In this document: positions 1 through 64,000 of the stretch, piece by piece
How positions within the stretch are numbered: the stretch's first letter is position 1
Layout of the letters: the number at the start of each line of letters is the position of its first letter
IMG/VR virus record: IMGVR_UViG_3300029983_000007
Coordinates: 1-64,000 of that record
Direction: 5' to 3' (one strand)
DNA length: 64,000 nt
The notes under the pieces: model-generated
Told to the model about the DNA's origin: nothing
The model's database searches: none
Seen by the model: only the letters and a program-made list of their open reading frames with translations
Translations under genes and position numbers: made by a program

Positions 1-268
1 CACCACTCTCAGAGCCATCAACTATCTGATCACCAATAACCCAAACAACAACTCCTCCATCTTTAGTTATTCTATATAATTCCTCTACCATTGGTATAAA
101 TGGAAAACTATAACCATCAAACTCATTCTTATCTTTTACAACACCTTTATATGTTCGCAATGAACCATATGGAGGACTTGTGACTGTAAGGTCAACACTA
201 TTATCAGGCATTTTTGACATTATATCAACAGCATCACCACATATTATTTTATTCAAAAAATCATTCAT
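1..268 (-). CDS. N4-cytosine/N6-adenine DNA methyltransferase, 5' part only (runs off the window)
   Basis: Manual translation MNDFLNKIICGDAVDIMSKMPDNSVDLTVTSPPY...ELYRITKDGGVVVWVIGD contains the catalytic SPPY motif; not in the ORF track. Confidence 0.85.
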   Translation of the reverse strand, partial: MNDFLNKIICGDAVDIMSKMPDNSVDLTVTSPPYGSLRTYKGVVKDKNEFDGYSFPFIPMVEELYRITKDGGVVVWVIGDQIVDGSESG

Positions 269-401
269 ATTTATATTTATATTTATATTTATATTTATCT
301 ATCTTTTATATAAATAAAAACTTATTATGTTTAACAAAAAAAAGAGAATACAAGTTAATGTATTCTCTTTTTTTTACTAAAAATTATTATATGTAATTAA
401 A

Positions 402-833
402 TCAACTAAATATACATGCAATTAAAATATCAACAAACCCAAATCCTAAACCAATCAAAAACATTGTACCTGCAAATGAAAAATCACCAACCAAAAATGA
501 TAAAAATGAAATAACAATAAATATTAATGCTATGATAAATATTATAACACCTATCATTGGAATTTTACTTTTACTATTCCAATCAATACCTTCGAGGGTT
601 TTTTCATTTGAAGTTTTTTGATCACCACTAATACCTTCACCAGGATTGAATTTTTTCCCACATTTTAAGCAAGTTATTTTAGTTTTATTACTACCTATAA
701 ATCCTGCTAATAAACCAACACCACCTGTTAATGCTGCACCTGCAGCAGCTTTTCCAACTCCAAATCCTTTTTTTTCTGTTGATAATTGTATTGATCCACA
801 CTTAGGACATCTAATTTGATCATTATTTTTCAT
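402..833 (-). CDS. Zinc-ribbon protein with Gly-rich hydrophobic segment and C-terminal TM helices
   Basis: CPKC and CLKC pairs flank a GKAAAGAALTGGVGLLAG segment; hydrophobic C-terminus. Confidence 0.7.
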   Translation of the reverse strand: MKNNDQIRCPKCGSIQLSTEKKGFGVGKAAAGAALTGGVGLLAGFIGSNKTKITCLKCGKKFNPGEGISGDQKTSNEKTLEGIDWNSKSKIPMIGVIIFIIALIFIVISFLSFLVGDFSFAGTMFLIGLGFGFVDILIACIFS

Positions 834-929
834 ACATAAATAACTTTAACCTATACAAGTGAGGTTTTTAAATTTTATATAAAAATAATAAAATTATTTC
901 ATATATGCAAATATTTTTAATAAAATTAT

Positions 930-1118
930 TTAAAATTCTTCTTCAAATTTTTCACCTCTACTAATCAAATCATCTTTTATAAGTTTTTCAATATACTTTG
1001 ATTTATTTGTGTAACCATTCTCAGTTAAGTAAGATTCTAATTTTTCATTGAGTAATATATTCACTGAAACAGAAAACTCTTTCTTTTTCTCATCATCTGA
1101 TAGTTTTTTCCTAGACAT
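930..1118 (-). CDS. Small ribbon-helix-helix-like DNA-binding protein
   Basis: Beta-strand FSVSVN, a helix, then NKSKYIEKLIKDDL, a typical RHH pattern. Confidence 0.6.
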   Translation of the reverse strand: MSRKKLSDDEKKKEFSVSVNILLNEKLESYLTENGYTNKSKYIEKLIKDDLISRGEKFEEEF

Positions 1119-1241
1119 AAATAATTTTTTATTTTTATATCGTAAAAATCAAAAAAAGATTGAAATATTTTTAAAATAATTGTAAAATAATTGTTTTTGA
1201 CTTTAAAATATTTATATATACTATAAAATAAAGAACATAAC

Positions 1242-1409
1242 ATGAAAAGACAAGTAACAAAAAAATCTATGACAGTTGTAATAGATAAGAATATATATGA
1301 AGCAATTGAACGTTTATTCTGTAACAAATCTAAATATATAAATTGGCTTATATATCAGGACTTATTGAAGAATACTAATGATGAAGAAATTAAAAAATTA
1401 TTATTGTAA
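1242..1409 (+). CDS. Small ribbon-helix-helix-like protein (55 aa), paralog of 930..1118
   Basis: Manual translation MKRQVTKKSMTVVIDKNIYEAIERLFCNKSKYINWLIYQDLLKNTNDEEIKKLLL; preceded by a TATATATA motif. Confidence 0.6.
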   Translation: MKRQVTKKSMTVVIDKNIYEAIERLFCNKSKYINWLIYQDLLKNTNDEEIKKLLL

Positions 1410-1410
1410 A

Positions 1411-2676
1411 ATGAAGAAATTAACTACAGAAGAATTTATACAGAAAGCAAAAAATGTACATGAAGATAAATATGATTATTCATTAGTTGAATATATAAAT
1501 TCATATACTAAGGTGAAAATAATATGTCCTACACACGGCATATTTGAACAAAAACCGAATGGTCATTTAGATAAAAAAGGTTGTTCAGAGTGTAGTGGTA
1601 ATAAGAAATTATCTAAAGATGAATTTATACAAAAATCAAAAAATATACATGGTAATAAATATAATTACAGTTTAGTGAATTATTTTAATTCTAAAACAAA
1701 AGTTAAAATTATATGCGAAAAACATGGCATTTTCGAACAAAATGCAAATAGTCATATTATAGGATATGAATGTTCAAAATGTAGTTATAATGATAGATAT
1801 GTATTTATTGAAAAATCTAAACAGATACATGGTAATAAATATGACTATTCTTTAGTTAATTATACAAATGCATTAAATAAAATAATTATAATATGTCCTG
1901 AACACGGTGAATTTACACAATTACCATATAATCATTTAAGTGGTAATGGTTGTAAAGAATGTTGCACATTAAATAAAAAATTAAAAATTGATGAATTTAT
2001 ACAAAAATCTATGGTTACACATGGAGATAAGTATGATTATTCTTTAGTTAATTATAAAGATAGTAAAACAAAAGTTAAAATTATATGCAAAAAACATGGG
2101 GTATTTGAACAAAAACCAAATGAACATTTAAATGGTAAAGGATGTGCAAGGTGTTTTAATACATTCAAATTAACAACAACTGAATTTATAATTAAATCAA
2201 AGGAAATACATGAAAATAAATACAATTACAGTTTGGTGAATTATGTTAATTCCAAAACAAAGGTTAAAATTATATGTTCTATACATGGCATTTTCGAACA
2301 AATACCTAATTGTCATACAGCACAAAAACAAGGATGCCCGATATGTAAAGAAAGTAAAGGTGAAAGAATTATTAGACAATTTTTATTGAAAAATAATATA
2401 ATTTTTATAACACAGAAAACATTTAGTAAATGTTTATCAGATAAAAATAAAAAGTTAAAATTTGATTTTTATTCAATAGACTATAATATGTGCATAGAAT
2501 ATGATGGTATTCAGCATTTTGAATCTGTTGAATATTGGGGAGGTGAAAAAGATTTCATAAAAAGACAAATGTATGATCAAATAAAAAACGAATATTGTTT
2601 AAAAAACAATATTCGTTTAATACGAATTAGATATGATGAAAATATAGAAGAAATACTAAATAGTTATTTTTTATAA
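1411..2676 (+). CDS. Homing endonuclease: five DUF723-like zinc repeats plus C-terminal PD-(D/E)XK/Vsr-like nuclease
   Basis: 5x YDYSLVxY...KVKIIC..HG.FEQ...H...GC..C; FDFY...IEYDGIQHF; ATG at 1411 follows the upstream stop (ORF track starts at 1378). Confidence 0.85.
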   Translation: MKKLTTEEFIQKAKNVHEDKYDYSLVEYINSYTKVKIICPTHGIFEQKPNGHLDKKGCSECSGNKKLSKDEFIQKSKNIHGNKYNYSLVNYFNSKTKVKIICEKHGIFEQNANSHIIGYECSKCSYNDRYVFIEKSKQIHGNKYDYSLVNYTNALNKIIIICPEHGEFTQLPYNHLSGNGCKECCTLNKKLKIDEFIQKSMVTHGDKYDYSLVNYKDSKTKVKIICKKHGVFEQKPNEHLNGKGCARCFNTFKLTTTEFIIKSKEIHENKYNYSLVNYVNSKTKVKIICSIHGIFEQIPNCHTAQKQGCPICKESKGERIIRQFLLKNNIIFITQKTFSKCLSDKNKKLKFDFYSIDYNMCIEYDGIQHFESVEYWGGEKDFIKRQMYDQIKNEYCLKNNIRLIRIRYDENIEEILNSYFL

Positions 2677-3851
2677 TTATTAATATGTATATATTTCATT
2701 GTTTCAACCATTGTAGGATCACCAATTGCCTTAATTGCATCATCTGATAACTTAACACAAGGAATTCCATTTGCACTAGTAAGTTTAATTACCATGTTCA
2801 TTGGTTTACTTTTTTCACATTTATTACTTTTTTTTGAAAAATCCGATGTCAGAAAAGTTCCAATTCCCATTGAACAACGTATTTTACCTTTACAATAGTC
2901 AACAATTTTTAAAGATCTATCAATATCTAAACCATTGCTATATACAATAATCTTAGTAGTTGGATCAATATTTAACTTTTTATAATGAGCAATCATTTTA
3001 TCAGTATAAGTATATTCTGATCCTGAATCCCAGCGTGTACCATCCCATAATTTTGAGTCTTCCAAAGAGAAATCTTTTAAGAATGAATCAATACCGAATG
3101 TATCTGGAAGCATAGTACCCAAATCTCCACTATAAGTTTGTTGCCATTTTTTCATAACAACTTTATTCGGATGATTCAAACTTTCTAATGCTGCTACACC
3201 TGAAATAATTTCATGAGCCAAAGTTCCTACGCATCTAACATCATGTTTCATAGATAGATACGGATTACTTGTGCCTACAAATACTGAATATTTTTTCAAT
3301 TCTCTAACAACCATATCTTGAACCGAGAAATCTCTCCTACGGCGAGTTCCAAAATCAGCTAATGATGCGCCAGCATCACTTAATGTTTTTCCTTTTGAAT
3401 TAATCAATTCAATTTGTCCATCCATACTCCAATCTTTATCCATCACTTTGAAGTACACTTCAGATATAATTGCCATCAATGGAACTTCCCATAATATTGT
3501 ATCTCTCCAAAAACCACTAATATTAATATTTAGTTCACCATTTTTTTCATGAGTAATATAAACTTGTTCAGGATTAAATCTGTAAGCCGCTAAATATTGA
3601 CGATAAGAAACTGGTAGATATTTAAATTTTTCTTTTAAAAAGTCATATTCTTCATCTGTTAATTTCAATTTAGACATCATATTGATTTGTTTTTTAATCA
3701 TTTTGAATGCTTCATCATTAAAAATCATAGATTTATCACGATTGCTAAATGTATATTCACATTCTACATCAGGGTAGTGCTGAATTACAAAATTTTGCAT
3801 ACTTAACTTGTAGATGTCAGTATCTAAGATACTTTTGATAATTTGCTTCAT
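2664..3851 (-). CDS. pncB: Nicotinate phosphoribosyltransferase
   Basis: SILDTDIYKLSM, DFGTRRR, GTSN, GTLAHE, LPDTFG, GTRWDSG and MVIKL motifs. Confidence 0.92.
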   Translation of the reverse strand: MKQIIKSILDTDIYKLSMQNFVIQHYPDVECEYTFSNRDKSMIFNDEAFKMIKKQINMMSKLKLTDEEYDFLKEKFKYLPVSYRQYLAAYRFNPEQVYITHEKNGELNINISGFWRDTILWEVPLMAIISEVYFKVMDKDWSMDGQIELINSKGKTLSDAGASLADFGTRRRRDFSVQDMVVRELKKYSVFVGTSNPYLSMKHDVRCVGTLAHEIISGVAALESLNHPNKVVMKKWQQTYSGDLGTMLPDTFGIDSFLKDFSLEDSKLWDGTRWDSGSEYTYTDKMIAHYKKLNIDPTTKIIVYSNGLDIDRSLKIVDYCKGKIRCSMGIGTFLTSDFSKKSNKCEKSKPMNMVIKLTSANGIPCVKLSDDAIKAIGDPTMVETMKYIHINNYKK

Positions 3852-3876
3852 TATTTTTAAATTTTTAAATTATTTA

Positions 3877-3906
3877 CAAAGATAATACTATTATTTCAAA
3901 ATACAA
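3877..3906 (-). promoter_or_regulatory. Bacteroidota-type housekeeping sigma promoter for pncB
   Basis: Minus strand TTG-N19-TATCTTTG. Confidence 0.65.
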
Positions 3907-3919
3907 TAAAATATCAGTT

Positions 3920-4543
3920 TTATTTTTTTGAATATGGATTTTTACTTAAATAAGAATTATAATATTTCTTATTACTTGTAACTTCTTCTCCTAACCATTC
4001 TGGTTTTTCATAAGATTCATTTTCACTTTGAAGTTCAACCTCAGCCATTGTTAATCCTTCATTATCTCCATGAAATTCATCAACTTCAAATATATGATTT
4101 CCAACTTGAATATTATAACGAGTCTTATCAATTTTACCATCTCTACACAATAGAAGTAACTCTTTTGCCTCATCAACTAATATTTCTTTTTCAAACTCAT
4201 AACGAGATACACCAGTTTCATTAAGTTTACCTTTAATAGTTATATAGGCTTTATCACTTTTGATACGAATTCTAATAGAAGGATTTTCTGATATATATCC
4301 TTGAATAATATGATATTCATTAACAGCTAATGATTTATATTCACCTTTAACAAGAAATTTTCTTTCAATTTCTTGTGGCATAGGCTTTCTATCCATTTGT
4401 TTTAAAATTTTTTGTTGAATATCAATAATACACAATGTTATCTCATATATTCTATTTTTTATTTCTTCAGTTTGTTCTAGACTTTCAAGATATTTCAATC
4501 TACCATCCATACAATCATATATTTCTTTATACATTCCAATCAT
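3920..4543 (-). CDS. CYTH-domain protein (adenylate cyclase/triphosphatase fold); domain begins at Met55 (4381)
   Basis: EIERKFLV, RIRIK, FEKE, IDKTRY, FEVDEF, AEVE and KYYNSYL motifs. Confidence 0.88.
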   Translation of the reverse strand: MIGMYKEIYDCMDGRLKYLESLEQTEEIKNRIYEITLCIIDIQQKILKQMDRKPMPQEIERKFLVKGEYKSLAVNEYHIIQGYISENPSIRIRIKSDKAYITIKGKLNETGVSRYEFEKEILVDEAKELLLLCRDGKIDKTRYNIQVGNHIFEVDEFHGDNEGLTMAEVELQSENESYEKPEWLGEEVTSNKKYYNSYLSKNPYSKK

Positions 4544-4835
4544 AGTTTTTATTTTTTATTTTATCAAGTTCTTCTAATTTTTCTTTTCTAACTTCTATTA
4601 GTGTTTTTTCTGGTTTTTCAACCCAACTATTTGATTCACTTACTTCCCATCTCCACCTATACAAATCAAATTTTTTCTGTTTGATTTCCACATATCCGTG
4701 CAAATTAAAATCACGACCAATTGGACGCATATACAAATCATAATATTCATTTGGAATATTCTTGATAATCTCTGAATTAAATATTTGTTCACAAACAATA
4801 TGACCACTTGTTGAATTTTTATAATATTTGTTCAT
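4527..4835 (-). CDS. Hypothetical protein with C-terminal RKEKLEEL tag
   Basis: ORF in a tightly overlapping operon. Confidence 0.6.
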   Translation of the reverse strand: MNKYYKNSTSGHIVCEQIFNSEIIKNIPNEYYDLYMRPIGRDFNLHGYVEIKQKKFDLYRWRWEVSESNSWVEKPEKTLIEVRKEKLEELDKIKNKNYDWNV

Positions 4836-5076
4836 TTATTTTTTCTAATTTTTCTTTTCTTATTATTAATAAAGCTTTACTATAATATTGTGCTATATGT
4901 CCTGTATTTTTTTCATATGAATGTTGCATACAGAATACATATTGTGTTATTGGTTCTTCAAAACCTAAAGAGTGAAGCCAATTATCATAATCTTTAAGAA
5001 AAAGATAATATGCAAGTTCATCTAAATAACTACAATTTCCTAAATTCCAATATCCTAAAGATTTATCTATGTTCAT
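4819..5076 (-). CDS. Hypothetical protein with C-terminal RKEKLEKI tag
   Basis: ORF in operon. Confidence 0.6.
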   Translation of the reverse strand: MNIDKSLGYWNLGNCSYLDELAYYLFLKDYDNWLHSLGFEEPITQYVFCMQHSYEKNTGHIAQYYSKALLIIRKEKLEKINEQIL

Positions 5077-5395
5077 TTTTATCTATGATACGATTAATTT
5101 TCATTTTATCAGCAAGAATCCATGCTCCACCTTGGGATTCAGGTCTATCATAAGTTTTTATACCTTCAACTTCAACTTCTACCCATACTCTTATTTCGCC
5201 ACTTAATAGTTTTTCTTTCAAGTGTGGCGCACTTGGAGTGAAACAACAATGCCAACCAAATCTCTCAGCAAATCCATTTGTAGGTATAAACTCAGCATTC
5301 ATCCAAACATTCAATGAATATACTTCTTTAGCATTTATAAACAAACTACCAAGAGTACCATTCTTTCTTTGTTTCATTAATTTATATGCTATCAT
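5063..5395 (-). CDS. Conserved phage hypothetical protein
   Basis: ORF in operon; GFAERFGWHC...PHL...QGGAW pattern. Confidence 0.6.
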   Translation of the reverse strand: MIAYKLMKQRKNGTLGSLFINAKEVYSLNVWMNAEFIPTNGFAERFGWHCCFTPSAPHLKEKLLSGEIRVWVEVEVEGIKTYDRPESQGGAWILADKMKINRIIDKNEHR

Positions 5396-5628
5396 TTTAA
5401 ATTATTTAGTTTTTTAAGTTTTCGTTTTCTATATTCAGATAATGTTTCAAATTCATCTGACATAAATGGTACACATGTTTCAAATCCAACCAATACATAT
5501 AAATCATAACCATGATGATGATTTACATATTTTATTGTATAATTTGAATCAAGAATTAATTCATCATAAACTATTTTATCAGGAGCATAACCAGTATATA
5601 TGACTCTATCACCTTTTTTGCATATCAT
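5392..5628 (-). CDS. Small SH3/KOW-like protein with RKRKLKKL tag
   Basis: KKGDRVIYTG start; paralogous to 5630..5869. Confidence 0.55.
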   Translation of the reverse strand: MICKKGDRVIYTGYAPDKIVYDELILDSNYTIKYVNHHHGYDLYVLVGFETCVPFMSDEFETLSEYRKRKLKKLNNLK

Positions 5629-5629
5629 A

Positions 5630-5869
5630 CTATAATTTTAAGTTTTTTAGTTTTTTAAGTTTTAGTTTTCTATATTCAGATAATTTTTTAAATTCATTGA
5701 AATTAAATGGTATATCAAATCCAAATAATAAATATCCTGAACTATTACGTATACAGCTTATATCTTTCACAATATAAATTGAATTTTTAGTCAACAACCA
5801 ATTCACATGATGATAAAGTTCACCAATATAAACAACTTTATCTCCAGCTTTTGCTAGATTTTTTATCAC
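5630..5869 (-). CDS. Small SH3/KOW-like protein with RKLKLKKL tag
   Basis: KAGDKVVYIG; LSEYRK shared with the neighbouring gene. Confidence 0.55.
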   Translation of the reverse strand: MIKNLAKAGDKVVYIGELYHHVNWLLTKNSIYIVKDISCIRNSSGYLLFGFDIPFNFNEFKKLSEYRKLKLKKLKNLKL

Positions 5870-5879
5870 AATCTAAATC

Positions 5880-6557
5880 TTAAATTACTTCAATTTCATC
5901 AGCAGAATTAACAACTACAATCCTACTACCAACACTATTGACTTTATATTTTTCAACTAAAGAATCTACATAGTTTTTAACATCTTCATCAGAGCCAATA
6001 CCTCGACAGCCACCAAGGTTAAGAATGACATCAAAACCAGCATCAAGCAAATCTTCAACTGTTGAACCTACACAGTAGTTTGTAGCTAATCCTGCTACAA
6101 TAACAGTATCAATATGTTTAGCTATATACCATTCAATAAGTCCTGTTGATATTTTTTTATTTAAGTCATGATAACAACTTGAATAAGGATGTAAATCTGG
6201 TTCAAATCCTTTTGCAACAAAGAAATCATACTCACACATTTTAGGAAGTCCTGCTATAAGTTCAGAACCAAATGTACCTGATATACAATGAGATTTCCAA
6301 GCAATGTCTACATTTTCTCCTTCTACTGGTGAAAATTGAGGTTGGCTATCATTAGCTATCCAAATTGAATTAATAGGATGCATATCTTTAGATACAGTCT
6401 TATATTTCACAAGATTATTTTGCTTATTCAATTCATCTACAATTTCATTACCACCTATTACAGGCAACTCATCTGGACACAATGGAGTAAATCCATTTTG
6501 AGGATCTACATTGTGGCTTGCTGTCAAATTTTTAAATACTGTTATTTTTTTATACAT
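5880..6557 (-). CDS. pncA: Nicotinamidase/pyrazinamidase
   Basis: VDPQNGF (catalytic Asp), D.H, W..HC, KG, and GLATNYCV (catalytic Cys). Confidence 0.9.
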   Translation of the reverse strand: MYKKITVFKNLTASHNVDPQNGFTPLCPDELPVIGGNEIVDELNKQNNLVKYKTVSKDMHPINSIWIANDSQPQFSPVEGENVDIAWKSHCISGTFGSELIAGLPKMCEYDFFVAKGFEPDLHPYSSCYHDLNKKISTGLIEWYIAKHIDTVIVAGLATNYCVGSTVEDLLDAGFDVILNLGGCRGIGSDEDVKNYVDSLVEKYKVNSVGSRIVVVNSADEIEVI

Positions 6558-6561
6558 TGTG

Positions 6562-6900
6562 TTATTTTTTAATTTTTTGTTTATAATATGCTTCTACTTT
6601 TTCAAAATGTTCTGGCCATTTGTCAATTAAATTTGTATTAGAAAAATCAATTCTTATTTTTATAGCTGGTATATTATTTTTTACATAAAATCTTTTTCTT
6701 GTGTCTATTGAATTAACAGTATTTGTAAATAAAGAATTAATATCACAACTATAAATAAATATAAATTCTTCAAATCTTGAAATATCTTTTTTTATATCAT
6801 GTAAATTAACAAAACCTAAGTCATGTTTACCAACTTTTATTTGTTCTTTATAATTGGTTTCAAATATTTTACGATATTCAAGATATTTTTCTAATTTCAT
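6562..6900 (-). CDS. Hypothetical protein
   Basis: ORF track, in operon. Confidence 0.55.
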   Translation of the reverse strand: MKLEKYLEYRKIFETNYKEQIKVGKHDLGFVNLHDIKKDISRFEEFIFIYSCDINSLFTNTVNSIDTRKRFYVKNNIPAIKIRIDFSNTNLIDKWPEHFEKVEAYYKQKIKK

Positions 6901-6901
6901 T

Positions 6902-7075
6902 TTACCAATGTATTTTTATATGTTCTAAATAATCATTATAATTTTCATCTAATATATCAATCATGTTTGCATATCCAATATCTTGAATTGCTATTTTAAT
7001 GCCATCTTTTTCAATTACTTCACCTTTTGTGAGTTTTTTAAAATCTTCTTCGTCTAATAATATATTTTTTGCCAT
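6902..7075 (-). CDS. Hypothetical protein (57 aa)
   Basis: Manual translation MAKNILLDEEDFKKLTKGEVIEKDGIKIAIQDIG...; fills the operon gap. Confidence 0.55.
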   Translation of the reverse strand: MAKNILLDEEDFKKLTKGEVIEKDGIKIAIQDIGYANMIDILDENYNDYLEHIKIHW

Positions 7076-7089
7076 AATTTTTTAATATT

Positions 7090-7428
7090 TTAACACCAAC
7101 CTGATTGTTCATTTATCTTTTTAATTTTTTCATCATCAGTGACTAATGAAACTTCAGAGCCAATTAGATTTCTCAAATCAAAATCTTTCATATTATCAAA
7201 TTTTGTTGCATAATAGCCTACTTCACAAGCATCTACAATCAAGTTTTCACCTTTAATAGAAATGTCTTTTGTTTCAAAGTGATGTGTTTTATTATCAAAA
7301 ATCACATCAATATACTTACCTATTGTTATATTGACATTTGTTTCAAATGTAATATAGGTACCTTTTTTTACTTTTCTTCCTGATGATACTATTACAGCAT
7401 CTATTACTTTACCTAAATAATTTTCCAT
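7090..7428 (-). CDS. Hypothetical protein
   Basis: First gene behind the promoter at 7449-7479. Confidence 0.6.
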   Translation of the reverse strand: MENYLGKVIDAVIVSSGRKVKKGTYITFETNVNITIGKYIDVIFDNKTHHFETKDISIKGENLIVDACEVGYYATKFDNMKDFDLRNLIGSEVSLVTDDEKIKKINEQSGWC

Positions 7429-7448
7429 ATTTTATATTTATTTTTGTA

Positions 7449-7479
7449 CAAAGATATAACTAATTTTTATAATATCAAA
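7449..7479 (-). promoter_or_regulatory. Bacteroidota-type promoter; a divergent -7 box TATATTTG lies at 7520-7527 on +
   Basis: Minus strand TTTG-N19-TATCTTTG. Confidence 0.65.
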
Positions 7480-7547
7480 ATAAATTGAGATAATATTTTT
7501 TTATTTGAATATAATTTATTATATTTGTAATACAAATTAAAAACAAA

Positions 7548-7862
7548 ATGTCAATAGTAATTAAAGAAATAAACAATGAACAATGGCTACACTCTATTGG
7601 TGATATTCCTATAAATTTTACACCATATACGAATAGTAATAGAGGAACTTTTAGTGTATCTATTAGAATTGGTAAAATAAAATATTCTAATTTAATAGTT
7701 GATGAAATATATGACTTAGATTACGATAAAGATTTTATGATAATAGAAAGAATAAAACAAGTAAAACATGAAGATGGACTTATATATGATGATTTAATAT
7801 TTATAAATAAATCTCAATATTTAAAATACACAAGAAAACAAAAACTAAAACAAATACAATGA
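7548..7862 (+). CDS. Hypothetical protein with RKQKLKQI tag
   Basis: ORF track. Confidence 0.55.
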   Translation: MSIVIKEINNEQWLHSIGDIPINFTPYTNSNRGTFSVSIRIGKIKYSNLIVDEIYDLDYDKDFMIIERIKQVKHEDGLIYDDLIFINKSQYLKYTRKQKLKQIQ

Positions 7863-8245
7863 AATTAACGGAAGAACAAATAGATAAAATAAACAGTGAA
7901 TGTACAATATCCGATCAGGGAGTATTCATAGAACCATATGGATGTGATGGCATTAAAGAATTAGTAATTTATATGCGTTGGTCTGAAGGTGGTGCGCAAG
8001 GTGGTAATTGTTGGAATGATGATGAACCTGAAGAATATGATGGAGAAGGTAAACCAAAATTCAAAGTTCTTGATATGGTTTTAGAAATATTAACACCAGG
8101 TATGACATATTTACAATATAAAGCAGTAGAAGAATTGTTGATATCAACAACTAAACATGAATGGGAATATTACGGTAACTATGATAATTATGGTATAGAG
8201 TATATTAAATTAAAGGATTTGATAGATTTATTAGAAACTTTTTAA
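7859..8245 (+). CDS. Conserved phage hypothetical protein
   Basis: ORF track; W..GG..GGNCW motif. Confidence 0.6.
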   Translation: MKLTEEQIDKINSECTISDQGVFIEPYGCDGIKELVIYMRWSEGGAQGGNCWNDDEPEEYDGEGKPKFKVLDMVLEILTPGMTYLQYKAVEELLISTTKHEWEYYGNYDNYGIEYIKLKDLIDLLETF

Positions 8246-8255
8246 ATTTTTTAAT

Positions 8256-8285
8256 AAAAAGAGAGCCTAAGTGCTCTCTTTTTTT
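8256..8285 (+). terminator. Intrinsic terminator
   Basis: AAAAAGAGAGC-ctaagt-GCTCTCTTTTTTT. Confidence 0.75.
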
Positions 8286-8366
8286 ATTTATTTAACCAAA
8301 TATAATTAGTGTATCTTTATATAATTATCTATCTTTGCATTAAATAATCATTAAAAAAATAATTTT

Positions 8367-8789
8367 ATGAAAACAGTTTTTAAAGTAAAATTAATAGACG
8401 GCGGTTGGGTATTTTGGAACCAATTTGGTATTATAATTAGTATTAGTACTGATAATGAAGGAATTCATTTAAATAAATATATTAGTCAATATAAAGTTAT
8501 TACTGAAACAGTATGTCAATTTACTGGGATAACTGATAAAAATAACATTGATATTTTTGAAAATGATTTATTATCAGATGGTAATATAATTTATAAAGTT
8601 GAATGGAATCAACAAAATACCTGTTGGTGGATTAATCCAATAAAAACAATAAAAAAATCTGAAATATCAGAAAAAGATAGTTTCATAACACTAGTACTAA
8701 GCAATGAAAAACTAGGAAATGGGTATTATTCAAGAAGAGATATGGAAGTAATAGGAAATACAATAGATGACTTAAACTTACTATCATAA
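8367..8789 (+). CDS. YopX-family protein
   Basis: TVCQFTGITDKN..DIFENDLL...EVIGN. Confidence 0.75.
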   Translation: MKTVFKVKLIDGGWVFWNQFGIIISISTDNEGIHLNKYISQYKVITETVCQFTGITDKNNIDIFENDLLSDGNIIYKVEWNQQNTCWWINPIKTIKKSEISEKDSFITLVLSNEKLGNGYYSRRDMEVIGNTIDDLNLLS

Positions 8790-8968
8790 ATAATAAGTAA
8801 TCTATTGATTAATAGACACATACAAAACAATTTATATATAATATATATAGTATATATATCATGATCTTGCATGTTTTTATAATTATACATGAAAATCAGG
8901 TGTTTAGTCACCTGATTTTTATTTTTTATTTGATTAAACTTTATTATTTGATTTTTATATCATGAATT

Positions 8969-10186
8969 ATGGCAAAAATAGACATTGAGTATATAAAGAG
9001 TAAGATTTCAGAAGTATTAAAAAATGCTCATTCTGATCCCCGTAAATTTATTATTAAAGATTATAATGATAGAATAAATTTTGCATGTCCAGTATGTGGA
9101 GATTCACATAAAGATCCTAACGCAAAAAGAGCAAATATATATAAGGATAACCCTACATTTATGGTTTGCTTCAATGAAGATTGTAGAGCAAGTGTTACTC
9201 ATTTGTGTCGTGACTTTAATGTAGAAATAGGATTAGAAGAAAAACAAGCATTGTATGATTTTGCTGATTCTCACATGAAGTTTGATAGGAAGAAAGATGT
9301 TTATATTCCTTCGAATTTGAATAAATTGATTGATATAGATGAATTTTCAAACTATGTAAATGAACATTCAGAAAATCAGATTTCAAAATTTAAACCAATA
9401 CAATTTAATTCTGCAGCTTATCAATATTTGAAATATGATAGATTAATTGAAGATTTTGAAAATATTTATGAGTGTGATTATAAGTTAACAGATAGATGGA
9501 CTGAGAAGTGTATTGTTATGCTGAATAAGTCAGGTAAGAAAATGTTAGGAATGCAAATTAGAAACATGAAACCTGGAGATAAAAGATTTTTTAAGATTTT
9601 TAATTTTGAAAAAGTATATTCAATTTTACATCCTGATGAAGTATTAGATGAATTAGAAATGTTATCTTATAATAAGCTTTCTAATTTTTTCAATATATTA
9701 AATGTTGATTGGAATGAACCAGTGACAATATTTGAGGGTATGTTAGATTCATTGTTTATGAATTATGGTAATTCACATAGTAATTCAATTGGAGCAATAG
9801 GGTTGAATAGTATTGATACAGACTTATCATTTTTATTTGATTCTGACTTGGATATTCAATTCTTTTTAGACCAAGATAATGTTGGTATCAGAAAATCTCA
9901 AACTCTCTTAGAACAAGGATATAAGGTTTTTTTGTGGCAAAAATTAGTAGAAGATTTATTAAAAAACAAAAAAGATAAATATGTAGCTAAGAAATATTTA
10001 ATTAAAATTAAAGATTTAAATAAATTGGTACAGGAAATAAAAGATATGGAAAAATTTAAAAAAATAAATTTACAAAAATATTTTTCAAATGATGTTTTTG
10101 ATAAATTATATTTAGATGAAACTTTATATCCTAAACCAGATAAGTTTGGTAAAAAACCATATGATAAAAACAAATATAAAAAATGA
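8969..10186 (+). CDS. DNA primase, T4 gp61-like
   Basis: N-terminal CPVCGDS zinc finger with KRANIY and C..C; TOPRIM IFEGMLDSLF...DQD..G. Confidence 0.88.
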   Translation: MAKIDIEYIKSKISEVLKNAHSDPRKFIIKDYNDRINFACPVCGDSHKDPNAKRANIYKDNPTFMVCFNEDCRASVTHLCRDFNVEIGLEEKQALYDFADSHMKFDRKKDVYIPSNLNKLIDIDEFSNYVNEHSENQISKFKPIQFNSAAYQYLKYDRLIEDFENIYECDYKLTDRWTEKCIVMLNKSGKKMLGMQIRNMKPGDKRFFKIFNFEKVYSILHPDEVLDELEMLSYNKLSNFFNILNVDWNEPVTIFEGMLDSLFMNYGNSHSNSIGAIGLNSIDTDLSFLFDSDLDIQFFLDQDNVGIRKSQTLLEQGYKVFLWQKLVEDLLKNKKDKYVAKKYLIKIKDLNKLVQEIKDMEKFKKINLQKYFSNDVFDKLYLDETLYPKPDKFGKKPYDKNKYKK

Positions 10187-10878
10187 AAAATGATATTGAT
10201 GAATGGAATGATTTTTTAAATGAATTTGACAATTCAATTTTGAATATTTATAAGAAACATGAAAATAGTTTTGATGAATATGGAATTCATGGAAGACGTC
10301 ATATCTCACGTTCTATTGTTTTTTCTGAATTTATGTCAAGATTTTATACAAAGGAATTAGGTAAAGATATAGATTTTAAAGCAATAAGATATGCTGTATC
10401 ATTTCATGATAGTGGTAGGCAAGGTAATGGTATAGATGTATGGGAAAACGATAGTCAAAAAAATTGTTTCAAATATTTAATGAATGATTCTGATTATGAT
10501 AATCATTCTGATTATGATGAAACTAAATGTAAATACATATCTTCATTAATTAGTAAGAATCTAACAAATGATATAAATCATAATATTGTTTATGATTCTG
10601 ATGTTTTAGATATAATGAGACCTTGCTGTGGACATGGTGAGATTGAAAATTTTAGAAGAAGTGAACTTCGTTTTTTAGGACCAAAAGATAATTTTGCAAA
10701 TTGTCATTTATATGATGAAATAAGAGAAGAATTAATTATTGATGCTTGGAAATTGATAGAATACACAGAAGATAATGAAATGCTATTCAACACAAAAGAA
10801 AATAATCAACTTTATTATATGCTTAATATAGTAGATAAAAATAAATTAAATTTTAATATATTACATAAATATTTTTAA
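10183..10878 (+). CDS. HD-domain phosphohydrolase
   Basis: HG..H..R...FHDSGR...D.DVLD. Confidence 0.75.
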   Translation: MKNDIDEWNDFLNEFDNSILNIYKKHENSFDEYGIHGRRHISRSIVFSEFMSRFYTKELGKDIDFKAIRYAVSFHDSGRQGNGIDVWENDSQKNCFKYLMNDSDYDNHSDYDETKCKYISSLISKNLTNDINHNIVYDSDVLDIMRPCCGHGEIENFRRSELRFLGPKDNFANCHLYDEIREELIIDAWKLIEYTEDNEMLFNTKENNQLYYMLNIVDKNKLNFNILHKYF

Positions 10879-10910
10879 TATTTATGTAATATATAAATAT
10901 TGTAAAAATT

Positions 10911-10942
10911 TTTGGTATATACAAATAAAAATATTACATTTG
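10911..10942 (+). promoter_or_regulatory. Bacteroidota-type promoter upstream of infC
   Basis: TTTG-N20-TACATTTG. Confidence 0.7.
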
Positions 10943-10963
10943 CACAAATAAATAATAAAATAA

Positions 10964-11491
10964 ATGGCTAAACAAGAAATTAAAAACAAAATCAATAGAT
11001 TTATTACAAATCAAAGTGTTAGATTAGTTGGAGATAATGTTGAAAATTGTGTATTAGACACTAGAAAGGCACTTAGACTTGCTGATGAAATGGAATTAGA
11101 TTTAGTTGAAATATCATCTAATGATAACGTTTCTATATGTAAAATTGTTGATTATGAAAAATTTCTTTATGACAAAAAGAAAAAAGAAAAAGAACAAAAG
11201 AAAGTTCAAAAACAAAATCAAGCAGAGCTGAAAGAGATTAGAATGACTCCTAATATTGATGAGCATGATTTTAATTTTAAATTAACTCACGCAAAAAACT
11301 TTTTATCTGAAGGTAATAAAGTTTTACTATCAGTGTTTTTTAAAGGAAGAGAGATAGTGTATCAAGATCAAGGTAAAGTTAAACTATTGAAGTTTGTTGA
11401 AGCATTGGATGGTATTGGTATGGCAGAGTCTATGCCAAAATTAGAAGGTAAAAGAATGCAAATGACTATAAAACCAAAAAAGACAAAATAA
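10964..11491 (+). CDS. infC: Translation initiation factor IF-3
   Basis: VRLVG, ELDLVEIS, CKIVDYEKF, KEIRMTPNIDEHDF, FL..GNKV and PKLEGKRM motifs. Confidence 0.95.
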   Translation: MAKQEIKNKINRFITNQSVRLVGDNVENCVLDTRKALRLADEMELDLVEISSNDNVSICKIVDYEKFLYDKKKKEKEQKKVQKQNQAELKEIRMTPNIDEHDFNFKLTHAKNFLSEGNKVLLSVFFKGREIVYQDQGKVKLLKFVEALDGIGMAESMPKLEGKRMQMTIKPKKTK

Positions 11492-12211
11492 ATGGAGAAA
11501 AATGAAATGCTTAATAGCATTATTAAACTTACAAAAGAAACTGGACAAGGTTTAGCATTATCAATTATTAGAGTTGCATCTCCCGAGTATGGGAGATTAG
11601 TTGATGAGCTTATTGAAGAAGGTAAAGTAGATATTCACATCAAACATTATTCTATGTTACCATCTGATGAATGGGTTGTACCTGCAGGTTGTTATTTTGC
11701 CATTAAAGATGATGAAACATATCATCCAGGTGCTTTAATTTTTATGAGAATGTATCTAGAAATTGAAGATTTAGGAGTTGGACTTAAAATATCTAAGGTA
11801 TTAAAAGATGTTCATAGCATGGAAAATTATGCTAAATGGCTAAAAGACAATGAACAAAAACTGATTGATTTAGTTAATATGAAAGAAATTGAATTTATAC
11901 CAAATCAATTAGATGACAATACAAAAAATTGGATAAAAGATAAAACTTGGTATAAAAATAATGATACTGTAGAATCTTGTCTTAATCTGTCAGAAAAAGT
12001 TTCAAAAGAAAATGGAGATAATACACAATTAGATTTGTATGATCAACTTATGCCTTTATATAATACAGACAAAAGTAGATTTGTCAAAGAAATTGAAGAC
12101 TCTAAAATAGATATTGAAAAATTAAAAGAAAATATAAAAAATAGAAATAAGGTAAATAATTGGCTGAAAAGTCAAACACAAACAGATAAAATACAAACAC
12201 TTATAAATTAA
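11492..12211 (+). CDS. Hypothetical protein
   Basis: ORF track, co-operonic with infC. Confidence 0.6.
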   Translation: MEKNEMLNSIIKLTKETGQGLALSIIRVASPEYGRLVDELIEEGKVDIHIKHYSMLPSDEWVVPAGCYFAIKDDETYHPGALIFMRMYLEIEDLGVGLKISKVLKDVHSMENYAKWLKDNEQKLIDLVNMKEIEFIPNQLDDNTKNWIKDKTWYKNNDTVESCLNLSEKVSKENGDNTQLDLYDQLMPLYNTDKSRFVKEIEDSKIDIEKLKENIKNRNKVNNWLKSQTQTDKIQTLIN

Positions 12212-12213
12212 AA

Positions 12214-14013
12214 ATGGAAACAAAATTAAGAAAAGACATTTCAGTTGAGTTTAAATGGGATTTAACTCATATTTACAAAAATAGAGAAGATTTTGATTGT
12301 GAATGCGATAAAATTGAAGGTTTTACTGAAAAAATTCAATTATTTAATGGTAAATTATCTGATCCAAAGGAATTAAAAAATTGCTTAGATTTGATGGGCG
12401 ATGTACGAAAAATGATAACAAAACTTCATTGTTATGCTAATATGTATTTAGATCAAGAGCAAAATAATGAAGATGCTGATAAATTAGTTCAGAAAGTAAA
12501 AGATGCTGCTGTTAAGTTAGGCTCAAAATGTGCATTTATTACAGATGAAATTATCAATTTTGATGATGATACAATTTCTATGATGTTATCTTGTGATGAT
12601 TTGAAAAATTATCATTTTGATATCAAAGATACAATAAAAAATAAGAGTCACATCTTATCAAAGATAGAAGAAGAACTACTCACTAAAATCTCAGATGTTT
12701 TTTCTACGTCAAATGATGTATATACAATTTTCAAAAATACTGAGTTAAAATACTCAACTGTTACATTATCCAATGGAGAAGAAGTTTTGGTTGATGATAG
12801 AAATTATAGAGTTTTAATAGAATCAAGTAATAGAGAAGATCGTAAATTAGTTTATGATACATTCTATAAAACATTTGATGAATATAAGAATACTCTAGCT
12901 AAACTAATGTTCAAATTTGTAAAAAGTTCAACAACAGGAAGCAAAATCAGAAATTATAAATCATCTTTAGAACAGTCTCTATCATCAGAAAATATTCCAA
13001 TATCAATTTATGATGGATTGATTGAAAATGTTTCTAATAACCTTGATAAAATGTTTGATTATCTTAATTTAAGAAAAGATATTTTAGGTTATGAAGATTT
13101 GAATTATTATGATTTATATAATCCTATAGTTGATAATGTTGATTATGAATATTCATATGATAATGCTAAGAAATTACTTATTGAATCAACTGCTATTCTT
13201 GGAGAAGAATACACAGATATTATGAAAAGAGCAATTAGTGAAAGTTGGATAGATATATATCCAAATCAATTCAAAGACACTGGTGCTTATATGAATGGCT
13301 CTGTGTATGATGTTCATCCTTATATTTTATTGAATTATAAAGGTAAATATGATGATGTTTCAACTATGCTTCATGAAGCAGGACACGCAGGACATTCTGT
13401 GCTGAGTAATGCGAACCAACCTTATAATAAAGCAAGTTACTCAACATTTATTGCTGAAATTGCATCAACAACAAATGAACTTTTGTTACTCAATCATATG
13501 TTGACAACAACAGATGATAAACAATTGAAAATTTTCTTGTTGAATAACTATATTGAACATTTTAGGACTACCGTATTTAGACAAACTATGTTTGCGGAGT
13601 TTGAGAAATTTATGTATGAATCAGTAGAAAATGATGAGGTTCTAACAGCATCAATGATGAATGATAAGTATTATGAGTTACTTAAAAAGTATCATGGAGA
13701 AGATAAAAATATCATTAAGATTGATAAAATGTATGCAAATGAATGGTCACGTATTCCTCATTTCTATTATGATTTTTATGTGTTCCAATATTCAACTAGT
13801 TTTATTTCTGCAGTCATTCTTTCAACAAGAATATTAAATGGAGATAAAGAACAACTTGATAAGTATATGGAATTATTGAAATCTGGTGGTAGTGATTATC
13901 CTGTAGATTTGTTGAAAAAGGCTGGTATTGATTTAACTGACGGAGAATGTTATAAAGATGCATTCAAACAATTCTCAGAATATTTAGAAGAACTGAAGTC
14001 TTTATTGAAATGA
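12214..14013 (+). CDS. pepF: Oligoendopeptidase F (peptidase M3B)
   Basis: KWDLTHIY start, WID..P...K..GAY, HEAGH zinc motif, EIAS, W.RIPHFY..FYVFQY. Confidence 0.93.
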   Translation: METKLRKDISVEFKWDLTHIYKNREDFDCECDKIEGFTEKIQLFNGKLSDPKELKNCLDLMGDVRKMITKLHCYANMYLDQEQNNEDADKLVQKVKDAAVKLGSKCAFITDEIINFDDDTISMMLSCDDLKNYHFDIKDTIKNKSHILSKIEEELLTKISDVFSTSNDVYTIFKNTELKYSTVTLSNGEEVLVDDRNYRVLIESSNREDRKLVYDTFYKTFDEYKNTLAKLMFKFVKSSTTGSKIRNYKSSLEQSLSSENIPISIYDGLIENVSNNLDKMFDYLNLRKDILGYEDLNYYDLYNPIVDNVDYEYSYDNAKKLLIESTAILGEEYTDIMKRAISESWIDIYPNQFKDTGAYMNGSVYDVHPYILLNYKGKYDDVSTMLHEAGHAGHSVLSNANQPYNKASYSTFIAEIASTTNELLLLNHMLTTTDDKQLKIFLLNNYIEHFRTTVFRQTMFAEFEKFMYESVENDEVLTASMMNDKYYELLKKYHGEDKNIIKIDKMYANEWSRIPHFYYDFYVFQYSTSFISAVILSTRILNGDKEQLDKYMELLKSGGSDYPVDLLKKAGIDLTDGECYKDAFKQFSEYLEELKSLLK

Positions 14014-14285
14014 TAAAAGTTGGTGATAAATTATATTGTCATGATAATAGTTATAGTTTGATAAAACTAACTGAAGGAAAGTTGTACACAGTATCAGATA
14101 TTCGTGAATATGGTCATATTATAAGTACCAATAGTCGGTTAACTATAAAAGATGACGAAGATGAAAATATTTTTTTCTCAATAGATCAAGATGAAAATGA
14201 ATTATCATATAAAAACTGGTTCATAGAAAATAATGAATATAGAAAAAATAAATTATTAAAAATAGAATATAATGTTCAATATTAA
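14010..14285 (+). CDS. Small SH3-like protein with RKNKLLKI tag
   Basis: KVGDKLYC start; paralog of the next gene. Confidence 0.55.
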   Translation: MIKVGDKLYCHDNSYSLIKLTEGKLYTVSDIREYGHIISTNSRLTIKDDEDENIFFSIDQDENELSYKNWFIENNEYRKNKLLKIEYNVQY

Positions 14286-14288
14286 TAG

Positions 14289-14552
14289 ATGATGAGGTCA
14301 GGAGATAAATTGTATTGTGAACGCAATGATATCGGTATAGTAAATTTATCTATTCACAAAATATATGAAATTATTGAAGTTAAAACAGATAATTCTTATG
14401 GTAAAATTTTAATTCATGATGATGTTGATAGAATTATTAGTTTTACTATATATGTAGATAGAAATAATCTATCATATCGTAATTGGTTTCGGTTAATTAA
14501 TATAAAGGAAGAGAGAAAAATAAAACTATTTGATATAGAACATAACATTTAA
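14289..14552 (+). CDS. Small SH3-like protein with RKIKLFDI tag
   Basis: SGDKLYC start; LSY.NWF shared with the previous gene. Confidence 0.55.
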   Translation: MMRSGDKLYCERNDIGIVNLSIHKIYEIIEVKTDNSYGKILIHDDVDRIISFTIYVDRNNLSYRNWFRLINIKEERKIKLFDIEHNI

Positions 14553-14573
14553 CATAAAAAAATCTGAATTACT

Positions 14574-14604
14574 TTTGTAGTTCAGATTTTTTTATGTACC
14601 TTTG
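14574..14604 (+). promoter_or_regulatory. Bacteroidota-type promoter overlapping a terminator hairpin
   Basis: TTTG-N19-TACCTTTG within the AAAAAATCTGAA...TTCAGATTTTTTT inverted repeat. Confidence 0.6.
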
Positions 14605-14642
14605 TATTCAATTAATTATAAAACAATCTAAAAATTAAAAAA

Positions 14643-14783
14643 ATGAATGAACAATTAATTTCTTTTTACAATGTCTACATTTCTACTGGATCGAACATTG
14701 CTGAATATGCAGAGAAAAATGGTATTACACCTACTCAGTGCTTTCAATTGATCACAATGGGAGAATTTTACAGCAAAAACTAA
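14643..14783 (+). CDS. Small monocistronic protein (46 aa)
   Basis: Manual translation MNEQLISFYNVYISTGSNIAEYAEKNGITPTQCFQLITMGEFYSKN, with its own promoter and terminator. Confidence 0.6.
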   Translation: MNEQLISFYNVYISTGSNIAEYAEKNGITPTQCFQLITMGEFYSKN

Positions 14784-14802
14784 TTTGAATATTAGTTTAT
14801 AT

Positions 14803-14836
14803 AAAAAAACCAACATTAATAATGTTGGTTTTTTTT
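14803..14836. terminator. Bidirectional intrinsic terminator
   Basis: AAAAAAACCAACATT-aat-AATGTTGGTTTTTTTT between convergent genes. Confidence 0.75.
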
Positions 14837-14837
14837 G

Positions 14838-15068
14838 TTATGTATTCAATGATTTATTTATTTCTCTGTGTGTTCTTCCTCTATGAGCTAATGGGAAATT
14901 TTCATAAAACTCTTTAATTTCCTTTGAGTGTAATTTATTGTAGATAGATTCAAATTTATCTAAGAACGTTATGTCTTCATTAGATATATTAAATTCATCA
15001 GATATATTCTTGTATCTACTGAAATTTTCAGAAATCCACTTAATTCTATCTTTATTTGTCAATATCAT
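14838..15068 (-). CDS. Hypothetical protein
   Basis: ORF track. Confidence 0.5.
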   Translation of the reverse strand: MILTNKDRIKWISENFSRYKNISDEFNISNEDITFLDKFESIYNKLHSKEIKEFYENFPLAHRGRTHREINKSLNT

Positions 15069-15070
15069 AA

Positions 15071-15973
15071 TTACATAACTTTCTTAACACTTCTATCTCC
15101 AGTATCAAATACAGAATATGTTACATTTTTAGTTGATAATCTTAATTCTAAGAATTGATCCATTGCAGCCTTGACAAACTTAGGATCATCATCAGAGAAA
15201 CCATATTCAACATTTATACCTAAATTGTTTGCATACTTATTAACTAATACATTAAATTCTTGTAGTGCAACTTTTTTAGAATCTTCCACTGACATTATAC
15301 CATATTTTTCAATAAAATAATCAGAAGAAACAGTGTAAATTGGACATAACTCAATATAGTAATCAATTACTTGATGTGATTCAGTACCAAATATCTTGTG
15401 GTATTTCAAAAGATTATTAATCATTTGAGTTTTAAAATCAACATCTTTATCTACATTTTCAATTTGTAAATCTTTGAAATTTTCTAACCCGTATTCATAT
15501 ATAAGCCAATATAAAGCTTTCTTTATGTTTTTTGGTGAGTGTCCTCTCGATGTTACAATAGAGAATATATTACCATTTATGATGCATTCAAGAAATGTTG
15601 TCCAAGAAGGTGCAAATTTCTTATTCATTACAGCATCTTTGAAATCAACAATGAATGTCTCATCTTTTAGTTTGCCCCAATCTCTAAAATTTGAAAATGA
15701 TAGTTGTCCTGGTTTGTATCTCCATCCTTCTGCACTTCTAACTTGAGAAAACATTATGGTATCTACTTCTTCATCAATCCATTCATCTTTCACTAAATGT
15801 TCCATGATAATTTTTGTGTTTGTATACAGTAAATTATCATCAATATCAAATGAATAATATTTGAATATATTTTCGTTAATTTTACTTTTCTTTTGAGGTT
15901 TTGAATTTTCAACTTTTGTATTCATTATATATCTTTTAAGTGAGTTATTATAATTATGAATACAAATATACAA
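15071..15973 (-). CDS. HAD-superfamily-like hydrolase
   Basis: FDIDDNL (motif I), IVTSRGH (motif II), GFSDDD (motif IV). Confidence 0.7.
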   Translation of the reverse strand: MYICIHNYNNSLKRYIMNTKVENSKPQKKSKINENIFKYYSFDIDDNLLYTNTKIIMEHLVKDEWIDEEVDTIMFSQVRSAEGWRYKPGQLSFSNFRDWGKLKDETFIVDFKDAVMNKKFAPSWTTFLECIINGNIFSIVTSRGHSPKNIKKALYWLIYEYGLENFKDLQIENVDKDVDFKTQMINNLLKYHKIFGTESHQVIDYYIELCPIYTVSSDYFIEKYGIMSVEDSKKVALQEFNVLVNKYANNLGINVEYGFSDDDPKFVKAAMDQFLELRLSTKNVTYSVFDTGDRSVKKVM

Positions 15974-15994
15974 ATAATATTTTGAATAAAAAAA

Positions 15995-16270
15995 TTATAA
16001 GTTATATTTTTTTGATGATAGATGTATTTTTATTTCAGGTATTGCATTTAAGTCTACAATTTCTTCTGTTACTTTTTTTATCCACATATTATTGTCATAT
16101 CCTTTCATACATAAATAACAGTTAACAATTTCATCTAAATCAAATGGATTTGCATCAGGTTCAATTTCTTCTGAATCTCCATTTTTATCAATTTTCATTA
16201 GTTTATATTCAGGATCATATATAACTGGGTCAATTATATTTTCAAATTTTTCAAATTTTCTAATTTCCAT
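15995..16270 (-). CDS. Putative virion-packaged protein (CTS-like N-terminus, KKYNL C-terminus)
   Basis: MEIRKFEKFE...SSKKYNL. Confidence 0.55.
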   Translation of the reverse strand: MEIRKFEKFENIIDPVIYDPEYKLMKIDKNGDSEEIEPDANPFDLDEIVNCYLCMKGYDNNMWIKKVTEEIVDLNAIPEIKIHLSSKKYNL

Positions 16271-16272
16271 AT

Positions 16273-16527
16273 TTAATTATTATGTTTATTATAATATTTC
16301 GAAACAGTAGGATTGAAGAAATTACGTACAATTAAGTTAGATTCTATTGTATAAACTAATAATTTTTTAAGTTTATCAAGAAATGTGCTTGTTGTTTCAT
16401 TTTGAAACATTAAGTTAGATAATGATTTTGTCATTAATTCATCTTCATAATCAAAACCTTTTTCAATATTATCATTTATATGTTTTAAATCATATAATTC
16501 TTTAATTTGCATATCTTTTTCTATCAT
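16273..16527 (-). CDS. Hypothetical protein
   Basis: ORF track. Confidence 0.5.
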   Translation of the reverse strand: MIEKDMQIKELYDLKHINDNIEKGFDYEDELMTKSLSNLMFQNETTSTFLDKLKKLLVYTIESNLIVRNFFNPTVSKYYNKHNN

Positions 16528-16529
16528 AG

Positions 16530-17069
16530 TTAAATATTGAATTTTTTTGTTGCGTCATAAGATTCTATGTCATTTATGAAATATATTAATAATTGATATT
16601 CATCTTTATTGAATGTGTAATCCCTGCTACGATTGAATACATCATTGTCTGTTATTCCTATTTCTAATGCATCATTTCCAGTTTCAGTATAAGTATAAAA
16701 ATCAACATATTCAGAATCTTTACATAAATTATTAAATTTTAGATATTCAGTGATCCATACAAATGTATCATTTCTATCAGATATTATTTTTATATAATTA
16801 TTTATTCCATTTTCCTTTAAATGTTTCTTATATTCTATCATTCTATTTTTTGATATTTCAAATTCTTCTTCATTTTCTATGCTATCAGTATATGCTATCA
16901 TATTACCATCCCAAAAATCAGTTATTTTAACTATATCTTCTATTTCCTCATATATTTTCAAATATTCAATTGTATATTCTAGTAATTCATCATATCTATC
17001 TACAATTTTAGATAATTTATCTTCCTGAATTGTACTTTCATTTAACTGAATAAATCTTTTAATTATCAT
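16530..17069 (-). CDS. Putative virion-packaged protein (CTS-like N-terminus, KKFNI C-terminus)
   Basis: MIIKRFIQLNE...ATKKFNI. Confidence 0.55.
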   Translation of the reverse strand: MIIKRFIQLNESTIQEDKLSKIVDRYDELLEYTIEYLKIYEEIEDIVKITDFWDGNMIAYTDSIENEEEFEISKNRMIEYKKHLKENGINNYIKIISDRNDTFVWITEYLKFNNLCKDSEYVDFYTYTETGNDALEIGITDNDVFNRSRDYTFNKDEYQLLIYFINDIESYDATKKFNI

Positions 17070-17677
17070 TCTGTTAATTTATTCTTTTTATCTGTCCAAA
17101 TATAATAACCATTGAATTCATTGTCATATACCATATTACCTAGTGTAGATATCACATTTAATGTTGTATCAAATGTTATAGTTTGTTGAAAAGAATATTT
17201 GACTTTTTCTTTATCAATAAAAGACAATGGTTTCATCATTATACCAAAAACATTTAATGAATCAGGTATATCTGAATAAAATTCTGATAACGCAAAAGTT
17301 ACTAAATTTTCTCTGATGTTTTCAATATCTTCTTTATCAAAAATACTACATTTGAATACTACTTTTTCAGTACCTAAAATGTCACCTGACATATCATTGA
17401 TCTTATATTGATGTTTCTTTTTGTCCATTAAATCAATATATTGATCATATGTTTTAAAATAATCAACAAGAGTTTTTGTGTATTTAGGTGTTGCTAATTT
17501 TATGTTATAAAAAAATTCATCTAATTTTACATTAGGTATTTGAAACTCATATAATGGAGACCATTCTGTAAATTTTTTTATACTATTTATTTCATTTATC
17601 ATTTTTGTGTAATTATTTTTTATATCAAAGACCTTCACCTGCATAACTATCAGCTTCATCCGCCTGTGCTTCTTCAC
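17066..17677 (-). CDS. Hypothetical protein
   Basis: ORF track; true start probably downstream of the annotated one. Confidence 0.55.
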   Translation of the reverse strand: MKKHRRMKLIVMQVKVFDIKNNYTKMINEINSIKKFTEWSPLYEFQIPNVKLDEFFYNIKLATPKYTKTLVDYFKTYDQYIDLMDKKKHQYKINDMSGDILGTEKVVFKCSIFDKEDIENIRENLVTFALSEFYSDIPDSLNVFGIMMKPLSFIDKEKVKYSFQQTITFDTTLNVISTLGNMVYDNEFNGYYIWTDKKNKLTE

Positions 17678-17858
17678 GAAGTATCATTATATATTCTTTC
17701 TCTTTTGTTGACAATTTGTTAAACCAATTTATTATATTTAGTTTTTCTTCTTTAGATAAATCAGAATTCCAGTTGAATAATCCACTGCCATTGATTGAAT
17801 ATTCTTCTTCCTGAGTAATATTTTCATTTGTTGTACTATATTCTCTAACATTTTTCAT
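17625..17858 (-). CDS. Hypothetical protein
   Basis: ORF track; starts MKNVREYSTTNE. Confidence 0.5.
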   Translation of the reverse strand: MKNVREYSTTNENITQEEEYSINGSGLFNWNSDLSKEEKLNIINWFNKLSTKEKEYIMILREEAQADEADSYAGEGL

Positions 17859-17859
17859 T

Positions 17860-18546
17860 TTATTTATTTATTATTTTTAGGAAATCTTTGTATTGTTCAT
17901 CTGATAATTTAAGTTCTCCACTAGTGTCACCTCCATTTGATGTATAAGAAATATTTAACATTTTTTCATTTTTTAATAATCTAATACTAAAATCTATGTT
18001 ATTTAAACTAAATCTTATAAAAAATCTATCATTCAAGTCTATTATTGGAATTTTATCTAATTTCTTTAATTCATCTAGTATATTTAAAACTAATAATTTA
18101 TTGAATTCTGAAGTTTTGCTTCTTATTTTTTTGATATTATTAGAAATGAATACTGATTTTAAAAATTTATATAAAAAGAATCCAATTGCAAAAGATGTTA
18201 TTAATCCTAATGATTCATTTTTGTAATCATAAGAATTAAACTCTTTTATGTGTGTTAGTTTTTTATTTTTATATACATCATCTTTATCTTTTGCTATTAA
18301 GTCATCTAATATATCATTTAATACGCTTCTCACTAAATTCTTATACTCAGTATCATCTGTTATTATATTAGCACCTTTGTTTTTTATATCTTCTAAAACT
18401 TCATTAAACCTTTTTGAGTTTCTGTAATATTTTTTTAATGATTGAGGAGTTGCACCTTTATTTATATAAAAATTTATAATAGGATATAATTCAGAGAATA
18501 TATCTGATTTCGCTTGCTTAGTTAAGTTAGAATTTTCCATATTCAT
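17860..18546 (-). CDS. Hypothetical protein with internal CTS-like motif and one TM segment
   Basis: Internal LTHIKEFNSYDYKNE followed by a hydrophobic helix. Confidence 0.55.
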   Translation of the reverse strand: MNMENSNLTKQAKSDIFSELYPIINFYINKGATPQSLKKYYRNSKRFNEVLEDIKNKGANIITDDTEYKNLVRSVLNDILDDLIAKDKDDVYKNKKLTHIKEFNSYDYKNESLGLITSFAIGFFLYKFLKSVFISNNIKKIRSKTSEFNKLLVLNILDELKKLDKIPIIDLNDRFFIRFSLNNIDFSIRLLKNEKMLNISYTSNGGDTSGELKLSDEQYKDFLKIINK

Positions 18547-18592
18547 ATATATTAATATTTATTTTCTAAAAATATTTTTTATATATAATTAC

Positions 18593-18958
18593 ATGATAAC
18601 TAACTTTAAACTATTTGAAGATTATGATAAAAAATTAGTTTGGAATATACCAGTAAAAATGCCAGATTTTTATTTGTCATTGAAAAAAATTGGAATGTCA
18701 GATAGAGTAATTAAAGATTGGTTAAGGCTTCGTCAGAATAAAGTGTTTTCAACTAAAGATACTAATACTAATTTTGAAACTATTTCATTAGTAAAAGATT
18801 CAGAACAAGAAGACTCATATACATGGTATTGGTATCCAACATCAGAAAGTGATGAATATACTATATATATGGGTAAATTAGAATGTACTCCAGAAGAAAT
18901 TCATAAATACTATGATGACATTGAATTTAAAAAAAATATTACCAAATTTAATATATGA
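18593..18958 (+). CDS. Putative virion-packaged protein
   Basis: MITNFKLFE...ITKFNI; preceded by TTTTTTTATATATAA. Confidence 0.6.
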   Translation: MITNFKLFEDYDKKLVWNIPVKMPDFYLSLKKIGMSDRVIKDWLRLRQNKVFSTKDTNTNFETISLVKDSEQEDSYTWYWYPTSESDEYTIYMGKLECTPEEIHKYYDDIEFKKNITKFNI

Positions 18959-19266
18959 TAACTAACTTTAAACTATTTGAAACAATTAATGTAGGTAAAC
19001 CAGAAATTGGAGATTTTGTGATATGTAATGAAGATGATTCTACGTCTGAGGTTACGTATTTTACCTCAAATAATATAGGTAAATATATTAAGTATAATTA
19101 TGACATTGAATATCATTATGCTATATATTATGAAGATACACCAAAAGATTTAGGTGTATATTTTTCAAACGGTGAAAGAAATATGACATTAGATGAAATA
19201 AAATATTGGTCAAAAAATAAAGAAGAATTGGAATATATAATTAAAACAAATAAATTCAATTTATGA
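18955..19266 (+). CDS. Putative virion-packaged SH3-like protein
   Basis: MITNFKLFE...PEIGDFVIC...TNKFNL. Confidence 0.6.
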   Translation: MITNFKLFETINVGKPEIGDFVICNEDDSTSEVTYFTSNNIGKYIKYNYDIEYHYAIYYEDTPKDLGVYFSNGERNMTLDEIKYWSKNKEELEYIIKTNKFNL

Positions 19267-28589: not shown

Positions 28590-30005
28590 ATGAAAATTTA
28601 CTCTAATGAATATATTACAGATTTTAATAAATTAAAAAATTCTGTTATAGGGTTTGAATTTGAATTTTATACAGATAAATCATATTTTAAATTAATAGAA
28701 TTATTAAATAATACTCTTGCGCCTATTCAGGTTCATGGATATAGAAAATATCACTCTACTTTTACTCCAGATGAAAATAATTTTAAAATTGAACCAGATT
28801 TATCTGGTGGCGCTGATCTTGTTGAATTGATAACAGGACCAATACCTTATGTAAATTCAAAAATAATTTTATTGAAAATTCTTAAAGTATTAGATAAATA
28901 TGCAAGAACAGATGAAAAATGTTCAATTCACATCAATATTTCTTTTGAAGATATTGGAAATGGTAAAGTATTAGATAATTTAAATAAGTTAAAATTGATT
29001 TTATCTGTAGATGAAGAACGAATATACAACTTTTTTCCTGAAAGAAAAAATAATATCTATGCAAAAAGTGTTAAAACATTAATTCCATTTAAAGGATTTG
29101 ATTTTTCGACAAATGCAGTAGACATATTACAGAATAATGTTCAAATAGGAAATACTAAATATTATGGCATAAATTTTTTACCAGCAGAAAACATCGAAAC
29201 ATCTGGACAAAGATTAGAGTGGAGATATATTGGTGGTGATAACTATAATCAGAAATCATCAGAAATATTATCATTAATGGATTATTTTATTGCTATAACT
29301 TGGAATTGTTGTGATGCTAAATTGACTGATGATGATTTGAAAAAATTACAAAAATATTTATTTGAAAATATTAATATATTTAAGACATTTTCAAATTATA
29401 ATGATTTTATTGCTGAATTTCCAACAATTGATATTCAAGTTGATAAACTAAATGATTATAGTATAGTTAAAGCTTATTATGATACTATTTATACTAAGAT
29501 ATTTGATATAGTAAGAAATGTTTACAACCTTAAAGATTGTATTATAAATTTGGACACTGAAGTTAATAGAATTGAATTGGTTGATGCCACATTCAAAACA
29601 ATATTTGATTTATATGATTTAGATTTTATAGAATGCTCTATGAATAGTGGTAGATACACAAGCTGTAATTTTATTTCATCAGAATTAGTTAATGGCACCA
29701 TACATGGTGGAGAAATATCAGATACTGATGTATTGAACTCTAAAATAGAAAGTGCTACAATTGATTTAGATTCAGAAGTAAGTGATTGTTATTTATATCA
29801 ATGTATGATTAATTGTAGAGTAAAAGGTAATTCTGTTATAAGAATGTGTAAACTTGGACCAAATGCAATAATAGATGACTCTGTTAAAATTGCAACTGAT
29901 ACTAATAACTATTTTCATACCATTCCGACTGAAGAAGATGTTAAAAAGGGTCCAGATAATTTGAAAGATATGAAGATACCTTTCACAAAAGGTAAAAAAT
30001 GGTGA
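28590..30005 (+). CDS. Putative amidoligase (COOH-NH2 ligase) with C-terminal beta-helix-like repeats
   Basis: IGFEFEF, ELITGP, CSIHINIS, KYYGIN and LEWRYIGG motifs. Confidence 0.65.
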   Translation: MKIYSNEYITDFNKLKNSVIGFEFEFYTDKSYFKLIELLNNTLAPIQVHGYRKYHSTFTPDENNFKIEPDLSGGADLVELITGPIPYVNSKIILLKILKVLDKYARTDEKCSIHINISFEDIGNGKVLDNLNKLKLILSVDEERIYNFFPERKNNIYAKSVKTLIPFKGFDFSTNAVDILQNNVQIGNTKYYGINFLPAENIETSGQRLEWRYIGGDNYNQKSSEILSLMDYFIAITWNCCDAKLTDDDLKKLQKYLFENINIFKTFSNYNDFIAEFPTIDIQVDKLNDYSIVKAYYDTIYTKIFDIVRNVYNLKDCIINLDTEVNRIELVDATFKTIFDLYDLDFIECSMNSGRYTSCNFISSELVNGTIHGGEISDTDVLNSKIESATIDLDSEVSDCYLYQCMINCRVKGNSVIRMCKLGPNAIIDDSVKIATDTNNYFHTIPTEEDVKKGPDNLKDMKIPFTKGKKW

Positions 30006-30006
30006 T

Positions 30007-30342
30007 ATGATAATACATAAATTTAATGAAAATAATAACGAAGATTATGATGATTTTGTGAATAAAGTGAAAACTTTATTTTTAGAATTGTGGGATGATA
30101 AAATAGGAATTTCAAATTTTAAAATTGATACAAATGTTCAATATAATGTAAGTTTTAAAATTGGCTATAATTCAGTTACAAATAAAAATTTTACAGAATA
30201 TAATGAATTGTTTAAAATATTAAACAATTCTGGTCCAGAATTTCAATTCATTTCTGGTACTATGTATGCAAAGATAACTAATTTTAGTAAACTAATTGAA
30301 GATATGAAACTATTATTAAATTCAAAAAAATTTAATTTATAA
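30007..30342 (+). CDS. Putative virion-packaged protein
   Basis: MIIHKFNE...SKKFNL; paralog of the next gene (LFL.LWDD). Confidence 0.6.
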   Translation: MIIHKFNENNNEDYDDFVNKVKTLFLELWDDKIGISNFKIDTNVQYNVSFKIGYNSVTNKNFTEYNELFKILNNSGPEFQFISGTMYAKITNFSKLIEDMKLLLNSKKFNL

Positions 30343-30680
30343 TGGAAATAGATAGATTTAGAAATGAAGCAAAAATATTATCTAATGACACAAAAGAATT
30401 GTTTTTAGATTTGTGGGATGATACATTATTTCTAACTAAATTGTGTGTACAATCATATGTAGATACATCCAATAATATTTTTTATCAATTGTCTTGCTCA
30501 ATGCACAAATCTATTGATAAAGACACATATAATATTTATAAAACTTTATTTGATATTCTAGTTAGATGTGATGTTGATTTTAAGTTCGATAAAAATGAAT
30601 TATCAGCTCAATTTGAGGATATCAATACTTTTATAAAAGAAATGAAAACATTAAAAGATTCAAAAAAATTTAACATATAA
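30342..30680 (+). CDS. Putative virion-packaged protein
   Basis: MEIDRFRNE...SKKFNI. Confidence 0.6.
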   Translation: MEIDRFRNEAKILSNDTKELFLDLWDDTLFLTKLCVQSYVDTSNNIFYQLSCSMHKSIDKDTYNIYKTLFDILVRCDVDFKFDKNELSAQFEDINTFIKEMKTLKDSKKFNI

Positions 30681-31105
30681 TGATTACAAACTTTAATACT
30701 AAATCAACAGACCACAATTTTTATTATCCTTCTGTTACAGGACCCCAAGGTAAAATTCCTTTTGCTGGTACAAATTATGGTGAGGAACCAAGAATTAAGA
30801 ATTTTAAACAATATTTTGGTGAATACAGAAAGGGATCTGATAAATTTGGAAAATTAGTTGAAAGAATAATGGAATTTTTGAGATTACCAGAATTTAAAGA
30901 TAGACTTAGTGAAAATGATGGATTGAAATTCTTTATTTATGACTTTGAAGCAAGATCTCACATCAAAGTAGATAAAATAAAGCAATTATTAAGTAATGAT
31001 ACAAACCTTTATAGTTTTGATATTAAGATAGATGATAAATATATAACATTTTCTAATATAAACAAAACCAGAAAAGGTAGATATGTATCAGGTAGAAAAG
31101 ATTAA
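30680..31105 (+). CDS. Hypothetical protein
   Basis: ORF track. Confidence 0.55.
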   Translation: MITNFNTKSTDHNFYYPSVTGPQGKIPFAGTNYGEEPRIKNFKQYFGEYRKGSDKFGKLVERIMEFLRLPEFKDRLSENDGLKFFIYDFEARSHIKVDKIKQLLSNDTNLYSFDIKIDDKYITFSNINKTRKGRYVSGRKD

Positions 31106-31109
31106 ATTT

Positions 31110-32285
31110 ATGAATAAAAATTGGACATATATAATATTATTATCAATTGCGGCATTATCATTAGCAGGTACTGCCGCATATTTTTCGATATTTGGATTAA
31201 CAAAATTATTTGCTTCAGCAGGTTTAGGTATAACTATATTAGCAGCAGCACTTGAGTTTTCTAAATTAGTTACCGTATCGTATGTTTATCGTTATTGGAA
31301 AAAGATTAAACCAATATTAAGAGGATTTTATATTTTTGCTGTTGTTTTTATTATGTTTTTGACTTCGGTGGGTATATATGGATTTTTAACTGGAGCATAT
31401 CAACAATCTGCTAATAAATTAGAAAGTAGAGATTCACAAATAAAGATAATGGAAAGTAAGAAATCTCTATTTATAACTCAATTAGATATGATGAATAAAT
31501 CTATTGAGAGTTCAAATAGTAGAATTAACACTTTGTCTGGATTAAGAATACAGCAAGAAAAAAGATTAGATGATCTTTATAATAAAAAAAATAATAATGT
31601 TGCAAAAAATGCAGAGAGCCATATAGCAGGTTCAGATAATCAGATCAATATAATAAATTCTGATATTACATCAAAAATGAAACAAGTCAGTATGTATAAT
31701 GATTCTATTTCATTTTATGAACAGAAAATTATTGATTTGAAGTCATCAGATGCTACAAATGAAATTGGTCCTTATAAATTTGTTGCTAAATTGACAGGTA
31801 TTCCTATAGATAATTTAGTTAATATTGTAGCATTACTTATTATATGTGTATTTGACCCATTAGCTATCGCATTATTGATAGGTGTCAATCAATTAACAGA
31901 AAATGAAGAAAATGTAAAAAAAGAAGATGATAAAAAAGAAGATGAAGATGAAATACCTGATGTTAAAAATAATTCAGAGAATATATTAGATAATCAAATA
32001 ATATCACAAAAAAATAATATATCATCTGACAATATTAATTTTCATGATAATATTAGTTCAAATCAACAATATTACAATGATATGAAAGAAATATATGATG
32101 AATGGTTAAATGAAGAACTATTAAAAGAAAAATCAAAAGATGAATTAGTTGAAGAAAAAGTATCAGTTGAAGAAATTGAAGATTTTATGACATTATTTGA
32201 TAAAAATTACGATGAAAATGAACTAATTACTGTAATAAAAAGAGATAACTTAATTACTGAGTATCACTACGATAAAAAACACTAA
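31110..32285 (+). CDS. Multi-pass membrane protein with coiled coil (DUF4407-like)
   Basis: Three N-terminal TM helices, ALEFSKL, GIYGFL, coiled coil, FDPLAIAL. Confidence 0.65.
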   Translation: MNKNWTYIILLSIAALSLAGTAAYFSIFGLTKLFASAGLGITILAAALEFSKLVTVSYVYRYWKKIKPILRGFYIFAVVFIMFLTSVGIYGFLTGAYQQSANKLESRDSQIKIMESKKSLFITQLDMMNKSIESSNSRINTLSGLRIQQEKRLDDLYNKKNNNVAKNAESHIAGSDNQINIINSDITSKMKQVSMYNDSISFYEQKIIDLKSSDATNEIGPYKFVAKLTGIPIDNLVNIVALLIICVFDPLAIALLIGVNQLTENEENVKKEDDKKEDEDEIPDVKNNSENILDNQIISQKNNISSDNINFHDNISSNQQYYNDMKEIYDEWLNEELLKEKSKDELVEEKVSVEEIEDFMTLFDKNYDENELITVIKRDNLITEYHYDKKH

Positions 32286-32345
32286 AATCGTCAAAAAACA
32301 TAAACAACATATATAATATTTAATATAATATAAAAATAATTATGA

Positions 32346-33935
32346 TTGATGATAAAATATGATAAAATAGAAATAAAAATATCAAGTAATAATGTTAATC
32401 ATTATAGAAGTAAAGGATATGAATGTAATATTAAAGATATTATAACTATTAATGTTACTGATTTGATGAATCAATCAACAAAAAAAATAATAGCGGTGTG
32501 CGATGTATGCGGTTCTGAACAAGAAATAGAATATAGAAAATATGTTAATAATAAAAAAAATAAGAATTTTTATGTTTGTTCACCATCATGTGCTAGAGAA
32601 AAAGTGAAAATAACTAACAAAGAAAAATATGGAGATGAGAATTATTCAAATGTAGAAAAAAGAAATAAAACTTGCTTAGAAAAATATGGAGATGAAAATT
32701 ATAAAAATTTTGAAAAAACAAAGAAAACAAATTTAGAAAAATATGGGTTTGAATATACTATACAAAATAATGATGTAAAAGAAAAAAGACAAAAGACAAA
32801 CATAATAAAATTTAATTTTGATTCACCTATGAAAAATGATGAAATTAAAATTAAAAGAAGTAATACCATGATAAATAGATATGGTGTGAAAAATTATAAT
32901 AATATTGAAAAATCATTATTTGCAATAAAAAATTCAAATATTGAAAAATTGAAACTTAAATTTAACGTTAATGTAATTGATTATAAAGATAAGTTATTTT
33001 ATATAAAATGTGAAAAAGGACATGAATATAAAGCTACGTATGATATAATAAGTAAAAGATATTTATATAATACTGATATTTGTACAATTTGTAATCCAAT
33101 TGGAGTGACATATTCTAATGAGGAAAAAAAATTATCAGAATTTATATCTGAAAATTATAGTGGAGAAATAATATTAAACAATAGAAGTGTAATAAAACCA
33201 TATGAGTTAGATATTTATTTGCCTGAATTGAATTTGGCATTTGAATATAATGGATTGTATTGGCATAGTGAGCTATATAAAGAAAAAAATTATCATAAGA
33301 ATAAATATAAAATGTGTGAAATAAATAATATACAACTCATACAAATTTGGGAAGATGATTGGTTAAATATAAATGATGTTGTTAAATCAATGATATTAAA
33401 TAAGTTAGTAAAAACTAAAACTAAGATATATGCTAGAAAATGTGAAATAAGAGAAATTTATGATAATATATTAATTAAAGAGTTTTTAAACCAAAATCAC
33501 ATTCAAGGTTTTGTTGGATCAAAAATTAAAATTGGACTTTTTTATTGTAATGAGCTGGTGAGTCTAATGACATTTTCAGAAAAAACTAAAACTAAGATTT
33601 ATGAATTAAATAGATTTTGTAATAGTCTTAACACTAATGTTATTGGAGGCGCTAGTAAACTATTTAATTATTTTATAACAAATTATAAGTACGATAAAAT
33701 AATATCATTTTCAAATAATTCTTATTCTAATGGTAAATTATATGAAAAATTAAAATTTATCAAAACAACAGAACTAAAAGAAGATTATTCTTACATTGTG
33801 AATGGTATAAGAATTCATAAATTTAATTTTAGAAAAAAAGAAAATCAAATAGAAACCGAAAGAGAATTAATGTTAAGTAAAAAATGTTATAGAATTTATG
33901 ATGCTGGTAAAATAAAATTTACCTATCCATTATAA
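32346..33935 (+). CDS. Homing endonuclease (KYG repeats, PD-(D/E)XK, GNAT-like C-terminal domain)
   Basis: ELDIYLPELNLAFEYNGLYWHS, QNHIQG, ELNRFC, RIYDAG; paralog of 22003. Confidence 0.82.
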   Translation: MMIKYDKIEIKISSNNVNHYRSKGYECNIKDIITINVTDLMNQSTKKIIAVCDVCGSEQEIEYRKYVNNKKNKNFYVCSPSCAREKVKITNKEKYGDENYSNVEKRNKTCLEKYGDENYKNFEKTKKTNLEKYGFEYTIQNNDVKEKRQKTNIIKFNFDSPMKNDEIKIKRSNTMINRYGVKNYNNIEKSLFAIKNSNIEKLKLKFNVNVIDYKDKLFYIKCEKGHEYKATYDIISKRYLYNTDICTICNPIGVTYSNEEKKLSEFISENYSGEIILNNRSVIKPYELDIYLPELNLAFEYNGLYWHSELYKEKNYHKNKYKMCEINNIQLIQIWEDDWLNINDVVKSMILNKLVKTKTKIYARKCEIREIYDNILIKEFLNQNHIQGFVGSKIKIGLFYCNELVSLMTFSEKTKTKIYELNRFCNSLNTNVIGGASKLFNYFITNYKYDKIISFSNNSYSNGKLYEKLKFIKTTELKEDYSYIVNGIRIHKFNFRKKENQIETERELMLSKKCYRIYDAGKIKFTYPL

Positions 33936-34671
33936 ACCATCCAGTATTTGTTTCTGATCTAACTTTCTCTATTATAGCATCCATTTTTTCTTTACCTTGA
34001 GAAATCATGTCGGCAGCATTATATTGAAATGAACCAGGCATATTGAAATTAAATCTTCCTACTGCTTGTCCCATCCTCATTTGACATAATCCTATAAGAT
34101 ATTGTTTGAAATATACATTATCAAAAAGTTCTTCTTCTTCAATTCTTGAATATATCTCTAACATCATATCAGTATCAATCATTGTTAATAAATTTAGATG
34201 CTTGCTTATATGATTGAAATTAAATCTTAATGTATTAGTTGTCATTTTGTTTATTTGATCTGCAAAACTACTAATAACTGAACGATATACTCCTAATTCA
34301 CCTGCTGTTGTTACAAAACTTGTCAAAAATGGCTGATTAGTTACTCCAAGATTAATTGATAATTGAGGTGCTTGAATACCAAGTCTAAACATATTTGGAT
34401 TATCAATTTTAACTATTCTAACCAAATCTTCTACTTCAGGTGGTAATACAATTGTTTTATTTCTATGATACTCATCAGTGTATATAAAATCTTTTTTAAG
34501 ATAATAAAACATTTTAATTTTAGAGAATTGATAATTTTTATAAAACCAATCCAATGCTTCTTCTCTAATTAAACGAATTATTTCCATATCAGGTAAAATT
34601 TTATCAAAAAGTCCAGATATTGTCAAATCACCTTGAACGATATCAACCAATTGATCGATTGTCATTGCCAT
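33919..34671 (-). CDS. Neck/head-completion protein, T4 gp13-like
   Basis: C-terminal YFKQYLIGL...MPGSFQYN...ISQGKEK resembles the gp13 W.K.Y..AL...LPGG pattern. Confidence 0.6.
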   Translation of the reverse strand: MAMTIDQLVDIVQGDLTISGLFDKILPDMEIIRLIREEALDWFYKNYQFSKIKMFYYLKKDFIYTDEYHRNKTIVLPPEVEDLVRIVKIDNPNMFRLGIQAPQLSINLGVTNQPFLTSFVTTAGELGVYRSVISSFADQINKMTTNTLRFNFNHISKHLNLLTMIDTDMMLEIYSRIEEEELFDNVYFKQYLIGLCQMRMGQAVGRFNFNMPGSFQYNAADMISQGKEKMDAIIEKVRSETNTGWFIMDR

Positions 34672-35014
34672 AATTACAAATTATTATTTTTGGTATATAT
34701 AAATTTTAAGAATCATAAATTAAAAATTTCAGATTCTTTTATTAAATATTCTTAATATATTTTAGAATATTATTATTTAATTATTCTTTAATTAACATCC
34801 AAGTGAGTCCAGACTATATGTTCTTCAATATTAAAATTTCTAAATACTTTATCAAATATTTTTATACTATTTTATTTTTTGTAGGATATATTATTATATC
34901 TATATATAATAACAGGTAGTCAATTGATTACTGCGAGATGTGCTAATTCGTTGAGTTTTTTGATATTTGTATTTTTATATATAAAAAATAAATTAATAAA
35001 TTATATATAAAACT

Positions 35015-35656
35015 ATGGAGATATTCAAATTCGGGAATTTTGTTATAAATGAAAATATATCATTAATTGATCATGACGGTATATTATTAATTGTTGACGT
35101 TCAATCTAATTTTAAAAAATATTTTCCTACTGATCCTAATGGATTTATTAAAAAAATAGACAAATATTGTTTAGATTTTCCATCAGATGACACAGGAAAA
35201 GGAGTTTATCAAATATGGGATTCAAATCAAGGATCTAAACCAACATACAAATTTAAAAATGAGATAGATTTAATTGAAAAAAAATATGGAGTCAAAAAAT
35301 TTTATTCTAAATATAAAGGGGGGTTTAAAGAATGGATAACACACATATTTGATAATAAAACATTAGAAGAATTCAAATCTAGAAATAATGTATTTAAAAA
35401 AGGTGATGCATTTAAGTTAAGGGATAAAAATGAATTTTTGATATATATAGGAAATAATCATCAATGGTTTTACGTTAATGAAGAATTGGTAGAATTATTT
35501 AAAAAATTAAGAAATAAAAAAGTTATAATATGTGGAGGAGCAGAAGATGAATGTTTAGATGACGTGTATATAGCATTAAAGTCGTTTAATGTTAATGTAA
35601 TTAAAAATCATCAATATATATATAGTGCAGAAACAGGTAACTATTTGAAGAAATAA
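35015..35656 (+). CDS. Isochorismatase/cysteine-hydrolase-like protein with CTS-like N-terminus
   Basis: ILLIVDVQ..F and VIICGGAEDECL. Confidence 0.6.
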   Translation: MEIFKFGNFVINENISLIDHDGILLIVDVQSNFKKYFPTDPNGFIKKIDKYCLDFPSDDTGKGVYQIWDSNQGSKPTYKFKNEIDLIEKKYGVKKFYSKYKGGFKEWITHIFDNKTLEEFKSRNNVFKKGDAFKLRDKNEFLIYIGNNHQWFYVNEELVELFKKLRNKKVIICGGAEDECLDDVYIALKSFNVNVIKNHQYIYSAETGNYLKK

Positions 35657-35673
35657 AAATAAATAAATTAAAT

Positions 35674-36378
35674 ATGTTAAATTTAATAATGGCAATAAAT
35701 ATTCTCAATATATTTGAAGATTATGGTTTTATAATTACAGTTTTTTTGGTAATAATCCTAATCGCATATATGATGATTAATAGTTCTGCTAAAAGAATAA
35801 AAGAACAAGAAGATAAGATTGATTCATTGTATAATAGATTGGATAATATGATGAAAAAAATACCAAATGATGATCATTCTGATTTACCTGCTAAATTTAT
35901 GAATTTTGCTGAAAACGCGAATAAAATACAAATACAGATGTATCATTTATTGCAAATTTTTGATAGTGAAAGAATATCTATTTTTGAATTCCATAATGGC
36001 GGTAAAAATTTAGCTGGAATTGAATTTAAAAAATGTAGTAATACATATGAAGCAGTGTCATTAGAAACAAAGCCAATAATAAAAGAAATGCAAAATATGC
36101 CTCTGAGTATAAATCCTCTTTGGAATAGAATATTGGCAACTCGTGATGAAATTTGTATACCACTGGTGTCTAATCTAAATGATCATTTCTTAAAAGATTA
36201 TTTAACATCATTAGGAATAAAAACTTATTATTCAACAATTTTAGAAGATTATGACAATACCCCAATTGGACTAATAACAATGGAGTATTATAATTATACA
36301 AAAGAGTTGACATCAGAACAATTTAACGAATTTGCTGAAACAGCCATAAAAATAGCGGTATTAATAAATAAAAAATAA
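35674..36378 (+). CDS. Membrane-anchored protein with GAF-like C-terminal domain (possible holin)
   Basis: N-terminal TM helix, coiled coil, FHNGG...KCSNTYE, PIGLITMEY. Confidence 0.45.
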   Translation: MLNLIMAINILNIFEDYGFIITVFLVIILIAYMMINSSAKRIKEQEDKIDSLYNRLDNMMKKIPNDDHSDLPAKFMNFAENANKIQIQMYHLLQIFDSERISIFEFHNGGKNLAGIEFKKCSNTYEAVSLETKPIIKEMQNMPLSINPLWNRILATRDEICIPLVSNLNDHFLKDYLTSLGIKTYYSTILEDYDNTPIGLITMEYYNYTKELTSEQFNEFAETAIKIAVLINKK

Positions 36379-36389
36379 TTCATAAGAGT

Positions 36390-37022
36390 ATGAATGAAAT
36401 TGCTATCTGTGTATTTGTAGTTTTAGTTGTTATATTTTTTATTTTATTTTTAAAAAAATTACATAACACTAACAAAAAAAAATATTATATATTAATTGAT
36501 TATTTAATTAAATATATTAAAATGCTAACATATCATGAAAACATAAATTACATGAATATGTTGAAAGATTCTAGTGCGTTATTTTCTCATCCTAAAAAAG
36601 AAATATACAACTTACCATTTAATTATAGCGGAGTTTTTAAATATAATCATAAAACAGATTTTTTTTCATCAGATTTTTTGTTCACATTGAAAAATTCTGG
36701 CTACATTACTGACGGTATTATATTTGACGATTTAACAATGTCTGTTAGTATAATATCATCTGCTTCTTTTAGAAGTGAAAATGATTTTGATTGTATGTAT
36801 ATTGATGAGATAGAAACTATTAATTATAATAAATCTATGTATAAAATACATAAAGAAAGAGACATCTATAAAATATACTATAATAATATTAACAATTTAG
36901 AAAATGATGAATCAGATATAGTAGGATTCTTTTTTGCTTCTCACATAGACAAAAGTATCATATCAGAAGAAGAACAAAAAACATTATCAGATATCATATC
37001 ACAAGTAAGAGAGATAATTTAA
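36390..37022 (+). CDS. Membrane-anchored hypothetical protein
   Basis: N-terminal TM helix; IVGFFF...LSDIISQV end parallels the previous gene. Confidence 0.5.
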   Translation: MNEIAICVFVVLVVIFFILFLKKLHNTNKKKYYILIDYLIKYIKMLTYHENINYMNMLKDSSALFSHPKKEIYNLPFNYSGVFKYNHKTDFFSSDFLFTLKNSGYITDGIIFDDLTMSVSIISSASFRSENDFDCMYIDEIETINYNKSMYKIHKERDIYKIYYNNINNLENDESDIVGFFFASHIDKSIISEEEQKTLSDIISQVREII

Positions 37023-37154
37023 TATAATTTAAGATAAATTAATATTGAAATATTAAAACATATTAAATATTTATAATCCTTGATAATATATGTATCAAGG
37101 ATTTTTTATTAGGCTAAATTGTTGTATCTTTGTACTATAATTAAAAACAAAGAT

Positions 37155-37661
37155 ATGAAAAAAGAAACTCTGTATCAGTTTGAAAATGTCGAAGACATTA
37201 AAAATTTCATAGTTGGAGGTAATGCTATTTTCACATTGGAAAGTAAAGTTACTGGTAATTGGTTTACTTATAGAATCAGAAAAATGAAAAATTCTGATGA
37301 AAAAGCTCCTTTGTTTGTGTCTGTTCTCACTGGTAGTGATAATGAAGAAGCATACACTTATATGGGAGCAATTTTTAATTATAATTCATTGAGTTTTAAA
37401 TTAACAACAAAATCTAAAATAGGAACTGATGCATTATCATATAAAGCATTTATGTTCTTTTTTAATTTGTTGATGATGAACAAAACTCATAAAGATATGG
37501 GAATTTATCATAAAGGTATTTGCTGTGTTTGTGGTAGAGCTTTAACCACACCAGAGTCATTAAAAAATGGAATAGGGTCATTTTGTTCAGGAGTATTTTT
37601 TAATAAAAAAACAAATAAGGTTTCTATTAAGAATAAAAAATCTTTATCATACTCAAATTAA
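37155..37661 (+). CDS. DUF6011-like zinc-finger protein
   Basis: CCVCGRALTTPESLKNGIGSFC; TATCTTTG promoter box at 37125-37132. Confidence 0.7.
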   Translation: MKKETLYQFENVEDIKNFIVGGNAIFTLESKVTGNWFTYRIRKMKNSDEKAPLFVSVLTGSDNEEAYTYMGAIFNYNSLSFKLTTKSKIGTDALSYKAFMFFFNLLMMNKTHKDMGIYHKGICCVCGRALTTPESLKNGIGSFCSGVFFNKKTNKVSIKNKKSLSYSN

Positions 37662-37720
37662 TAATTAAATAAAATAAACAAAAAATCTTTTATCTTATAA
37701 AATAAGATAAAAGATTTTTT

Positions 37721-37930
37721 ATGTGGAAATACCTTATTATTACACTTTTCTTTAATGCCATATTATTTTATACTTATAATGTATTCGGATTTGAAGTAAC
37801 AATTATATTTGCCTTGTCTATTATTTGTTCAAGCCTTATTAATCCTACAATTCTTAATAAAAATAAGAGAGTGAATCAAAGAACAAATCAACAAATGTAT
37901 TCTACTAATAAAAACAAGATTAGAAGTTAA
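37721..37930 (+). CDS. Small membrane protein
   Basis: Two hydrophobic helices and a basic tail. Confidence 0.5.
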   Translation: MWKYLIITLFFNAILFYTYNVFGFEVTIIFALSIICSSLINPTILNKNKRVNQRTNQQMYSTNKNKIRS

Positions 37931-38595
37931 TGCTAAGAGCATATCAAAAAATTGCATTTGATAAAATTAATGATAATGATAAATCTATTATAATTTGGCC
38001 AAGGCAAACAGGTAAAAGTTATTTGATAAATAAAATAATAGAAAATTTTGTCATTAATAATTCAAATAAAAAAATCATTTTTATTACAGAATCAGAAAGT
38101 TATTTTGCTCATTCAACATTAAGAATAGAAAAGGACATAAATAATGTTGTTGTTAGGTATAATAAATATGATATTAGTTTTATAAATAATAATAAATTGA
38201 TATTTTTTTCAATAAGAAATAATATATTCCCCTTATTAAGTAATTATAATCCTCAATTAATTGTGGCCGATTGCTATAAGAAAATTCAAAAGTCGAAAAC
38301 AAATAATATATTAGAAATTAATATGTATTCTGATATTTCAAAATGTAAATGCTTGTATACATTTTTTTATGATATAAATATTATTAAAGATATTGATTAT
38401 AAAAATGATTGCTATATAAATATACTTCCATATGAAAAAATAAACAATTACTCATTTGATACTGATGAATCTATTATAAATTCAAACGTAGTAAAAGATT
38501 TGAGTTACAAACCTTGTGTATTATTAGATTATTATAATTTAACTTTCATTAGAAAACGGAAAATACAAATACTAAATAGTTTAAATTCTATTTAA
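37930..38595 (+). CDS. Degenerate terminase-like/helicase-like P-loop protein with RKRKIQIL tag
   Basis: LRAYQK...IIWPRQTGKS. Confidence 0.5.
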   Translation: MLRAYQKIAFDKINDNDKSIIIWPRQTGKSYLINKIIENFVINNSNKKIIFITESESYFAHSTLRIEKDINNVVVRYNKYDISFINNNKLIFFSIRNNIFPLLSNYNPQLIVADCYKKIQKSKTNNILEINMYSDISKCKCLYTFFYDINIIKDIDYKNDCYINILPYEKINNYSFDTDESIINSNVVKDLSYKPCVLLDYYNLTFIRKRKIQILNSLNSI

Positions 38596-38946
38596 TGCTT
38601 GTATTTTATTTTTTCTAATAATACTATTACTAGTTTTTATCCAATTATCTATATTAAAATATTCTTTACCATAAATAAAGTAGCTATTATAATACCAACC
38701 AGTTGAATCTGTTCTTGTGATACAGGATGCACCGTAAATGTTGTGTTCTTTTCTGTTGTGATAATATGTAATTATTTTATCGTAACGATTATTTATTATA
38801 AATTTAATATCTTTAGATTTTTTATATTTTTTTGGTATTTTATACCAAAAATCTTTTCCAATAATATTATTCCAACTATTATAATCACTATCTTCTATTA
38901 CTAAATAATTTATATTGTTTTCAATCGATTTATATATTTTCTTCAT
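38581..38946 (-). CDS. Hypothetical protein with RKNKIQAL tag
   Basis: ORF track. Confidence 0.5.
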   Translation of the reverse strand: MKKIYKSIENNINYLVIEDSDYNSWNNIIGKDFWYKIPKKYKKSKDIKFIINNRYDKIITYYHNRKEHNIYGASCITRTDSTGWYYNSYFIYGKEYFNIDNWIKTSNSIIRKNKIQALNRI

Positions 38947-40672
38947 CTATTACTGTGAATGACATTTTTTTTGTTATTTTTAAAATTCTATTGAAATAAT
39001 TTCTCATTGGAGAACTTTCTGTGAAATATACTTTTGGATCAAGTATAATTATATTTAGATTAAATTCTTTTGTGAATTTTTTTAATACATTTAATGCAAA
39101 TTCTACATTTTCAGGACCCATACTAGAAAATACTTCATCTAAAAATAAAATATTCAATTTTCTGAATTTCAATATTAATTTAAGATAAGAAAGAGCAATT
39201 CCAATATTTATTTTCTTTGATTCACCCATAGATAAACTTTCAGGATGTATTTCAATTGTCAGTCTCTCATATATTTTAACATTAAAATTTTCGTCTATTT
39301 TAACACTATATGTAGATTTCATTTCATCTAAAATATCCTTCAAATAAACATTTATAGGTTTTACTATATTTTTTACTATGCTTTTTCTAACTCCATTAGT
39401 AGAAAATATAGTTTTTAATTCTTCATAGACTTGATTTTTTTCATTTAGTTCTATTATTTTTTTACTATTTTTAATGTTGCTATTTTTAAGTTCTTCTATA
39501 TTTTTTTCTAATTCATTAATTGATACATGATCAGAAGTATCTATTAAATTTGAAATTTGCTTTGTTATTATTTTTAATTCATATATCAAATTATTATATT
39601 CAGAATTAGTTATATTTTTTTTATTAAATAAAGAATCTCTACTATTTGATATCTGTGTTAATTTTAAAGTTAAATCATCTTTTTTAGAATTTAAGTCTTT
39701 AAACTTTTCCTTTTCCTTTTCTAATTTTAAATTAATATCACTCAAATCATGCTTGTGATTTTCGTCACATAAATTAGTGTTACACAATGGGCAAATTCCA
39801 GATTCATAAACGTCTAATTTTTCTTCTATGACTTTTATTTCAAATTTTATTTCAATTATATTATTTGATATTATATTTCTTTGATTTTCAAAATCCTGTC
39901 TTTCTTGTTCTAACTTTTTAAATTTATCATCATATGAACTCAATTCTTTTTTAGCATTTATGTATGGTTCTCTTTTAGAATTTTTCTCTTTTTCTAATTT
40001 CTCTTTTTCTAATTCTTTATCTAATATACCACTTTTTTTAATATTTACAATATTTTGATTTAACGTTTTTATTGTTTGTTCATTTGTTTCAATTATAGAT
40101 ATTAATTTTAATTCATTTTCTTTGTTTTGTCTAATTAAGCCATTGCTTAACGTTAAATATTCATCTAAATTTTGCAAATTAAACAATCTATTTATTATGC
40201 TTCTTTTCTCTTCTGGATTTAAATCAATAAAATTTGCAAAATCTGATACTGACATAGAAATAAAACTTTTATATGTATCATAATCAAATCCTATTAATTT
40301 ATCTCTATCTTCTTTTTTTAAATTTTTAAATTTTCTTGTTTCATCTATATCATTGATAAATACTTTTGCACGATTAGGTTCTAAACATCTCTGAATTTTA
40401 ATGTTATCAGACATATTATTAAAAAATTGTATTTCAGTTTCTAAATTTTTATTAATTCTATTCGGTAGTATTGATTGTGGAACTCTTTTACCACTTTTGC
40501 CCCTCACTATACCAAAAATAGAAAAATCAAATGATTGTTGAAAAGAAGATTTGCCTCCACCGTTATTTGCAGTTAATAGAATCAAATCAGAAGAATCTTC
40601 TTTGAATTTTACTGTTTGTGTGTTATTTCCAAATGATTTGAAATTTCTAAGTGAAATGGATTTAATTATCAT
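38930..40672 (-). CDS. sbcC: Recombination endonuclease ATPase subunit (gp46/SbcC/Rad50)
   Basis: NFKSFG, Walker A NGGGKSS, CPLC zinc hook, LSMGE signature, LFLDEVF Walker B. Confidence 0.92.
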   Translation of the reverse strand: MIIKSISLRNFKSFGNNTQTVKFKEDSSDLILLTANNGGGKSSFQQSFDFSIFGIVRGKSGKRVPQSILPNRINKNLETEIQFFNNMSDNIKIQRCLEPNRAKVFINDIDETRKFKNLKKEDRDKLIGFDYDTYKSFISMSVSDFANFIDLNPEEKRSIINRLFNLQNLDEYLTLSNGLIRQNKENELKLISIIETNEQTIKTLNQNIVNIKKSGILDKELEKEKLEKEKNSKREPYINAKKELSSYDDKFKKLEQERQDFENQRNIISNNIIEIKFEIKVIEEKLDVYESGICPLCNTNLCDENHKHDLSDINLKLEKEKEKFKDLNSKKDDLTLKLTQISNSRDSLFNKKNITNSEYNNLIYELKIITKQISNLIDTSDHVSINELEKNIEELKNSNIKNSKKIIELNEKNQVYEELKTIFSTNGVRKSIVKNIVKPINVYLKDILDEMKSTYSVKIDENFNVKIYERLTIEIHPESLSMGESKKINIGIALSYLKLILKFRKLNILFLDEVFSSMGPENVEFALNVLKKFTKEFNLNIIILDPKVYFTESSPMRNYFNRILKITKKMSFTVIDEENI

Positions 40673-40801
40673 GTATAATTATATATGAACATAAAAAAAA
40701 AGTTTTCTATAAAAAATGTTATTTTTAAATTAATATTAATAATATTAATAATATTATTAATTAGGACACGAAAAGATTTATATATAAATAAAAAACAAAA
40801 T

Positions 40802-41476
40802 ATGAAAACAATAAAAACATACTCAATAGATGAAACCCTATATGATGCATTTGATACATTGGCATCAGAGAAAAATATTAATAAAAGTTCTTTTTTCGAA
40901 GATGCTATTAAAAAATATTTAAAAGAAAATAATTTAGAAATTGTAGGAGAAGATTATAGATTAAAAACAAATGATGCTTATATTGTAACAATTCTATCTC
41001 AAAATGATAAAATATGTAATTTGAGTAGTGGTGATAAAATTCAAAGAAGATTATTTTATGATTTATTTATGCCAGTTGATGGTGTTAATCCAGAAGAATT
41101 TTTTGGTAGTAATAATAAAGTATTAGAAGATGTATTTAATAAAGTTAAAAAATTAAATCCAGACGATGTAGGAGATATTAATTGTGTTCCTACCAACGAA
41201 TTTTATAGTAAAGATTTGTTTAATGTTATTAATACTGAAAATAAATCTGATGATATAGTGTCTACAATTAAAGAAAGTGCAGAAGATGTAAAGGAATTAT
41301 TTAAAATTAATTATAATTACAAATCAAAAGAGTATTTAAATTGTTCTAAACTTGAAATTTGTGATATAATTATTAAATTGAAGATAATGACATTTGAATA
41401 TGACAACTCTTCAGATAATTTGAGGAATTTGTTAGTAGATATTTACACAATTTATAAAGATACACTTATTATATGA
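40802..41476 (+). CDS. Protein with N-terminal ribbon-helix-helix domain
   Basis: MKTIKTYSIDETLYDAF...NKSSFFEDAIKKYL; TATATATA motif just upstream. Confidence 0.6.
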   Translation: MKTIKTYSIDETLYDAFDTLASEKNINKSSFFEDAIKKYLKENNLEIVGEDYRLKTNDAYIVTILSQNDKICNLSSGDKIQRRLFYDLFMPVDGVNPEEFFGSNNKVLEDVFNKVKKLNPDDVGDINCVPTNEFYSKDLFNVINTENKSDDIVSTIKESAEDVKELFKINYNYKSKEYLNCSKLEICDIIIKLKIMTFEYDNSSDNLRNLLVDIYTIYKDTLII

Positions 41477-41505
41477 AAAAAAGAGATTCAAATGAATCTC
41501 TTTTT
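41476..41505. terminator. Bidirectional intrinsic terminator
   Basis: AAAAAAAGAGATTCA-aa-TGAATCTCTTTTT. Confidence 0.7.
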
Positions 41506-41525
41506 GTTATTTTAATTTTTAATTT

Positions 41526-42293
41526 TTAATTCATTTTCTCAAATCTCCATTTAAAGTAATAATAGTCATTATTTTCTATATGGTAAGTATCTTCATTTAT
41601 CTTCATTATGATATATGGCTTATTGTTACTATTGATATTATATCCTAAAATTTCAACTACTTTGTTTTCGTTTATTTCAAATAGTTTGCCTATATTATCT
41701 TTTACCTTAGTTTCATTTTTCATATTTTTATAAAACCCTTTATCTGGTATGAACCATTTATCTAACTTTTTATAAAAATAATTACTCAATTTTAGTTTAT
41801 ATTCACTATCAAATCTGTATAAGTATTCTGGCTCGAAATATACTTCTGATTCAAGTGTTGGTCTTATTAAACCATTATAATTTCTGAATACGCCAAAATA
41901 TTCTTCTTTATCAAATTCAAATGATATAAATACATCTAATTTTAAACTACTATTTTCATATATTCTTAAAATTTTAATGTTGTCATACAATTCAATATCT
42001 TCCAAAAATGGATTACTATCTTTATAGATTAAGTTATTTTGACCACGTAAGCCTTTTATTACTCTATCTAAGTTAGATACTAAGCCAGATTGACGGGCAT
42101 AAAAATCAGTATATGGACTATCCTGATAGTTATAATACGATGAGCTTGGATCCTGAGCAAAGGCAAAGTCTCCTCCTCCTCCTGCAGTACCCATTGGTTC
42201 AATCCCGAATTGAAATTGTTGAAATTCTGAATCCTCTGTTATTAGGTTTGCTTCATTAAAAAATGAATATCTACTATATTTTAATACTTTCAT
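41526..42293 (-). CDS. Hypothetical (putative virion) protein
   Basis: Starts MKVLKYSRYSFFNE. Confidence 0.6.
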   Translation of the reverse strand: MKVLKYSRYSFFNEANLITEDSEFQQFQFGIEPMGTAGGGGDFAFAQDPSSSYYNYQDSPYTDFYARQSGLVSNLDRVIKGLRGQNNLIYKDSNPFLEDIELYDNIKILRIYENSSLKLDVFISFEFDKEEYFGVFRNYNGLIRPTLESEVYFEPEYLYRFDSEYKLKLSNYFYKKLDKWFIPDKGFYKNMKNETKVKDNIGKLFEINENKVVEILGYNINSNNKPYIIMKINEDTYHIENNDYYYFKWRFEKMN

Positions 42294-42381
42294 ACTGTTA
42301 TATATAAATTTTTCGATTTATTATTTTAATATATATTTAAAGGAATAAATAAAATTAATATATAAAGATAAAAGAATATTT

Positions 42382-42876
42382 ATGTCAGAAGAATTAGATA
42401 ATAATCAAGAAAATAAAAAAAATATCAATTATAATAAAAAATTTGATATTATTGAAAAATATCAATTTAAAGATGATTCTGTTGAACTAATAACAGATTC
42501 TCCTTCTGAATCATCGATTAAAAAAAATATCGAAGGAGTTTTAATTAAAGATATACCATCCAAGTCACTTAGTAAGAAAAGTGAGAGTAAAAACGCAGAA
42601 AAAATAACAGAAGTTAATAAAATAGAAAAAGTAGACTCAACTGAAATAAAAACTGAAAAAAAATATACTATTATGAAATCCAATAAAGAATTGTATGGTT
42701 CTTTTATTAAAGAATTGAAATATTATTCATTGAGCATTAACGATGAAGTTATTTATGATTCAAGTATTGATAAATCTAAAGACTGTCCTGTTAAATTTGA
42801 AAATGATTATTTTATCTTATTTGGTAAAAAATATTCATATAATGGCTTAAAAATTAAAAAAATTAATTTAAAATAA
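42382..42876 (+). CDS. Hypothetical protein
   Basis: ORF track. Confidence 0.55.
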   Translation: MSEELDNNQENKKNINYNKKFDIIEKYQFKDDSVELITDSPSESSIKKNIEGVLIKDIPSKSLSKKSESKNAEKITEVNKIEKVDSTEIKTEKKYTIMKSNKELYGSFIKELKYYSLSINDEVIYDSSIDKSKDCPVKFENDYFILFGKKYSYNGLKIKKINLK

Positions 42877-44847
42877 ATGGAATTAAAAAATATTCAAAAT
42901 CGTAAAGATTTTATTAAAATGAATGAAATTTTTGGTGGAACTCAAGGTGGAGTTGGCGCTAGAGATGGATTTGCAAATAATTCTGAATTGAAAGATACTT
43001 ATTTAGGAAAACTAATGAATGGTTTATTTAAAGGATTGAGTTGGTTATGGAGAAAAAGTAAAGAAAATTTCATTATTAACAGAATGATTGCAAAATTAAT
43101 TAATGAATTAGTTCGTGGAGTTATAATATATTGCTTCATAAAAAAAATTGATTTACAATCAGGTAAAATATCAGAATCAGAATCTGAATCAGTAAACAAA
43201 GAAAATGTAGAATCAAATGATAACAAAGTTAATTTTGATGTAATTAAAAAGGATATTGGAGAGGATTTGTTTAATAGAATGATGAGCGGTAATGAAGATG
43301 AAGATGTTGAAGAATTGATTAAAAAATCAGGAATAAAAACAGATAATGATAGAACGATAATAAAAAATATCAATGACGTAAAAGAAGTTGTAGATAAGGA
43401 AGATTATAATAGAATGGAAACTGAAACATACGAATTTTTGAAGAAAAATATTCAATATTTTGACGAAATTAAGAAAAATGCAGATGACGGCGATGAAGAT
43501 TCTAAAAAGAAACTTGATATGATAAAAGCTATCTATGTCAATTATGAAATAGTTAGAAAATTAAAAGAAAAAGAAACAAAAAATAAAGGAGCATTAGGAG
43601 AAGCATCATTAACAAATGAGGCATTAACTAAACTGAGAACAGATTCTAGTGCTGGTAAAATTGGATTAGGATCAAATTCTCCAACTATAAGTCCTGCTAT
43701 CAATCCAAAATCACTTATTAAAAGTTTTGTTAGTGTTAAAAGCATTATAACTAAAAGAGATCAAGACAAATATAAAGAGCGTGAAGCTGATTTTTCTCTA
43801 CCAATATCAGATATAAATTTAGCTGAAATAGAAAAAACAATTAATAGAAAAACTGATGTTATGAAAGAAGTTTCATCAAATGTAAATTCTGAAAGTTTGA
43901 AAGTAATTCAACTTACTGTGAAAGAATTATTAGTTTCAAATAGTCAAGAACAAAATGTAGAAAAAGAAAAATTAAAATTGAGATGGGATAAAGAATTATC
44001 AAAGGTGTATGCTAGTTTTTCTTTACTGATGGATATACCAAGTGTTGATATAAGAGATGGAAACTACGGATCAGGCTTAAATTTATCAGGCTCAACATCA
44101 AGGGTATATAAAGAAGTTAAACAAATTGGTTCTGATACAGAATCATTGAAAATTGGCGATCAATTGGGTGATTCATTAAATCCAGTTGAAACTAAAATAG
44201 GTGGATTGGAAGGAAATTGGCAATATTGTATTTTTGATTATCAAGGAATAAATTATAATGCTACAATAGCACCAATTAGTTCTGCACCATCAAATGGATT
44301 TTATATGTTTATGGTTACGCAGACAATTAAGAAAATAGAAAATAATGTTGTCACATCAAATTTTAAAGAATTTGAGAAAATTTTTACATCTACAAATTTT
44401 GCAAATGTTAATCTTAAAAAAGATGATGTAGTTAATGTATACTTCATGTTAAAGAAAGGTGCTAGTTTACCATCAGGTACAAGTGCAAATACAAATGGGC
44501 AAAGCAATAGTTTTTTAGTTTTTAATAATTATATTAGTTCTGACAATAAAACCAATAAATTGTTTCTATGTGAGCCATCAGGAGAGAAATTTATAGCTGA
44601 TTTGGATTTAAGTAATCCTAGTAATACAATTGATGGCGTAATAGCTAGTAATTATCAAAAAGATAAAATTAGTATTAAGAGCTGTCGTAAGTTTGATAGA
44701 GTTAAATTTTGGTGGAAAGCATTAAATCTTATAACTGATACTAATGATAAAAAATTCTGTGCTTTTAAAGATGATGAAAGTAATCCTGTATTTTGGAATG
44801 ATAAAGTAGTATTAGATAATCTAAAGAAAATTGCATCTAAATTTTAA
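42877..44847 (+). CDS. Large putative internal head protein
   Basis: Starts MELKNIQNRKDFIKMNE; 656 aa. Confidence 0.55.
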   Translation: MELKNIQNRKDFIKMNEIFGGTQGGVGARDGFANNSELKDTYLGKLMNGLFKGLSWLWRKSKENFIINRMIAKLINELVRGVIIYCFIKKIDLQSGKISESESESVNKENVESNDNKVNFDVIKKDIGEDLFNRMMSGNEDEDVEELIKKSGIKTDNDRTIIKNINDVKEVVDKEDYNRMETETYEFLKKNIQYFDEIKKNADDGDEDSKKKLDMIKAIYVNYEIVRKLKEKETKNKGALGEASLTNEALTKLRTDSSAGKIGLGSNSPTISPAINPKSLIKSFVSVKSIITKRDQDKYKEREADFSLPISDINLAEIEKTINRKTDVMKEVSSNVNSESLKVIQLTVKELLVSNSQEQNVEKEKLKLRWDKELSKVYASFSLLMDIPSVDIRDGNYGSGLNLSGSTSRVYKEVKQIGSDTESLKIGDQLGDSLNPVETKIGGLEGNWQYCIFDYQGINYNATIAPISSAPSNGFYMFMVTQTIKKIENNVVTSNFKEFEKIFTSTNFANVNLKKDDVVNVYFMLKKGASLPSGTSANTNGQSNSFLVFNNYISSDNKTNKLFLCEPSGEKFIADLDLSNPSNTIDGVIASNYQKDKISIKSCRKFDRVKFWWKALNLITDTNDKKFCAFKDDESNPVFWNDKVVLDNLKKIASKF

Positions 44848-44866
44848 ATAAAATATAAAATATAAA

Positions 44867-45958
44867 ATGAAAAAAACATATTCAGATTTCATATTAAATG
44901 AACAAGATTCATCAACAGCAGTTGCTCCTAGTGCAACTACAAAAGTAGAGCCAACTAATACTGCTGAAACAACAAAAACAATCAATCCTGATGTACCTGG
45001 TGAAGAAAAAACAACAGTTGATCAAGAACAAGATGATACAAAAAAAGATGACAGTCAAAAAGATGAAATAATATCAAATTTTGATGAAACAAAAGGAGAA
45101 GAGATTATCAAAGAAATTCGTGATTTTTGGATAAATAAAATAATAACAGAAAATGAATTAAATTTTTCTGGTAACACATTAAAGATTCTTTATGTCAAAC
45201 AAAAAAATTCAAAATATATTAAATACAAAGATACTATTAATGAAGTTATTGCATCAAAAACAGCAGAATGTAATCAAAGATTGATTGATTCTGATGTTAA
45301 CGATATGTTTTTTTATGTTGATTATCCTATTAAACTTATCAAAAAAGGATTGACAGGCAAACCTAGTATTGTTTCATTCTTTAATAGACAAACTGATGAA
45401 AAATATAACTCTAAAATAAAAGAAATAATAAGTAATAATGAATATGCTGATAGCTCAGGATTACCTGAATATCAGAAAAAATTAGTATTGGGTGAATTCG
45501 AATTATTAACAGACATAGATGAAAAACATACATATATGTATGATAATCAGCCAGTTGAATTTACATTCGAAAATGGTGCAATAAAAACAATGGTCAATGC
45601 AGATACAAATAATTCAATTAGTTTAGTAGATAAAAACGACAAAAATATATTTGATATCACAAAATTGAAAAAATATGATGAATCAGCCAAATCAGATATA
45701 ACAACAAACACTACAACTGTTGCTGCTACCACAACAAACACAACAACTGTTGCTGCTACCACAACAAACACAACAACTGTTGCTGCTACCACAACAAACA
45801 CTACAACTGTTGCTGCTACCACAACAAACACTACAACTATTGCTGCTACCACAACAAACACAACAACTATTGCTGTGAGTAAGAAAAATGTTATGAATAG
45901 TAAAGATTTTAAAAATAATAAAATTTTAAATAAAAATAAGAATAAAAACACATTTTAA
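44867..45958 (+). CDS. Putative internal head protein with Thr-rich repeats
   Basis: MKKTYSDFILNE resembles T4 CTS MKTYQEFIAE; TTNTTTVAAT repeats. Confidence 0.6.
   Translation: MKKTYSDFILNEQDSSTAVAPSATTKVEPTNTAETTKTINPDVPGEEKTTVDQEQDDTKKDDSQKDEIISNFDETKGEEIIKEIRDFWINKIITENELNFSGNTLKILYVKQKNSKYIKYKDTINEVIASKTAECNQRLIDSDVNDMFFYVDYPIKLIKKGLTGKPSIVSFFNRQTDEKYNSKIKEIISNNEYADSSGLPEYQKKLVLGEFELLTDIDEKHTYMYDNQPVEFTFENGAIKTMVNADTNNSISLVDKNDKNIFDITKLKKYDESAKSDITTNTTTVAATTTNTTTVAATTTNTTTVAATTTNTTTVAATTTNTTTIAATTTNTTTIAVSKKNVMNSKDFKNNKILNKNKNKNTF
45701..45875 (+). repeat. 30-bp coding tandem repeat, about 5.8 copies
   Basis: ACAACAAACAC(T/A)ACAACT(G/A)TTGCTGCTACC. Confidence 0.9.
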
Positions 45959-45972
45959 AAAAACTTAACAAA

Positions 45973-46407
45973 ATGAAACATATAAACAATTATGAATTTT
46001 TTTTAGAAAATGGTACGAGTAATCCTAACACACCACAAGGTTATGTAAATTCATTATCAAACAAAACAAAATTAAAACCAATCCAAAATAACAACAATCA
46101 ACAGATAAACAAACAGAAACCTACAGATGAAGTAGATAATATATTACAAGACACTGAGCAACAGAAACAAAATATTGTGGCAAAGAAAGATGTTATAGAA
46201 AAAGGTTTACTTCAGAATATTCAAGATTTAGAACCTGAAAATCAAAAAGTGGTAAAAACACAAGTACAGGATTATAAAAACCAAGTACAAGAATTTGATA
46301 AAACTGTACAGCAAATAGATAAATTAAATAAGACACTTAAAAAATCTAATGTTAATGTAAATGCAAACATAAACATGAAAAATGCAAGAAAACAAAATAA
46401 TTTTTAA
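45973..46407 (+). CDS. Putative virion coiled-coil protein
   Basis: Starts MKHINNYEFFLE; Gln/Asn-rich. Confidence 0.6.
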   Translation: MKHINNYEFFLENGTSNPNTPQGYVNSLSNKTKLKPIQNNNNQQINKQKPTDEVDNILQDTEQQKQNIVAKKDVIEKGLLQNIQDLEPENQKVVKTQVQDYKNQVQEFDKTVQQIDKLNKTLKKSNVNVNANINMKNARKQNNF

Positions 46408-46413
46408 TTATAA

Positions 46414-49395
46414 ATGTCTAAACTAGATGAAAAATACATAGAATCATTAGATACATTCACAACAGCACTAGAAAAAATCGTAGAAATATTAAAAGAACAG
46501 CAAAAAACTGGTAAAGCAGATGTTGTTAACGATTTTTTAAAAACTCCTATGGATGATTTGAGTCATGTTGTTAAGGATTTGCAAAAAATAACTGAGGACG
46601 GATTCAAAAATGTCAAAACAGACAACGAAAAAATATTACAGAAAATTGATGGTATAAAGAAGCAAAAAGAATCTGGAATGTTTGGTAGTATAGAGGATCC
46701 TAAAAATAAGAACAAAATTGTTGATGGTATTAAAGTTGTTGTATTAATTGCGGCAGGCGTTTTAGCATTAGGATTAGCATTTAAAATAATTGGAAAAGTT
46801 GATTTTCTGTCTGTTGTAGCGTTATCTGTATCTATGATATCTATGTCCATGGCTTATAGTAAAATAGCGGATATTAAAAATTTAAAATATACTAATATAC
46901 TTTTGATATCCGCTATTATGCCTTTGATGGCAATTGGATTAGCATTATCTGGATATATTTTGAAAGGTATGCCTAATTTTTCAATAATGCAATCAATATC
47001 TATACTTCTTATTAGTACAGCTATGGGACTAGCAACATATTTTATAATGAAATCAATTTCTAAGATTAGTACATCATCATTGAAAATGATACCATTATTA
47101 CCTTTTATTTTACCAATGATAGCATGGGGTATAGTCAAATCTTCCCAAATTTTAAAGAACGTTGATAGAATATCATTTGTCCAAGTACTATCTGTAGGAT
47201 TGATTGGATTAGCTTTGGGTGTAGCGACATTTGGTATATCATTAGCATTAAGGGGATTGAAAAACGTGACATACAAAGAAATGTTAGCATTACCATTCAT
47301 GATACCATTAATAGCAGGTGGTATAGTTTTGGCTAGTGAAATATTTAAAGGATTTGTACCGCTTAGTAATCCATTAGATTTATTAATTGGTAGTGCTGTT
47401 ATAGGATTGTCTTTATTATTTTTTACTCCAGCAATTTATTTTTTAGGTAAAATGAAGTTAGAAGATGTTATTACTGGAGCATTGATGATATTGCCAATGT
47501 CTTATGCTATTACTCAATCTAGTATTATTTTTAGTAAATTTATACCTCTTTCTGATCCATTGAATGTTGTTTTTAGTACATTAGCAATGGGTATATCAAT
47601 ATTGATTTTTACTCCTACCATTGTGCTATTAGGTAAATTGTCAATTTCTGATTTACTTGTTGGTATAGCAGGAAGTGTTTTGACTTCTGTTGCTATTGTA
47701 TTGGTTGCTAATATATTTGCATCATTACCAAATAATATGATAGCTCCAGATTTCATGTGGACATTATCTGCTGGATTGGCAATAGGAGGATTTGCTCTTA
47801 TAGCTGCTGGAGTTGGATTTTTTGCTGGAACTAATCCATTTTTCTGGATTGGACTTGCCGCTATTTTAGCAGTTGCTGGAATTATGGTTCTTGTTTCTCA
47901 TATTATACCAACTGGTAACTACGCTAAATATCCACCTTTGGATTGGGCTTTAGGAGTAGGTGGATCATTGATAGCATTTAGCTCTGCTATGATTTTAGCA
48001 TCAGCAGGTAGTATTGCAGGAGTAATTTCAAAAGTGTTTACTGGCGGAGAAGATCCTTTAATTAAGATAGCAAATTCCATGGTAGCTGTATCTTGGCTTT
48101 TACAGAGTGGAAAATGGGATAGTGGTTATCCAACATTAGGTTGGGCTTTAGGTGTTGGTACTGCGTTATCATTGTTTGCTGCTTCTTATGTTGCTATAAC
48201 AGGATTACAAGGAATTAATAAAGTATTTTCATTTTTAACTGGTACTAAATCACAAAGTTTCAATGATTTTGTTATATCAGCAGCAGGTGCAATGAAAACT
48301 GCAAATGCTGAATTATCAAGTGTGAATTGGAGTGCAGCAGGTAGTTATCCATCTAAAGATTACGCAGATGGAGTAGGAGAATTATTAAAATCATTTGCTG
48401 AAACATATGCAATAATATCTGTTTCAAATATATTTAGTAAAACTCCTGAGAATTTTGGAGTATTTGTTGAAAATGCTGCGAAATCTATGGTTACTGCAAA
48501 AACAATACTAGATAGAGCTGACTGGACTACTTCTGGACATCCTACAAAAGAGTATTCTGAAGGTATTGGAGCTTTTCTTGTGTCTATGGCTACTGCATAT
48601 TCTAAAATCAACGATATTGGAATTATGGAGTTTTTTGCAAAATTATTTAATGTTGGTAATAAATTGACAATAAATGATTTCGTTGAGCAATCATCAAATG
48701 CAATAGTTTTAGCATCTAATATATTAGCAGGTGGTGATTTTACTACAATTCCAGATTCAAAATATTTAACTAATTTTACTAATTTCCTAATTTCAATGGC
48801 AGATAATATTAACAATTTTAAAATTGACACATTGGATATGGCAGCTTTCACTTCAAATTTGAATTTATTAGCACCATCATTATCTTCATTATCAAATGCT
48901 ACTCAAAATCCTTTATCTGATATTTATATACAAGGCTTTGATAAGTTAGTTAAATTACTAGATAATATGCCGGATAAAAGTGCTCAAATACATAAATTGG
49001 CTGATTCATTTGTTGATTTATCAAATTCATTGAAAGATATTACAACTTTTGATAATTTATCAAAAGTCTCAGCTAGTGTGGTGCTTTTAAGTGCTGTTGA
49101 TGATACAAAACTACAAATAGTTCTTGATAAATTAAAAGATAACCAAGATACAATAAAAACTATTTATGGTAATTCAAGCTCAACACCAAATATAATGAAA
49201 ACAATGGGTAAATTTTTTGATACATTAACAGGCAATGATAAAATTGAAGCCAATAATAAATCAAATGAGCCAATTGTTGTTACTACCAAAATAGATCCAC
49301 AATTTTATAGTGACATGGCTGAAATGAAAAGATATTTGAAATCAATTAAAAATTCTTTAGATAAACCTGCACCTGCATCAAGTTTTCATAGATAA
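46414..49395 (+). CDS. Tape-measure-like protein
   Basis: 993 aa, helical, many Ala/Gly/Leu-rich hydrophobic repeats. Confidence 0.55.
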   Translation: MSKLDEKYIESLDTFTTALEKIVEILKEQQKTGKADVVNDFLKTPMDDLSHVVKDLQKITEDGFKNVKTDNEKILQKIDGIKKQKESGMFGSIEDPKNKNKIVDGIKVVVLIAAGVLALGLAFKIIGKVDFLSVVALSVSMISMSMAYSKIADIKNLKYTNILLISAIMPLMAIGLALSGYILKGMPNFSIMQSISILLISTAMGLATYFIMKSISKISTSSLKMIPLLPFILPMIAWGIVKSSQILKNVDRISFVQVLSVGLIGLALGVATFGISLALRGLKNVTYKEMLALPFMIPLIAGGIVLASEIFKGFVPLSNPLDLLIGSAVIGLSLLFFTPAIYFLGKMKLEDVITGALMILPMSYAITQSSIIFSKFIPLSDPLNVVFSTLAMGISILIFTPTIVLLGKLSISDLLVGIAGSVLTSVAIVLVANIFASLPNNMIAPDFMWTLSAGLAIGGFALIAAGVGFFAGTNPFFWIGLAAILAVAGIMVLVSHIIPTGNYAKYPPLDWALGVGGSLIAFSSAMILASAGSIAGVISKVFTGGEDPLIKIANSMVAVSWLLQSGKWDSGYPTLGWALGVGTALSLFAASYVAITGLQGINKVFSFLTGTKSQSFNDFVISAAGAMKTANAELSSVNWSAAGSYPSKDYADGVGELLKSFAETYAIISVSNIFSKTPENFGVFVENAAKSMVTAKTILDRADWTTSGHPTKEYSEGIGAFLVSMATAYSKINDIGIMEFFAKLFNVGNKLTINDFVEQSSNAIVLASNILAGGDFTTIPDSKYLTNFTNFLISMADNINNFKIDTLDMAAFTSNLNLLAPSLSSLSNATQNPLSDIYIQGFDKLVKLLDNMPDKSAQIHKLADSFVDLSNSLKDITTFDNLSKVSASVVLLSAVDDTKLQIVLDKLKDNQDTIKTIYGNSSSTPNIMKTMGKFFDTLTGNDKIEANNKSNEPIVVTTKIDPQFYSDMAEMKRYLKSIKNSLDKPAPASSFHR

Positions 49396-49547
49396 TCAGA
49401 GATAATCTATCATACCTGTAAACTTTAATTTAATTTTAATCTATAAGTTATTAAAGTAAATATTTTGATATTGTATAGTATCAAAATATTTATTGATATA
49501 TGTTCATTTGAACCTATATCAATAAATATATAAATAAAAAAGAAGAT

Positions 49548-49973
49548 ATGAAAAGATTTTTATATTTGATAAGATATTTTAAACTTCTTAAGAAGAATGA
49601 GAAGATTTTATCTGAATCCAGAATTAATAAAAATGTTAATCCCTATGGTATTCAATACGATTGGATAGGTAGATTATATACAGTACTAAATTTACCATTG
49701 GATGACAAAGAAAACATTGATAAGTATGGCTATTATTATGTTGATAATATGGTTAGAAATCATGTTATTGAAATTAATAATTTTTTATTTGAGTTAGGAA
49801 TGTTAGAATATGTAGAATTAGATACAGATAATATACAACAAATTGATGATTTAAATATAAGAATAGTATTAAAATTTAAGTATCTAAATACAAAAATTAT
49901 CGCAAGATTTCTTATAGGTACAATAGTATTAGGATTTTTATTTGGAATATTTTCTTTATTATTTTTATTATAA
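49548..49973 (+). CDS. Hypothetical protein with C-terminal TM helix
   Basis: ORF track; DWIGRLYTVLN. Confidence 0.55.
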   Translation: MKRFLYLIRYFKLLKKNEKILSESRINKNVNPYGIQYDWIGRLYTVLNLPLDDKENIDKYGYYYVDNMVRNHVIEINNFLFELGMLEYVELDTDNIQQIDDLNIRIVLKFKYLNTKIIARFLIGTIVLGFLFGIFSLLFLL

Positions 49974-50015
49974 ACTTTATTAAACAATTACAATATATTT
50001 AAAAAACAAAAAATT

Positions 50016-50453
50016 ATGGCAAAAGAACAATATCACGAATTAGCAGATTATATAATAGACTATTTTAAAGTCTTAGAAGAAAAATTATGCATTCCAATAA
50101 ACTTGAAATTTGTATATCAAGCAGACGATAAACAAAAAACACTAATAAAAATATGTAAAATTAACGATAGATACGTGAGCTTATTGAATGCTGAACTATT
50201 AGTTAGTTTTAATGAAAATTTTTTTGATGCTTTTGACGATGAAATAAAAAACATATTAATTGATCAAGAGTTAGCATTAATAGAAGCAGATCTTGATAAA
50301 GGTACAATTAAATTGGGAAAAGCAGATTTGATAACATCATATGGTATTATTAGTAGATATGGAGTTGAAGCTGTTGAAAGAGCAAATAAATGTAGAGATT
50401 TATATAATAGTCAACAAGCTGAGAAAGATAAAGAATCAAAATCAAACAAGTAA
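50016..50453 (+). CDS. Phage metallopeptidase-like protein lacking HExxH
   Basis: ILIDQELALI at the usual LL.HEL.H position; D.....GIISRYG. Confidence 0.45.
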   Translation: MAKEQYHELADYIIDYFKVLEEKLCIPINLKFVYQADDKQKTLIKICKINDRYVSLLNAELLVSFNENFFDAFDDEIKNILIDQELALIEADLDKGTIKLGKADLITSYGIISRYGVEAVERANKCRDLYNSQQAEKDKESKSNK

Positions 50454-50485
50454 TAAATAAAAACAAAAATAAATAAATAAAAACA

Positions 50486-51268
50486 ATGGAAGAAAAAAAA
50501 TTTTTCAATTTTAACGGTGATGAAACATTCGACTTAAATACAGAATATACAAAATTATTTGTAGATGGAGATGAACAAAAAACTAGTTCAAATGATAATA
50601 AAATTAAAGATGCTGAAAAAATTATTTCAGAAACAGGACAGAAATATATCGAAGTTACATCACTTCAAAAATATGAATATCTATTCACAAATTTAGATGT
50701 ATTTTTAAATAGGTTTCAAACTGATTCAGAAGAAGTGAAATCAATGACAAAAGAAGATAGAGACAAATTATTTGGTTATGGTAGAGAACTATTTTCAACA
50801 TATCAAACTCAATATAGTTCATTGAATTTTAATTTTGAACTTTCAATGAAAGAATGGAATTATATGGATAATATATTAACAAAGAAATTATCATATAATG
50901 GAAATGAACTTTTTAATTTTTGGGAGTTATTTACTAAATTTATTGATCCAACTAGAAATTACATTAAAAGTTTACCAAAAGGTATAGAATCATTTGTACC
51001 AGTTTGCTCAATTCAAAGTTTAGTTTTGGTTAGTCATTTATTGATGAAACACGAAGAAAAAGGATCAACTGATCATTTCTTCTATTTTAAAAATGTATTA
51101 ACTGAAGTTGGTTTGATGACAAGACTTTTCAATGCTTATGGTGTAGTACTAGAAAGATACACTAATATGTTTAATAATTGGGTAGATGCATTGAACACTA
51201 TGGATGGATATAATAACATAGATAGAATAGATGAAACAGGAACAGTGTCAGAGTCACAACAACAATAA
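50486..51268 (+). CDS. Hypothetical protein
   Basis: ORF track. Confidence 0.6.
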   Translation: MEEKKFFNFNGDETFDLNTEYTKLFVDGDEQKTSSNDNKIKDAEKIISETGQKYIEVTSLQKYEYLFTNLDVFLNRFQTDSEEVKSMTKEDRDKLFGYGRELFSTYQTQYSSLNFNFELSMKEWNYMDNILTKKLSYNGNELFNFWELFTKFIDPTRNYIKSLPKGIESFVPVCSIQSLVLVSHLLMKHEEKGSTDHFFYFKNVLTEVGLMTRLFNAYGVVLERYTNMFNNWVDALNTMDGYNNIDRIDETGTVSESQQQ

Positions 51269-51593
51269 GGAGATTTTTTGTGAAATACGAGACATGATAT
51301 ATAAAAATAGTGAAAAAGCTATTGGTATAAGTGATGTTAAGATTTCCTCATTGAAAAATCCTCATATTATTGATGATATAAAAAATATCAAGATTATTGA
51401 ATTAAATAATCTTGCTGATTTTATGTCTTATGTGAATTATGACCACTACCTAATATTTAAAGTTGATAATTTTTATTATTTCTGTGATACAGAGCTTGCT
51501 TCATATTTGTATAATCTTAGTTTGATTAAAATATCAGATTTTAATTTGTATCTCAGAAAAGATAAAATAAATAAAATAGAAAATTTTAACTAA
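51231..51593 (+). CDS. Hypothetical protein with RKDKINKI tag
   Basis: ORF track; start probably at the internal MIYK. Confidence 0.5.
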   Translation: MKQEQCQSHNNNKEIFCEIRDMIYKNSEKAIGISDVKISSLKNPHIIDDIKNIKIIELNNLADFMSYVNYDHYLIFKVDNFYYFCDTELASYLYNLSLIKISDFNLYLRKDKINKIENFN

Positions 51594-51663
51594 TTAAATA
51601 GTTAAAATTTTTATTATAAACTATACCTAAAATTTAGTTTATATAAAATAAAAACATAACAAT

Positions 51664-51984
51664 ATGCCAAAGTCAAAAAATCGAAAAGGACACGATTCTA
51701 AAGTTAGAAAATATAACGCCAATAAGAAAATTCAACAAGAGATATTAAAAAATAAAATGATGGAAGATTATATTAAACTTCAAAAGGAAATTATGGCTGG
51801 ACAAGCTCATACATCGACAGAGGATGTTATAGATTCAGATATTAATATTGATGAATTGAATGATATTAATGATATTTCATTGATTGATATTGATAATCTT
51901 GTTGAAATTCCAGAAAATGATATTAATGAAGAACTAGTTAATGAAGAACTAGTTGATGTAGAATTGATAGAACCTAATAAATAA
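51664..51984 (+). CDS. Hypothetical protein, basic N-terminus and acidic C-terminus
   Basis: MPKSKNRKGH... Confidence 0.55.
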   Translation: MPKSKNRKGHDSKVRKYNANKKIQQEILKNKMMEDYIKLQKEIMAGQAHTSTEDVIDSDINIDELNDINDISLIDIDNLVEIPENDINEELVNEELVDVELIEPNK

Positions 51985-51993
51985 TTTAATATT

Positions 51994-53034
51994 ATGATAA
52001 CCATAACAAACAATAAAATCTATTACAGTGAAGAACCAATATCATATTTAAATTCAATAGATAACGCTGATGTTATAGATCCAAATGATATACTACTTTT
52101 CTTGTCTGATACAGTTGAATTGGGAGAAAATCTAATATTCAAAAGATTATTTGATATCATATCATACAATGTAAATGATTTTAATGATATTTTTTATTCA
52201 TCCTTAGATGGTTATTATATTGATCCATTTCTACAAGAAATAGAGAATAATCCAACTGATAAATTAGATATGGATTATATTGAAGTTAATTGGAGTTGCA
52301 ATAAGTATGACAATGAACTAAGTGCAATATCAACAATTCACGGCGTTTCATATAATGATACAGATTTTTATGCAATAGACTTTGTTCCTCTTAATAATTT
52401 GAAAAAATTGAATATTTCAATTAATAAAAATTTTATTGTGTATGATTATAATAAATTAATAGAGGGTAAAAATGAAGAAGAATCCACAATTAATTTGGGA
52501 GAAAAATCATTTACTCTATTTGATTTGTATAATGCAATATTTAGTGAGATTACATTTCATGGAGGTCCTCTTGATAAAAAAGAAAGATTTGAAGAATTAG
52601 AAAAATGTATAGAAGAAGAGAATATTAATGCTGATGAATATAAAGAATTAAAATCTTCTACTCTGAATGATTTGATAGAAAAATACGAAAAAGAAGATAA
52701 ATATTTAGTAAAATATAAAGATTTCAGAGATAGAGTAGACGAAAGTCGAATTAAAAATAATGAGAACTTATCAAAATTAAAAGATTGTTTGAAAAATAAA
52801 ATGATTATTTATGATGATATCAACAATTGTGAAGGTAGCTTAAAAAAATATTATAAAAAATTAACAAATATTGAGTTTAATATGCAATCATTGTATGGTG
52901 AAGACGAAGATATTTTATATCACAAATTTTGGCAAACACCAAAATGTACATGTCCAAAAATTAATAATATTGAAATTTATCCTTCTAAAAATTGTTTAGT
53001 TGATGATAATTGTCCAATTCATGGTAAAAAATAA
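51994..53034 (+). CDS. Hypothetical protein with C-terminal CTCP...CP.HG zinc motif
   Basis: ORF track. Confidence 0.6.
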   Translation: MITITNNKIYYSEEPISYLNSIDNADVIDPNDILLFLSDTVELGENLIFKRLFDIISYNVNDFNDIFYSSLDGYYIDPFLQEIENNPTDKLDMDYIEVNWSCNKYDNELSAISTIHGVSYNDTDFYAIDFVPLNNLKKLNISINKNFIVYDYNKLIEGKNEEESTINLGEKSFTLFDLYNAIFSEITFHGGPLDKKERFEELEKCIEEENINADEYKELKSSTLNDLIEKYEKEDKYLVKYKDFRDRVDESRIKNNENLSKLKDCLKNKMIIYDDINNCEGSLKKYYKKLTNIEFNMQSLYGEDEDILYHKFWQTPKCTCPKINNIEIYPSKNCLVDDNCPIHGKK

Positions 53035-53059
53035 ATTAAAAAAGCTTCATATTTAAATT

Positions 53060-53093
53060 AAAAAAGCTTCATATTTAAATATGAAGCTTTTTT
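53060..53093. terminator. Bidirectional terminator, with a 22-nt direct duplication of its left half
   Basis: AAAAAAGCTTCATATTTAAATATGAAGCTTTTTT. Confidence 0.75.
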
Positions 53094-53350
53094 AATTTTT
53101 CTTTTCTTGTGTGCTTAATAGAATATTCCAAACATTCTTCAGATATGCTTTCATAAGTTACACCATTTATAGTATTATTTGTTATCATTCCTGGTTTATC
53201 AGAGTCCCAATAATCAGTATAATAACTTTTACCATATTCAGAAAAAACAATAATTTTCATGCTATTTGTATGATACCAAGGGTATTCTTTAATGTCATTA
53301 CACAATACACTACACACAACTATGTCACCTATTTTAAATTTTCTTTTCAT
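53075..53350 (-). CDS. Small SH3-like protein with RKEKLKKL tag
   Basis: FKIGDIVVC start. Confidence 0.55.
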   Translation of the reverse strand: MKRKFKIGDIVVCSVLCNDIKEYPWYHTNSMKIIVFSEYGKSYYTDYWDSDKPGMITNNTINGVTYESISEECLEYSIKHTRKEKLKKLHI

Positions 53351-53636
53351 TATTTTTAGAATTTAAATAATCAGACTCAATTTGCGTCCAATTTTGAATA
53401 GGACATGTACCTCCAGCATCTTGATATGTTTTAGGCGTGAAAATCTTTGCTTTTAATGCACATCCACATAAATTACATCTTGCAAATATATCAAATTCAC
53501 CTATTGCTATCATTTCTTTGTGCTCACAACCATTACAAATTTCTATACGTTTACAAGCTAAATCATATTCAGGATCATCCTTGACAACAGTCAGAGCAAT
53601 TCTCCAAGATGTGAAAATTTCTTCAATTTTATTCAT
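53334..53636 (-). CDS. Cys-rich small protein (DUF6171-like)
   Basis: R..IC..C...C..CGC.L.AK...CP...W. Confidence 0.6.
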   Translation of the reverse strand: MNKIEEIFTSWRIALTVVKDDPEYDLACKRIEICNGCEHKEMIAIGEFDIFARCNLCGCALKAKIFTPKTYQDAGGTCPIQNWTQIESDYLNSKNNEKKI

Positions 53637-53687
53637 ATAATATAATTATTTTTTGTTATTATATATAAAATTGAAATGATTCAAACA

Positions 53688-54884
53688 TCAAATATCTTTA
53701 TTTGGCGTACGAATATATCCATTATTTATATGATTTTTAAATAATTTTTCTAATAACACTTTTTTACGAGCTGCATTATATGCGCCCACACTATTTTTAG
53801 TAAATTCGCATATGTTGTCATATTTATTAGCTTCTTCTTGTAATGTTTCTTCTGTCCAATATCCAAGTTTAACTTGTTTTTCTGAATAACCTTGATTTTT
53901 GTGATTTTTAAATAATTCATCTAACATTTTTCTACTTTTGGCTGCAATATAAGCAGAACTATTTTCTCTAAATTCTTTTCTTGTTTTATATTTATTAGCT
54001 TCTTCTTGTAAAGATTTTATTGTCCATTTTAATCCACCTGATCCTAATGATCCAGCTTTGACTGAATTTATCATAATCCATTCATTATTTTCATAAACAT
54101 CAACCCAATATATTTCCTTTTTTATAGCGTCATTAGAATTTAAATTTTCTTCTAATAATTTATACTTTGGAAGAGGAATATTATTTATTTTACAAAAATT
54201 AATCAATGATTCTTTTTCACTAAATAAATGTTCTTTGTCTCGTCTATTTATATTGTTTGTTAATCCAACATAAGCATTATTATAATTTGTGAATTCATAA
54301 ACATATATAACATAACTATTTTCTTTCCATTCAATTATATTCCGACGTCCTTGATTGTCGTGATTTTTAAATAATTCATCTATTAATCTATTTTTATACG
54401 CAATTTTATAACCTGTGCTTTTTTTCTGAAATTCTCCTCTTGTTATATATTTATTAGCTTCTTCTTGTAATCTATCAAACGTCCAATAACCTTTTTTATT
54501 TACTTTAATATCAAATCCGTTATTAGAATGATTTTTGAATAATTCATCTATTAATTTTTTACTTAATGCTGCACTATATGCAGATTTGTTTTTACGAAAT
54601 TCTCCTCTTGTTTTATGTTTGTTTGCTTCTTCTTGAAGTTTTTCTCTATTCCAATGCCCAATAGTCATTTTACCTTCTTCGTAACCTTTATTTATGTGAT
54701 TTTTAAATAAATCATCAATTAATTTAATTTTAGATGCCGCTATATAAGCGGAGTTGCATTTTTCTCTAAATTCTTTTCGATTTTCGTATTTATCAGCTTC
54801 TTCTTGCAATTTGTCAATAGTCCAATAACCAATAGGTTTACGACTTTCATTTATAAAAATATTATAATTTTTACTTATTTTCAT
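53688..54884 (-). CDS. GIY-YIG homing endonuclease with five helical repeats
   Basis: VIYVYEF...YVGLTNN..RR..EH; 5x W..E.LQEEA.KY..R.EF...LFKNH. Confidence 0.8.
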   Translation of the reverse strand: MKISKNYNIFINESRKPIGYWTIDKLQEEADKYENRKEFREKCNSAYIAASKIKLIDDLFKNHINKGYEEGKMTIGHWNREKLQEEANKHKTRGEFRKNKSAYSAALSKKLIDELFKNHSNNGFDIKVNKKGYWTFDRLQEEANKYITRGEFQKKSTGYKIAYKNRLIDELFKNHDNQGRRNIIEWKENSYVIYVYEFTNYNNAYVGLTNNINRRDKEHLFSEKESLINFCKINNIPLPKYKLLEENLNSNDAIKKEIYWVDVYENNEWIMINSVKAGSLGSGGLKWTIKSLQEEANKYKTRKEFRENSSAYIAAKSRKMLDELFKNHKNQGYSEKQVKLGYWTEETLQEEANKYDNICEFTKNSVGAYNAARKKVLLEKLFKNHINNGYIRTPNKDI

Positions 54885-54947
54885 TGAATAATATATTTTT
54901 AACTATATATTTATAAAAAAATCAATGATAAATTATTGAATTTTTTG

Positions 54948-55027
54948 AACCTATGATGGGAGTCAAACCCACATTTACAACTTCAATTACAGTTACTTGA
55001 TTCGTAGTCAAGACTGGTTACATAGGC
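54948..55027 (-). ncRNA. D-armless tRNA-like RNA, anticodon ACG (Arg)
   Basis: Acceptor GCCTATG/CATAGGT; stem CTTGA/TCAAG with loop CTACGAA; T-arm GTGGG-TTTGACT-CCCAT; no D-arm. Confidence 0.7.
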
Positions 55028-55040
55028 ATATTATATCTAC

Positions 55041-55523
55041 TCATTTTTTTATAACAATATCTATATTTTCTAATTTTTCTTTTCTTGAGTATCTATATTT
55101 ATATTTATTAATACCTTCTATATCTGAATCTAAAAATTGTTCTATAAATTCTTCAGTTTGCATAGTAACATATTTTTTAGTACAATTTTCTTTATTGTCA
55201 CCATAATGACTAGTATCAAATCCTACTATCCAATAATTGTTGAATTTTTTATAATTTTCCTTTGTCACATCACCATCAATTTCTAAGCCTTCAGTCCAAT
55301 TTAAAAATGAATCAGAATCAAAAAATCGTCCATATGTTAATCCTCCATGTACACTTATGGTATTCATATCATCATATGAAACTTCATACAATGGATGATT
55401 AGTAGGTAATAATATATAACCATTCCCCCATCCAAATTCCATTATTAATGGATAATTTTGTATAGTAGATAAATGTTTAGTAAGATAATTCTCAACTATT
55501 AGTGTGTAAATTCCGTATTTCAT
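55041..55523 (-). CDS. Conserved phage protein (HGGLTY...GFD..H) with RKEKLENI tag
   Basis: WGNGY, VHGGLTY, WIVGFDTSHYGD. Confidence 0.65.
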   Translation of the reverse strand: MKYGIYTLIVENYLTKHLSTIQNYPLIMEFGWGNGYILLPTNHPLYEVSYDDMNTISVHGGLTYGRFFDSDSFLNWTEGLEIDGDVTKENYKKFNNYWIVGFDTSHYGDNKENCTKKYVTMQTEEFIEQFLDSDIEGINKYKYRYSRKEKLENIDIVIKK

Positions 55524-55543
55524 AATATTTTTTTATAATAAAA

Positions 55544-55574
55544 CAAATATACAAAAAAATTGTTATATATACAA
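55544..55574 (-). promoter_or_regulatory. Bacteroidota-type promoter
   Basis: Minus strand TTG-N20-TATATTTG. Confidence 0.6.
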
Positions 55575-55581
55575 CTTAAAA

Positions 55582-56106
55582 TTATATTTTTTCTTGAATA
55601 TTGTCAACATCTGTATCAACTATTTTCAAATCATCTTGTATGTCATCCACATGATCTGTTATATTGTCAACATCTGTGTCAACAGATTTTAAATTTTCTT
55701 GTATACCATCAATGTGATTTTTTATGTTGTCTACATCTGTATCAACATATTTTAATTCTACTTCTATATCATCAACATGATATTTTATATCATCTACATC
55801 AGTTCCTATGTGCTCAGTCATAACTTCTATTTTTTCAGATAACTCTGCTATCTTAGATATAATAGCATCAGTTCTACTTCCACTTATTTTAGCAATATAA
55901 CCTAAGACTGGTAAAGCAACTCCTTGAAAAAAAACAGAAACTATATATTGCATCCATGCAACTGTTCCTGATGGTTGACTAAAAAATAATGGAATTATAA
56001 CTAACAATGTTATTATCCAAAACATTGTCATACTAGATAATGAATCTGATAAAAAAATTGCAAATTTTTCTTGCGATGACTTTAATTTCTCAACTAATTT
56101 ATTCAT
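55582..56106 (-). CDS. DUF1003-like membrane protein with 21-aa C-terminal repeats
   Basis: Two TM helices, Q...LPV motif; repeats of DTDVDNI..H.D.IQ..LK.V; true start MNKLVEK at 56106. Confidence 0.6.
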   Translation of the reverse strand: MNKLVEKLKSSQEKFAIFLSDSLSSMTMFWIITLLVIIPLFFSQPSGTVAWMQYIVSVFFQGVALPVLGYIAKISGSRTDAIISKIAELSEKIEVMTEHIGTDVDDIKYHVDDIEVELKYVDTDVDNIKNHIDGIQENLKSVDTDVDNITDHVDDIQDDLKIVDTDVDNIQEKI

Positions 56107-56160
56107 ATATTTTTTATATTTATATATAAATAGTATAAATAATATTAATTTTTTTTTTTG

Positions 56161-56243
56161 TGGGACTAGTGGGGCTCGAACCCACAACCTCCGAAGAGAT
56201 CAGTTTTACAGACTGACATGACTACCTGTGTCATATTAATCCC
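56161..56243 (-). tRNA. tRNA-Tyr(GTA), long variable arm
   Basis: GGGATTA/TAGTCCC; TCAGT-CTGTAAA-ACTGA; TTCGAGC T-loop. Confidence 0.9.
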
Positions 56244-56252
56244 ATATTTTTG

Positions 56253-56377
56253 TGGTAGCAGATGGACTCGAACCACCAACTTCTGAGACATCGGCCCAGC
56301 ACTCTATCCTTCGCTCGTTTCAAATTATTTATTCTAGATTCATAATTATCCCCTTTGTGCTTTTGAGTTACACTACC
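56253..56377 (-). ncRNA. tRNA-like RNA with about 50-nt D-loop insertion, apparent anticodon GAT
   Basis: GGTAGTG/TGCTACC; D-stem ACTC/GAGT around a 60-nt loop; CTGGG-CCGATGT-CTCAG; GGTGG-TTCGAGT-CCATC. Confidence 0.65.
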
Positions 56378-56419
56378 TTTTTTTATTGTAATATTCTTTA
56401 TTTAATTTTTTATTGAGTG

Positions 56420-56498
56420 TACTGCCGAAGGGACTTGAACCCTCATACACCAATTACCTTGTTAATGACTGGATATAAGCCAGTGGGGATACGACAGT
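56420..56498 (-). ncRNA. D-armless tRNA-like RNA, anticodon TAT (Ile)
   Basis: ACTGTCG/CGGCAGT; ACTGG-CTTATAT-CCAGT; GAGGG-TTCAAGT-CCCTT. Confidence 0.7.
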
Positions 56499-56514
56499 GT
56501 ATTTATTTTTGTTG

Positions 56515-56591
56515 TTGGTGAAGTGGGACTTGAACCCACATGTGACCAATTAACCTTTCTACTACTTATCAGGCAGAGGGTATATTCACCA
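56515..56591 (-). ncRNA. D-armless tRNA-like RNA, anticodon GAT (Ile)
   Basis: TGGTGAA/TTCACCA; CTGC-CTGATAA-GTAG; GTGGG-TTCAAGT-CCCAC. Confidence 0.7.
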
Positions 56592-56602
56592 ATGTTATTT
56601 AG

Positions 56603-56676
56603 TAGTCTCGGTGAGACTTGAACTCACGATTTATTGCTTATCAGGCAATTGCTCTAACCAACTGAACTACAAGACT
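56603..56676 (-). tRNA. tRNA-Ile(GAT)
   Basis: Canonical cloverleaf; ATTGC-CTGATAA-GCAAT. Confidence 0.93.
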
Positions 56677-56716
56677 ATTTTAGTTTATTATTTTTTTATT
56701 GGTATGATACTATTTG

Positions 56717-56797
56717 AGCACATTGACAGACTCGAACTGTCGGTGTTTATATCTCGCTTTTGCAGAACGATGCCTTCGCCACTCAGACCAAATGTGC
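56717..56797 (-). tRNA. tRNA-Cys(GCA)
   Basis: GCACATT/AATGTGC; U73 discriminator; loop CTGCAAA; 12-nt variable region. Confidence 0.9.
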
Positions 56798-56806
56798 ATT
56801 TCTATT

Positions 56807-57682
56807 TTAAAAATTAATTTTTCTTCCTTTTGTCCAACCATTAAATATCCATTCATCTAATTCACATTTTTTAATTTTCTTGTTTTTATTGATATTTAAA
56901 TTATAAATCCAACAAGTATTAAATTGTGAATTTTTATTTCCTTTTTGTTGTATTGAATTTTTTTCTCCAATTTTACGTTTCGTTTCATCAGTAATTTTTC
57001 TGCCAGAAAAAATATGCTTTAATTCACCAGATAAATATCGAGGATCATTTGTTGATACGTTTAATGTATTATTTTTATTGTCTTTAACCGTAATAAATCC
57101 TTTCTTGTGAAATATTAATTCACCAGATAAATATCTTGGATCATCAATAGAAACTCTAATTTTTTCGTTGTTTTTATTTTTAACAACAACAAAACCTTTA
57201 CCAACACACTGAAATTCACCTGATAAATATCTTGGATCTTCTGAATTCACAGATAATGTATTATTATCTTTGTCTTTAACCATAATCAATCCTTTCATTA
57301 TACTTACCAATTCACCTGATAAATACCTTGGATCTGTTTTATGTACTGATAATGTATTGTTATCTTTATCTTTAACAGTAATCAAATTATATGAATTAAA
57401 TCCTCCTCCACCTAATATTATATTATAAGTATTACCATTTTTAATAAATTCATCATTTACCAATTCTTTTTCTTTTTCCAACATTTTTTCTTTATCATCA
57501 AAATTAAATAACACAATTTTTTCAAAATTTTCAACTCCAAATTCTTTTATAGCTTTTTTAATATTAGATCCAGAACCCATATATTTATCATGTATGTTTT
57601 CTGTAATATGAATACCAATATAAATTTTATTATTTAACTTATTTGTTATTTGATAAACTATATAATATTTTTTATTTTCCAT
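56807..57682 (-). CDS. GIY-YIG homing endonuclease (Seg-like) with internal repeats, inside the tRNA array
   Basis: YIVYQITN..N.KIYIGIH...Y.GSG; 4x V..DDPRYLSGE repeats; NUMOD3-like end. Confidence 0.85.
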   Translation of the reverse strand: MENKKYYIVYQITNKLNNKIYIGIHITENIHDKYMGSGSNIKKAIKEFGVENFEKIVLFNFDDKEKMLEKEKELVNDEFIKNGNTYNIILGGGGFNSYNLITVKDKDNNTLSVHKTDPRYLSGELVSIMKGLIMVKDKDNNTLSVNSEDPRYLSGEFQCVGKGFVVVKNKNNEKIRVSIDDPRYLSGELIFHKKGFITVKDNKNNTLNVSTNDPRYLSGELKHIFSGRKITDETKRKIGEKNSIQQKGNKNSQFNTCWIYNLNINKNKKIKKCELDEWIFNGWTKGRKINF

Positions 57683-57751
57683 AAGTCGAACTTTTTATCA
57701 CTATATATAAAAAGTTCGATATCAATTTTATTAATATTTATTTATTTTTAG

Positions 57752-57838
57752 TACCGTTAGGTGGAATCGAACCACCGCAATCTATAAGACTGAAAGGTTT
57801 ATGAGACCTCCGTAATAACCAACTCTACTCATAACGGT
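57752..57838 (-). tRNA. tRNA with CAT anticodon (elongator Met or Ile2), long variable arm
   Basis: ACCGTTA/TAACGGT; GAGGT-CTCATAA-ACCTT; variable stem AGTC/GATT. Confidence 0.8.
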
Positions 57839-57911
57839 ATATTTATGTTTAAATATATAGTTAATATCATACTAATAGTATGATATTGTTAAATATTTTA
57901 AACTATTTTTG

Positions 57912-57985
57912 CGGGAAAGTTGAGATTTGAACTCAAGACACTTTGCTTAACAGGCAAACGCTCTAACCAACTGAGCTACATTCCC
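57912..57985 (-). tRNA. tRNA-Asn(GTT)
   Basis: Canonical; TTTGC-CTGTTAA-GCAAA. Confidence 0.93.
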
Positions 57986-57990
57986 TTATG

Positions 57991-58078
57991 CGCACTGGGT
58001 AGGATTTGAACCTACGGTGGAGATTACTCTCACTGGATTAACAGTCCAGACTTTTCGACCAACTAAAGCAACCAATGC
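57991..58078 (-). tRNA. tRNA-Asn(GTT), long variable arm
   Basis: GCATTGG/CCAGTGC; CTGGA-CTGTTAA-TCCAG; variable stem GAG-TAAT-CTC. Confidence 0.88.
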
Positions 58079-58080
58079 AT

Positions 58081-58117
58081 ATAATAACTTAATAATAACT
58101 TAATAATAACTTAATAA
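58081..58117. repeat. 11-bp tandem repeat (3 copies) in a tRNA spacer
   Basis: ATAATAACTTA x3. Confidence 0.85.
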
Positions 58118-58119
58118 AG

Positions 58120-58194
58120 CGGACTATAACGGTTACGGTCCGTTAATTTTACTTGAGTGACAGTCAAGTTCTCCACCAAGGAGCCTAATAATCC
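58120..58194 (-). tRNA. tRNA-Asp(GTC) with non-canonical T-loop
   Basis: GGATTAT/ATAGTCC; CTTGA-CTGTCAC-TCAAG; AACGG-ACCGTAA-CCGTT. Confidence 0.8.
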
Positions 58195-58201
58195 ATTTTT
58201 G

Positions 58202-58286
58202 TACTGGTAACGGGGTTCGAACCCGTGAGGAAATTTCTTTCCACAACATTGAAAGTGTTGCGACCTAGCCACTAGTCCATACCAGC
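58202..58286 (-). tRNA. tRNA-Glu(TTC), long variable arm
   Basis: GCTGGTA/TACCAGT; CAACA-CTTTCAA-TGTTG; variable stem GGAAA-GAAA-TTTCC. Confidence 0.88.
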
Positions 58287-58296
58287 ATTTTATTAG

Positions 58297-58373
58297 CGGA
58301 TTATATCGGGCTCAAACCGACTTCCTCAACCGTGACAGGGTTGTATGCAAAGTATCACTCACACCTATAATCC
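58297..58373 (-). tRNA. tRNA-Asp(GTC)
   Basis: GGATTAT/ATAATCC; CAACC-CTGTCAC-GGTTG; TTTGAGC T-loop. Confidence 0.85.
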
Positions 58374-58382
58374 ATTTTTTTG

Positions 58383-58453
58383 TGGGATAGGAGGTAATCG
58401 AAACCTCGTAGTTATGATTTACAGTCATTCTAAGTAACCCTGACCTCTATCCC
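58383..58453 (-). tRNA. tRNA-Tyr(GTA), short variable arm
   Basis: GGGATAG/CTATCCC; ATGA-CTGTAAA-TCAT; GAGGT-TTCGATT-ACCTC. Confidence 0.82.
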
Positions 58454-58487
58454 ATTTATTCATTATCCAGTATTTCAAAGATCATTT

Positions 58488-58532
58488 AAAAACAAAAAAC
58501 TCAGTTCTTATTTTTAAGAACTGAGTTTTTTT
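58488..58532 (-). terminator. Attenuator terminator ahead of the tRNA array
   Basis: Transcript AAAAAAA-CTCAGTTCTT-AAAAAT-AAGAACTGAG-TTTTTTGTTTTT. Confidence 0.85.
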
Positions 58533-58557
58533 ATTATTCACATAATAATTTATATAC

Positions 58558-58689
58558 TTATCCAGTTCTTCCTACATTATTTTCATCATCATTAATATAA
58601 TCATTAATCATATCAATACATATCTCTTCCATATTGTAATTGATATTACAATTGCGATAAATGCTATATATGTTATTAATGTTATTCAT
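58558..58689 (-). CDS. Putative attenuator leader peptide (43 aa)
   Basis: MNNINNIYSIYRNCNINYNMEEICIDMINDYINDDENNVGRTG; last codons complementary to the terminator 5' arm. Confidence 0.75.
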   Translation of the reverse strand: MNNINNIYSIYRNCNINYNMEEICIDMINDYINDDENNVGRTG

Positions 58690-58718
58690 GATATTTACTT
58701 TTACTTTGTTTTTATTTG

Positions 58719-58789
58719 TTGCGGACGTCTGATTCAAACAGCGACTATGGGTTATGAGCCCATTGAGATATCATTTCTCCACCTCCGCG
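58719..58789 (-). tRNA. Initiator tRNA-fMet(CAT), copy 2
   Basis: C1:A72 mismatch; ATGGG-CTCATAA-CCCAT with three G-C pairs; irregular T-stem. Confidence 0.8.
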
Positions 58790-58805
58790 ATATTTTTTTT
58801 ATTTG

Positions 58806-58876
58806 TTGCGGACGTCTGATTCAAACAGCGACTATGGGTTATGAGCCCATTGAGATATCATTTCTCCACCTCCGCG
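58806..58876 (-). tRNA. Initiator tRNA-fMet(CAT), copy 1 (identical, 87-bp period)
   Basis: Exact duplicate of 58719..58789. Confidence 0.8.
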
Positions 58877-58883
58877 ATATATT

Positions 58884-59510
58884 TTAATTTTTTCTGTTTC
58901 TATGATACAATTTTAGTGATTCTGAAATCTTTATTTTAGTTTCATCTGAAATTTTACTTTTATTTACTGTTTTATATGAATCAGACATTTTTTTCTTACT
59001 TTCATCTGATACAAAATGATTTTTTAATTTATTAGATATTTTATTTCTTTCTTCTTCAGATTCAAATCTTTTTTTAGCTGAATCTGACAATTTCTTTCTT
59101 GTTTCTTCTGATACAATTCTACATTTTAAAGATTCTGAAATCTTTTTCTTCGATTCATCAGAAAAAATTTTACCTATTGATGATTCTTTTAATTTATTTT
59201 TAGTTTCATCACTATGTTTTTTACCTTTAAAATGTGGACCACCTTCTCCTCCAATTCCTATATTATAATTTCTTTTTGATTTTATAAAATCTTCTGTTAT
59301 AATTTCTTTTTCTTTTTTATTCATTTCTGATTCATTATCAAAAATAAACAAAATTTCTTTTTTGAAATTTTCCTTACCATGCAATTTAATTGCATTTTCT
59401 AAGGCTTTACCAGAACCATAATAAGAATCATTTGTATTTTCAGTTTGATGCTTTCCAATATAATACTTATCATTTAATATATTTGTTGTTTTATAAATTG
59501 TATAGTACAA
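58884..59510 (-). CDS. GIY-YIG homing endonuclease with NUMOD3 repeats
   Basis: YTIYKTTN..N.KYYIGKH...Y.GSG; repeated S.ET..K.S.S; TTG start. Confidence 0.85.
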   Translation of the reverse strand: MYYTIYKTTNILNDKYYIGKHQTENTNDSYYGSGKALENAIKLHGKENFKKEILFIFDNESEMNKKEKEIITEDFIKSKRNYNIGIGGEGGPHFKGKKHSDETKNKLKESSIGKIFSDESKKKISESLKCRIVSEETRKKLSDSAKKRFESEEERNKISNKLKNHFVSDESKKKMSDSYKTVNKSKISDETKIKISESLKLYHRNRKN

Positions 59511-59582
59511 AATTATTTCTTTTTTATGTATATATAAATATATAAAATCAGAAATTAACCTGTTACCACTATACTATATATT

Positions 59583-59816
59583 TTAATCTTTTTCTTTATC
59601 TATTTTCTTATAAAGTTTCTTAGCAATCTCTTTTGCTTTTGAATTCATTCCTTTTTCTGTTTTAGGAACTTCACTATAATCAATTTTGATTTTATCAGCA
59701 AACATTATAAATTTTTCAGTTCTATCAGATTTCTTTTTCAGTTCATCATAATTTCCTTGAATTCTATTTACTACTTCTGCTGATTCATCAATTTTATTTT
59801 CTTTAACTTTTTTCAT
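59583..59816 (-). CDS. Lys-rich small protein (77 aa) directly behind attenuator 1
   Basis: MKKVKENKIDE...KIDKEKD; ATG lies 3 nt after the terminator U-tract. Confidence 0.6.
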   Translation of the reverse strand: MKKVKENKIDESAEVVNRIQGNYDELKKKSDRTEKFIMFADKIKIDYSEVPKTEKGMNSKAKEIAKKLYKKIDKEKD

Positions 59817-59819
59817 AAC

Positions 59820-59853
59820 AAAAAATCCAGTCATTTTTTAATTGACTGGATTT
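59820..59853 (-). terminator. Attenuator terminator 1
   Basis: Transcript AAATCCAGTCA-ATTAAAAAA-TGACTGGATTTTTT. Confidence 0.85.
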
Positions 59854-59880
59854 ATATATTTATAGGCATAAGCCTTAAAT

Positions 59881-59970
59881 TTATTTCTCAGTCAATTGGG
59901 ATGTATCATCAATATTATTGATAATTTCGTTGTTACACATTTCCTCATTTATATATAAATTACGATACAT
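59881..59970 (-). CDS. Putative attenuator leader peptide (29 aa)
   Basis: MYRNLYINEEMCNNEIINNIDDTSQLTEK; AATTGACTG in the last codons pairs with the terminator 5' arm. Confidence 0.72.
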   Translation of the reverse strand: MYRNLYINEEMCNNEIINNIDDTSQLTEK

Positions 59971-60075
59971 CTTGTTTTGTTTTTTTATTATTATTTTTGT
60001 TGAAAGTTTAATATTTTATTCTTTGTTATATATTATAGAAAAAAAGTCATTTTTTTCTATTTTTAATTTGTAGTA

Positions 60076-60107
60076 CAAAAGTAATACAAAGTTTTCATTC
60101 TACCAAA
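60076..60107 (-). promoter_or_regulatory. Bacteroidota-type promoter feeding attenuator 1
   Basis: TTTGGTAGA...N20...TACTTTTG. Confidence 0.75.
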
Positions 60108-60174
60108 TGTTTTTCAATCTTTTTTATATATTATTGAAAAAATATCATTTTTTTCTACTTTTAATATGATAGTG

Positions 60175-60206
60175 CAAAATTACAATAAAGTTTTCATTCT
60201 ACCAAA
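60175..60206 (-). promoter_or_regulatory. Second tandem Bacteroidota-type promoter
   Basis: TTTGGTAGA...N20...TAATTTTG; shares a 21-nt repeat with the promoter at 60076. Confidence 0.7.
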
Positions 60207-60589
60207 TCTTTTGATTGTTTTTCTTCAATATGTTTTTTAAATAGTTTATTAAATAATTTATAAATATTACTGAATTGTATATCATTGTAGAAATTTGTTT
60301 GTTTTTCAATTTCTTCTTTAGATTTAGTTTTTAAATCTGTTGGACTTAATCCTGTAATTGATCACCTTTCATACTCACTATTCATGTGTTTTGAAAAGTT
60401 TTCATCTATTGTGGTTACTCCTGCTCTGGTTGAACCACCAAAATGATGGGCTTTTACTGTATCACCTTCATTGAACATAGTACCATAAAAAGGTCTTGCT
60501 ATTGTACCATCAGCATTGACATATAATCCTAAGAAATCTTTTCTTATTTTTACTATTTTAGACATAACCTTATTGTTGTATTGACTCAA
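60194..60589 (-). pseudogene. Gene with a single internal TGA at 60362-60364
   Basis: The ORF-track protein ends YER*, but the frame stays open for 55 more codons (SITGLSPTDLK...DLVE*). Confidence 0.5.
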
Positions 60590-60803
60590 TAACTATCGAA
60601 TTTTCATAACTTTCTAATTCTTCATAATATTCTTGTTCATCACATTGATTATCTTCACAATATTCTTCTTTTGATTCACCCATATATTCTTTTATGAATT
60701 CTGTTTTTGCAGTATTTGCATCTTTTGGTGTATCAAATATTCCTATGAATATATTATCTGACATTGTACCAGTACTTGTAACGTAATCTACTTTGTATTT
60801 CAT
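60570..60803 (-). CDS. Small acidic hypothetical protein
   Basis: ORF track; promoter-like site at 60826-60857. Confidence 0.55.
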   Translation of the reverse strand: MKYKVDYVTSTGTMSDNIFIGIFDTPKDANTAKTEFIKEYMGESKEEYCEDNQCDEQEYYEELESYENSIVIESIQQ

Positions 60804-60938
60804 ATTAAATTATTTTTAATTTGTGTAAAAATACAATAATTTTTTCATTTTACCAAATGTTTATCAACTTATTTAAAAAAATAACCTTTCTTTTCAATGA
60901 AGAAAAGAAAGGTTTATGTATTTCTATTTATTGTTTTT

Positions 60939-61118
60939 TTACATTGAAAGTTCTTTCTTTTTCTTTGTATAGAATGAGAAACCACCATATTCTTTATCAA
61001 TACCAGGAATTACCATGAAATTTTTAAGATTAACACTTTCTTTTACTGAATAATATTCTTCTTTTGTTAAAAAAAATACTTTTGTAGATTTTGCTGAGTT
61101 ACTTGAGTTGGTTGTCAT
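60939..61118 (-). CDS. Hypothetical protein (59 aa)
   Basis: Manual translation MTTNSSNSAKSTKVFFLTKEEYYSVKE...; behind the promoter at 61166-61197. Confidence 0.55.
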   Translation of the reverse strand: MTTNSSNSAKSTKVFFLTKEEYYSVKESVNLKNFMVIPGIDKEYGGFSFYTKKKKELSM

Positions 61119-61165
61119 AATGTTTAATTTAAATTGTTTAAATGATTGTTGTTTTAATTTCTACA

Positions 61166-61197
61166 CAAAGATACTTCTGTTTTGAATATCTACCAAA
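61166..61197 (-). promoter_or_regulatory. Bacteroidota-type promoter
   Basis: TTTGGTAGA...N20...TATCTTTG. Confidence 0.75.
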
Positions 61198-61317
61198 TAT
61201 TTTAGTGTTTTTTAATGATTTAGATATATTTTGACTTATATTTTATATTTTAGTAACATTATAAATAAAAAATCAGTTTTATAATATAAATATATACTAA
61301 AAAAAGATATTATAAAT

Positions 61318-61560
61318 ATGAAAAATATTAAAAATTTTGTAGATTATAAATCTATGAATGAAAAATGGAAAGATGATGTTAAAGTTAAGCACACTGGCGA
61401 ACATTCTGGTAAGACTATTGAAGAGTTAGAAAGTGAATTATCATCACTTAAGAAAAGAAGCAAAAAATATCAAGAATCAGGTAAAGATGTACCAAAGAGT
61501 ATCATTGATCAAGAGCAAGAAATAAATTTTGCAATTCGAGCAAAAAAACATTGGAAATAA
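61318..61560 (+). CDS. Small putative virion protein
   Basis: Starts MKNIKNFVDYKSMNE; AT-rich TATATA motif upstream. Confidence 0.6.
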   Translation: MKNIKNFVDYKSMNEKWKDDVKVKHTGEHSGKTIEELESELSSLKKRSKKYQESGKDVPKSIIDQEQEINFAIRAKKHWK

Positions 61561-61588
61561 AAAAAGCTTCTTAAAAAGAAGCTTTTTT
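61559..61588. terminator. Bidirectional intrinsic terminator
   Basis: AAAAAAGCTTCTT-aaa-AAGAAGCTTTTTT. Confidence 0.75.
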
Positions 61589-61589
61589 G

Positions 61590-62108
61590 TTAATGTTGAC
61601 TAACAGTTACATTTTTTAATTTGTTAAATAGTCCATCGTGTTCAAGAGAACTAAAATATGAGCTATCATTATCTGAATAACTGAAGCAATACATAACTCC
61701 ACTTTCCACATCTTTACCATCAATTACTTGAAGTTTTAATTTTCTTTCATTGAAGAATTCGTTAAGTGCTTTTTTACCATATCTATTCATTGCATCGTTG
61801 TAGGCATCCCATTTGTCTTGGTCATTCTCAATATGGTTAAAATCATTATAATCAGGAGCGCCTATTAAATAATCACTTTGACATATAATATTAGTTGCCT
61901 TTTCAGTATCATTCTTTTCTTGTTCGCAGATGTCTTTCCATACTGTTTCAGCTACTTGATCAACTGAATATATATCATCTCCATAATACAATTGAGTATC
62001 ATCGAATAACATTTTTTTAACATCTTCAGCGCATTTAGGTTCCATTGGAAAAATAACTACAAAGCTACTTGATGATGAATTACCAACAAATCCCGTTCTA
62101 ATTTTCAT
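61590..62108 (-). CDS. MKIRxGFVxNSSSSSF-family protein
   Basis: Starts MKIRTGFVGNSSSSSF. Confidence 0.7.
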   Translation of the reverse strand: MKIRTGFVGNSSSSSFVVIFPMEPKCAEDVKKMLFDDTQLYYGDDIYSVDQVAETVWKDICEQEKNDTEKATNIICQSDYLIGAPDYNDFNHIENDQDKWDAYNDAMNRYGKKALNEFFNERKLKLQVIDGKDVESGVMYCFSYSDNDSSYFSSLEHDGLFNKLKNVTVSQH

Positions 62109-62266
62109 ATTTTATCTTTTTTATCATTTAAATCTATTGTAATATCAGATTTTCTAAAAATTGCTTTAATTATTTATGTTATTATACCACCAGTAATAGA
62201 AATTAATGAAATACAACCTACAAATATCCAAAATCCTGATGTTACATATTTTAAAAATTATAACAT
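62105..62266 (-). pseudogene. Small membrane protein gene with in-frame TAA at codons 3 and 31
   Basis: ML*FLKYVTSGFWIFVGCISLISITGGIIT*IIKAIFRK...; final TGA overlaps the next ATG (ATGA). Confidence 0.55.
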
Positions 62267-62305
62267 ATAATTTTATTATTTTTTTTTTTTGCAAATTTAC
62301 TAAAA

Positions 62306-62989
62306 TTATTTGATAATACAAAAATTTATTGTCAAATAATTATTATGAATTTTTTTTATCTCACACAATTTATCTTTTCTTTTGTATACAGGATTACACA
62401 CTAGGCATATAAGACCGTGTTTTTTTGTATTCCACATCATCTGATAATCACCTTTTTGTTTGCATTTAGGACATGATTCGTTACTTTCTGAACCTATAAC
62501 TTGATAATCTAATGAATAATAATCATTATCAAAAGAATAAAATTCAGAGTCTCCATCAAGTAAACTGTTTATGCTATACCATCCATCGTCATTATCGTTA
62601 TATTTTTGTAGTATAATTTTAAGTTCTGATTTAGCATCTTCTGATAATTTAGTATTATATTTCCATAAATCCCAATCTTCATTATTACATGTTGAAATTA
62701 AATAGCAATCTGCAACTTTTTTTATATAAGTATCATAATTGCAACTTTGAAATGTTATTGCCTGATTCTCATCTAAATTTTGTAAAAAATTTAGATATTT
62801 ATCGTGCTCATTTTTTCGATATTCATCCTGTTTTTTATCTCCACCTCCATAATCTCCATAATCTCCATATTCATCATATTTTCTATTAATCATATATGTA
62901 GCAAGTTCACGTACACTTTTAAAATTCTTATCTGATATTATAAAACTACTTGATGATGAATTACTAACAAATCCAGTTCTTATTTTCAT
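62306..62989 (-). CDS. MKIRxGFVxNSSSSSF-family protein with zinc ribbon and RKDKL tag
   Basis: MKIRTGFVSNSSSSSF; CPKC...CLVC. Confidence 0.7.
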   Translation of the reverse strand: MKIRTGFVSNSSSSSFIISDKNFKSVRELATYMINRKYDEYGDYGDYGGGDKKQDEYRKNEHDKYLNFLQNLDENQAITFQSCNYDTYIKKVADCYLISTCNNEDWDLWKYNTKLSEDAKSELKIILQKYNDNDDGWYSINSLLDGDSEFYSFDNDYYSLDYQVIGSESNESCPKCKQKGDYQMMWNTKKHGLICLVCNPVYKRKDKLCEIKKIHNNYLTINFCIIK

Positions 62990-63008
62990 TTTCTATTATT
63001 TTCTATTA

Positions 63009-63311
63009 TTAACAATATGTCGTACCAGTTATCAATTCAACTTCACTAATATCAACATTTAATGTGTCTGCTACTAATTTAGATTTTTCTATTATATCTG
63101 ATATCGATGTTGCACTATCACTTAACTCTTCACTTCTTGATATTATATAACCAACAATATATTCGTAATTACTATTTTCAACATTAATTACTTCAATATT
63201 ATTGTCAAATCCTTGTTCAATTTCATCTGTAGTGCAATTTGCTCTTTTGATACCAATTACCACAAAGCTACTTGAACTTGAATTACTCACAAATCCTTTT
63301 CTTATTTTCAT
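63009..63311 (-). CDS. MKIRxGFVxNSSSSSF-family protein
   Basis: Starts MKIRKGFVSNSSSSSF. Confidence 0.7.
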   Translation of the reverse strand: MKIRKGFVSNSSSSSFVVIGIKRANCTTDEIEQGFDNNIEVINVENSNYEYIVGYIISRSEELSDSATSISDIIEKSKLVADTLNVDISEVELITGTTYC

Positions 63312-63324
63312 ATTTTCTTATTTT

Positions 63325-63786
63325 TTATCCATTTCTACCTGCGCCAAAATAAACTTCTGATTTATTTAAGTCTAACCCTGATTTTTCACTATAAAAAGCA
63401 TTATAAACTTTTTTGTCATTATTCTCAAAGAATGACATATCAATATCATAATCAATATCATCATAATCAGATGTCATAAAATCTGAATCACCTTCATTAT
63501 TGCATATATTAACAACTAAAAATAAATCTTCATCTTTACAATCTTTAGTATCTAACGAAGCATTTGTTTGAAATGACTCTACATAAATTTTATTATTGTT
63601 AAAATGTATATCATAATTACCGCTTTCTTTAATATTAGATAACGTTAATACTTTAACATAATAATCCAATTTAATATTATTATCTTTTGTGTATTGTGTA
63701 AATTCGTTGTAATCATTAATCTTGGCTATACCAACAATAAAACTACTTGATGATGAATTACTTACGAAACCATTTCTTATTTTCAT
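63325..63786 (-). CDS. MKIRxGFVxNSSSSSF-family protein
   Basis: Starts MKIRNGFVSNSSSSSF at 63786; ends GAGRNG. Confidence 0.7.
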   Translation of the reverse strand: MKIRNGFVSNSSSSSFIVGIAKINDYNEFTQYTKDNNIKLDYYVKVLTLSNIKESGNYDIHFNNNKIYVESFQTNASLDTKDCKDEDLFLVVNICNNEGDSDFMTSDYDDIDYDIDMSFFENNDKKVYNAFYSEKSGLDLNKSEVYFGAGRNG

Positions 63787-63799
63787 ATTCTTATTTTTT

Positions 63800-64000
63800 T
63801 TACAATAAATGTGGTCTTGCTTCAGCAATTCCAGCATTTGTTACTTGATACCATTTTGGATTGTATTCAGATAGATTGTTAGCTCCTCCATAAGATAATG
63901 CTGAACGAACTCCATAAATTAATCCTTCTATTACAAATCTTACTCCACCTTTGAATGGTATAGTTGTTGACTCTCCTTCTACATTTCTCTCAGCTTGACC
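63800..64000 (-). CDS. IMP dehydrogenase/GMP reductase family, 3' part only
   Basis: VEGESTTIPFKGGV...GVRSALSYGGA...VTNAGIAEARPH matches the GuaB/GuaC C-terminus. Confidence 0.85.
   Translation of the reverse strand, partial: GQAERNVEGESTTIPFKGGVRFVIEGLIYGVRSALSYGGANNLSEYNPKWYQVTNAGIAEARPHLL

What the first reader, a model, noticed from the sequence alone, without database searches (positions are those of the whole stretch)
2664..6557. PncA plus PncB: a nicotinate-route NAD rebuilding module
Seen: nicotinamidase and nicotinate PRTase lie within 4 kb on one strand, and pncB has its own host-type promoter. Established: SIR2/TIR defences split NAD into nicotinamide and ADP-ribose, and the described phage NARP1/NARP2 pathways use other enzymes (Adps/Namat; Nampt/Nmnat). 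Inference: an alternative reconstitution route via nicotinate and NaMN, completed by NadD/NadE from the host or from elsewhere in the genome.
Basis: partly seen in the sequence, partly recalled or inferred. Interest (0 to 1): 0.6.

Follow-up and report, generated by a model that had tools for sequence, protein, structure and literature searches.

The report
Megaphage nicotinamide-to-NAD salvage genes
A giant peat-soil phage carries working-looking copies of all four enzymes that turn nicotinamide back into NAD (two of them in this stretch), a kind of phage NAD pathway already reported from metagenomes, so this is a solid but not new finding whose anti-defence role is still untested.

Summary
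Window 5880-6557(-) encodes a nicotinamidase (PncA), with catalytic Asp-Lys-Cys and metal-binding Asp/His/His in place. Window 2664-3851(-) encodes an ATP-type nicotinate phosphoribosyltransferase (PncB), well above NCBIfam's equivalog cut-off.

The window is the first 64 kb of a 330 kb record estimated 46% complete, from a peat megaphage that probably infects Bacteroidota. The rest of the record holds NadD and a glutamine-dependent NadE. All four steps from nicotinamide to NAD are therefore phage-encoded. No Nampt, Prs/Adps, PnuC or NadR was found.

The pncA-pncB link recurs in four diverged relatives, under purifying selection. The ORFs between the two genes, CYTH included, are lineage-specific fillers. 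In one relative pncB was replaced in place by another lineage.

The promoter claim holds only partly. A sigma-70 scan shows no enrichment, but pncB has a Bacteroidota-type TAnnTTTG box at the genome's usual distance from the start codon.

A 2024 Microbiome paper already described jumbo phages with complete Preiss-Handler pathways and suggested counter-defence. This is a new member of a known kind. Its added points are the PncA entry step and the evolutionary evidence for coupling. Any role against NAD-depleting defences remains inference.

The parts
2664..3851 (-). pncB, an ATP-type nicotinate phosphoribosyltransferase of 395 aa (nicotinate + PRPP + ATP gives NaMN)
   Evidence: TIGR01514 scores 428.7 bits (cut-off 269.55). 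Pfam finds NAPRTase_N and NAPRTase. The best solved structure is yeast NPT1 (1vlp), E 3.5e-86, and the GTLAHE motif aligns with its GTVAHE. It is the only PF04095 match in the 330 kb record.
5880..6557 (-). pncA, a nicotinamidase of 225 aa (nicotinamide gives nicotinate + NH3)
   Evidence: Pfam Isochorismatase scores 43 bits (cut-off 27). PRK11609 scores 79 bits, below its cut-off of 174. The best solved structures are nicotinamidases, led by 2wt9 at E 3.4e-18. D18, K116 and C162, plus D58, H60 and H90, are conserved. At least 261 close relatives exist in metagenomes, several named nicotinamidase/pyrazinamidase by JGI.
3920..4543 (-). CYTH/TTM-family phosphohydrolase of 207 aa, directly upstream of pncB; a lineage-specific insert, not a conserved part of the pair
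   Evidence: Pfam CYTH scores 51.8 bits. An EIERK motif is present. The best solved structures are 3typ and 2fbl (NE1496), E about 1e-16. It is present only in the window and in L026 (78% identity) and absent from L025, L027 and L028.
4527..5869 (-). Five small ORFs (102, 85, 110, 78 and 79 aa) packed between pncA and CYTH; function unknown; variable filler
   Evidence: None has a Pfam or NCBIfam family. Only the 110 aa ORF matches a PHROG, phrog_12224, of unknown function. None has a homologue among the ORFs between pncA and pncB in L025. Strain variants pile up at 4.9-5.6 kb in peat runs.
6562..7428 (-). Three small ORFs (112, 57 and 112 aa) at the head of the same leftward gene string, directly upstream of pncA
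   Evidence: Gaps between them are 1-14 nt. They have no informative family. Relatives have ORFs of the same sizes in the same places in L026.
3877..3884 (-). Bacteroidota-type -7 promoter box TATCTTTG in the 68-nt gap upstream of pncB (putative internal promoter)
   Evidence: Sequence read. The 10-mer TATCTTTGTA with up to one mismatch occurs 37 times in the window, against 19.4 +/- 4.7 expected. TAnnTTTG shows positional enrichment upstream of genes genome-wide. There is no transcript evidence.
7449..7456 (-). An identical TATCTTTG box in the divergent intergenic region, 28 nt before the first ORF of the leftward string (putative main promoter for the string that includes pncA)
2586..2618 (-). 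Terminator-like hairpin (15-bp stem followed by a T run), 46 nt downstream of the pncB stop codon
   Evidence: Three terminator-like sites were found in this region, against 0.8 +/- 0.9 in shuffles.
1378..2676 (+). HNH/homing endonuclease of 432 aa, convergent with pncB and overlapping its 3' end by 13 nt; a neighbour, not part of the pathway
   Evidence: phrog_559 HNH endonuclease, E 8.5e-102. Pfam finds DUF723 and DUF4379 zinc ribbons. It is absent at this position in L026.

Best explanation
The stretch holds the first two enzymes of a complete, phage-encoded, four-step deamidating salvage route from nicotinamide to NAD.
1. PncA turns nicotinamide into nicotinate.
2. PncB turns nicotinate, PRPP and ATP into NaMN.
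3. NadD, encoded at 314 kb of the same record, adenylates NaMN to NaAD.
4. A glutamine-dependent NadE, at 126 kb, amidates NaAD to NAD.

PRPP, ATP and glutamine must come from the host.

The carrier is a roughly 0.7 Mb, 24% G+C megaphage from peat that most probably infects Bacteroidota. The route lets the phage keep or rebuild the NAD pool of the infected cell from free nicotinamide or nicotinate, independently of host enzyme synthesis and of what becomes of the ADP-ribose half.

pncA is probably transcribed with the small ORFs from a promoter near 7450. pncB probably has an additional promoter of its own near 3880. Transcription probably ends at the hairpin at 2586-2618.

Shown here: the identity of the four enzymes, their conserved motifs, the conserved linkage, and purifying selection.
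Inferred: enzyme activity, the transcription units, and the benefit. That benefit could be general NAD supply or relief from NAD-depleting defences.
For: - Enzyme identities.
- Nothing was found for the rival routes in the held 330 kb: no Nampt (29), no Prs domains (13, 75), no PnuC (31) and no NadR-type AAA_28 (76).
- The exact PncA protein occurs on 19 contigs, the longest 711 kb.
- pncA and pncB stay linked in relatives whose PncA is 65-80% identical. They are adjacent in L028, and separated by unrelated small ORFs in L025, L027 and L026.
- dN/dS is 0.12-0.25 for both genes among orthologues.
- In L026, pncB is a different lineage (38% identity) sitting between orthologous CYTH (78%) and pncA (80%). 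The function was therefore kept through a gene swap.
- The nearest cellular PncA proteins (56-63% identity; Bacteroidales, Prolixibacteraceae, Draconibacterium MAGs) always sit next to a pncB.
- A second jumbo phage, 97% complete (G001, 425 kb), has pncB with an isochorismatase-like gene 1.6 kb upstream, plus a NadD-like gene and a NadE that is 58% identical to this one.
- Host-type signals: TAnnTTTG boxes, no Shine-Dalgarno sequences, and A-rich leaders.
- Literature: jumbo phages with a complete Preiss-Handler route (PMC11662467). Jumbo phage PA5oct up-regulates the host operon pncA-pncB1-nadE during infection (PMC7318152).
Against: - No enzyme assay, transcript or infection data exist. All sequencing runs that hold the stretch are DNA.
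- PncA and NadE score below NCBIfam's equivalog cut-offs: 79 against 174, and 220 against 479.
- The four genes are scattered over three loci, so co-regulation is unproven.
- The record is only 46% complete. The missing half could hold another, dominant NAD route.
- The route costs three ATP plus PRPP and needs host PRPP. That makes it a slow answer to abrupt NAD collapse.
- The AlphaFold model of PncA was poor (pLDDT 59) and adds nothing.
Confidence: 0.75

Rival explanations
1. Dedicated counter-defence, a fourth NAD reconstitution pathway. The route exists mainly to rebuild NAD after SIR2, TIR, SEFIR or RES effectors split it. It uses the released nicotinamide and ignores the ADP-ribose half, so it would also work where ADPR is modified, as in aRES.
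For: - NADase defences release nicotinamide, which is the substrate of PncA.
- NARP1, NARP2 and NARP3 show that phages gain from rebuilding NAD.
- aRES defeats NARP1 by making ADPR-1''-phosphate. A route that starts from nicotinamide would not care. This last point is my inference.
- The phage carries all four steps even though likely hosts already have pncA and pncB.
- The pair is flanked and interrupted by fast-changing small ORFs, as in anti-defence regions.
Against: - It is untested.
- The route has four steps and needs three ATP plus host PRPP, so it is slower than the known pathways.
- No known anti-defence gene was recognised beside the pair.
- The genes are scattered, not one operon.
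- General NAD supply explains the same data.
Confidence: 0.35
2. General metabolic support, as an auxiliary metabolic gene set. The route simply raises NAD supply for a very large phage with a long, demanding infection in nutrient-poor peat, or keeps it going after host gene expression is shut off. It has no special link to immunity.
For: - The same genome carries other host-like housekeeping genes: IF3, peptidase M3 and tRNAs, with SmpB just outside the window.
- PMC11662467 finds complete NAD pathways in 174 of 668 gut jumbo phages, including its ten largest.
- PA5oct raises host pncA-pncB1-nadE expression in a laboratory host.
Against: - No NAD-dependent ligase was found in the held half. 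Other NAD consumers were not surveyed.
- This reading does not explain why the pair is kept so tightly through rearrangement and gene replacement. It is not contradicted by that either.
- It is not exclusive of the counter-defence reading.
Confidence: 0.4
3. The 225 aa protein is not a nicotinamidase but another isochorismatase-family hydrolase. On this reading the neighbourhood with pncB carries no pathway meaning.
For: - It scores below the nicotinamidase equivalog cut-off (79 against 174 bits).
- Identity to solved nicotinamidases is low.
- The structure model is poor.
Against: - The top solved matches are all nicotinamidases.
- The metal-binding Asp/His/His set, which (from memory) marks nicotinamidases within the fold, is present and invariant or conservatively substituted in the clade.
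- In bacteria and phages alike the gene sits next to pncB.
Confidence: 0.07
4. The CYTH protein and the small ORFs are working parts of the module, for example a triphosphatase that tunes PncB.
For: - CYTH lies directly upstream of pncB in two lineages.
- It stayed there when pncB itself was swapped.
Against: - It is absent from three of five phage lineages that keep pncA and pncB.
- In L028 the two genes are directly adjacent.
- The interposed ORFs are not homologous between lineages.
Confidence: 0.1
5. The genes are recent passengers from the host, without function in the phage.
For: The nearest cellular PncA proteins are from Bacteroidota, the likely host phylum.
Against: - Composition is fully phage-like, 24% G+C against 40-55% in the bacterial loci.
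- Hundreds of diverged copies lie on large phage-like contigs.
- dN/dS is 0.12-0.25.
- Phage PncB is only about 35% identical to the pncB beside the bacterial pncA.
Confidence: 0.03

Closest known systems
'NAD-jumbo phages' with a complete Preiss-Handler pathway (pncB, nadD, nadE), PMC11662467, Microbiome 2024
   Same: A huge phage that encodes every enzyme of a nicotinate-based NAD route. That paper already proposes the same purpose, NAD supply and possibly countering NAD depletion. That work too is computational only.
   Different: - Here a nicotinamidase is linked to pncB, so the route starts from nicotinamide, the product of NADases. That paper names phage pncA only in passing.
- Here the genes lie at three loci rather than in one cluster like its Kuafu_71.
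- The habitat is peat, not gut.
NARP2 (Nampt plus Nmnat) and the KVP40 NadV/NatV salvage pathway
   Same: It starts from nicotinamide and PRPP and ends in NAD. It does not use ADP-ribose.
   Different: That route has two amidated steps through NMN, against four deamidated steps through nicotinate, NaMN and NaAD here. No Nampt was found: PF04095 hits only pncB. NARP2 is shown by experiment to counter defence. This route is not.
NARP1 (Adps plus Namat)
   Same: It consumes the nicotinamide released by NADases.
   Different: NARP1 re-joins ADPR-PP and nicotinamide. No Prs-like or Nampt-like gene is present here. NARP1 is blocked by aRES. A route from nicotinamide should not be, by inference.
NARP3 (PnuC plus NadR), PMC13464706
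   Same: A phage-encoded NAD rebuilding route built from standard bacterial salvage enzymes.
   Different: NARP3 imports nicotinamide riboside. No PnuC or NadR-type kinase domain was found here.
Bacterial pncA-pncB pair (Pnc salvage, e.g. in Bacteroidota; the pncA-pncB1-nadE operon of Pseudomonas)
   Same: The same two enzymes, the same chemistry, and the same habit of lying side by side.
   Different: - The phage genes have phage composition.
- They point the same way rather than divergently.
- They are interrupted by variable small ORFs.
- They appear to have different origins: PncA is about 60% identical to the Bacteroidota proteins but PncB only about 35%.

Membership tests
Nicotinamidase (PncA) within the isochorismatase-like hydrolases | Catalytic triad Asp-Lys-Cys | tested here: met
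   D18, K116 and C162 align with the VDxQNGF, KGF and ATxxCV motifs of nicotinamidase 2wt9. K116 and C162 are invariant in 12 clade members. D18 is Asp or Glu. The assignment of these motifs to the triad is from memory of the literature.
Nicotinamidase (PncA) within the isochorismatase-like hydrolases | Metal-binding Asp/His/His site | tested here: met
   D58 and H60 (DMHP) and H90 (KSHC) align with DWHP and PKHC of 2wt9. H60 and H90 are invariant. Position 58 is Asp or Glu.
Nicotinamidase (PncA) within the isochorismatase-like hydrolases | Score above the curated family cut-off | tested here: inconclusive
   Pfam Isochorismatase scores 43.2 bits against 27, which is met. The NCBIfam nicotinamidase equivalog PRK11609 scores 79 bits against 174, which is not met.
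Nicotinamidase (PncA) within the isochorismatase-like hydrolases | Hydrolyses nicotinamide to nicotinate | not testable with these tools
   This needs an enzyme assay or genetic complementation.
Nicotinate phosphoribosyltransferase, PncB type (TIGR01514) | Full-length match above the equivalog cut-off, with both domains | tested here: met
   TIGR01514 scores 428.7 bits against 269.55. NAPRTase_N and NAPRTase are both found. Six solved NAPRTases match at E 1e-60 to 1e-86 over residues 3-388.
Nicotinate phosphoribosyltransferase, PncB type (TIGR01514) | Conserved histidine motif of the ATP-coupled enzymes | tested here: met
   GTLAHE in the query aligns with GTVAHE of yeast NPT1. That this histidine is the phosphorylated one is recalled from the literature, not tested.
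NaMN adenylyltransferase NadD | Equivalog score, and the HxxH and SxTxxR nucleotidyltransferase motifs | tested here: met
   For G000 314142-314759(-), TIGR00482 scores 142.1 bits against 112.45. HNTH lies near the N-terminus (read in the translation) and SSTKIR at residue 172 (motif search). The best solved matches are NadD enzymes. Preference for NaMN over NMN was not tested.
Glutamine-dependent NAD synthetase NadE | CN_hydrolase domain fused to an NAD_synthase domain with a PP-loop | tested here: met
   For G000 125887-127653(-), both Pfam domains score above their cut-offs. SGGLDS lies at residue 306, and a CED cysteine at residue 162. The best solved matches are glutamine-dependent NAD+ synthetases 5kha and 4f4h, E about 1e-34.
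Glutamine-dependent NAD synthetase NadE | Score above the NCBIfam equivalog cut-off | tested here: not met
   PRK13981 scores 220 bits against 479. This is a divergent phage lineage, 58% identical to the NadE of phage G001.
'NAD-jumbo phage' as defined in PMC11662467 | Genome over 200 kb that encodes all genes of at least one NAD salvage or Preiss-Handler pathway | tested here: met
   The record is 330 kb and holds pncB, nadD and nadE, plus pncA.
NARP1 | Adps (Prs-like) plus Namat (Nampt-like) | tested here: not met
   PF13793 and PF14572 give no match. PF04095 hits only pncB. Only the held 46% of the genome was searched.
NARP2 | Nampt plus NMN adenylyltransferase | tested here: not met
   No Nampt was found. 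The single adenylyltransferase is of NadD type.
NARP3 | PnuC transporter plus NadR-like kinase/adenylyltransferase | tested here: not met
   PF04973 and PF13521 give no match.
Phage counter-defence against NAD depletion (functional class) | Restores NAD and phage yield in cells with NADase defence systems | not testable with these tools
   This needs infection and metabolite experiments. No paper in the library reports it for a PncA/PncB route.

The most novel reading that the evidence does not exclude
The four-gene deamidating route (PncA, PncB, NadD, NadE) is a fourth NAD reconstitution pathway that does not depend on ADP-ribose. With it, megaphages of Bacteroidota would escape SIR2, TIR and RES-type NAD depletion, including aRES, which defeats NARP1. 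On this reading, selection for the pncA-pncB pairing is strong enough that the pair was assembled from different sources and that pncB was replaced in place in one lineage.
Probability: 0.3. Interest if true: 0.6.

Novelty: new member of a known kind. Interest (0 to 1): 0.35.

Why it matters
NAD is a central battleground between bacteria and phages, and three phage rebuilding pathways are now proven by experiment. The deamidating route seen here is the commonest bacterial way to recycle nicotinamide, yet it has only been listed in phage metagenome surveys.

A complete gene set with good motifs gives a concrete, clonable candidate for testing whether this route also defeats NAD-depleting defences. 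So does the clear evolutionary evidence that pncA and pncB are kept together. One question of particular interest is whether the route bypasses defences, such as aRES, that spoil the ADP-ribose half.

If the route only serves general NAD supply, it is one more example of the metabolic autonomy of megaphages.

Tried and rejected
- Megablast of 2000-8000 against GenBank phages gave no match.
- A sigma-70 promoter scan showed no enrichment over shuffles, so an E. coli-type promoter for pncB is rejected.
- The AlphaFold2 model of PncA, built from a 12-sequence alignment, had mean pLDDT 59. No fold search was run on it.
- The first scan of genome contigs with PncA alone found nothing. The scan with an alignment worked.
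- CYTH and the small ORFs were considered as parts of the pathway. This is rejected as the main reading because they are missing or non-homologous in most relatives.
- The aRES paper was checked for a CYTH-type phosphatase. Its phosphatase is sought among Macro-domain proteins, and CYTH is not mentioned.
- RNA evidence: no RNA run holds the stretch. Laying four peat DNA runs gave only short contigs. It confirmed identity over 1467-4357 and showed strain variation at 4.9-5.6 kb. Most joints had short sides and were not used.
- The supplementary tables of PMC11662467 are not held, so I could not count how many of its phages carry pncA.
- A cluster look-up of NCBI-sourced homologues gave no taxonomy.
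- The large representative protein search and complex prediction were not used, because no claim here rests on them.

Full report
**What the window is.** The window is the first 64 kb of a 330,208 bp IMG/VR virus record. The record is linear and CheckV estimates it at 46% complete. G+C is about 24% throughout.
- The PncA protein encoded here occurs unchanged on 19 metagenome contigs, the longest 711 kb. The full genome is therefore probably near 0.7 Mb.
- Runs that hold the stretch are almost all peat metagenomes from many studies. None is RNA.
- A JGI contig (L013/L021) is identical to window 1-11851 and runs on past position 1. The record is therefore a fragment at this end.

**Checking the observation.** ORF 2664-3851(-), 395 aa, is a PncB-type nicotinate phosphoribosyltransferase.
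- TIGR01514 scores 428.7 bits against a cut-off of 269.55. Both Pfam domains are found.
- Six solved NAPRTases match over the full length, the best being yeast NPT1 at E 3.5e-86.

ORF 5880-6557(-), 225 aa, is an isochorismatase-fold protein.
- It passes Pfam's cut-off but not NCBIfam's nicotinamidase equivalog cut-off, 79 bits against 174.
- Its best solved matches are nevertheless all nicotinamidases, led by 2wt9 at E 3.4e-18.
- The motifs that carry the Asp-Lys-Cys triad (D18, K116, C162) and the metal site (D58, H60, H90) are in place.
- These residues are invariant or conservatively substituted (Asp/Glu) across 12 diverged clade members.

Both genes are on the minus strand and 3.9 kb apart end to end. 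I accept both identifications, pncB firmly and pncA with high confidence.

**The promoter claim.** A sigma-70 consensus scan of 2400-7700 gives 41 sites against 46.8 +/- 7.4 in shuffles. The site before pncB matches only 9 of 12 positions. That form of the claim fails.

The genome's own signals are of the Bacteroidota kind.
- Only 10 of 558 called genes have a Shine-Dalgarno-like 4-mer. Leaders are 55-67% A.
- The Bacteroidota -7 box TAnnTTTG lies 15-60 nt upstream, in sense, of 46 of 200 genes with an upstream gap of at least 50 nt. The antisense count is 17 of 200, Fisher p about 1e-4. The peak distance is 30-35 nt.
- pncB has TATCTTTG starting 33 nt before its ATG, in the only sizeable gap (68 nt) of the gene string.
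- The identical TATCTTTGTA lies 28 nt before the first ORF of the string, at 7456-7447.
- A strong hairpin with a T run follows pncB at 2618-2586.

The likely layout is a leftward unit from about 7450, containing pncA and CYTH, with an extra promoter for pncB and a terminator after it. All of this rests on motifs, with no transcript data.

**The rest of the pathway.**
- The same record encodes a NadD at 314142-314759(-). TIGR00482 scores 142 bits against 112. HNTH and SSTKIR motifs are present, and the best solved matches are NaMN adenylyltransferases.
- It also encodes a 588 aa glutamine-dependent NadE at 125887-127653(-). It has CN_hydrolase plus NAD_synthase domains and an SGGLDS PP-loop. 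The best solved matches are glutamine-dependent NAD+ synthetases at E about 1e-34. It scores below the NCBIfam equivalog cut-off.
- Searches of the 330 kb for other routes were blank. No second PF04095 protein (so no Nampt or Namat), no Prs domains, no PnuC, no NadR-type AAA_28 domain and no NAD-dependent ligase were found. There is one NUDIX protein at 246.8 kb.
- The held half of the genome thus carries exactly the four-step deamidating route: nicotinamide, nicotinate, NaMN, NaAD, NAD. PRPP, ATP and glutamine are left to the host.
- The genes lie at three separate loci. NadE sits oddly among giant TIG, collagen and Fib_succ_major proteins.

**Evidence from relatives.** Look-ups of PncA relatives on long AT-rich contigs show pncB downstream on the same strand every time.
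- L028 (PncA 69% identical): directly adjacent.
- L025 (68%): after five small ORFs.
- L027 (75%): after three small ORFs, an OmpA-like gene and one more ORF.
- L026 (80%): after six small ORFs plus CYTH.

Flanking genes differ between the lineages.

The ORFs between the pair are not homologous between the window and L025. CYTH occurs only in the window and L026. The conserved unit is therefore the pair, and the rest is variable filler.

dN/dS among orthologues is 0.12-0.25 for both genes, with dS near saturation.

In L026, pncA (80%) and CYTH (78%) are orthologous to the window's genes, but pncB is only 38% identical. L025, L027 and L028 have 63-64% identical PncB. This looks like a replacement in place by another pncB lineage.

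At least two dozen clusters in the PncA and PncB hit lists share the same longest-contig length. That suggests many more contigs carry both genes. This is indirect evidence.

The nearest cellular PncA proteins (56-63% identity) are in MAGs of Bacteroidales, Prolixibacteraceae and Draconibacterium. There pncA always lies beside a pncB, mostly divergently. That pncB is only about 35% identical to the phage PncB. The phage pair may therefore have been assembled from different sources, or PncB may have diverged much faster.

A separate jumbo phage, 97% complete (G001, 425 kb), also carries several of these genes:
- a pncB 40% identical to this one;
- an isochorismatase-like gene 1.6 kb upstream of it;
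- a NadD-like gene;
- a NadE 58% identical to this one.

Another phage (L016) has a tight nadE-pncB-nadD-NUDIX cluster.

**How it most likely works.** PncA deamidates free nicotinamide. PncB commits nicotinate to NaMN, using PRPP and ATP. NadD and NadE finish the job. This is standard Pnc/Preiss-Handler chemistry, which is established knowledge.

Carrying all four enzymes makes NAD recycling in the infected cell independent of host protein synthesis. Because it starts from nicotinamide, it can in principle recover NAD split by SIR2, TIR or RES effectors whatever becomes of the ADP-ribose part. That includes aRES, which defeats NARP1 by making ADPR-1''-phosphate. This last step is my inference.

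The data cannot say whether the selected benefit is counter-defence or general NAD supply. Jumbo phage PA5oct raises the host's pncA-pncB1-nadE operon during infection. So jumbo phages do gain from this route, even in a laboratory host.

**Comparison with what is known.**
- NARP1, NARP2 and NARP3 use other enzymes. Their papers do not mention PncA or PncB.
- PMC11662467 (Microbiome 2024) already reports that 174 of 668 gut jumbo phages encode complete salvage or Preiss-Handler pathways. It shows a pncB-nadD-nadE cluster, mentions phage pncA in passing, and proposes counter-defence without a test.
- Later genome papers repeat the idea.
- The library holds no experimental test of a phage PncA/PncB route and no 'NARP4' of this kind.

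The finding is a new member of a known kind. What this analysis adds:
- the nicotinamidase entry step, linked to pncB;
- the full four-gene set in one genome;
- conserved pairing under purifying selection, with variable inserts and an in-place pncB swap;
- a probable Bacteroidota host.

**Limits.**
- Only 46% of the genome was searchable.
- No RNA data exist. The reads tool returned short DNA contigs only. These confirm identity over 1467-4357 in independent peat runs and show strain variation at 4.9-5.6 kb.
- The structure model of PncA was too poor to use.

Noticed in passing
window 1378-2676 (+): An HNH/homing endonuclease (phrog_559, E 8.5e-102) is convergent with pncB and overlaps its 3' end by 13 nt. 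The terminator-like hairpin at 2586-2618 lies inside it. It is absent from relative L026, the lineage whose pncB is a different one. Homing-driven exchange of the flanking gene is a possible cause, but was not tested.
   Followed up: partly
L026:10995-12197 compared with window 2664-3851: pncB appears to have been replaced in place. PncB is 38% identical between the two phages, while the neighbouring CYTH (78%) and pncA (80%) are orthologous.
   Followed up: partly
window 8367-14013 (+): Host-like genes lie next to the module: a YopX protein (8367-8789), a translation initiation factor IF3 homologue (10964-11491) and a peptidase M3 (12214-14013). These are precomputed Pfam hits for the identical genes in L021.
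   Followed up: no
window 56160-58286 (-): A cluster of seven tRNA genes: Tyr, Ile, Cys, Met, Asn x2 and Glu.
   Followed up: no
whole record G000 (558 called genes): Expression signals are of the Bacteroidota type. There are almost no Shine-Dalgarno motifs (10 of 558 genes), leaders are A-rich, and TAnnTTTG boxes lie about 30 nt before start codons. The phage is 24% G+C, while the bacterial loci with the nearest PncA are 40-55%.
   Followed up: partly
G000 119001-135000 (L040): nadE lies between very large proteins that look like tail-fibre or surface proteins. These are a glycosyltransferase (820 aa), a Fib_succ_major protein (877 aa), a TIG-domain protein (676 aa) and a collagen-repeat protein (1498 aa). 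This is an odd place for a metabolic gene.
   Followed up: no
G000 306835-308295 (L042:835-2295, +): A TnpB-like ORF (OrfB_IS605 plus the Cas12f1-like TNB domain) sits inside the phage genome.
   Followed up: no
L021:16290-20678 (beyond window position 1): A JGI contig identical to the window's start continues leftward past position 1. It carries an N6_N4 DNA methyltransferase, a DNA_pol_B_exo2 protein, a nucleoside 2-deoxyribosyltransferase-like protein, an ASCH protein and SmpB.
   Followed up: no
window 4900-5600: In four peat runs, variant contigs with many substitutions and higher summed depth pile up over the small ORFs between pncA and CYTH. By contrast, 1467-4357 is identical. This is a local hot spot of strain diversity.
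   Followed up: no
L038, L039 (genome contigs): Short AT-rich contigs (21% and 33% G+C) with PncA fragments 75-81% identical to the phage's are binned in a Muribaculaceae MAG and a Methanomicrobiales MAG. They are probably mis-binned phage fragments.
   Followed up: no
ENA contig of P0116 (no DNA held): In a Bacteroidota-like bacterial contig (SusC/SusD, Por_Secre_tail), the pncB beside pncA is called as two ORFs of 268 and 120 aa. It may be frameshifted.
   Followed up: no

What the first reader, a model, noticed from the sequence alone, without database searches (positions are those of the whole stretch)
4527..62989. Shared C-terminal RKxK[LI]xx[LI] tag on at least 13 otherwise unrelated proteins
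Seen near the C-terminus of ORFs 4527 (RKEKLEEL), 4819 (RKEKLEKI), 5392 (RKRKLKKL), 5630 (RKLKLKKL), 7548 (RKQKLKQI), 14010 (RKNKLLKI), 14289 (RKIKLFDI), 37930 (RKRKIQIL), 38581 (RKNKIQAL), 51231 (RKDKINKI), 53075 (RKEKLKKL), 55041 (RKEKLENI) and 62306 (RKDKLCEI), and internally in 61590. Many of these genes are in units with host-type promoters. None carries the K[FY]N[LI] tag. Inference: a portable docking, localisation or degradation signal recognised by one phage or host partner.
Basis: partly seen in the sequence, partly recalled or inferred. Interest (0 to 1): 0.7.

Follow-up and report, generated by a model that had tools for sequence, protein, structure and literature searches.

The report
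Shared C-terminal tag in megaphage proteins
About one in seven proteins of this giant, uncultured, probably Bacteroidota-infecting phage, most of them small, soluble and unrelated to each other, end in the same short helix (RKxK[LI]xx[LI]). The helix is selected at the amino-acid level, can be added to different proteins, and differs between phage lineages as if one unidentified partner reads it.

Summary
All 14 listed motifs are present.

**Scale and enrichment**
- In the 330-kb record that holds the window, 69 of 577 predicted proteins carry RKxK[LI]xx[LI] ending 1-12 aa before the stop. Shuffles give 0.1-0.2.
- A position matrix raises the count to about 90.

**Selection acts on the protein, not the DNA**
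- Codon use at the fixed positions equals genome usage.
- In orthologues the fixed positions change synonymously and the x positions change freely.

**Portability**
- Tagged bodies fall into 43 superfamilies.
- Two modelled bodies have different folds, a beta-barrel and an all-alpha bundle. Each ends in a confident C-terminal helix.
- None of 21 cellular DUF6794 proteins carries the tag; all five full-length phage copies do.

**Distribution**
- The tag occurs across related metagenomic phages but not at ORF ends in prokaryote genomes.
- A complete 640-kb relative tags 63-113 other, unrelated proteins with a shifted version, RKxKIxEI[FL].

Best reading: an exposed docking helix read by one co-evolving partner. 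The partner and the outcome are unknown.

Corrections: five of the 13 window proteins belong to one superfamily, and the internal match in 61590 is chance.

The parts
4527..4835 (-). Tagged gene, 102 aa; motif RKEKLEEL encoded at 4566-4589, 12 aa before the stop
   Evidence: body has no relative among the tagged proteins
4819..5076 (-). Tagged gene, 85 aa; motif RKEKLEKI at 4837-4860; member of a small family with a YYxKAxxII-RKEKL ending
5392..5628 (-). Tagged gene, 78 aa; motif RKRKLKKL at 5407-5430; SH3/chromo-barrel-like body followed by a C-terminal helix (residues 63-77)
   Evidence: (AF2 pLDDT 88.8)
5630..5869 (-). Tagged gene, 79 aa, paralogue of 5392; motif RKLKLKKL at 5648-5671
7548..7862 (+). 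Tagged gene, 104 aa; motif RKQKLKQI at 7833-7856; preceded by a Bacteroidota-type promoter (TATATTTG, 20 nt before the ATG)
14010..14285 (+). Tagged gene, 91 aa, SH3-like superfamily; motif RKNKLLKI at 14241-14264; directly downstream of a peptidase M3 gene
14289..14552 (+). Tagged gene, 86-87 aa, paralogue of 14010; motif RKIKLFDI at 14514-14537; followed by a terminator-like hairpin at 14552-14597
37930..38595 (+). Tagged gene, 221 aa, with a weak P-loop/ResIII-like N-terminal region; motif RKRKIQIL at 38551-38574
   Evidence: (orthologues carry RKQKIQAL and RKKKIKKL)
38581..38946 (-). Tagged gene, 121 aa, convergent with 37930; motif RKNKIQAL at 38593-38616; the two tag-coding ends form a 32-nt inverted repeat
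   Evidence: orthologues vary at K2 (RNKKIQVL, RAKKIQKL)
51231..51593 (+). Tagged gene, 99-120 aa depending on the start; motif RKDKINKI at 51555-51578
53075..53350 (-). Tagged gene, 91 aa, distant member of the SH3-like superfamily; motif RKEKLKKL at 53084-53107; the second match at residues 3-10 is chance
55041..55523 (-). Tagged gene, 160 aa; motif RKEKLENI at 55062-55085; Bacteroidota-type promoter 20 nt upstream of the ATG
62306..62989 (-). Gene of 227 aa with motif RKDKLCEI at 62357-62380, 16 aa before the stop; probably a real tag carrying a secondary C-terminal extension
   Evidence: orthologue L024 ends ...RKDKLDEINKNI; poor flank score

Best explanation
RKxK[LI]xx[LI] is the conserved face of a short C-terminal alpha-helix, running from about 5 residues before the Arg to the end of the protein and often capped by Asn. 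A lineage of very large, AT-rich phages, probably of Bacteroidota, attaches it to many small, soluble, fast-evolving accessory proteins. I propose that it is a docking peptide. The variable hydrophobic side of the helix leans on the protein's own body. The invariant Arg, Lys and Leu side faces outward and plugs into one common reader protein, from the phage or the host. Dozens of different effector bodies are thereby brought to the same site or machine. What follows docking (recruitment, localisation or turnover) is not known.

Shown here: existence, enrichment, amino-acid-level selection, portability across folds, predicted helicity, absence from membrane proteins, spread across the clade, and genome-specific versions.

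Inferred: that the conserved face is exposed, that a single reader exists, and that docking is the function.
For: 1. Enrichment: 69 observed against no more than 0.23 expected, and C-terminal position 1-7 aa from the stop. In related IMG/VR loci, 194 of 227 distinct motif-bearing ORFs are C-terminal.
2. Selection on amino acids:
- Synonymous codon use at R1, K2, K4, L5 and L8 matches the genome, including CGN Arg codons and CTN Leu codons.
- In 21 orthologue pairs the fixed positions show 13 synonymous changes against 4 replacements (2 of them L/I). The free positions show 9 against 22 (p = 0.002).
- There is no fixed distance to the next start codon.
3. Portability:
- 43 superfamilies among tag-less bodies, and no Pfam or PHROG family shared by more than one of 51 tagged proteins.
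- In the DUF6794 protein the Pfam domain is complete at residues 6-88 and the tag lies beyond it. None of 21 Bacteroidota DUF6794 proteins has the tag, against 5 of 5 full-length phage homologues.
- Tandem SH3-like repeats in other, unidentified organisms lack the helix.
- Two K[FY]N[LI]-tagged proteins have bodies of the RK-tagged superfamily.
4. Structure:
- AF2 gives a beta-barrel plus helix 63-77 (pLDDT 88.8) and an all-alpha domain plus helix 114-131 (pLDDT 87.4).
- On a helical wheel the conserved residues point to 318 degrees and the variable hydrophobic residues to 194 degrees.
5. One reader:
- The complete 640-kb relative G304 shares core genes at about 40% identity. It tags 63 (strict) to 113 (loose) proteins whose bodies share only 1 of 178 clusters with the window genome's tagged bodies.
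- Its consensus is shifted as a whole. Position 9 is F/L in 81 of 113 against 5 of 97 (p = 3.5e-25). Position 7 is E rather than K, and positions 5 and 8 are I rather than L.
- A concerted shift across more than 100 unrelated bearers is expected if all must fit one co-evolving partner.
6. Cellular setting: 0 of 69 RK-tagged proteins have a TM-like segment against 54 of 407 untagged (pooled with the 101 K[FY]N[LI] proteins, 0 of 170, p = 3e-9). In G304 the counts are 2 of 113 against 69 of 867.
7. Specificity: 55 DNA-pattern matches in 596 Gb of prokaryote genomes; one lies near the end of an ORF that is unlike the tag (L102), none in the tag context. Nearly every viral match sits at an ORF end, often several per locus.
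Against: - No reader was identified.
- I had no coordinates or PAE for the models, so exposure of the conserved face rests on helical periodicity only.
- In the largest superfamily (24-25 members here, 6,522 cluster representatives in public data) the helix resembles the C-terminal helix of chromo-barrel domains. There it could be an integral fold element.
- Genome-specific versions could also arise from repeated copying of one tag module within a genome rather than from co-evolution with a reader.
- Gene calls are my own heuristic, and the window genome is only about 46% complete.
Confidence: 0.5

Rival explanations
1. C-terminal degron or timer. The tag is read by a host AAA+ protease or its adaptor, so that accessory proteins are removed on schedule. 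This is a special case of 'one reader'.
For: - The tag is strictly near the C-terminus.
- A basic stretch followed by aliphatic residues resembles the MuA C-terminal ClpX signal RRKKAI listed in PMC8138137.
- The bearers are soluble.
Against: - The motif is not at the very end, since 1-10 residues follow it.
- It is predicted as a confident helix continuous with the fold (pLDDT 86-95). ClpX degrons are described as unstructured (PMC12723719 abstract).
- No ClpP, Lon or Clp-type ATPase was found in the window genome, and no ClpP or Lon in the complete relative. A host enzyme would therefore be needed, and host proteins were not seen to use the tag.
Confidence: 0.15
2. An intramolecular structural element only. 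It would be a stabilising C-terminal capping helix, or a self-association helix, that spread because it helps small proteins fold. No external reader would exist.
For: - It is a helix in both AF2 models, with high pLDDT and pTM of 0.75-0.82.
- Chromo-barrel domains also end in a packed helix.
- E and K at the x positions could form intrahelical salt bridges.
Against: - Invariant Arg and Lys residues on bodies of unrelated fold are not expected from packing alone.
- The conserved and the variable hydrophobic residues lie on different faces.
- The concerted shift between genomes across more than 100 unrelated bodies is hard to explain by packing against bodies that are all different.
- Distant SH3-like homologues and cellular DUF6794 proteins fold without the helix.
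Confidence: 0.12
3. A generic polyanion-binding tail that tethers the proteins to DNA, RNA or the ribosome by charge.
For: - In the window genome the tag carries about +3 to +4 charge (R1, K2, K4, K7).
- SH3/KOW/Tudor-like barrels with basic extensions often bind nucleic acids (established knowledge; fold hits).
Against: - In G304 position 7 is mostly Glu and positions 10-12 are Asp/Glu, so the net charge is near zero. The aliphatic and aromatic positions (I5, I8, F9) become stronger.
- Two invariant aliphatic residues are not needed for phosphate binding.
Confidence: 0.1
4. A DNA- or RNA-level element that happens to be translated, such as a recombination cassette end, a translational coupling signal for the next gene, or a terminator arm.
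For: - Many tagged genes overlap the next start by 4-20 nt.
- The tag DNA is A-rich, like Bacteroidota translation leaders.
- In one convergent pair the two tags form a 32-nt inverted repeat.
Against: - Synonymous codon choice equals genome usage, including Arg as CGT, CGA or AGG and Leu as CTN or TTG.
- Orthologues change synonymously at the fixed positions.
- The distance to the next start varies.
- 10 of the 69 tagged genes end a gene run.
Confidence: 0.03
5. A chance product of Lys/Leu/Ile/Arg(AGA)-rich composition in a 24% GC genome.
For: All motif residues use the commonest AT-rich codons.
Against: - 69 observed against 0.09-0.23 in shuffles.
- The reversed motif and the KR.K, KK.K and RK.R permutations give 1-2 hits each.
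- Equally AT-rich prokaryote loci show no C-terminal use.
Confidence: 0.005

Closest known systems
Capsid targeting sequence (CTS) of T4-type internal proteins
   Same: A short terminal peptide shared by otherwise highly diverse, fast-evolving phage proteins and read by one partner. [quoted passage not shown]
   Different: - The CTS is N-terminal (my recollection, not stated in the passage read); it directs proteins into the scaffolding core.
- The RK tag is C-terminal.
- RK-tagged genes sit 18:8 in host-type versus phage-type promoter units, no different from untagged genes (137:96, p = 0.40) and opposite to the K[FY]N[LI] class (3:76).
- There is no evidence of packaging.
C-terminal ClpX recognition signals (ssrA; MuA RRKKAI) and adaptor tethering tails
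   Same: C-terminal position and a basic stretch followed by aliphatic residues.
   Different: - The RK tag is not at the extreme end.
- It is predicted helical and joined to the fold.
- It is far more sequence-specific, with four or five fixed positions.
- It was not seen at ORF ends among the AT-rich-codon pattern matches in cellular genomes.
Hub-binding C-terminal tails, such as the sliding-clamp-binding tails of T4 gp43, gp33 and gp55, or the SSB tail (from my own knowledge, not tested)
   Same: Several unrelated proteins carry one short C-terminal motif that docks on one hub. The G304 version, with hydrophobic residues at 5, 8 and 9 and acidic residues after them, has the same general style.
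   Different: - Here there are about 70-110 bearers per genome, nearly all ORFans.
- No gp45-type clamp domain was detected in either genome.
- The Arg/Lys triad has no counterpart in those motifs.
Chromo-barrel / Tudor / KOW (SH3-like) beta-barrels with a C-terminal helix
   Same: This is the fold of the largest tagged superfamily. The best matches are MRG15/MRG701 chromo barrels (TM 0.5-0.58) and uncharacterised AlphaFold DB clusters (TM 0.64-0.67).
   Different: - The matches are weak (E >= 0.006).
- The resemblance applies to one of 43 tagged superfamilies only.
- Tandem SH3-like homologues in other organisms lack the helix.

Membership tests
T4-type capsid targeting sequence | N-terminal location, removed by the prohead protease | tested here: not met
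   The RK tag lies 1-12 aa from the C-terminus in 69 of 80 occurrences. N-termini of the bearers are not conserved.
T4-type capsid targeting sequence | Shared by otherwise unrelated phage proteins | tested here: met
   43 superfamilies and two different folds.
T4-type capsid targeting sequence | Bearers are packaged into the virion | not testable with these tools
   No virion proteome exists. Promoter classes give only a hint, 18 host-type against 8 phage-type units.
ClpX-type C-terminal degron | Unstructured peptide at the extreme C-terminus | tested here: not met
   1-10 residues follow the motif. It is predicted as a helix with pLDDT 86-95.
ClpX-type C-terminal degron | Confers protease-dependent instability | not testable with these tools
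   The host is uncultured. No ClpP or Lon was found in the two phage genomes.
Membrane-targeting amphipathic helix (MinD/FtsA type) | High hydrophobic moment with a hydrophobic face | tested here: not met
   Mean hydrophobic moment 0.19, below the random-window mean of 0.24; mean hydrophobicity -0.40.
Classical nuclear localisation signal (K-K/R-x-K/R) | A virus of a eukaryotic host with importins | tested here: not met
   - Promoters of the Bacteroidota type (TAnnTTTG at -7, TTTG at -33).
- Almost no Shine-Dalgarno sequences and A-rich leaders.
- PHROG (phage protein family) matches: a weak major-tail-protein hit, DNA primase and HNH homing endonuclease; DNA polymerase B by Pfam.
Single homologous protein family with a conserved C-terminal helix | All bearers share ancestry or fold | tested here: not met
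   - One superfamily holds 24-25 of the 69; the rest fall into 42 groups.
- Beta-barrel against all-alpha models.
- Cellular DUF6794 proteins lack the tag.
DNA-level cassette, coupling or terminator element | Nucleotide conservation beyond codon bias, or a fixed register to neighbouring signals | tested here: not met
Short linear docking motif read by one partner | Portable, under purifying selection, and varying in concert between lineages | tested here: met
Short linear docking motif read by one partner | An identified binding partner | not tested
   No candidate could be named.

The most novel reading that the evidence does not exclude
These megaphages use a proteome-wide address code. Short terminal signatures that never co-occur are written onto about 30% of all proteins in the window genome: the RK helix on 69-90 proteins, and MK[YH]LKxFE...K[FY]N[LI]-COOH on 101 proteins transcribed from a phage-specific promoter. 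The signatures would route large, fast-turning-over sets of accessory proteins to different readers or fates. Each lineage would evolve its own version together with its reader.
Probability: 0.25. Interest if true: 0.9.

Novelty: new variant of a known kind. Interest (0 to 1): 0.8.

Why it matters
- Huge phages carry hundreds of ORFans with no handle on function. A tag shared by 12-16% of the proteome turns them into one testable set. Finding the single reader would say where or how about 70-110 unknown proteins per genome act.
- The tag is short, portable and absent, in its AT-rich coding form, from ORF ends in the prokaryote genomes scanned, so it could become a tool for directing cargo in Bacteroidota.
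- With the second class, K[FY]N[LI], it suggests that protein sorting by linear terminal signals is used in tailed phages on a scale not described before. I found no paper mentioning either motif.

Tried and rejected
- A sigma-70 promoter scan of 3.8-15.2 kb gave 102 sites against 105 expected, so it is uninformative. The real host-type signal is TAnnTTTG.
- tblastn of a large window protein and of a tagged protein against 50,697 GenBank phage records found no match.
- The word-indexed protein search returned only the query's own cluster or close orthologues.
- Pfam and PHROG scans found no family shared by tagged proteins: the 10 window proteins, 51 tagged proteins, and 10 larger tagged proteins from relatives.
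- The ESM Atlas gave only unnamed viral clusters.
- A DNA-pattern scan of 596 Gb of prokaryote genomes gave 55 scattered single hits; none was in the tag context at an ORF end, so there is no host clue.
- Sequencing-run search: all holders are DNA runs from peat and soil metagenomes and none is RNA, so expression could not be examined.
- Complex prediction on two copies of the SH3-type tagged protein scored 0.01 against a mark of 0.42. The verdict was 'no answer', which is neither support nor evidence against self-association.
- Phage-encoded reader candidates: in the window genome (46% complete) no ClpP, Clp-type AAA_2, Lon or gp45-type clamp domain; in the complete relative G304 no ClpP, Lon or clamp domain (AAA_2 not searched there). 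G304 has only four generic AAA or RecA-like ATPases.
- The membrane-targeting helix, nuclear localisation signal and DNA-level element readings were each tested and not met.

Full report
**What the window is**

The window is the first 64 kb of a 330,208-bp IMG/VR virus record with 24% GC, no terminal repeats, and a CheckV completeness of about 46%. Identical proteins also occur on a 711-kb contig. It comes from peat metagenomes.

It looks like a phage, on PHROG and Pfam matches to:
- a weak major-tail-protein hit and DNA primase;
- a family-B DNA polymerase fragment next to HNH and DUF7487 endonuclease genes;
- an SMC/Rad50-like ATPase and seven tRNA genes.

The host is most likely a member of Bacteroidota:
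- Only 10 of 577 genes have a Shine-Dalgarno-like word upstream, against 25 in random 15-mers.
- Leaders are 55-66% A at positions -20 to -9.
- The word most enriched in intergenic DNA is TATCTTTG. This fits the Bacteroidota sigma-ABfr -7 box TAnnTTTG, usually with TTTG about 20 nt upstream and about 20-25 nt before the ATG.
- The consensus and the A-rich, SD-less leaders are described in PMC7366714.
- A second, phage-specific promoter-like word, TTTTTWATATATA, lies just upstream of other gene arrays.

**Checking the observation**

With my own codon-bias gene caller (577 genes, 90% coverage), RK.K[LI]..[LI] occurs 80 times. In 69 proteins it ends within 12 aa of the C-terminus, with a sharp peak at 3-6 aa.

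Controls:
- Shuffling whole proteins gives 0.09 such proteins. Shuffling only the last 30 residues, which keeps local composition, gives 0.23.
- The reversed motif occurs once and the KR.K, KK.K and RK.R permutations 1-2 times each.
- A position matrix finds 98 proteins above the best shuffled score, 90 of them C-terminal. Position 2 tolerates N, R, M, H or T in a minority.

The extended consensus is a hydrophobic residue at -4 and -1, K at -3, E at -2, then R-K-x-K-L-x-K-L-N-x-[IL] and the stop. Tagged proteins are small, with a median of 89 aa.

Two listed or incidental matches are chance. These are the internal one in 61590 and the N-terminal one in 53075, with flank scores of -21 and -18 against a median of +9.6. 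ORF 62306 has the motif 16 aa from its end, but its orthologue stops 4 aa after it.

**Protein level, not DNA level**

- At the fixed positions the synonymous codons are used as in the rest of the genome. Examples are Arg as AGA 87%, CGT/CGA 9% and AGG 4%, and Leu as TTA, TTG, CTT, CTA and CTC in genome proportions.
- In 21 pairs of diverged orthologues, the five fixed positions show 13 synonymous changes, 2 L/I exchanges and 2 replacements, both at K2 of one gene. The three x positions show 9 synonymous and 22 replacement changes (p = 0.002).
- The distance from the tag to the next start codon is not fixed: -20, -17, -14, -11, -8, -4 or an intergenic gap. Ten of the 69 tagged genes end a gene run.

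This rules out a recombination site, a coupling signal or a terminator arm as the primary cause.

**Portability**

With the tag removed, the 69 bodies fall into 52 blastp clusters and 43 jackhmmer superfamilies.

One superfamily holds 24, or 25 with ORF 53075. It includes the window ORFs 5392, 5630, 14010 and 14289.
- Its AF2 model (pLDDT 88.8) is a small beta-barrel followed by helix 63-77, which contains the tag.
- The closest folds are chromo-barrel, Tudor and KOW domains, at weak scores.
- A profile of this family finds 6,522 cluster representatives in 1.84 billion proteins. Of the 127 single-module proteins among the best 150, 115 carry the strict tag, although the profile included it.
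- The multi-module hits I inspected, proteins of other, unidentified organisms with up to seven tandem copies of the barrel (e.g. P0008-P0010), have no tag at all.

The other 42 groups share no family. Of 51 tagged proteins scanned, no Pfam or PHROG family is hit by more than one.

One protein carries a complete DUF6794 domain (residues 6-88 of 132, E = 5e-19) with the tag 30 aa further on.
- DUF6794 occurs in 30 of 301 sampled Bacteroidota genomes.
- None of 21 distinct cellular proteins carries even the loose tag. The nearest one (38% identical) ends where the phage protein continues into the tag.
- All five full-length phage homologues have the tag.
- Its AF2 model (pLDDT 87.4) is all-alpha, and the tag again forms the last helix, residues 114-131.

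Finally, two proteins that end in the other tag, K[FY]N[LI], have bodies of the RK-tagged barrel superfamily. The helix is therefore an add-on that sits on unrelated folds.

**Spread in nature**

- A DNA pattern for the commonest coding of RKxKLxKLN hits 67 stretches of IMG/VR contigs.
- In them and in four further loci, 227 distinct ORFs carry the motif, 194 at the C-terminus.
- Many of these loci have no nucleotide similarity to the window genome yet hold 5-23 tagged ORFs each, for example L054 and L055.
- The same pattern hits 55 places in 596 Gb of prokaryote genomes. The hits are scattered over unrelated taxa and none is in the tag context at the end of an ORF.
- No GenBank phage matched, and no paper mentions the motif.

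**An independent complete genome**

One hit lies in a 639,979-bp record with direct terminal repeats and CheckV completeness of 100% (G304). I fetched it whole.
- It is a distant relative: 107 of 577 window-genome proteins have a hit, at a median of 40% identity. It shows the same SD-less leaders and both promoter words.
- Of its 980 predicted proteins, 63 carry the strict tag and 113 the loose form R..K[LIM]..[LIM] near the C-terminus. Shuffles give 0.15 and 1.85.
- Their bodies share only 1 of 178 blastp clusters with the window genome's tagged bodies. The tagged gene sets have turned over completely while the tag stayed.
- The tag has shifted as a whole. Position 5 is I in 71 of 113 against 18 of 97. 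Position 7 is E in 42 of 113 against 8 of 97. Position 8 is I in 78 of 113 against 36 of 97. Position 9 is F/L in 81 of 113 against 5 of 97 (p = 3.5e-25), whereas N is usual in the window genome. Acidic residues follow.
- Other contigs show a further version ending in ...K[IL]CSxQEIK.

A concerted change over more than 100 unrelated proteins per genome is the strongest indirect evidence that all tags must fit one partner that differs between lineages.

**What the helix looks like**

On a 100-degree helical wheel the information-rich positions (R1, K2, K4, L5, L8, N9) point to 318 degrees. The variable hydrophobic positions (-4, -1, 3, 11) point to 194 degrees. My reading is that the variable side leans on the protein's own body and the invariant Arg/Lys/Leu side is offered to a partner. 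This is inference, because I had no coordinates.

The helix is not amphipathic in the membrane-binding sense. Its hydrophobic moment is 0.19, below the random mean of 0.24. No RK-tagged protein (0 of 69) has a TM-like segment, against 54 of 407 untagged (pooled with the K[FY]N[LI] class, 0 of 170, p = 3e-9). G304 shows the same pattern.

The near-neutral, more hydrophobic G304 version argues against a purely electrostatic nucleic-acid tail.

**Expression class**

Counting each gene under the nearest upstream promoter word in its gene run:
- RK-tagged genes: 18 Bacteroidota-type to 8 phage-type, with 42 unassigned.
- Untagged genes: 137 to 96 (no different from RK-tagged, p = 0.40).
- K[FY]N[LI] genes: 3 to 76 (very different from RK-tagged, p = 2e-11).

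**Mechanism and rivals**

I favour a docking helix read by one partner, which brings many different accessory proteins to one site or machine (confidence 0.5).
- A degron is a special case that I rate lower. The motif is helical, joined to the fold and not at the very end, and neither genome encodes ClpP or Lon.
- A purely structural helix is hard to square with invariant basic residues on unrelated folds and with the concerted shift between genomes.
- DNA-level and chance explanations are excluded.
- The one complex prediction I could run, self-association of the barrel protein, gave no answer and counts neither way.

**Comparison with known systems**

The nearest concept is the capsid targeting sequence of T4-type internal proteins, a conserved terminal peptide on very diverse proteins (PMC3012670). 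That signal is N-terminal (my recollection; not stated in the passage read) and serves packaging. ClpX signals such as MuA's RRKKAI (PMC8138137) share the basic C-terminal character but not the structure or position. Hub-binding C-terminal tails such as clamp or SSB tails are an analogy from memory only. No gp45-type clamp domain was found.

I therefore file this as a new variant of a known kind: a portable terminal recognition peptide, with an unknown reader, on an unusually large scale.

Noticed in passing
window 15995-20442 and 30007-30680; genome-wide arrays in G000, e.g. 247-252 kb, 255-260 kb, 265-269 kb, 277-280 kb, 289-293 kb, 303-305.5 kb: A second, even commoner signature. 101 of 577 proteins end exactly in [STA]xK[FY]N[LI]-stop, and most also begin MK[YH]LKxFE or MITxFKxFE. 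They form long co-directional arrays with ATGA overlaps behind a TTTTTWATATATA word. Their bodies fall into 51 blastp clusters. Unlike the RK tag, its codons are biased (AAC 50% against 14% genome-wide; ATA/TTA at the last residue), so an RNA-level constraint may be added. The signature is absent from the complete relative G304. The N-terminal part recalls the T4 capsid targeting sequence from memory; this was not tested.
   Followed up: partly
whole window, e.g. 7429-7547, upstream of 8367, 10964, 37155, 55523: Host inference. Promoters are of the Bacteroidota type (TTTG about 20 nt before TAnnTTTG, which lies 20-25 nt before the ATG). There is almost no Shine-Dalgarno sequence and leaders are A-rich. 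The same holds in the 640-kb relative.
   Followed up: yes
window 38548-38619: The tag-coding 3' ends of the convergent genes 37930(+) and 38581(-) overlap. They form a 32-nt inverted repeat, 81% complementary with an 8-nt loop, because both encode RKxKIQxLN. It may double as a bidirectional terminator.
   Followed up: partly
window 20915-25003 and 32346-33935: A family-B DNA polymerase fragment (23642-25003 matches only part of the Pfam profile) lies next to an HNH homing endonuclease (20915-21997) and two DUF7487 proteins (22003-23529, 32346-33935). The polymerase gene looks split or invaded by mobile endonucleases.
   Followed up: no
window 56160-58286: A cluster of seven tRNA genes on the minus strand. 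Several are unusually long for their type: Met 88 nt, Asn 89 nt, Glu 86 nt, Cys 82 nt. They may contain introns or be miscalls.
   Followed up: no
window 12214-14552: A peptidase M3 (oligopeptidase F-like) gene of 599 aa is followed directly by two RK-tagged paralogues in the same promoter-to-terminator unit.
   Followed up: no
G000 as a whole; G304: The record is only about 46% of a genome. Identical proteins lie on a 711-kb contig, and a complete relative is 640 kb with terminal repeats, so this is a megaphage lineage with about 25% GC. TAG stops are rare (20 of 577) but over-represented in RK-tagged genes (7 of 69, against 13 of 407 untagged and 0 of 101 K[FY]N[LI]). TAG still acts as a stop, right after the tags.
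   Followed up: partly
G000 218252-218992, 225537-225881, 82108-82410, 67737-68624: A few well-scoring tags lie inside longer ORFs, 16-236 aa from the end, or at residues 16-23 of a 114-aa ORF. These may be fusions of a tagged gene with its neighbour or errors in my gene calls.
   Followed up: no
L013 (G000 about 268-271 kb): PARG-like (PF10021) and HD-domain genes lie next to a four-gene array of RK-tagged paralogues.
   Followed up: no
IMG/VR loci L049, L054, L060, L069; proteins P0012-P0140: A third tag version in other contigs continues after L8 with C-[SL]-x-Q-[EV]-I-[KE] (e.g. ...RKQKLKKICSSQEIK), adding a conserved Cys.
   Followed up: no

Follow-up and report, generated by a model that had tools for sequence, protein, structure and literature searches.

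In a genome fragment of an uncultured, Bacteroidota-type peat virus, a huge phage of the Mahaphage type, about one gene in five codes for a small protein with two short terminal tags, an N-terminal leader and a fixed C-terminal ending, and the best reading of the leader is a prohead-targeting role like that of the capsid targeting sequence (CTS) of phage T4, which, on sequence comparison, may equally well prove right or wrong. This phage is the source of the window analysed here, a stretch of 64,000 nucleotides (positions 1 to 64,000 of IMG/VR record IMGVR_UViG_3300029983_000007), and its genome contains a Bacteroidota-like promoter motif; whole-contig counts refer to the 330,208-bp contig with 544 open reading frame (ORF) starts. 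The original prediction described T4-like leaders on about 16 proteins and treated them as one class; the C-terminal ending is absent from it and had gone unnoticed. Fifteen of the 16 quoted starts indeed head real ORFs. Yet, the set comprises about 100 proteins in the 330-kb fragment rather than 16, and the quoted starts fall into two classes: eight two-tag proteins, which combine the leader with a K[FY]N[IL] ending, and seven leader-only proteins, which lack that ending. The remaining start, MEIKRFNE, heads only a 28-codon ORF (28418-28504, minus strand), out of frame before an 86-codon remnant of a DPPY methyltransferase (28191-28451), and is probably a broken gene.

The leader comprises the N-terminal 8-13 residues and follows the general pattern M-K-x-hydrophobic-K/x-x-F/Y-(0-4 residues)-E. 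As M-K-[YHT]-[IL]-K-x-[FY]-E or MITNFK[IL]FE it starts about 100 ORFs across the contig. A strict pattern matches 56 of the 544 ORF starts, compared to about 6 matches expected at internal positions and about 9 (maximum 16) with residues 2-20 shuffled, and a broader pattern yields 116 matches versus 25 expected; these excesses lie well beyond chance and show the leader to be N-terminus-specific. The CTS of the T4 internal proteins (IPs) was reportedly defined by Mullaney and Black. IPII and IPIII start with MKTYQEFIAE and IPI with MKTFKEF, and the phage leaders adopt the same register: M1, K2, a hydrophobic residue at position 4, an aromatic one at position 7, then Glu. Targeting in T4 needs residues 4 and 7, processing needs residues 8 and 10, and gp21 cleaves after L/I-x-E (PMC9026906). 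In the contig leaders, the hydrophobic residues are conserved at positions 4 and 7 as well.

The exact C-terminal ending K[FY]N[ILV] is found in 102-103 ORFs (19% of the genes of the whole contig) versus about one expected, and 87 proteins of the contig carry leader and tag together. The bodies between the two tags are small, acidic and of unrelated folds, and belong to about 76 BLAST families, which include ankyrin (11), LRR (2) and DMP19-like (1) proteins and an SH3-like family of 24 members. Among 150 family representatives, which are pairwise at most 50% identical, the K[FY]N[ILV] ending is kept in 137 and the leader in about 125. To judge from the spread over families, the tags are portable.

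In the window, two two-tag ORFs lie on the minus strand: 15995..16270 (91 aa, starts MEIRKFE, ends KKYNL) and 16530..17069 (179 aa, starts MIIKRFIQLNE with an L-N-E end, ends KKFNI). A four-gene array on the plus strand opens with 18593..18958 (121 aa, MITNFKLFE to TKFNI), 5 nt upstream of which a TTATATATA motif is located (18579-18587). It is followed by 18955..19266 (plus strand, 103 aa, MITNFKLFE to NKFNL), the ATG of which overlaps the preceding stop codon (ATGA); its family comprises 2,446 clusters worldwide, and its body is an SH3-like barrel, for which Foldseek matched the PsaE and PWWP SH3-like folds. Downstream, 19263..19772 (plus strand, 169 aa, MIINFKIFE to KKFNL) codes for an ankyrin-repeat body (Pfam Ank_2 at 2.4e-9), and 19774..20442 (plus strand, 222 aa, MKHVKMYE to NKYNI) harbours a stretch resembling the DNA-mimic family DMP19 (Pfam, 3.7e-6, 27.9 bits, above cut-off, the matched stretch being short). 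The last two are 30007..30342 (plus strand, 111 aa, MIIHKFNE to KKFNL) and 30342..30680 (plus strand, 112 aa, MEIDRFRNE to KKFNI). In AlphaFold models of the SH3-like and the ankyrin protein (pLDDT 87 and 89.6 overall, respectively) the bodies reach values above 90, and the leader is the low-confidence part of both (residues 1-10, mean 61 and 48; residues 1-6 of the ankyrin protein below 50). The last three residues of the SH3-like model score 48, whilst the ankyrin model shows the tag at the end of a long helix, with a mean of 73 for its last block. The models suggest that the leader is peripheral to the folded body.

Leader-only ORFs are modestly enriched in the contig: a short-leader score matrix gives 9-11 matches versus about one expected, and a long T4-like pattern gives 7 versus 2. 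Within the window, 45973..46407 (plus strand, 144 aa, Q/N-rich and coiled-coil-like, starts MKHINNYEFFLE, short-leader score 7.8) passes both tests, and 53688..54884 (minus strand, 398 aa, starts MKISKNYNIFINE with an I-N-E end) passes the long-pattern test. The other five of the seven fail both, and therefore each, taken singly, may be a chance match in a K/N/I/F/E-rich proteome, which counts against prohead targeting. These are 35015..35656 (plus strand, 213 aa, starts MEIFKFGNFVINE with an I-N-E end, without a Pfam match, preceded by TTATATATA motifs at 34975-34983 and 35001-35009); 41526..42293 (minus strand, 255 aa, starts MKVLKYSRYSFFNE, without a Pfam or PHROG match, with a palindromic motif 5 nt upstream at 42298-42307); 42877..44847 (plus strand, 656 aa, starts MELKNIQNRKDFIKMNE with an M-N-E end, then IFGG), for which no family or fold was found; 44867..45958 (plus strand, 363 aa); and 61318..61560 (plus strand, 80 aa, starts MKNIKNFVDYKSMNE with an M-N-E end). 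ORF 44867-45958 starts with MKKTYSDFILNE, the closest match to the T4 CTS, and continues with an acidic disordered stretch; its sole PHROG match (tail, 3e-5) lies within Thr-rich repeats near the C-terminus and thus is probably a low-complexity artefact.

Synonymous variation inside the motifs is at least as large as genome-wide (AAC 50% versus 13%, TTC 20% versus 17%, TAC 26% versus 11%, percentages computed from counts), and I/L are encoded by 5-8 different codons, which suggests that selection acts on the peptide and not on the DNA. This pattern bears on the highly improbable alternative that the conserved element is a DNA or RNA junction (...AAR TTY AAY WTA TGA AAT AY...), either a PeSL-like recombination site or a translational-coupling/promoter element, and the peptides are by-products. 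Such a junction would fit the fact that a sequence of about 40 nt can be recognised again in 98 IMG/VR stretches, the ATGA overlaps at half of the junctions and the promoter-motif-like sequence spelled by KFNI plus TAA. Moreover, 96 of the 102 last codons have A in the third position, which together with the preference for AAC among the Asn codons means that some nucleotide-level constraint exists. However, third codon positions vary freely where residues are kept, replacements are conservative (I/L, F/Y, A/T/S), and thousands of clusters have the motifs precisely at the ends of the proteins. Furthermore, of the C-terminal-tag genes, 24 have a leaderless gene next on the same strand and 11 have none on that strand, and the first genes of arrays bear the leader with only a promoter region upstream. 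The PeSL of T4-type phages are mobile regulatory cassettes (PMC2839356, PMC4122927); they likewise are conserved gene-boundary sequences in hyperplastic regions and could mediate shuffling, but consist of intergenic promoter and stem-loop DNA, whereas here coded residues are kept with free synonymous change.

The two-tag genes form 30 runs with up to 10 head-to-tail copies, and 51 of them show ATGA stop/start overlaps. Such runs would also be expected if the ends had no signal function and were the terminal segments of one old, fast-evolving multigene family shaped by tandem duplication and gene conversion, in which case the CTS likeness would be a convergent or trivial feature of an AT-rich proteome. 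In favour of this reading, the members of the largest families are clearly paralogous, the most frequent residues are K, N, I, F, Y and E, and leader class shows no covariation with the residue at the C-terminus. Yet, ankyrin, LRR, SH3-like and DMP19-like bodies cannot all share homology, and the ends are fixed across the 150 divergent representatives while the bodies diverge. In addition, distant Mahaphage loci contain the leader without the C-terminal tag (43 matches versus 0.4 expected), and another form of the leader starts head-core genes of the cultured phage PAU, so that we consider a common multigene origin clearly unlikely.

The 330-kb record itself yielded no match for a portal, protease, capsid or terminase gene, which counts against prohead targeting, and it is therefore relatives that provide the link to a prohead protease. 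LR745206, which is syntenic with window genes 46414-51268, encodes a portal of the gp20 type (2.7e-57) and a gp23-type capsid protein (1.8e-26), besides a weak match to gp21. The peat fragment G014 has the same junction DNA as the contig and many two-tag genes; it was counted as a relative that may or may not belong to the genome of the 330-kb record, a further point against prohead targeting. G014 harbours a portal match (1e-62) and a gene for a 781-aa protease-scaffold fusion (Peptidase_S80 above cut-off, S77 at 1e-4), the scaffold part of which contains about 12 repeats with Y[IL]AE ([IL]AE), as in T4 gp22. By homology, the T4-type head genes of the lineage comprise those for the portal (gp20), the protease (gp21/S80-type) and the capsid protein (gp23).

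Leader genes are found inside the head modules of these relatives, which together with the register match and the T4-type head genes supports the originally proposed likeness to the T4 CTS. In G014, a 102-aa two-tag gene is located between portal and protease, the place of gp67 and gp68 in T4. In many Mahaphage loci, the leader opens the NFACT-R gene that directly follows the capsid gene, and there it runs into E and then S or G. PAU and MA9V-2 are cultured relatives by capsid protein. In PAU, MKT[LI]xx[LIM][YF]E is the start of 16 genes, among them those annotated as scaffold and as internal capsid protein, and in MA9V-2 MKTFTYFINE opens a gene situated between the portal-like gene and that of the protease. 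N-terminal sequencing established the removal of about 65 residues from the PAU capsid protein (PMC5646251). The predicted capsid-protein maturation sites in the clade read I-N-E, M-N-E or L-M-E, then N, and match leader ends such as FILNE, FVINE, KMNE and SMNE; the M-N-E end of 42877-44847 equals the predicted site of G014 (HSMNE, then N).

A comparison of the leader motif with late-promoter presence, as originally suggested, supports the link: leader arrays have a promoter motif in common with head and tail genes. This motif, T[TA]ATATATA, lies ahead of two-tag arrays, of the window operon 42382-49395 and of tail-fibre genes, and in G014 ahead of the portal and protease genes. In the window, a TAATATATA motif (42356..42364, plus strand) is located 17 nt upstream of the operon head at 42382, with a second copy at 42327-42335. 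In G014, the distance from TAATATATA to the gene downstream is 19-22 nt for the 267-aa, two-tag and protease genes, 57 nt for the portal gene and 21-22 nt for large ORFs without annotation. The Bacteroidota-like TATCTTTG motif was never found before two-tag genes. The common motif suggests late-type expression.

Several observations argue against prohead targeting. To our knowledge, capsid cargo amounting to about 19% of all genes is without precedent. The gp21 cleavage context is missing from most two-tag proteins, whose leaders end with K-x-F-E and not with L/I-x-E: [LIM]-x-E occurs within the first 20 residues of 37% of the two-tag leaders versus 27-29% background, and 58 of 102 two-tag proteins lack it within the first 25 residues. 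The C-terminal tag, for its part, lacks an equivalent in T4 and shows no protease site nearby, and searches for an RNA run or a virion proteome found neither. The claim that the cargo includes enzymes likewise was not borne out, as the tagged bodies are ankyrin, LRR, SH3-like or DMP19-like binders or have no family, and none matches an enzyme family. The only enzyme-like match, GIY-YIG in 53688-54884, is below the Pfam cut-off and homing-endonuclease-like, again unfavourable for packaging. Moreover, two-tag bodies have a mean net charge of -3.9 versus -0.2 for other short proteins, and T4 internal proteins within the packaged DNA touch DNA via lysines (PMC3012670).

The acidic, mostly protein-binding bodies and the leaders without L/I-x-E would also suit a library of adaptors or decoys, in which the two tags tether binder domains to a non-capsid hub such as an AAA+ protease, a chaperone or a PDZ- or TPR-like receptor. 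The low-confidence, peripheral leader of both models is consistent with such a tether, and the F/Y-N-I/L end is a hydrophobic-x-hydrophobic-COOH terminus, which by analogy resembles C-terminal docking peptides, e.g., class II PDZ ligands or the SspB tail that binds ClpX. However, no candidate receptor was identified, with no Clp or PDZ protein among the top 25 families per set (105 larger proteins), and a hub of this kind leaves unexplained the register match to the T4 CTS, the leader genes inside head modules, the leader on the PAU scaffold and the late-type promoter. We regard it as an unlikely though not negligible candidate.

Compared with known systems, the closest parallel are the T4 IPs, whose CTS is reviewed in PMC9026906 and PMC3012670. 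Both sets share an extreme-N-terminal peptide of about ten residues among otherwise unrelated small proteins encoded by diverse, variable genes, and the contig's lineage has gp20, gp21 and gp23 homologues. In contrast, the three T4 ip genes lie at two loci and not in tandem arrays, and at least 100 carriers in 330 kb compare to three IPs plus a few core proteins. Furthermore, the contig leaders mostly comprise 8 residues with a K-x-F-E end, the bodies are acidic binders with a second, C-terminal tag, and packaging and cleavage are predictions. T4 Alt and gp21 have propeptides at both ends (PMC9026906) and thus are head-packaged proteins with processing or targeting segments at both termini, but their C-terminal segments are removed at L/I-x-E, whereas the contig tag is a fixed end hexapeptide, and no protease sites are enriched in the last 22 residues. 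The leaders of the Sphingomonas (Sphingobacterium) phage PAU, including those of small portal-to-capsid genes, and of the Chryseobacterium phage MA9V-2 share length and pattern with MITNFKLFE; unlike the contig, these phages lack the K[FY]N[IL] ending, bear the leader on far fewer proteins and show a clean L-x-E before A or S. No description of their leader was found in the literature. The giant phages phiKZ, 201phi2-1 and SPN3US pack dozens of head proteins, with Glu cleavage by a gp21-related (S80) protease, much as the present lineage would do, yet the propeptides of their ejection or inner-body proteins (PMC5694885, PMC10052503, PMC7411985) are long and dissimilar, with no common N-terminal decapeptide and no C-terminal tag. 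By analogy, the C-terminal tag may also be likened to encapsulin cargo-loading peptides, despite a different sequence. Encapsulin peptides are short C-terminal peptides on unrelated cargo, which dock inside an HK97-fold shell, and the phiKZ-type cleavage motif is S/A/G-x-E.

If prohead targeting is correct, the leader would be the lineage's own version of the T4 CTS, a short amphipathic peptide outside the folded body that makes a protein co-assemble with the prohead scaffolding core. Leaders ending with [ILM]-x-E would be removed by the gp21-family prohead protease. From the gene contexts, we infer scaffold binding, cleavage, packaging and injection: the tagged proteins would be made late, together with head and tail proteins, then travel inside the capsid and reach the host cell along with the DNA. 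The C-terminal tag, which consists of an amphipathic helix and then [A/T/S]-[N/K]-K-[F/Y]-N-[I/L], might be a second docking peptide for a head component. A subclade would have expanded this system to at least 100 small acidic proteins with SH3-like, ankyrin, LRR and DMP19-like binding modules as bodies, and the two tags probably mark a very large set of head-loaded proteins.

Fifteen of the sixteen N-terminal starts listed in the original prediction head real open reading frames (ORFs); eight of these ORFs carry a further tag at the C-terminus (two-tag ORFs), and seven are leader-only. The sixteenth start, MEIKRFNE, heads merely a 28-codon ORF, which lies out of frame ahead of an 86-codon DPPY DNA methyltransferase remnant (window 28191-28504 (-)), and the two are probably a frameshifted or decayed gene. 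Genome-wide, a strict leader pattern is found at 56 ORF starts, compared to approximately 6 at internal positions and 9 with residues 2-20 shuffled, and a broad pattern at 116 starts versus 25 expected. The consensus reads M-K-[Y/H/T]-[I/L]-K-x-[F/Y]-E; a second form, nine residues long, reads M-I-T-x-F-K-[I/L]-[F/Y]-E, and the eight- and nine-residue forms substitute for each other among orthologues. Within the two-tag class, Lys at position 2 occurs in 72, Ile or Leu at position 4 in 70 and Phe or Tyr at position 7 in 74 of 102 proteins. Outside the two-tag class, seven ORFs of the contig, where two are expected, start with a long leader of the T4 type, [FY]-x-x-[FY]-[ILV]-x-E.

The leader set of the original prediction was thus real, but the C-terminal tag was overlooked. 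The first clue to this tag was that the gene upstream of a leader gene almost always ends in N-K-F-N-I/L, its stop codon overlapping the next ATG. An exact C-terminal K[FY]N[ILV] terminates 102-103 ORFs, compared to about one expected, and 87 of these also bear a leader. The complete C-terminal module comprises approximately 15 residues, namely an amphipathic, acidic segment that leads into [A/T/S]-[N/K]-K-[F/Y]-N-[I/L]. Two-tag genes occupy 13% of the DNA and are grouped into 30 runs, the longest of 10 genes, with an ATGA overlap at 51 junctions. The observed and expected counts of both ends exclude chance as the source of the class. The class of N-terminal leader does not covary with the C-terminal residue, and our literature searches found no description of either motif in huge phages.

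Variants of these termini, as well as different terminal motifs, were also found. A more distant huge phage, represented by a 501-kb JGI contig of 23% GC (L003), shows this architecture too, except that its proteins end in KYNI[IL], with two residues after the Asn (e.g., 9624-10387 and 13020-14237). A gp4-like head-completion protein of approximately 175 amino acids, which harbours a TnsA-like endonuclease N domain and adjoins the portal region (loci L127-L201, e.g., L124 1748-2272(-)), ends in [KT]KFN[LV] and lacks a leader in 19 Mahaphage-type loci; its counterpart in the 634-kb relative LR745206 ends in KMFSV. A second expansion consists of 20 small proteins of about 70-90 amino acids with neither tag, several of which start with M[KR]YLCKK and none of which matched a Pfam family. 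Its genes are located at approximately 82-83 kb, 185-193 kb and 270-271 kb of the contig (e.g., 270160-270854), and the window ORFs 14010-14552 and 5392-5869 may be related to it. Finally, four adjacent paralogues at window 61590-63837 (-) share a different conserved N-terminus, MKIR[TKN]GFV[SG]NSSSSSF, likewise without any Pfam match.

Given the overlap of stop and start codons at so many junctions, the conserved unit might be a DNA-level junction element rather than a pair of peptides, an explanation that we consider very improbable. Within both motifs the residues are conserved, yet synonymous codon choice is no less variable than in the genome as a whole: AAC specifies 50% of Asn in the motifs versus 13% in the genome, TTC 20% versus 17% of Phe and TAC 26% versus 11% of Tyr; Ile and Leu are spelled by five to eight codons, and the small residue at position -6 is encoded by GCA, ACA or TCA. 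The tags are also found outside tag-to-leader junctions, as 24 genes with a C-terminal tag are followed on the same strand by a gene without leader, 11 have no same-strand follower at all, and array-first genes carry the leader with only a promoter region upstream. Moreover, a profile built on a member of the largest protein family retrieved 2,446 protein clusters of public metagenomes among 1.84 billion representatives; in the best 150 of them (mutual identity at most 50%), the ending K[FY]N[ILV] is present 137 times and a leader approximately 125 times. The synonymous variation, the tags at array ends and the conservation of the ends across diverged representatives all argue for selection on the peptides. 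A recombination cassette of the PeSL or boundary type was rejected along the same lines, since synonymous positions vary and tags also occur at array ends.

Beside the selection on peptides, the C-terminal tag retains a nucleotide-level bias throughout the contig (e.g., window 18940-18975 and 19250-19285), which includes the enrichment of AAC for Asn. Of 102 genes, 96 have a last sense codon with A in third position, and ATA is used 47 times compared to twice for ATT, though the genome uses both equally. The A-ending codon persists where the stop is TAA and the genes do not overlap, and KFNI followed by TAA spells a TWATATATA-like sequence 5 nt before the next ATG.

Between the two tags, the proteins are highly diverse. 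After trimming the first 16 residues, BLAST groups the bodies of the leader proteins into approximately 76 families, of which 60 are singletons, and hence the leader resembles the capsid targeting sequence (CTS) of T4 internal proteins in being a short, extreme N-terminal peptide common to otherwise unrelated proteins. The largest family comprises 24 members with a predicted SH3-like barrel fold. That the conserved ends are simply the ends of such families, devoid of any signal function, appears distinctly unlikely. Among the two-tag bodies, Pfam identifies ankyrin families in 11 of 101, leucine-rich repeats (LRR) in two and a DMP19-like protein in one; examples are 19263-19772 (Ank_2, 38.1 bits versus a gathering threshold of 27.3) and 19774-20442 (DMP19, 27.9 bits versus a cut-off of 25, over a short stretch). 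AlphaFold models of an SH3-like (pLDDT 87) and an ankyrin protein (pLDDT 89.6) both assign low confidence to the leader. The last three residues of the SH3-like model are of low confidence too, and in the ankyrin model a long helix terminates in the C-terminal tag, the last block averaging 73. The median length of the two-tag proteins is about 124 amino acids, and they are acidic, their mean net charge being -3.9 compared to -0.2 for other short proteins. The cargo had been proposed to include enzymes, yet Pfam reveals no enzyme family among the tagged proteins.

The window also contains a gene cluster at 42382-49395, for which PHROGs and Pfam yielded no real match, a PDB sequence search no match and the ESM Atlas no usable match (ESM model pLDDT 0.37). 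From the gene sizes, we considered the cluster as sheath, tube, chaperone and tape-measure genes, and dropped this reading because the sequences are disordered, acidic or Q/N-rich.

The resemblance to the T4 CTS extends to the determinants of targeting and, for most two-tag leaders, stops at those of processing. In T4, residues 4 and 7 of the CTS account for targeting and residues 8 and 10 for processing, the two functions are separable, and the prohead protease gp21 cleaves after L/I-x-E (PMC9026906). Similar to the T4 sequences (NC_000866), the leader places hydrophobic or aromatic determinants at residues 4 and 7 after the initial M-K. In contrast to T4, the leader of the two-tag class does not usually end in L/I-x-E followed by a small residue. 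An [LIM]-x-E site lies within the first 20 residues in 37% of two-tag proteins versus a background of 27-29%, 58 of 102 lack any such site in the first 25 residues, the residue following the leader Glu is mostly K, N, S or D, and [LIM]-x-E is not enriched near the C-termini of two-tag proteins either. Leader ends of the L/I-x-E type do occur in the window (FILNE, FVINE, FINE (IFINE), QLNE (IQLNE), KMNE and SMNE), and the MITNFK[IL]FE variant, ending in L-F-E or I-F-E, fits a gp21-type site, whereas most eight-residue leaders (K-x-F-E) do not. The proposed T4 likeness therefore holds for the extreme N-terminal position and residues 4 and 7, but fails for the cleavage context of most two-tag leaders. 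The tags might instead dock the proteins to a hub other than the capsid, which we regard as rather unlikely; as targeting and processing are separable in T4, targeting without cleavage is conceivable here.

The window is the first part of a single IMG/VR contig of 330,208 bp (24% GC, about 544 ORFs; CheckV completeness 46%), which can be read without an alternative genetic code. We encountered neither sequence resembling human DNA nor genes for toxins or effectors of humans, animals or crops. One protein of the 330-kb contig recurs unchanged on a contig of 711,471 bp. The DNA of the 330-kb contig is present in at least a dozen peat metagenomes, with no RNA runs found to contain it. Its genes include those for gp32, a family B polymerase, type II topoisomerase, PhoH, RtcB, a Tad4-like protein and collagen-like tail fibres. 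The block of window genes 46414-51268 shares synteny with LR745206 (22-41% identity), and the capsid protein of LR745206 groups with those of 636-735-kb genomes (LR7565xx), Lak phages, PTm1 and PAU. Mahaphage genes cluster with 634-735-kb genomes and Lak phages, and a Bacteroidetes host has been predicted (Al-Shayeb et al. 2020, PMC7162821). By synteny with LR745206 and the grouping of the LR745206 capsid protein, rather than by a terminase or capsid protein of its own, the phage would thus belong to a Mahaphage-type lineage. Ribosomal protein S21, looked for as a mark of the published bS21 phage clade, is absent from the record.

Several further genes accompany this gene set. Seven tRNA genes (Tyr, Ile, Cys, Met, two Asn, Glu) cluster at window 56160-58286, interleaved with GIY-YIG homing-endonuclease-like genes (56807-57682(-), 58884-59510(-)), as segB likewise lies inside the tRNA cluster of T4. 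A 13-member DUF723/DUF4379/DUF7487 family, probably homing endonucleases, is scattered over the genome (window 1378-2676, 20915-23529 and 32349-33935; contig 110442, 150228, 169687 and others). Outside the window, Pfam family tables of the larger proteins list Tad4 (Thoeris inhibitor), Cas12f1-like TNB, Cas6 C-terminal, PARG, PPK2, NAPRTase and RtcB. Within the window, an M3 oligopeptidase F homologue (3.5e-63) is encoded at 12214-14013 and a "putative phage metallopeptidase" (9e-8) at 50016-50453, in the block conserved in LR745206; speculatively, the oligopeptidase might degrade leader or scaffold peptides once these have been cleaved off.

Neither portal, protease, capsid nor terminase genes were detected in the 46% complete record, as Pfam models for gp21/S77, gp23, HK97 capsid, S78 and Terminase_6C gave nothing usable. 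PF03420 is also absent from five large sister fragments, a model that is weak even where a protease is present, and the 120 top-ranking of the 2,115 homologues found for the LR745206 capsid protein do not include the 711-kb contig. Head genes were consequently studied in relatives. In LR745206, the gp20 portal (2.7e-57) and the gp23 capsid protein (1.8e-26) are present and a 707-aa ORF matches gp21 weakly, and the 80 loci kept around homologues of its capsid protein belong to other phages of approximately 30% GC. Among 20 sister fragments with the junction DNA pattern, a portal was found in a 96-kb peat fragment of 25% GC (G014). This fragment contains many two-tag genes and has no orthologous overlap with the 330-kb contig, and it is either another part of the same genome or a close relative.

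In the G014 head module, the portal gene is followed by a 267-aa gene, a 102-aa two-tag gene (starting MKVNRFNE, ending DKYNL), a protease-scaffold fusion of 781 aa and the first part of the capsid gene; in T4, the position of the two-tag gene is held by gp67/gp68. For the fusion (G014 93462-95807; L211 17146-19491), Peptidase_S80 scores above the cut-off and S77 reaches 1e-4. In the scaffold part, a 14-residue unit with the core YSEY[IL]AE is repeated about twelve times, and T4 gp22 is similarly dense in [IL]-A-E sites. As the repeat core resembles the T4 CTS core YQEFIAE, it suggests that the CTS mimics the scaffold's own repeat. A gene inserted between the G014 portal and protease genes is 86% DNA-identical to one copy of the DUF723/DUF4379/DUF7487 family.

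The capsid proteins of the clade possess predicted propeptide ends (arrow, cleavage) that align with the T4 gp23 site FLTE↓A, namely HSINE↓N in approximately 56 Mahaphage-type sequences, HSMNE↓N in G014, LTINE↓N in PTm1 and ALME↓N in PAU. By N-terminal sequencing, the mature PAU capsid protein comprises 520 of 585 residues (PMC5646251, Table 1), and its start falls within one residue of the L-M-E site.

Leader genes also populate the head modules of these relatives. In the 80 Mahaphage-type capsid loci (1,264 distinct ORFs), a short leader heads 43 ORFs versus 0.4 expected, nearly all without a KFN end, and an NFACT-R gene immediately following the capsid gene starts with a leader, then E, then S or G. 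The long T4-like leader heads 11 ORFs of G014 versus 0.9 expected. In the cultured phage PAU (JQ362498), 16 genes starting MKT[LI]xx[LIM][YF]E (0 in the control) are all located on one strand between 9332 and 175238, with clusters at 100.2-101.0, 107.4-107.8, 110.7-113.3 and 120.3-120.9 kb; the carriers include the annotated scaffold, an "internal capsid protein" and small genes between portal and capsid protein. Similarly, phage MA9V-2 has an MKTFTYFINE↓A gene between its portal-like and protease genes. A strict DNA pattern for MK[YH][IL]KxFE had no match in five cultured relatives, which use another variant. PAU is a ready experimental system for the leader, and such cultured relatives make the question directly testable.

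Upstream of genes, the sequence T[TA]ATATATA is overrepresented: one 9-mer occurs in 36 intergenic regions versus 2.9 expected, and the window has 43 versus 21. It precedes the two-tag arrays, the operon 42382-49395 and the tail-fibre genes, at sites including 18579-18587, 28558-28566 and 42356-42364. In G014 it lies 19-22 nt upstream of the 267-aa, two-tag and protease genes, 57 nt upstream of the portal gene and 21-22 nt upstream of large unannotated ORFs. Another abundant upstream 9-mer, TATCTTTGT, occurs at 20 sites versus 1.3 expected, and TATCTTTG is found approximately 20-25 nt upstream of other genes, never a two-tag gene, at 3851(-), 7428(-), 8367(+) and 37155(+); we take TATCTTTGT and TATCTTTG to resemble the Bacteroidota -7 promoter element. 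The two promoter-like classes suggest a switch between host polymerase and phage-specific transcription. From T[TA]ATATATA, common to tagged, tail-fibre and G014 portal and protease genes, we infer that the tagged genes may be expressed late.

Taken together, the sequence comparisons best support the reading that the leader is the capsid targeting sequence of this lineage and the tagged proteins are prohead cargo, to which we give an even chance; in this subclade, the leader class is hugely expanded and equipped with a second, C-terminal tag. Against this reading, most leaders lack a cleavage-site match, the putative cargo is acidic, so large a number of carriers is unprecedented and the record contains no head genes of its own. 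Only tentatively do we go further and propose that leader plus K[F/Y]N[I/L]-COOH constitute a dedicated two-signal system, which would load 100-200 small binder proteins into Mahaphage-type capsids for injection with the DNA. The library to be packed would consist of ankyrin, LRR, SH3-like and DNA-mimic-like proteins, and the C-terminal tag would represent a novel type of peptide that docks to the inside of the capsid or to the portal, comparable to the cargo-loading peptides of encapsulins. If correct, no virus would be known to possess a larger arsenal of ready-made effectors.

Huge phages harbour hundreds of genes of unknown function, and here about one fifth of the genes in 330 kb form a single class set by two terminal peptides. 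The T4 CTS principle is already in use for engineered protein delivery. Should the tags be head-loading signals, this principle would extend to Bacteroidota phages, much of the "dark matter" of huge phages would be injected binder or anti-defence proteins, and cargo would be predictable from sequence alone across the Mahaphage/Lak/PAU lineage. Should they serve another hub, they would nonetheless mark out a novel and very large family of modular proteins in phages.

What the first reader, a model, noticed from the sequence alone, without database searches (positions are those of the whole stretch)
54948..56591. Family of D-armless tRNA-like RNAs with a shared new architecture
Seen: three elements (54948-55027 ACG, 56420-56498 TAT, 56515-56591 GAT) have intact 7-bp acceptor stems, canonical-type T-arms and 7-nt anticodon loops with U33, but only 7-8 nt where the D-arm should be. 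In all three the post-acceptor linker can pair with the 3' side to extend the anticodon helix. A conserved TAATTG follows, resembling a D-loop sequence moved to the variable-arm position. Established: D-armless tRNAs are known mainly from mitochondria. Inference: these could be functional nuclease-resistant tRNAs, decoys for anticodon nucleases or synthetases, or regulators.
Basis: partly seen in the sequence, partly recalled or inferred. Interest (0 to 1): 0.8.

Follow-up and report, generated by a model that had tools for sequence, protein, structure and literature searches.

The report
Phage tRNAs with a transposed D-arm
Three genes in this phage's tRNA cluster belong to a widespread, so far unannotated class of phage arginine and isoleucine tRNAs. 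They keep every part needed for the tRNA L-shape but carry the D-loop half after the anticodon arm instead of before it, which looks like a second natural way to build a tRNA.

Summary
E1 (54948-55027, anticodon ACG), E2 (56420-56498, UAU) and E3 (56515-56591, GAU) lie on the minus strand. Each has a normal acceptor stem, anticodon arm and T arm but no D hairpin.

They are not decayed genes. A pattern scan and a covariance model found more than 80 relatives in phage contigs with 26-57% GC. Relatives also occur, unannotated, in cultured Streptomyces, Vibrio (T5-like) and Maribacter phages.

Across the family:
- The 3 nt after U8-A9-N pair with the 3 nt just before UAAUUGG. The first two pairs are Watson-Crick in 68/68 sequences and covary heavily.
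- The GG behaves as G18G19 (G19:C56 changes to A:U twice, including in E1).
- A15 pairs with the U before the T stem (changes to G:C twice).
- Anticodons are only Arg, Ile or CAU.
- The base after GG is A in 40/40 Arg members (the ArgRS determinant A20) and U in 26/27 Ile members. Ile members all have A73.
- 24/68 encode a 3' CCA.

The best reading is that these are working elongator tRNAs in which segment 10-21 has moved to the 3' side of the anticodon arm. Expression and charging are untested. Why the fold differs is unknown.

The parts
54948..55027 (-). E1: 80-nt rewired tRNA-Arg(ACG)
   Evidence: Sequence read. Model R1 gives 44.9 bits, E 3.4e-10, and E1 was not in the training set. Rfam tRNA gives 29.5 bits.
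55013..55016 (-). E1 D' helix, 5' strand (CAGU), directly 5' of the anticodon stem
   Evidence: It pairs with ACUG at 54990-54993.
55003..55005 (-). E1 anticodon ACG, in the loop CUACGAA
54990..54993 (-). E1 D' helix, 3' strand (ACUG), immediately 5' of the D-loop-like motif
54983..54989 (-). E1 transposed D-loop motif UAAUUGA (A14 A15 U16 U17 G18 A19), followed by A20
   Evidence: A19 is matched by U56 in E1's own T loop (UUUGACU). This is one of the two A:U exchanges of the 19:56 pair in the family.
54956..54972 (-). E1 T arm (GUGGG / UUUGACU / CCCAU)
56420..56498 (-). E2: 79-nt rewired tRNA-Ile(UAU), the only AUA reader found in the window
   Evidence: Model R1 gives 59.4 bits, and E2 was not in the training set. 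An identical copy is in L037 and L051. ATA makes up 46.9 per 1000 codons in the window.
56486..56488 (-). E2 D' 5' strand (CCC: two pairs and a C.A mismatch)
56475..56477 (-). E2 anticodon UAU
56457..56459 (-). E2 D' 3' strand (AGG), preceded by the 8-nt bulge CAUUAACA that marks the 79-nt subtype
56450..56456 (-). E2 transposed D-loop motif UAAUUGG, followed by U20 and then GUAU
56428..56444 (-). E2 T arm
56515..56591 (-). E3: 77-nt rewired tRNA-Ile(GAU)
   Evidence: Model R1 gives 90 bits (E3 is in the training set). Rfam tRNA gives 30.6 bits. Its core is 90% identical over 62 nt to an unannotated element in 77 Streptomyces phages.
56579..56581 (-). E3 D' 5' strand (ACC)
   Evidence: RNAfold's minimum-free-energy structure contains this helix.
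56568..56570 (-). E3 anticodon GAU
56553..56555 (-). E3 D' 3' strand (GGU), preceded by the bulge AGAAA
56546..56552 (-). E3 transposed D-loop motif UAAUUGG, followed by U20 and then CACAU
56523..56539 (-). E3 T arm
   Evidence: The one strain variant listed inside E3 (56529) falls in the T loop, at variable position 59.
56602..56676 (-). Context: canonical tRNA-Ile(GAU), 11 nt upstream of E3, with the same anticodon loop and T loop
   Evidence: ARAGORN and Rfam, 69.7 bits.
53688..54884 (-). Context: GIY-YIG homing-endonuclease-like ORF, 63 nt downstream of E1
   Evidence: The Pfam GIY-YIG match is weak and below Pfam's cut-off (21.2 bits against 22.6, E 3.7e-4). In the syntenic relative L051, this ORF plus E1 is replaced by a canonical 73-nt tRNA-Arg(ACG).

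Best explanation
E1, E2 and E3 are most likely working elongator tRNAs: Arg-ACG, Ile-UAU and Ile-GAU. They belong to a phage-borne structural class in which the segment matching canonical positions 10-21 (the 5' strand of the D stem plus the D loop) lies 3' of the anticodon arm.

The chain runs in this order: acceptor 1-7, U8, A9, one or two nt, a 3-nt strand that takes the place of positions 22-25, one nt (equivalent to 26), the anticodon arm, a bulge of 2-11 nt, a 3-nt strand that takes the place of 10-13, U, A14 A15 U16 U17 G18 G19 N20, a few nt ending in A-U48, the T arm, and acceptor 66-72.

The two 3-nt strands form a D-stem-like helix that would stack on the anticodon stem as one long hairpin. 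The relocated loop would dock on the T loop (G18:U55, G19:C56) and on U8 and U48 (U8:A14, A15:U48). That would rebuild the usual L-shape with different connectivity.

Inferred steps:
- Transcription together with the minus-strand tRNA cluster.
- End processing and CCA addition. None of the window's three genes encodes CCA.
- Charging by host ArgRS or IleRS, through the anticodon, A20 or U20, and N73.
- Delivery by EF-Tu through the intact 12-bp acceptor/T helix.
- Decoding of CGU/CGC/CGA (E1, after A34 is converted to inosine), AUA (E2) and AUU/AUC (E3).

What is shown: the sequence anatomy, the covariation, the pattern of identity nucleotides and the distribution. What is inferred: the 3D fold, expression, charging and decoding.
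For: Family size and spread. The pattern scan hit at least 120 viral loci. Model R1 gave 85 hits at E<1e-6. The carrier loci span 26-57% GC.

D' helix. It is 98.2% paired, and all three pairs show changes on both sides. In 68 distinct sequences, pairs 1 and 2 are Watson-Crick in 68/68, with four pair types each. The slid-partner controls, computed over all 22 pairs of the tested structure, are 42-50% paired against 95.4% for the structure itself.

Tertiary pairs. The 19:56 pair is G:C 66 times and A:U 2 times, with no mismatch. The 15:48 pair is A:U 81 times, G:C 2 times and other once. U8, A9, A14 and G18 are invariant.

Identity nucleotides. Anticodons are only Arg (40), Ile (27) or CAU (1). 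The base after GG is A in 40/40 Arg members and U in 26/27 Ile members. The discriminator is A in 27/27 Ile members. These match the bacterial identity sets: Arg uses A20, C35, U/G36 and A/G/U73; Ile uses A73 and U20 (PMC9976931).

3' end. 24/68 encode CCA and 65/68 have C right after the discriminator.

Complementarity. Only 8/70 have another tRNA with the same anticodon in the fetched locus. L116, for example, has 20 ordinary tRNAs, none for Ile, and two rewired Ile genes.

Codon demand. ATA is 46.9 per 1000 codons in the window and E2 is the only AUA reader found there.

Genomic context. In Mildred21 the element sits just after the phage's tRNA nucleotidyltransferase gene. In a syntenic relative, a canonical tRNA-Arg(ACG) occupies E1's place.

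Strain variation. Among the 40 best-supported differences listed in strain contigs, none falls in E1 or E2 and one falls in E3's T loop. The neighbouring ORFs differ by about 11-18%.
Against: There is no expression, processing or charging evidence. No RNA run that holds the locus could be listed.

The 3D fold is inferred from covariation and topology only.

RNAalifold does not predict the 3-bp D' helix on its own.

E2 has only two D' pairs, and the third pair is formed in only 68% of the family.

E3 duplicates the anticodon of an adjacent canonical tRNA-Ile(GAU), so plain decoding capacity does not explain why both are kept.

E1 serves rare codons (CGN is 4.2 per 1000).

The loci were collected with a pattern that fixes UAAUUGR. 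The restriction to Arg and Ile could therefore be partly due to how the loci were sampled. Against this, CM hits with divergent motifs (UAACGGA, UAGCGG, UAAGUGG, UAAACGG) are also Arg or Ile.
Confidence: 0.78

Rival explanations
1. They are decoys or sponges. These would be tRNA-shaped RNAs that are not used in translation. Instead they would soak up host anticodon nucleases, other tRNA-targeting defence effectors, or synthetases.
For: E3 sits 11 nt from a canonical tRNA-Ile with the same anticodon loop. The same pairing recurs in L022, L037, L051, L101 and L117. Phage tRNAs are known to counter tRNA-cleaving defences (PMC10264068 and PMC11555353, listed).
Against: A decoy for an anticodon nuclease has no obvious need for the ArgRS determinant A20 (40/40), A73 in Ile members (27/27), an encoded CCA (24/68), or an EF-Tu-sized 12-bp acceptor/T helix. 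In most clusters the rewired gene is the only carrier of its anticodon (62 of 70).
Confidence: 0.08
2. They are decaying tRNA pseudogenes whose D arm was lost by deletion, and the shared features come from common descent alone.
For: The window's cluster holds several other aberrant tRNA-like genes. Standard detectors miss the elements or barely score them.
Against: The D' helix shows compensatory changes, with four pair types per position and no mismatch in pairs 1 and 2. There are also compensatory changes at 19:56 and 15:48. The core is 90% conserved between a 25%-GC peat phage and roughly 49%-GC Streptomyces phages (GC from PMC13191466). The elements are conserved within strains while flanking genes diverge.
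Confidence: 0.02
3. They are functional tRNAs, but the odd gene order is a DNA-level adaptation. On this view, tRNA genes linked to free-standing homing endonucleases must differ from the endonuclease's target (the canonical tRNA gene). Rearranged alleles would then spread by co-conversion with the endonuclease.
For: E1 lies 63 nt upstream of a GIY-YIG-like ORF. In the syntenic relative L051 the pair is replaced by a canonical tRNA-Arg(ACG) with an unrelated acceptor stem. Rewired genes lie within 300 nt of an endonuclease-like hit more often than other tRNAs do (7.1% against 1.9%, Fisher p=0.015). SegB-like genes are typical of phage tRNA clusters.
Against: The enrichment rests on 5 of 70 cases. 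Up to three of these may be the window's own genes, and the window also supplied the query proteins. About 87% of members have no endonuclease-like hit within 2 kb. The Streptomyces and Vibrio copies sit next to ordinary genes.
Confidence: 0.07
4. They are regulatory or otherwise non-translational tRNA-like RNAs, for example primers, T-box or ribosome-rescue mimics, or precursors of small RNAs.
For: There is no direct evidence. The option remains only because function is untested.
Against: Rfam matches nothing except tRNA. The anticodon is restricted to two amino acids and is coupled to the matching synthetase determinants. The elements always sit inside tRNA arrays in the same orientation.
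Confidence: 0.03

Closest known systems
Canonical bacterial and phage tRNA-Arg and tRNA-Ile (class I cloverleaf)
   Same: They share the 7/5 acceptor/T helix, the T loop UUCRANY, a 7-nt anticodon loop with U33 and A37, and U8, A14, R15:Y48, G18G19 and A21-like nucleotides. They also share A20 (Arg), U20 plus A73 (Ile), and location in phage tRNA arrays.
   Different: The segment 10-21 comes after the anticodon arm instead of before positions 22-25. The D stem is therefore closed by the anticodon arm rather than by the D loop. There is no separate variable loop, and the strand that crosses from position 9 to position 10 is missing.
Metazoan mitochondrial D-armless tRNAs, such as tRNA-Ser(AGY) (PMC4013460, PMC9427863, PMC7609411)
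   Same: Both have no D hairpin between the acceptor and anticodon stems, only a short connector there.
   Different: The mitochondrial forms have lost the D loop and the D/T-loop elbow contacts. They depend on co-evolved factors and occur in organelles. Here the D-loop nucleotides are kept, covary with the T loop, and the genes are in phages that use bacterial machinery.
allo-tRNAs and other 8/4 or 9/3 tRNAs found in metagenomes and phages (PMC5389517)
   Same: Both are non-canonical tRNA architectures discovered by sequence mining. Both are partly phage-borne and located in phage tRNA clusters.
   Different: Those tRNAs change the acceptor/T stem lengths and keep the normal order of arms. 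This family keeps the 7/5 arrangement and changes the order of segments.
Circularly permuted tRNA genes of Cyanidioschyzon merolae (from my own knowledge, not checked here)
   Same: In both, tRNA segments are rearranged at the gene level.
   Different: In those genes the whole tRNA is circularly permuted and processing restores a canonical tRNA. Here the 5' and 3' acceptor strands are at the gene's ends, and only an internal segment is transposed. Nothing suggests that RNA-level rearrangement occurs.
Viral tRNA-like structures such as the TYMV TLS (from my own knowledge; also mentioned in PMC9976931)
   Same: Both achieve a tRNA-like L-shape, recognised by a synthetase, with non-cloverleaf connectivity.
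   Different: TLSs are the 3' ends of plant-virus genomes, and their acceptor arm is built through a pseudoknot. These are free-standing 76-91-nt genes with a standard acceptor stem, found in DNA phages.

Membership tests
tRNA (functional and structural definition; Rfam RF00005) | A 7-bp acceptor stem stacked on a 5-bp T stem, with a UUCRANY T loop | tested here: met
   Met by E1-E3. In the family, the acceptor stem is 96.4% paired and the T stem 96.6% paired, both with covariation.
tRNA (functional and structural definition; Rfam RF00005) | An anticodon arm with a 7-nt loop, U33 and a purine at position 37 | tested here: met
   A37 in 68/68 (U33 was a condition of the scanner that collected the sequences, so it is not an independent result). 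The 27:43 pair is often U.U.
tRNA (functional and structural definition; Rfam RF00005) | A D hairpin (stem 10-13/22-25 closed by loop 14-21) between position 9 and the anticodon stem | tested here: not met
   Only 7-8 nt lie there. ARAGORN misses 66 of 70 members.
tRNA (functional and structural definition; Rfam RF00005) | A score at or above the Rfam gathering threshold (29 bits) | tested here: inconclusive
   E3 scores 30.6 and E1 scores 29.5, both marginal passes. E2 has no match even at E<=10.
tRNA (functional and structural definition; Rfam RF00005) | Core tertiary nucleotides U8:A14, R15:Y48, G18:U55 and G19:C56 | tested here: met
   All are present, in transposed order. The 19:56 and 15:48 pairs each show two compensatory exchanges. 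The 3D contacts themselves were not observed.
tRNA (functional and structural definition; Rfam RF00005) | Synthetase identity nucleotides that match the anticodon | tested here: met
   A20 in 40/40 Arg members, U20 in 26/27 Ile members, and A73 in 27/27 Ile members, compared with Table 1 of PMC9976931.
tRNA (functional and structural definition; Rfam RF00005) | Expressed, end-processed, CCA-tailed and aminoacylated | not testable with these tools
   No RNA run could be listed. The indirect evidence is that 24/68 members encode CCA.
Mitochondrial-type D-armless tRNA | Loss of the D loop, including G18G19, and of the D-loop/T-loop interaction | tested here: not met
   The UAAUUGG motif is retained, and its G19 covaries with position 56 of the T loop.
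Mitochondrial-type D-armless tRNA | Encoded in an organelle genome | tested here: not met
   The window encodes phage replication proteins and homing endonucleases. Relatives lie in IMG/VR contigs and cultured phages.
Class II (long variable arm) tRNA | A normal D arm plus a self-contained variable-arm hairpin | tested here: not met
   There is no D arm. A hairpin that would close the UAAUUGG loop pairs in only 13-66% of sequences per position, which shows no conserved pairing.
Circularly permuted tRNA gene | The 3' half of the tRNA is encoded upstream of the 5' half, so the mature ends lie inside the gene | tested here: not met
   The acceptor 5' and 3' strands are at the two ends of each element and pair with each other.
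Rewired (segment-transposed) phage tRNA-Arg/Ile class, as defined here by model R1 | The order acceptor, U8 A9, D' 5' strand, anticodon arm, bulge, D' 3' strand, UAAUUGG, N20, ...AU, T arm, together with an Arg, Ile or CAU anticodon | tested here: met
   E3 scores 90 bits, E2 59.4 and E1 44.9. All listed features are present.

The most novel reading that the evidence does not exclude
The transposed-D fold could be an anti-defence adaptation. It would keep everything that synthetases, EF-Tu and the ribosome need. It would remove or reshape the D-arm and variable-region surfaces that host tRNA-targeting nucleases recognise, or, at the DNA level, the sites used by endonucleases that target tRNA genes. 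Phages would then carry it as a cleavage-proof back-up, beside or instead of the canonical isoacceptor. On this reading the long-variable-arm 'twins' of Asn, Glu, Met and Cys in the same clusters would be the same strategy applied to other tRNAs.
Probability: 0.2. Interest if true: 0.92.

Novelty: new variant of a known kind. Interest (0 to 1): 0.85.

Why it matters
Outside animal mitochondria, the order of arms in the cloverleaf is treated as universal. tRNA finders, Rfam and genome annotation all assume it.

This family suggests that the same L-shape, with the same tertiary contacts and synthetase determinants, can be encoded with an internal segment transposed. It also suggests that phages across many host phyla maintain such genes.

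Practical consequences:
- Phage tRNA repertoires are under-counted. ARAGORN missed 66 of 70 members, and the several hundred GenBank phage records seen here do not annotate them.
- Arg and Ile decoding capacity is mis-estimated in codon-usage studies.
- A naturally orthogonal-looking tRNA scaffold becomes available for structural and synthetic biology.

Several carriers are cultured: Streptomyces BE-cluster phages, T5-like Vibrio phages and Maribacter phage Panino. The questions of whether the RNA is charged, how it folds and why it exists can therefore be tested directly.

Tried and rejected
1. A D-arm-like hairpin formed locally around UAAUUGG (a 'D arm moved as a unit'). RNAfold suggests it for E1 and E2. 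Across 68 sequences, fixed-register pairing is only 13-66% per position, so it is rejected.

2. An extra rewired member at 58297-58373, which I first read as UUGA plus a U56 T loop. It folds as a tRNA-Asp(GUC)-like gene with an odd 7-bp D stem and is not a member.

3. RNAalifold on the 77-nt subtype. It recovers the acceptor, anticodon and T stems but not the 3-bp D' helix. Support for D' therefore comes from pair counts, not from energy.

4. The MAFFT and CM alignments misplace one gap in the 76-nt forms, which hides the third D' pair in 35 rows. I recounted the pairs from a structural parse.

5. RNA evidence. No RNA run was listed. The DNA runs are peat and soil metagenomes only.

6. Close relatives among deposited phages. 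Megablast of 24 kb found none. E1 and E2 gave no blastn match in the phage collection.

7. Homing-endonuclease linkage as the general cause. The enrichment is weak and partly circular.

8. Cellular origin. Of 120 pattern matches in the GTDB species genomes, three have the architecture, and a fourth member turned up in a locus that was fetched for another reason. All four are on MAG contigs, and one of these carries a phage-like array of 18 tRNAs in 8 kb.

9. Literature. Seven full-text searches and two papers on non-canonical tRNAs gave no description of this architecture. Subscription-only literature was not searchable.
Full report
**Setting.** The window has 25% GC. It encodes a split DNA polymerase, a primase, an SbcC-like nuclease and many HNH and GIY-YIG homing endonucleases. 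It is therefore a large phage. DNA runs that hold the sequence are peat and soil metagenomes.

A minus-strand tRNA cluster runs from about 54948 to 58875. ARAGORN finds 7 tRNAs there and the Rfam tRNA model finds 13. The three elements of the finding lie in this cluster, in the same orientation as the other tRNAs.

**The observation.** On the minus strand, each element has:
- a 7-bp acceptor stem;
- U8-A9 and then 5-6 further nt;
- an anticodon stem with a 7-nt loop (anticodons ACG, UAU, GAU; U33 and A37);
- 21-23 nt that contain UAAUUG(G/A);
- a standard T arm and a discriminator base.

No D hairpin can be drawn. The motif-plus-T-arm pattern occurs three times in the window against 0.00 expected. 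ARAGORN misses all three. Rfam scores E3 and E1 just above threshold and misses E2.

**Relatives.** About 70 of these have the architecture. The rest are class II tRNAs or a separate family of 89-94-nt tRNA-Ile(UAU) genes.

A covariance model built from 24 sequences of the 76-77-nt subtype (A1, R1) scores E2 at 59.4 bits and E1 at 44.9 bits. Neither was in the training set. Canonical tRNAs in the window score 19 bits or less. R1 finds 85 matches at E<1e-6 in the fetched loci.

The carrier loci span 26-57% GC.

In the bacterial and archaeal species genomes, three of 120 pattern matches have the architecture, and a fourth member turned up in a locus fetched for another reason. All four are on MAG contigs, and one carries 18 tRNAs in 8 kb.

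Cultured phages carry the element too, and it is not annotated as a tRNA in any of them:
- 77 Streptomyces phages carry an Ile-GAU copy that is 87-90% identical to E3's core. In Mildred21 it lies directly after the tRNA nucleotidyltransferase gene.
- About 299 phage records, 298 of them Vibrio phages (the one examined, 70E37.6, is a T5-like Demerecviridae phage), carry an Arg-ACG copy.
- Maribacter phage Panino carries an Arg-UCU copy that is overlapped by a predicted CDS.

**Secondary structure.** The three nt that precede the single nt before the anticodon stem pair with the three nt immediately 5' of UAAUUGG.

On alignment A2, this D' helix is 98.2% paired and all three pairs show changes on both sides. 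Over all 22 pairs of the tested structure, sliding the partner by one to three columns drops pairing to 42-50%, against 95.4% for the structure itself.

In my structural parse of 68 distinct sequences:
- Pair 1 is C:G 49, U:A 10, A:U 7 and G:C 2.
- Pair 2 is G:C 32, C:G 19, A:U 11 and U:A 6. Neither pair has a single mismatch or wobble.
- Pair 3 forms in 68% of sequences.

In the window, E1 has four pairs, E3 has three, and E2 has two plus a C.A mismatch.

A competing local hairpin around the motif shows no conserved pairing. RNAalifold does not predict D' by energy alone.

**The motif behaves as a D loop.**
- U8, A9, A14 and G18 are invariant.
- The second G pairs with T-loop position 56. The pair is G:C in 66 sequences and A:U in 2, with no mismatch. 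E1 is one of the two A:U cases (UAAUUGA with UUUGACU).
- The second A pairs with the U just before the T stem. This is the Levitt pair 15:48. It is A:U 81 times, G:C twice and A.C once.

The stretch from the D' 3' strand through the motif therefore reads like canonical positions 10-21. In E3 it is GGUU-AAUUGGUCA. In the neighbouring canonical tRNA-Ile it is GUUC-AGUUGGUUA. The 5' linker reads like positions 22-26.

The simplest description is a tRNA with the segment order 1-9, 22-43, bulge, 10-21, ~A21-U48, 49-76. In a canonical tRNA, position 44 abuts position 10 in the D/anticodon coaxial stack, and A21 lies next to the 15:48 layer. This comes from established knowledge of tRNA crystal structures. 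The new connections therefore join neighbours in space. That the fold forms is an inference.

**Evidence for function.**
- Anticodons are limited to Arg (UCU 23, ACG 8, UCG 5, CCU 4), Ile (UAU 15, GAU 12) and one CAU.
- The base after GG is A in 40/40 Arg members and U in 26/27 Ile members. All 27 Ile members have A73. In bacteria, A20 is the main ArgRS determinant, and U20 (as D20) and A73 are IleRS determinants (PMC9976931).
- 24/68 members encode CCA after the discriminator, and 65/68 have a C there.
- Only 8 of 70 share their anticodon with another tRNA in the fetched locus. In near-complete arrays they fill an Arg or Ile slot that is otherwise empty. L116, for example, has 20 tRNAs, none for Ile, and two rewired Ile genes.
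- The window uses ATA at 46.9 per 1000 codons, and E2 is its only AUA reader.
- In the syntenic relative L051, a canonical tRNA-Arg(ACG) stands where the window has a GIY-YIG ORF plus E1.
- In strain contigs whose neighbouring ORFs differ by 11-18%, none of the 40 best-supported differences listed lies in E1 or E2, and one lies in E3's T loop. Only the 40 best-supported of 246 differences were shown, so the absence is not proven.

Together these argue against pseudogenes, and they make a pure decoy role unlikely.

**What is not known.**
- Expression, processing and charging are untested. No RNA run was listed.
- It is unclear why the architecture exists.
- It is unclear why a canonical and a rewired Ile-GAU gene sit 11 nt apart here and in several relatives.
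- Linkage to homing endonucleases is suggestive at E1 but weak overall.
- An anti-defence role is possible and untested.

**Comparison and novelty.** The family fails the defining feature of the cloverleaf, the D hairpin. It also fails the defining features of mitochondrial D-armless tRNAs (loss of the D loop), class II tRNAs and permuted tRNA genes. It nevertheless appears to work like an ordinary tRNA.

Seven full-text searches, a review of non-canonical tRNAs and the allo-tRNA paper describe nothing like it. Subscription-only literature could not be searched.

I rate it a new structural variant of a known kind (tRNA). Its interest is high because the family is widespread, conserved, overlooked by annotation, and testable in cultured phages.

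Noticed in passing
window 56253-56377 (-): A 125-nt tRNA-like gene (Rfam tRNA, 39 bits) with a 57-nt insertion in the D loop. Its anticodon loop is CCGAUGU, which has C33 in place of U33 and could carry a third GAU anticodon. Strain contigs show 8- and 17-nt deletions just 5' of it, and one contig has 638 other letters there.
   Followed up: partly
window 58297-58373 (-) and 58120-58194 (-): Two tRNA-Asp(GUC)-like genes share the anticodon loop CUGUCAC and both start with GGAUUAU. Neither ARAGORN nor Rfam finds them. One has a 7-bp G.U-rich D stem with a 6-nt loop and a T loop with U56. The other has a 5-nt D loop and a non-canonical T loop, ACCGUAA.
   Followed up: partly
window 58383-58453 (-): A 71-nt tRNA-like gene (Rfam 32.5 bits, R1 30.4 bits) with a possible UAG (Leu) anticodon. 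It can form either a D stem or an anticodon stem, but not both. It has no UUGG motif.
   Followed up: no
window 58720-58788 and 58807-58875 (-): Two identical 69-nt tRNA(CAU) copies, 87 nt apart, each with a shortened and imperfect T arm (Rfam 42.6 bits each).
   Followed up: no
window 56716-56797, 57751-57838, 57990-58078, 58201-58286 (-); also many IMG/VR loci: Class I tRNAs (Cys, Met, Asn, Glu) carry 8-15-nt variable-arm hairpins. They often sit directly beside a normal-size tRNA with the same anticodon, for example Asn at 57911-57985 next to 57990-58078. The same 'twin' pattern (tRNAs of 85-95 nt for Glu, Asn, Met, Thr, Lys and Pro) recurs in other phage clusters.
   Followed up: partly
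about 35 IMG/VR loci, e.g. L013, L026, L064, L118; also L188:2559-2649: A separate, highly conserved family of 88-94-nt genes that ARAGORN calls tRNA-Ile(UAU). They have a normal D arm plus a long variable region containing GAUAAUUGG, and an A.C mismatch closing the anticodon stem. They share the UAAUUGG motif with the rewired class and could be evolutionarily related to it.
   Followed up: partly
window 53651-55034 compared with L051:4388-4529: This is an insertion/deletion difference between close relatives. The window has a GIY-YIG ORF plus E1 (1.4 kb) where L051 has a 141-bp spacer holding a canonical 73-nt tRNA-Arg(ACG). One metagenome contig also joins 55029 directly to 56418, which would put E1 right after E2.
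   Followed up: partly
window 53688-54884 (-): The 398-aa GIY-YIG protein carries about six copies of a roughly 45-aa repeat (G(Y/H)W(T/N)...LQEEA(N/D)KY...R.EF......Y.AA...L.D.LF.NH) on both sides of the nuclease domain. No Pfam family matches the repeat.
   Followed up: no
window 58494-58531 (both strands): A perfect 17-bp inverted repeat with a U tract on both strands. It looks like a bidirectional terminator and lies inside the tRNA cluster. It was the strongest of 7 terminator-like sites, against 0.8 expected.
   Followed up: no
window 58085-58125 (-): A short tandem array of an 11-nt unit (consensus AAGUUAUUAUU, about 3.5 copies) between the Asp-like gene and the long-arm tRNA-Asn.
   Followed up: no
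L243:1428-1535 (Maribacter phage Panino, PP540027.1): The annotated 'hypothetical protein' CDS PANI_CDS0068 overlaps the 5' part of the rewired tRNA-Arg(UCU) at L243:1495-1574. It is probably a spurious gene call.
   Followed up: partly
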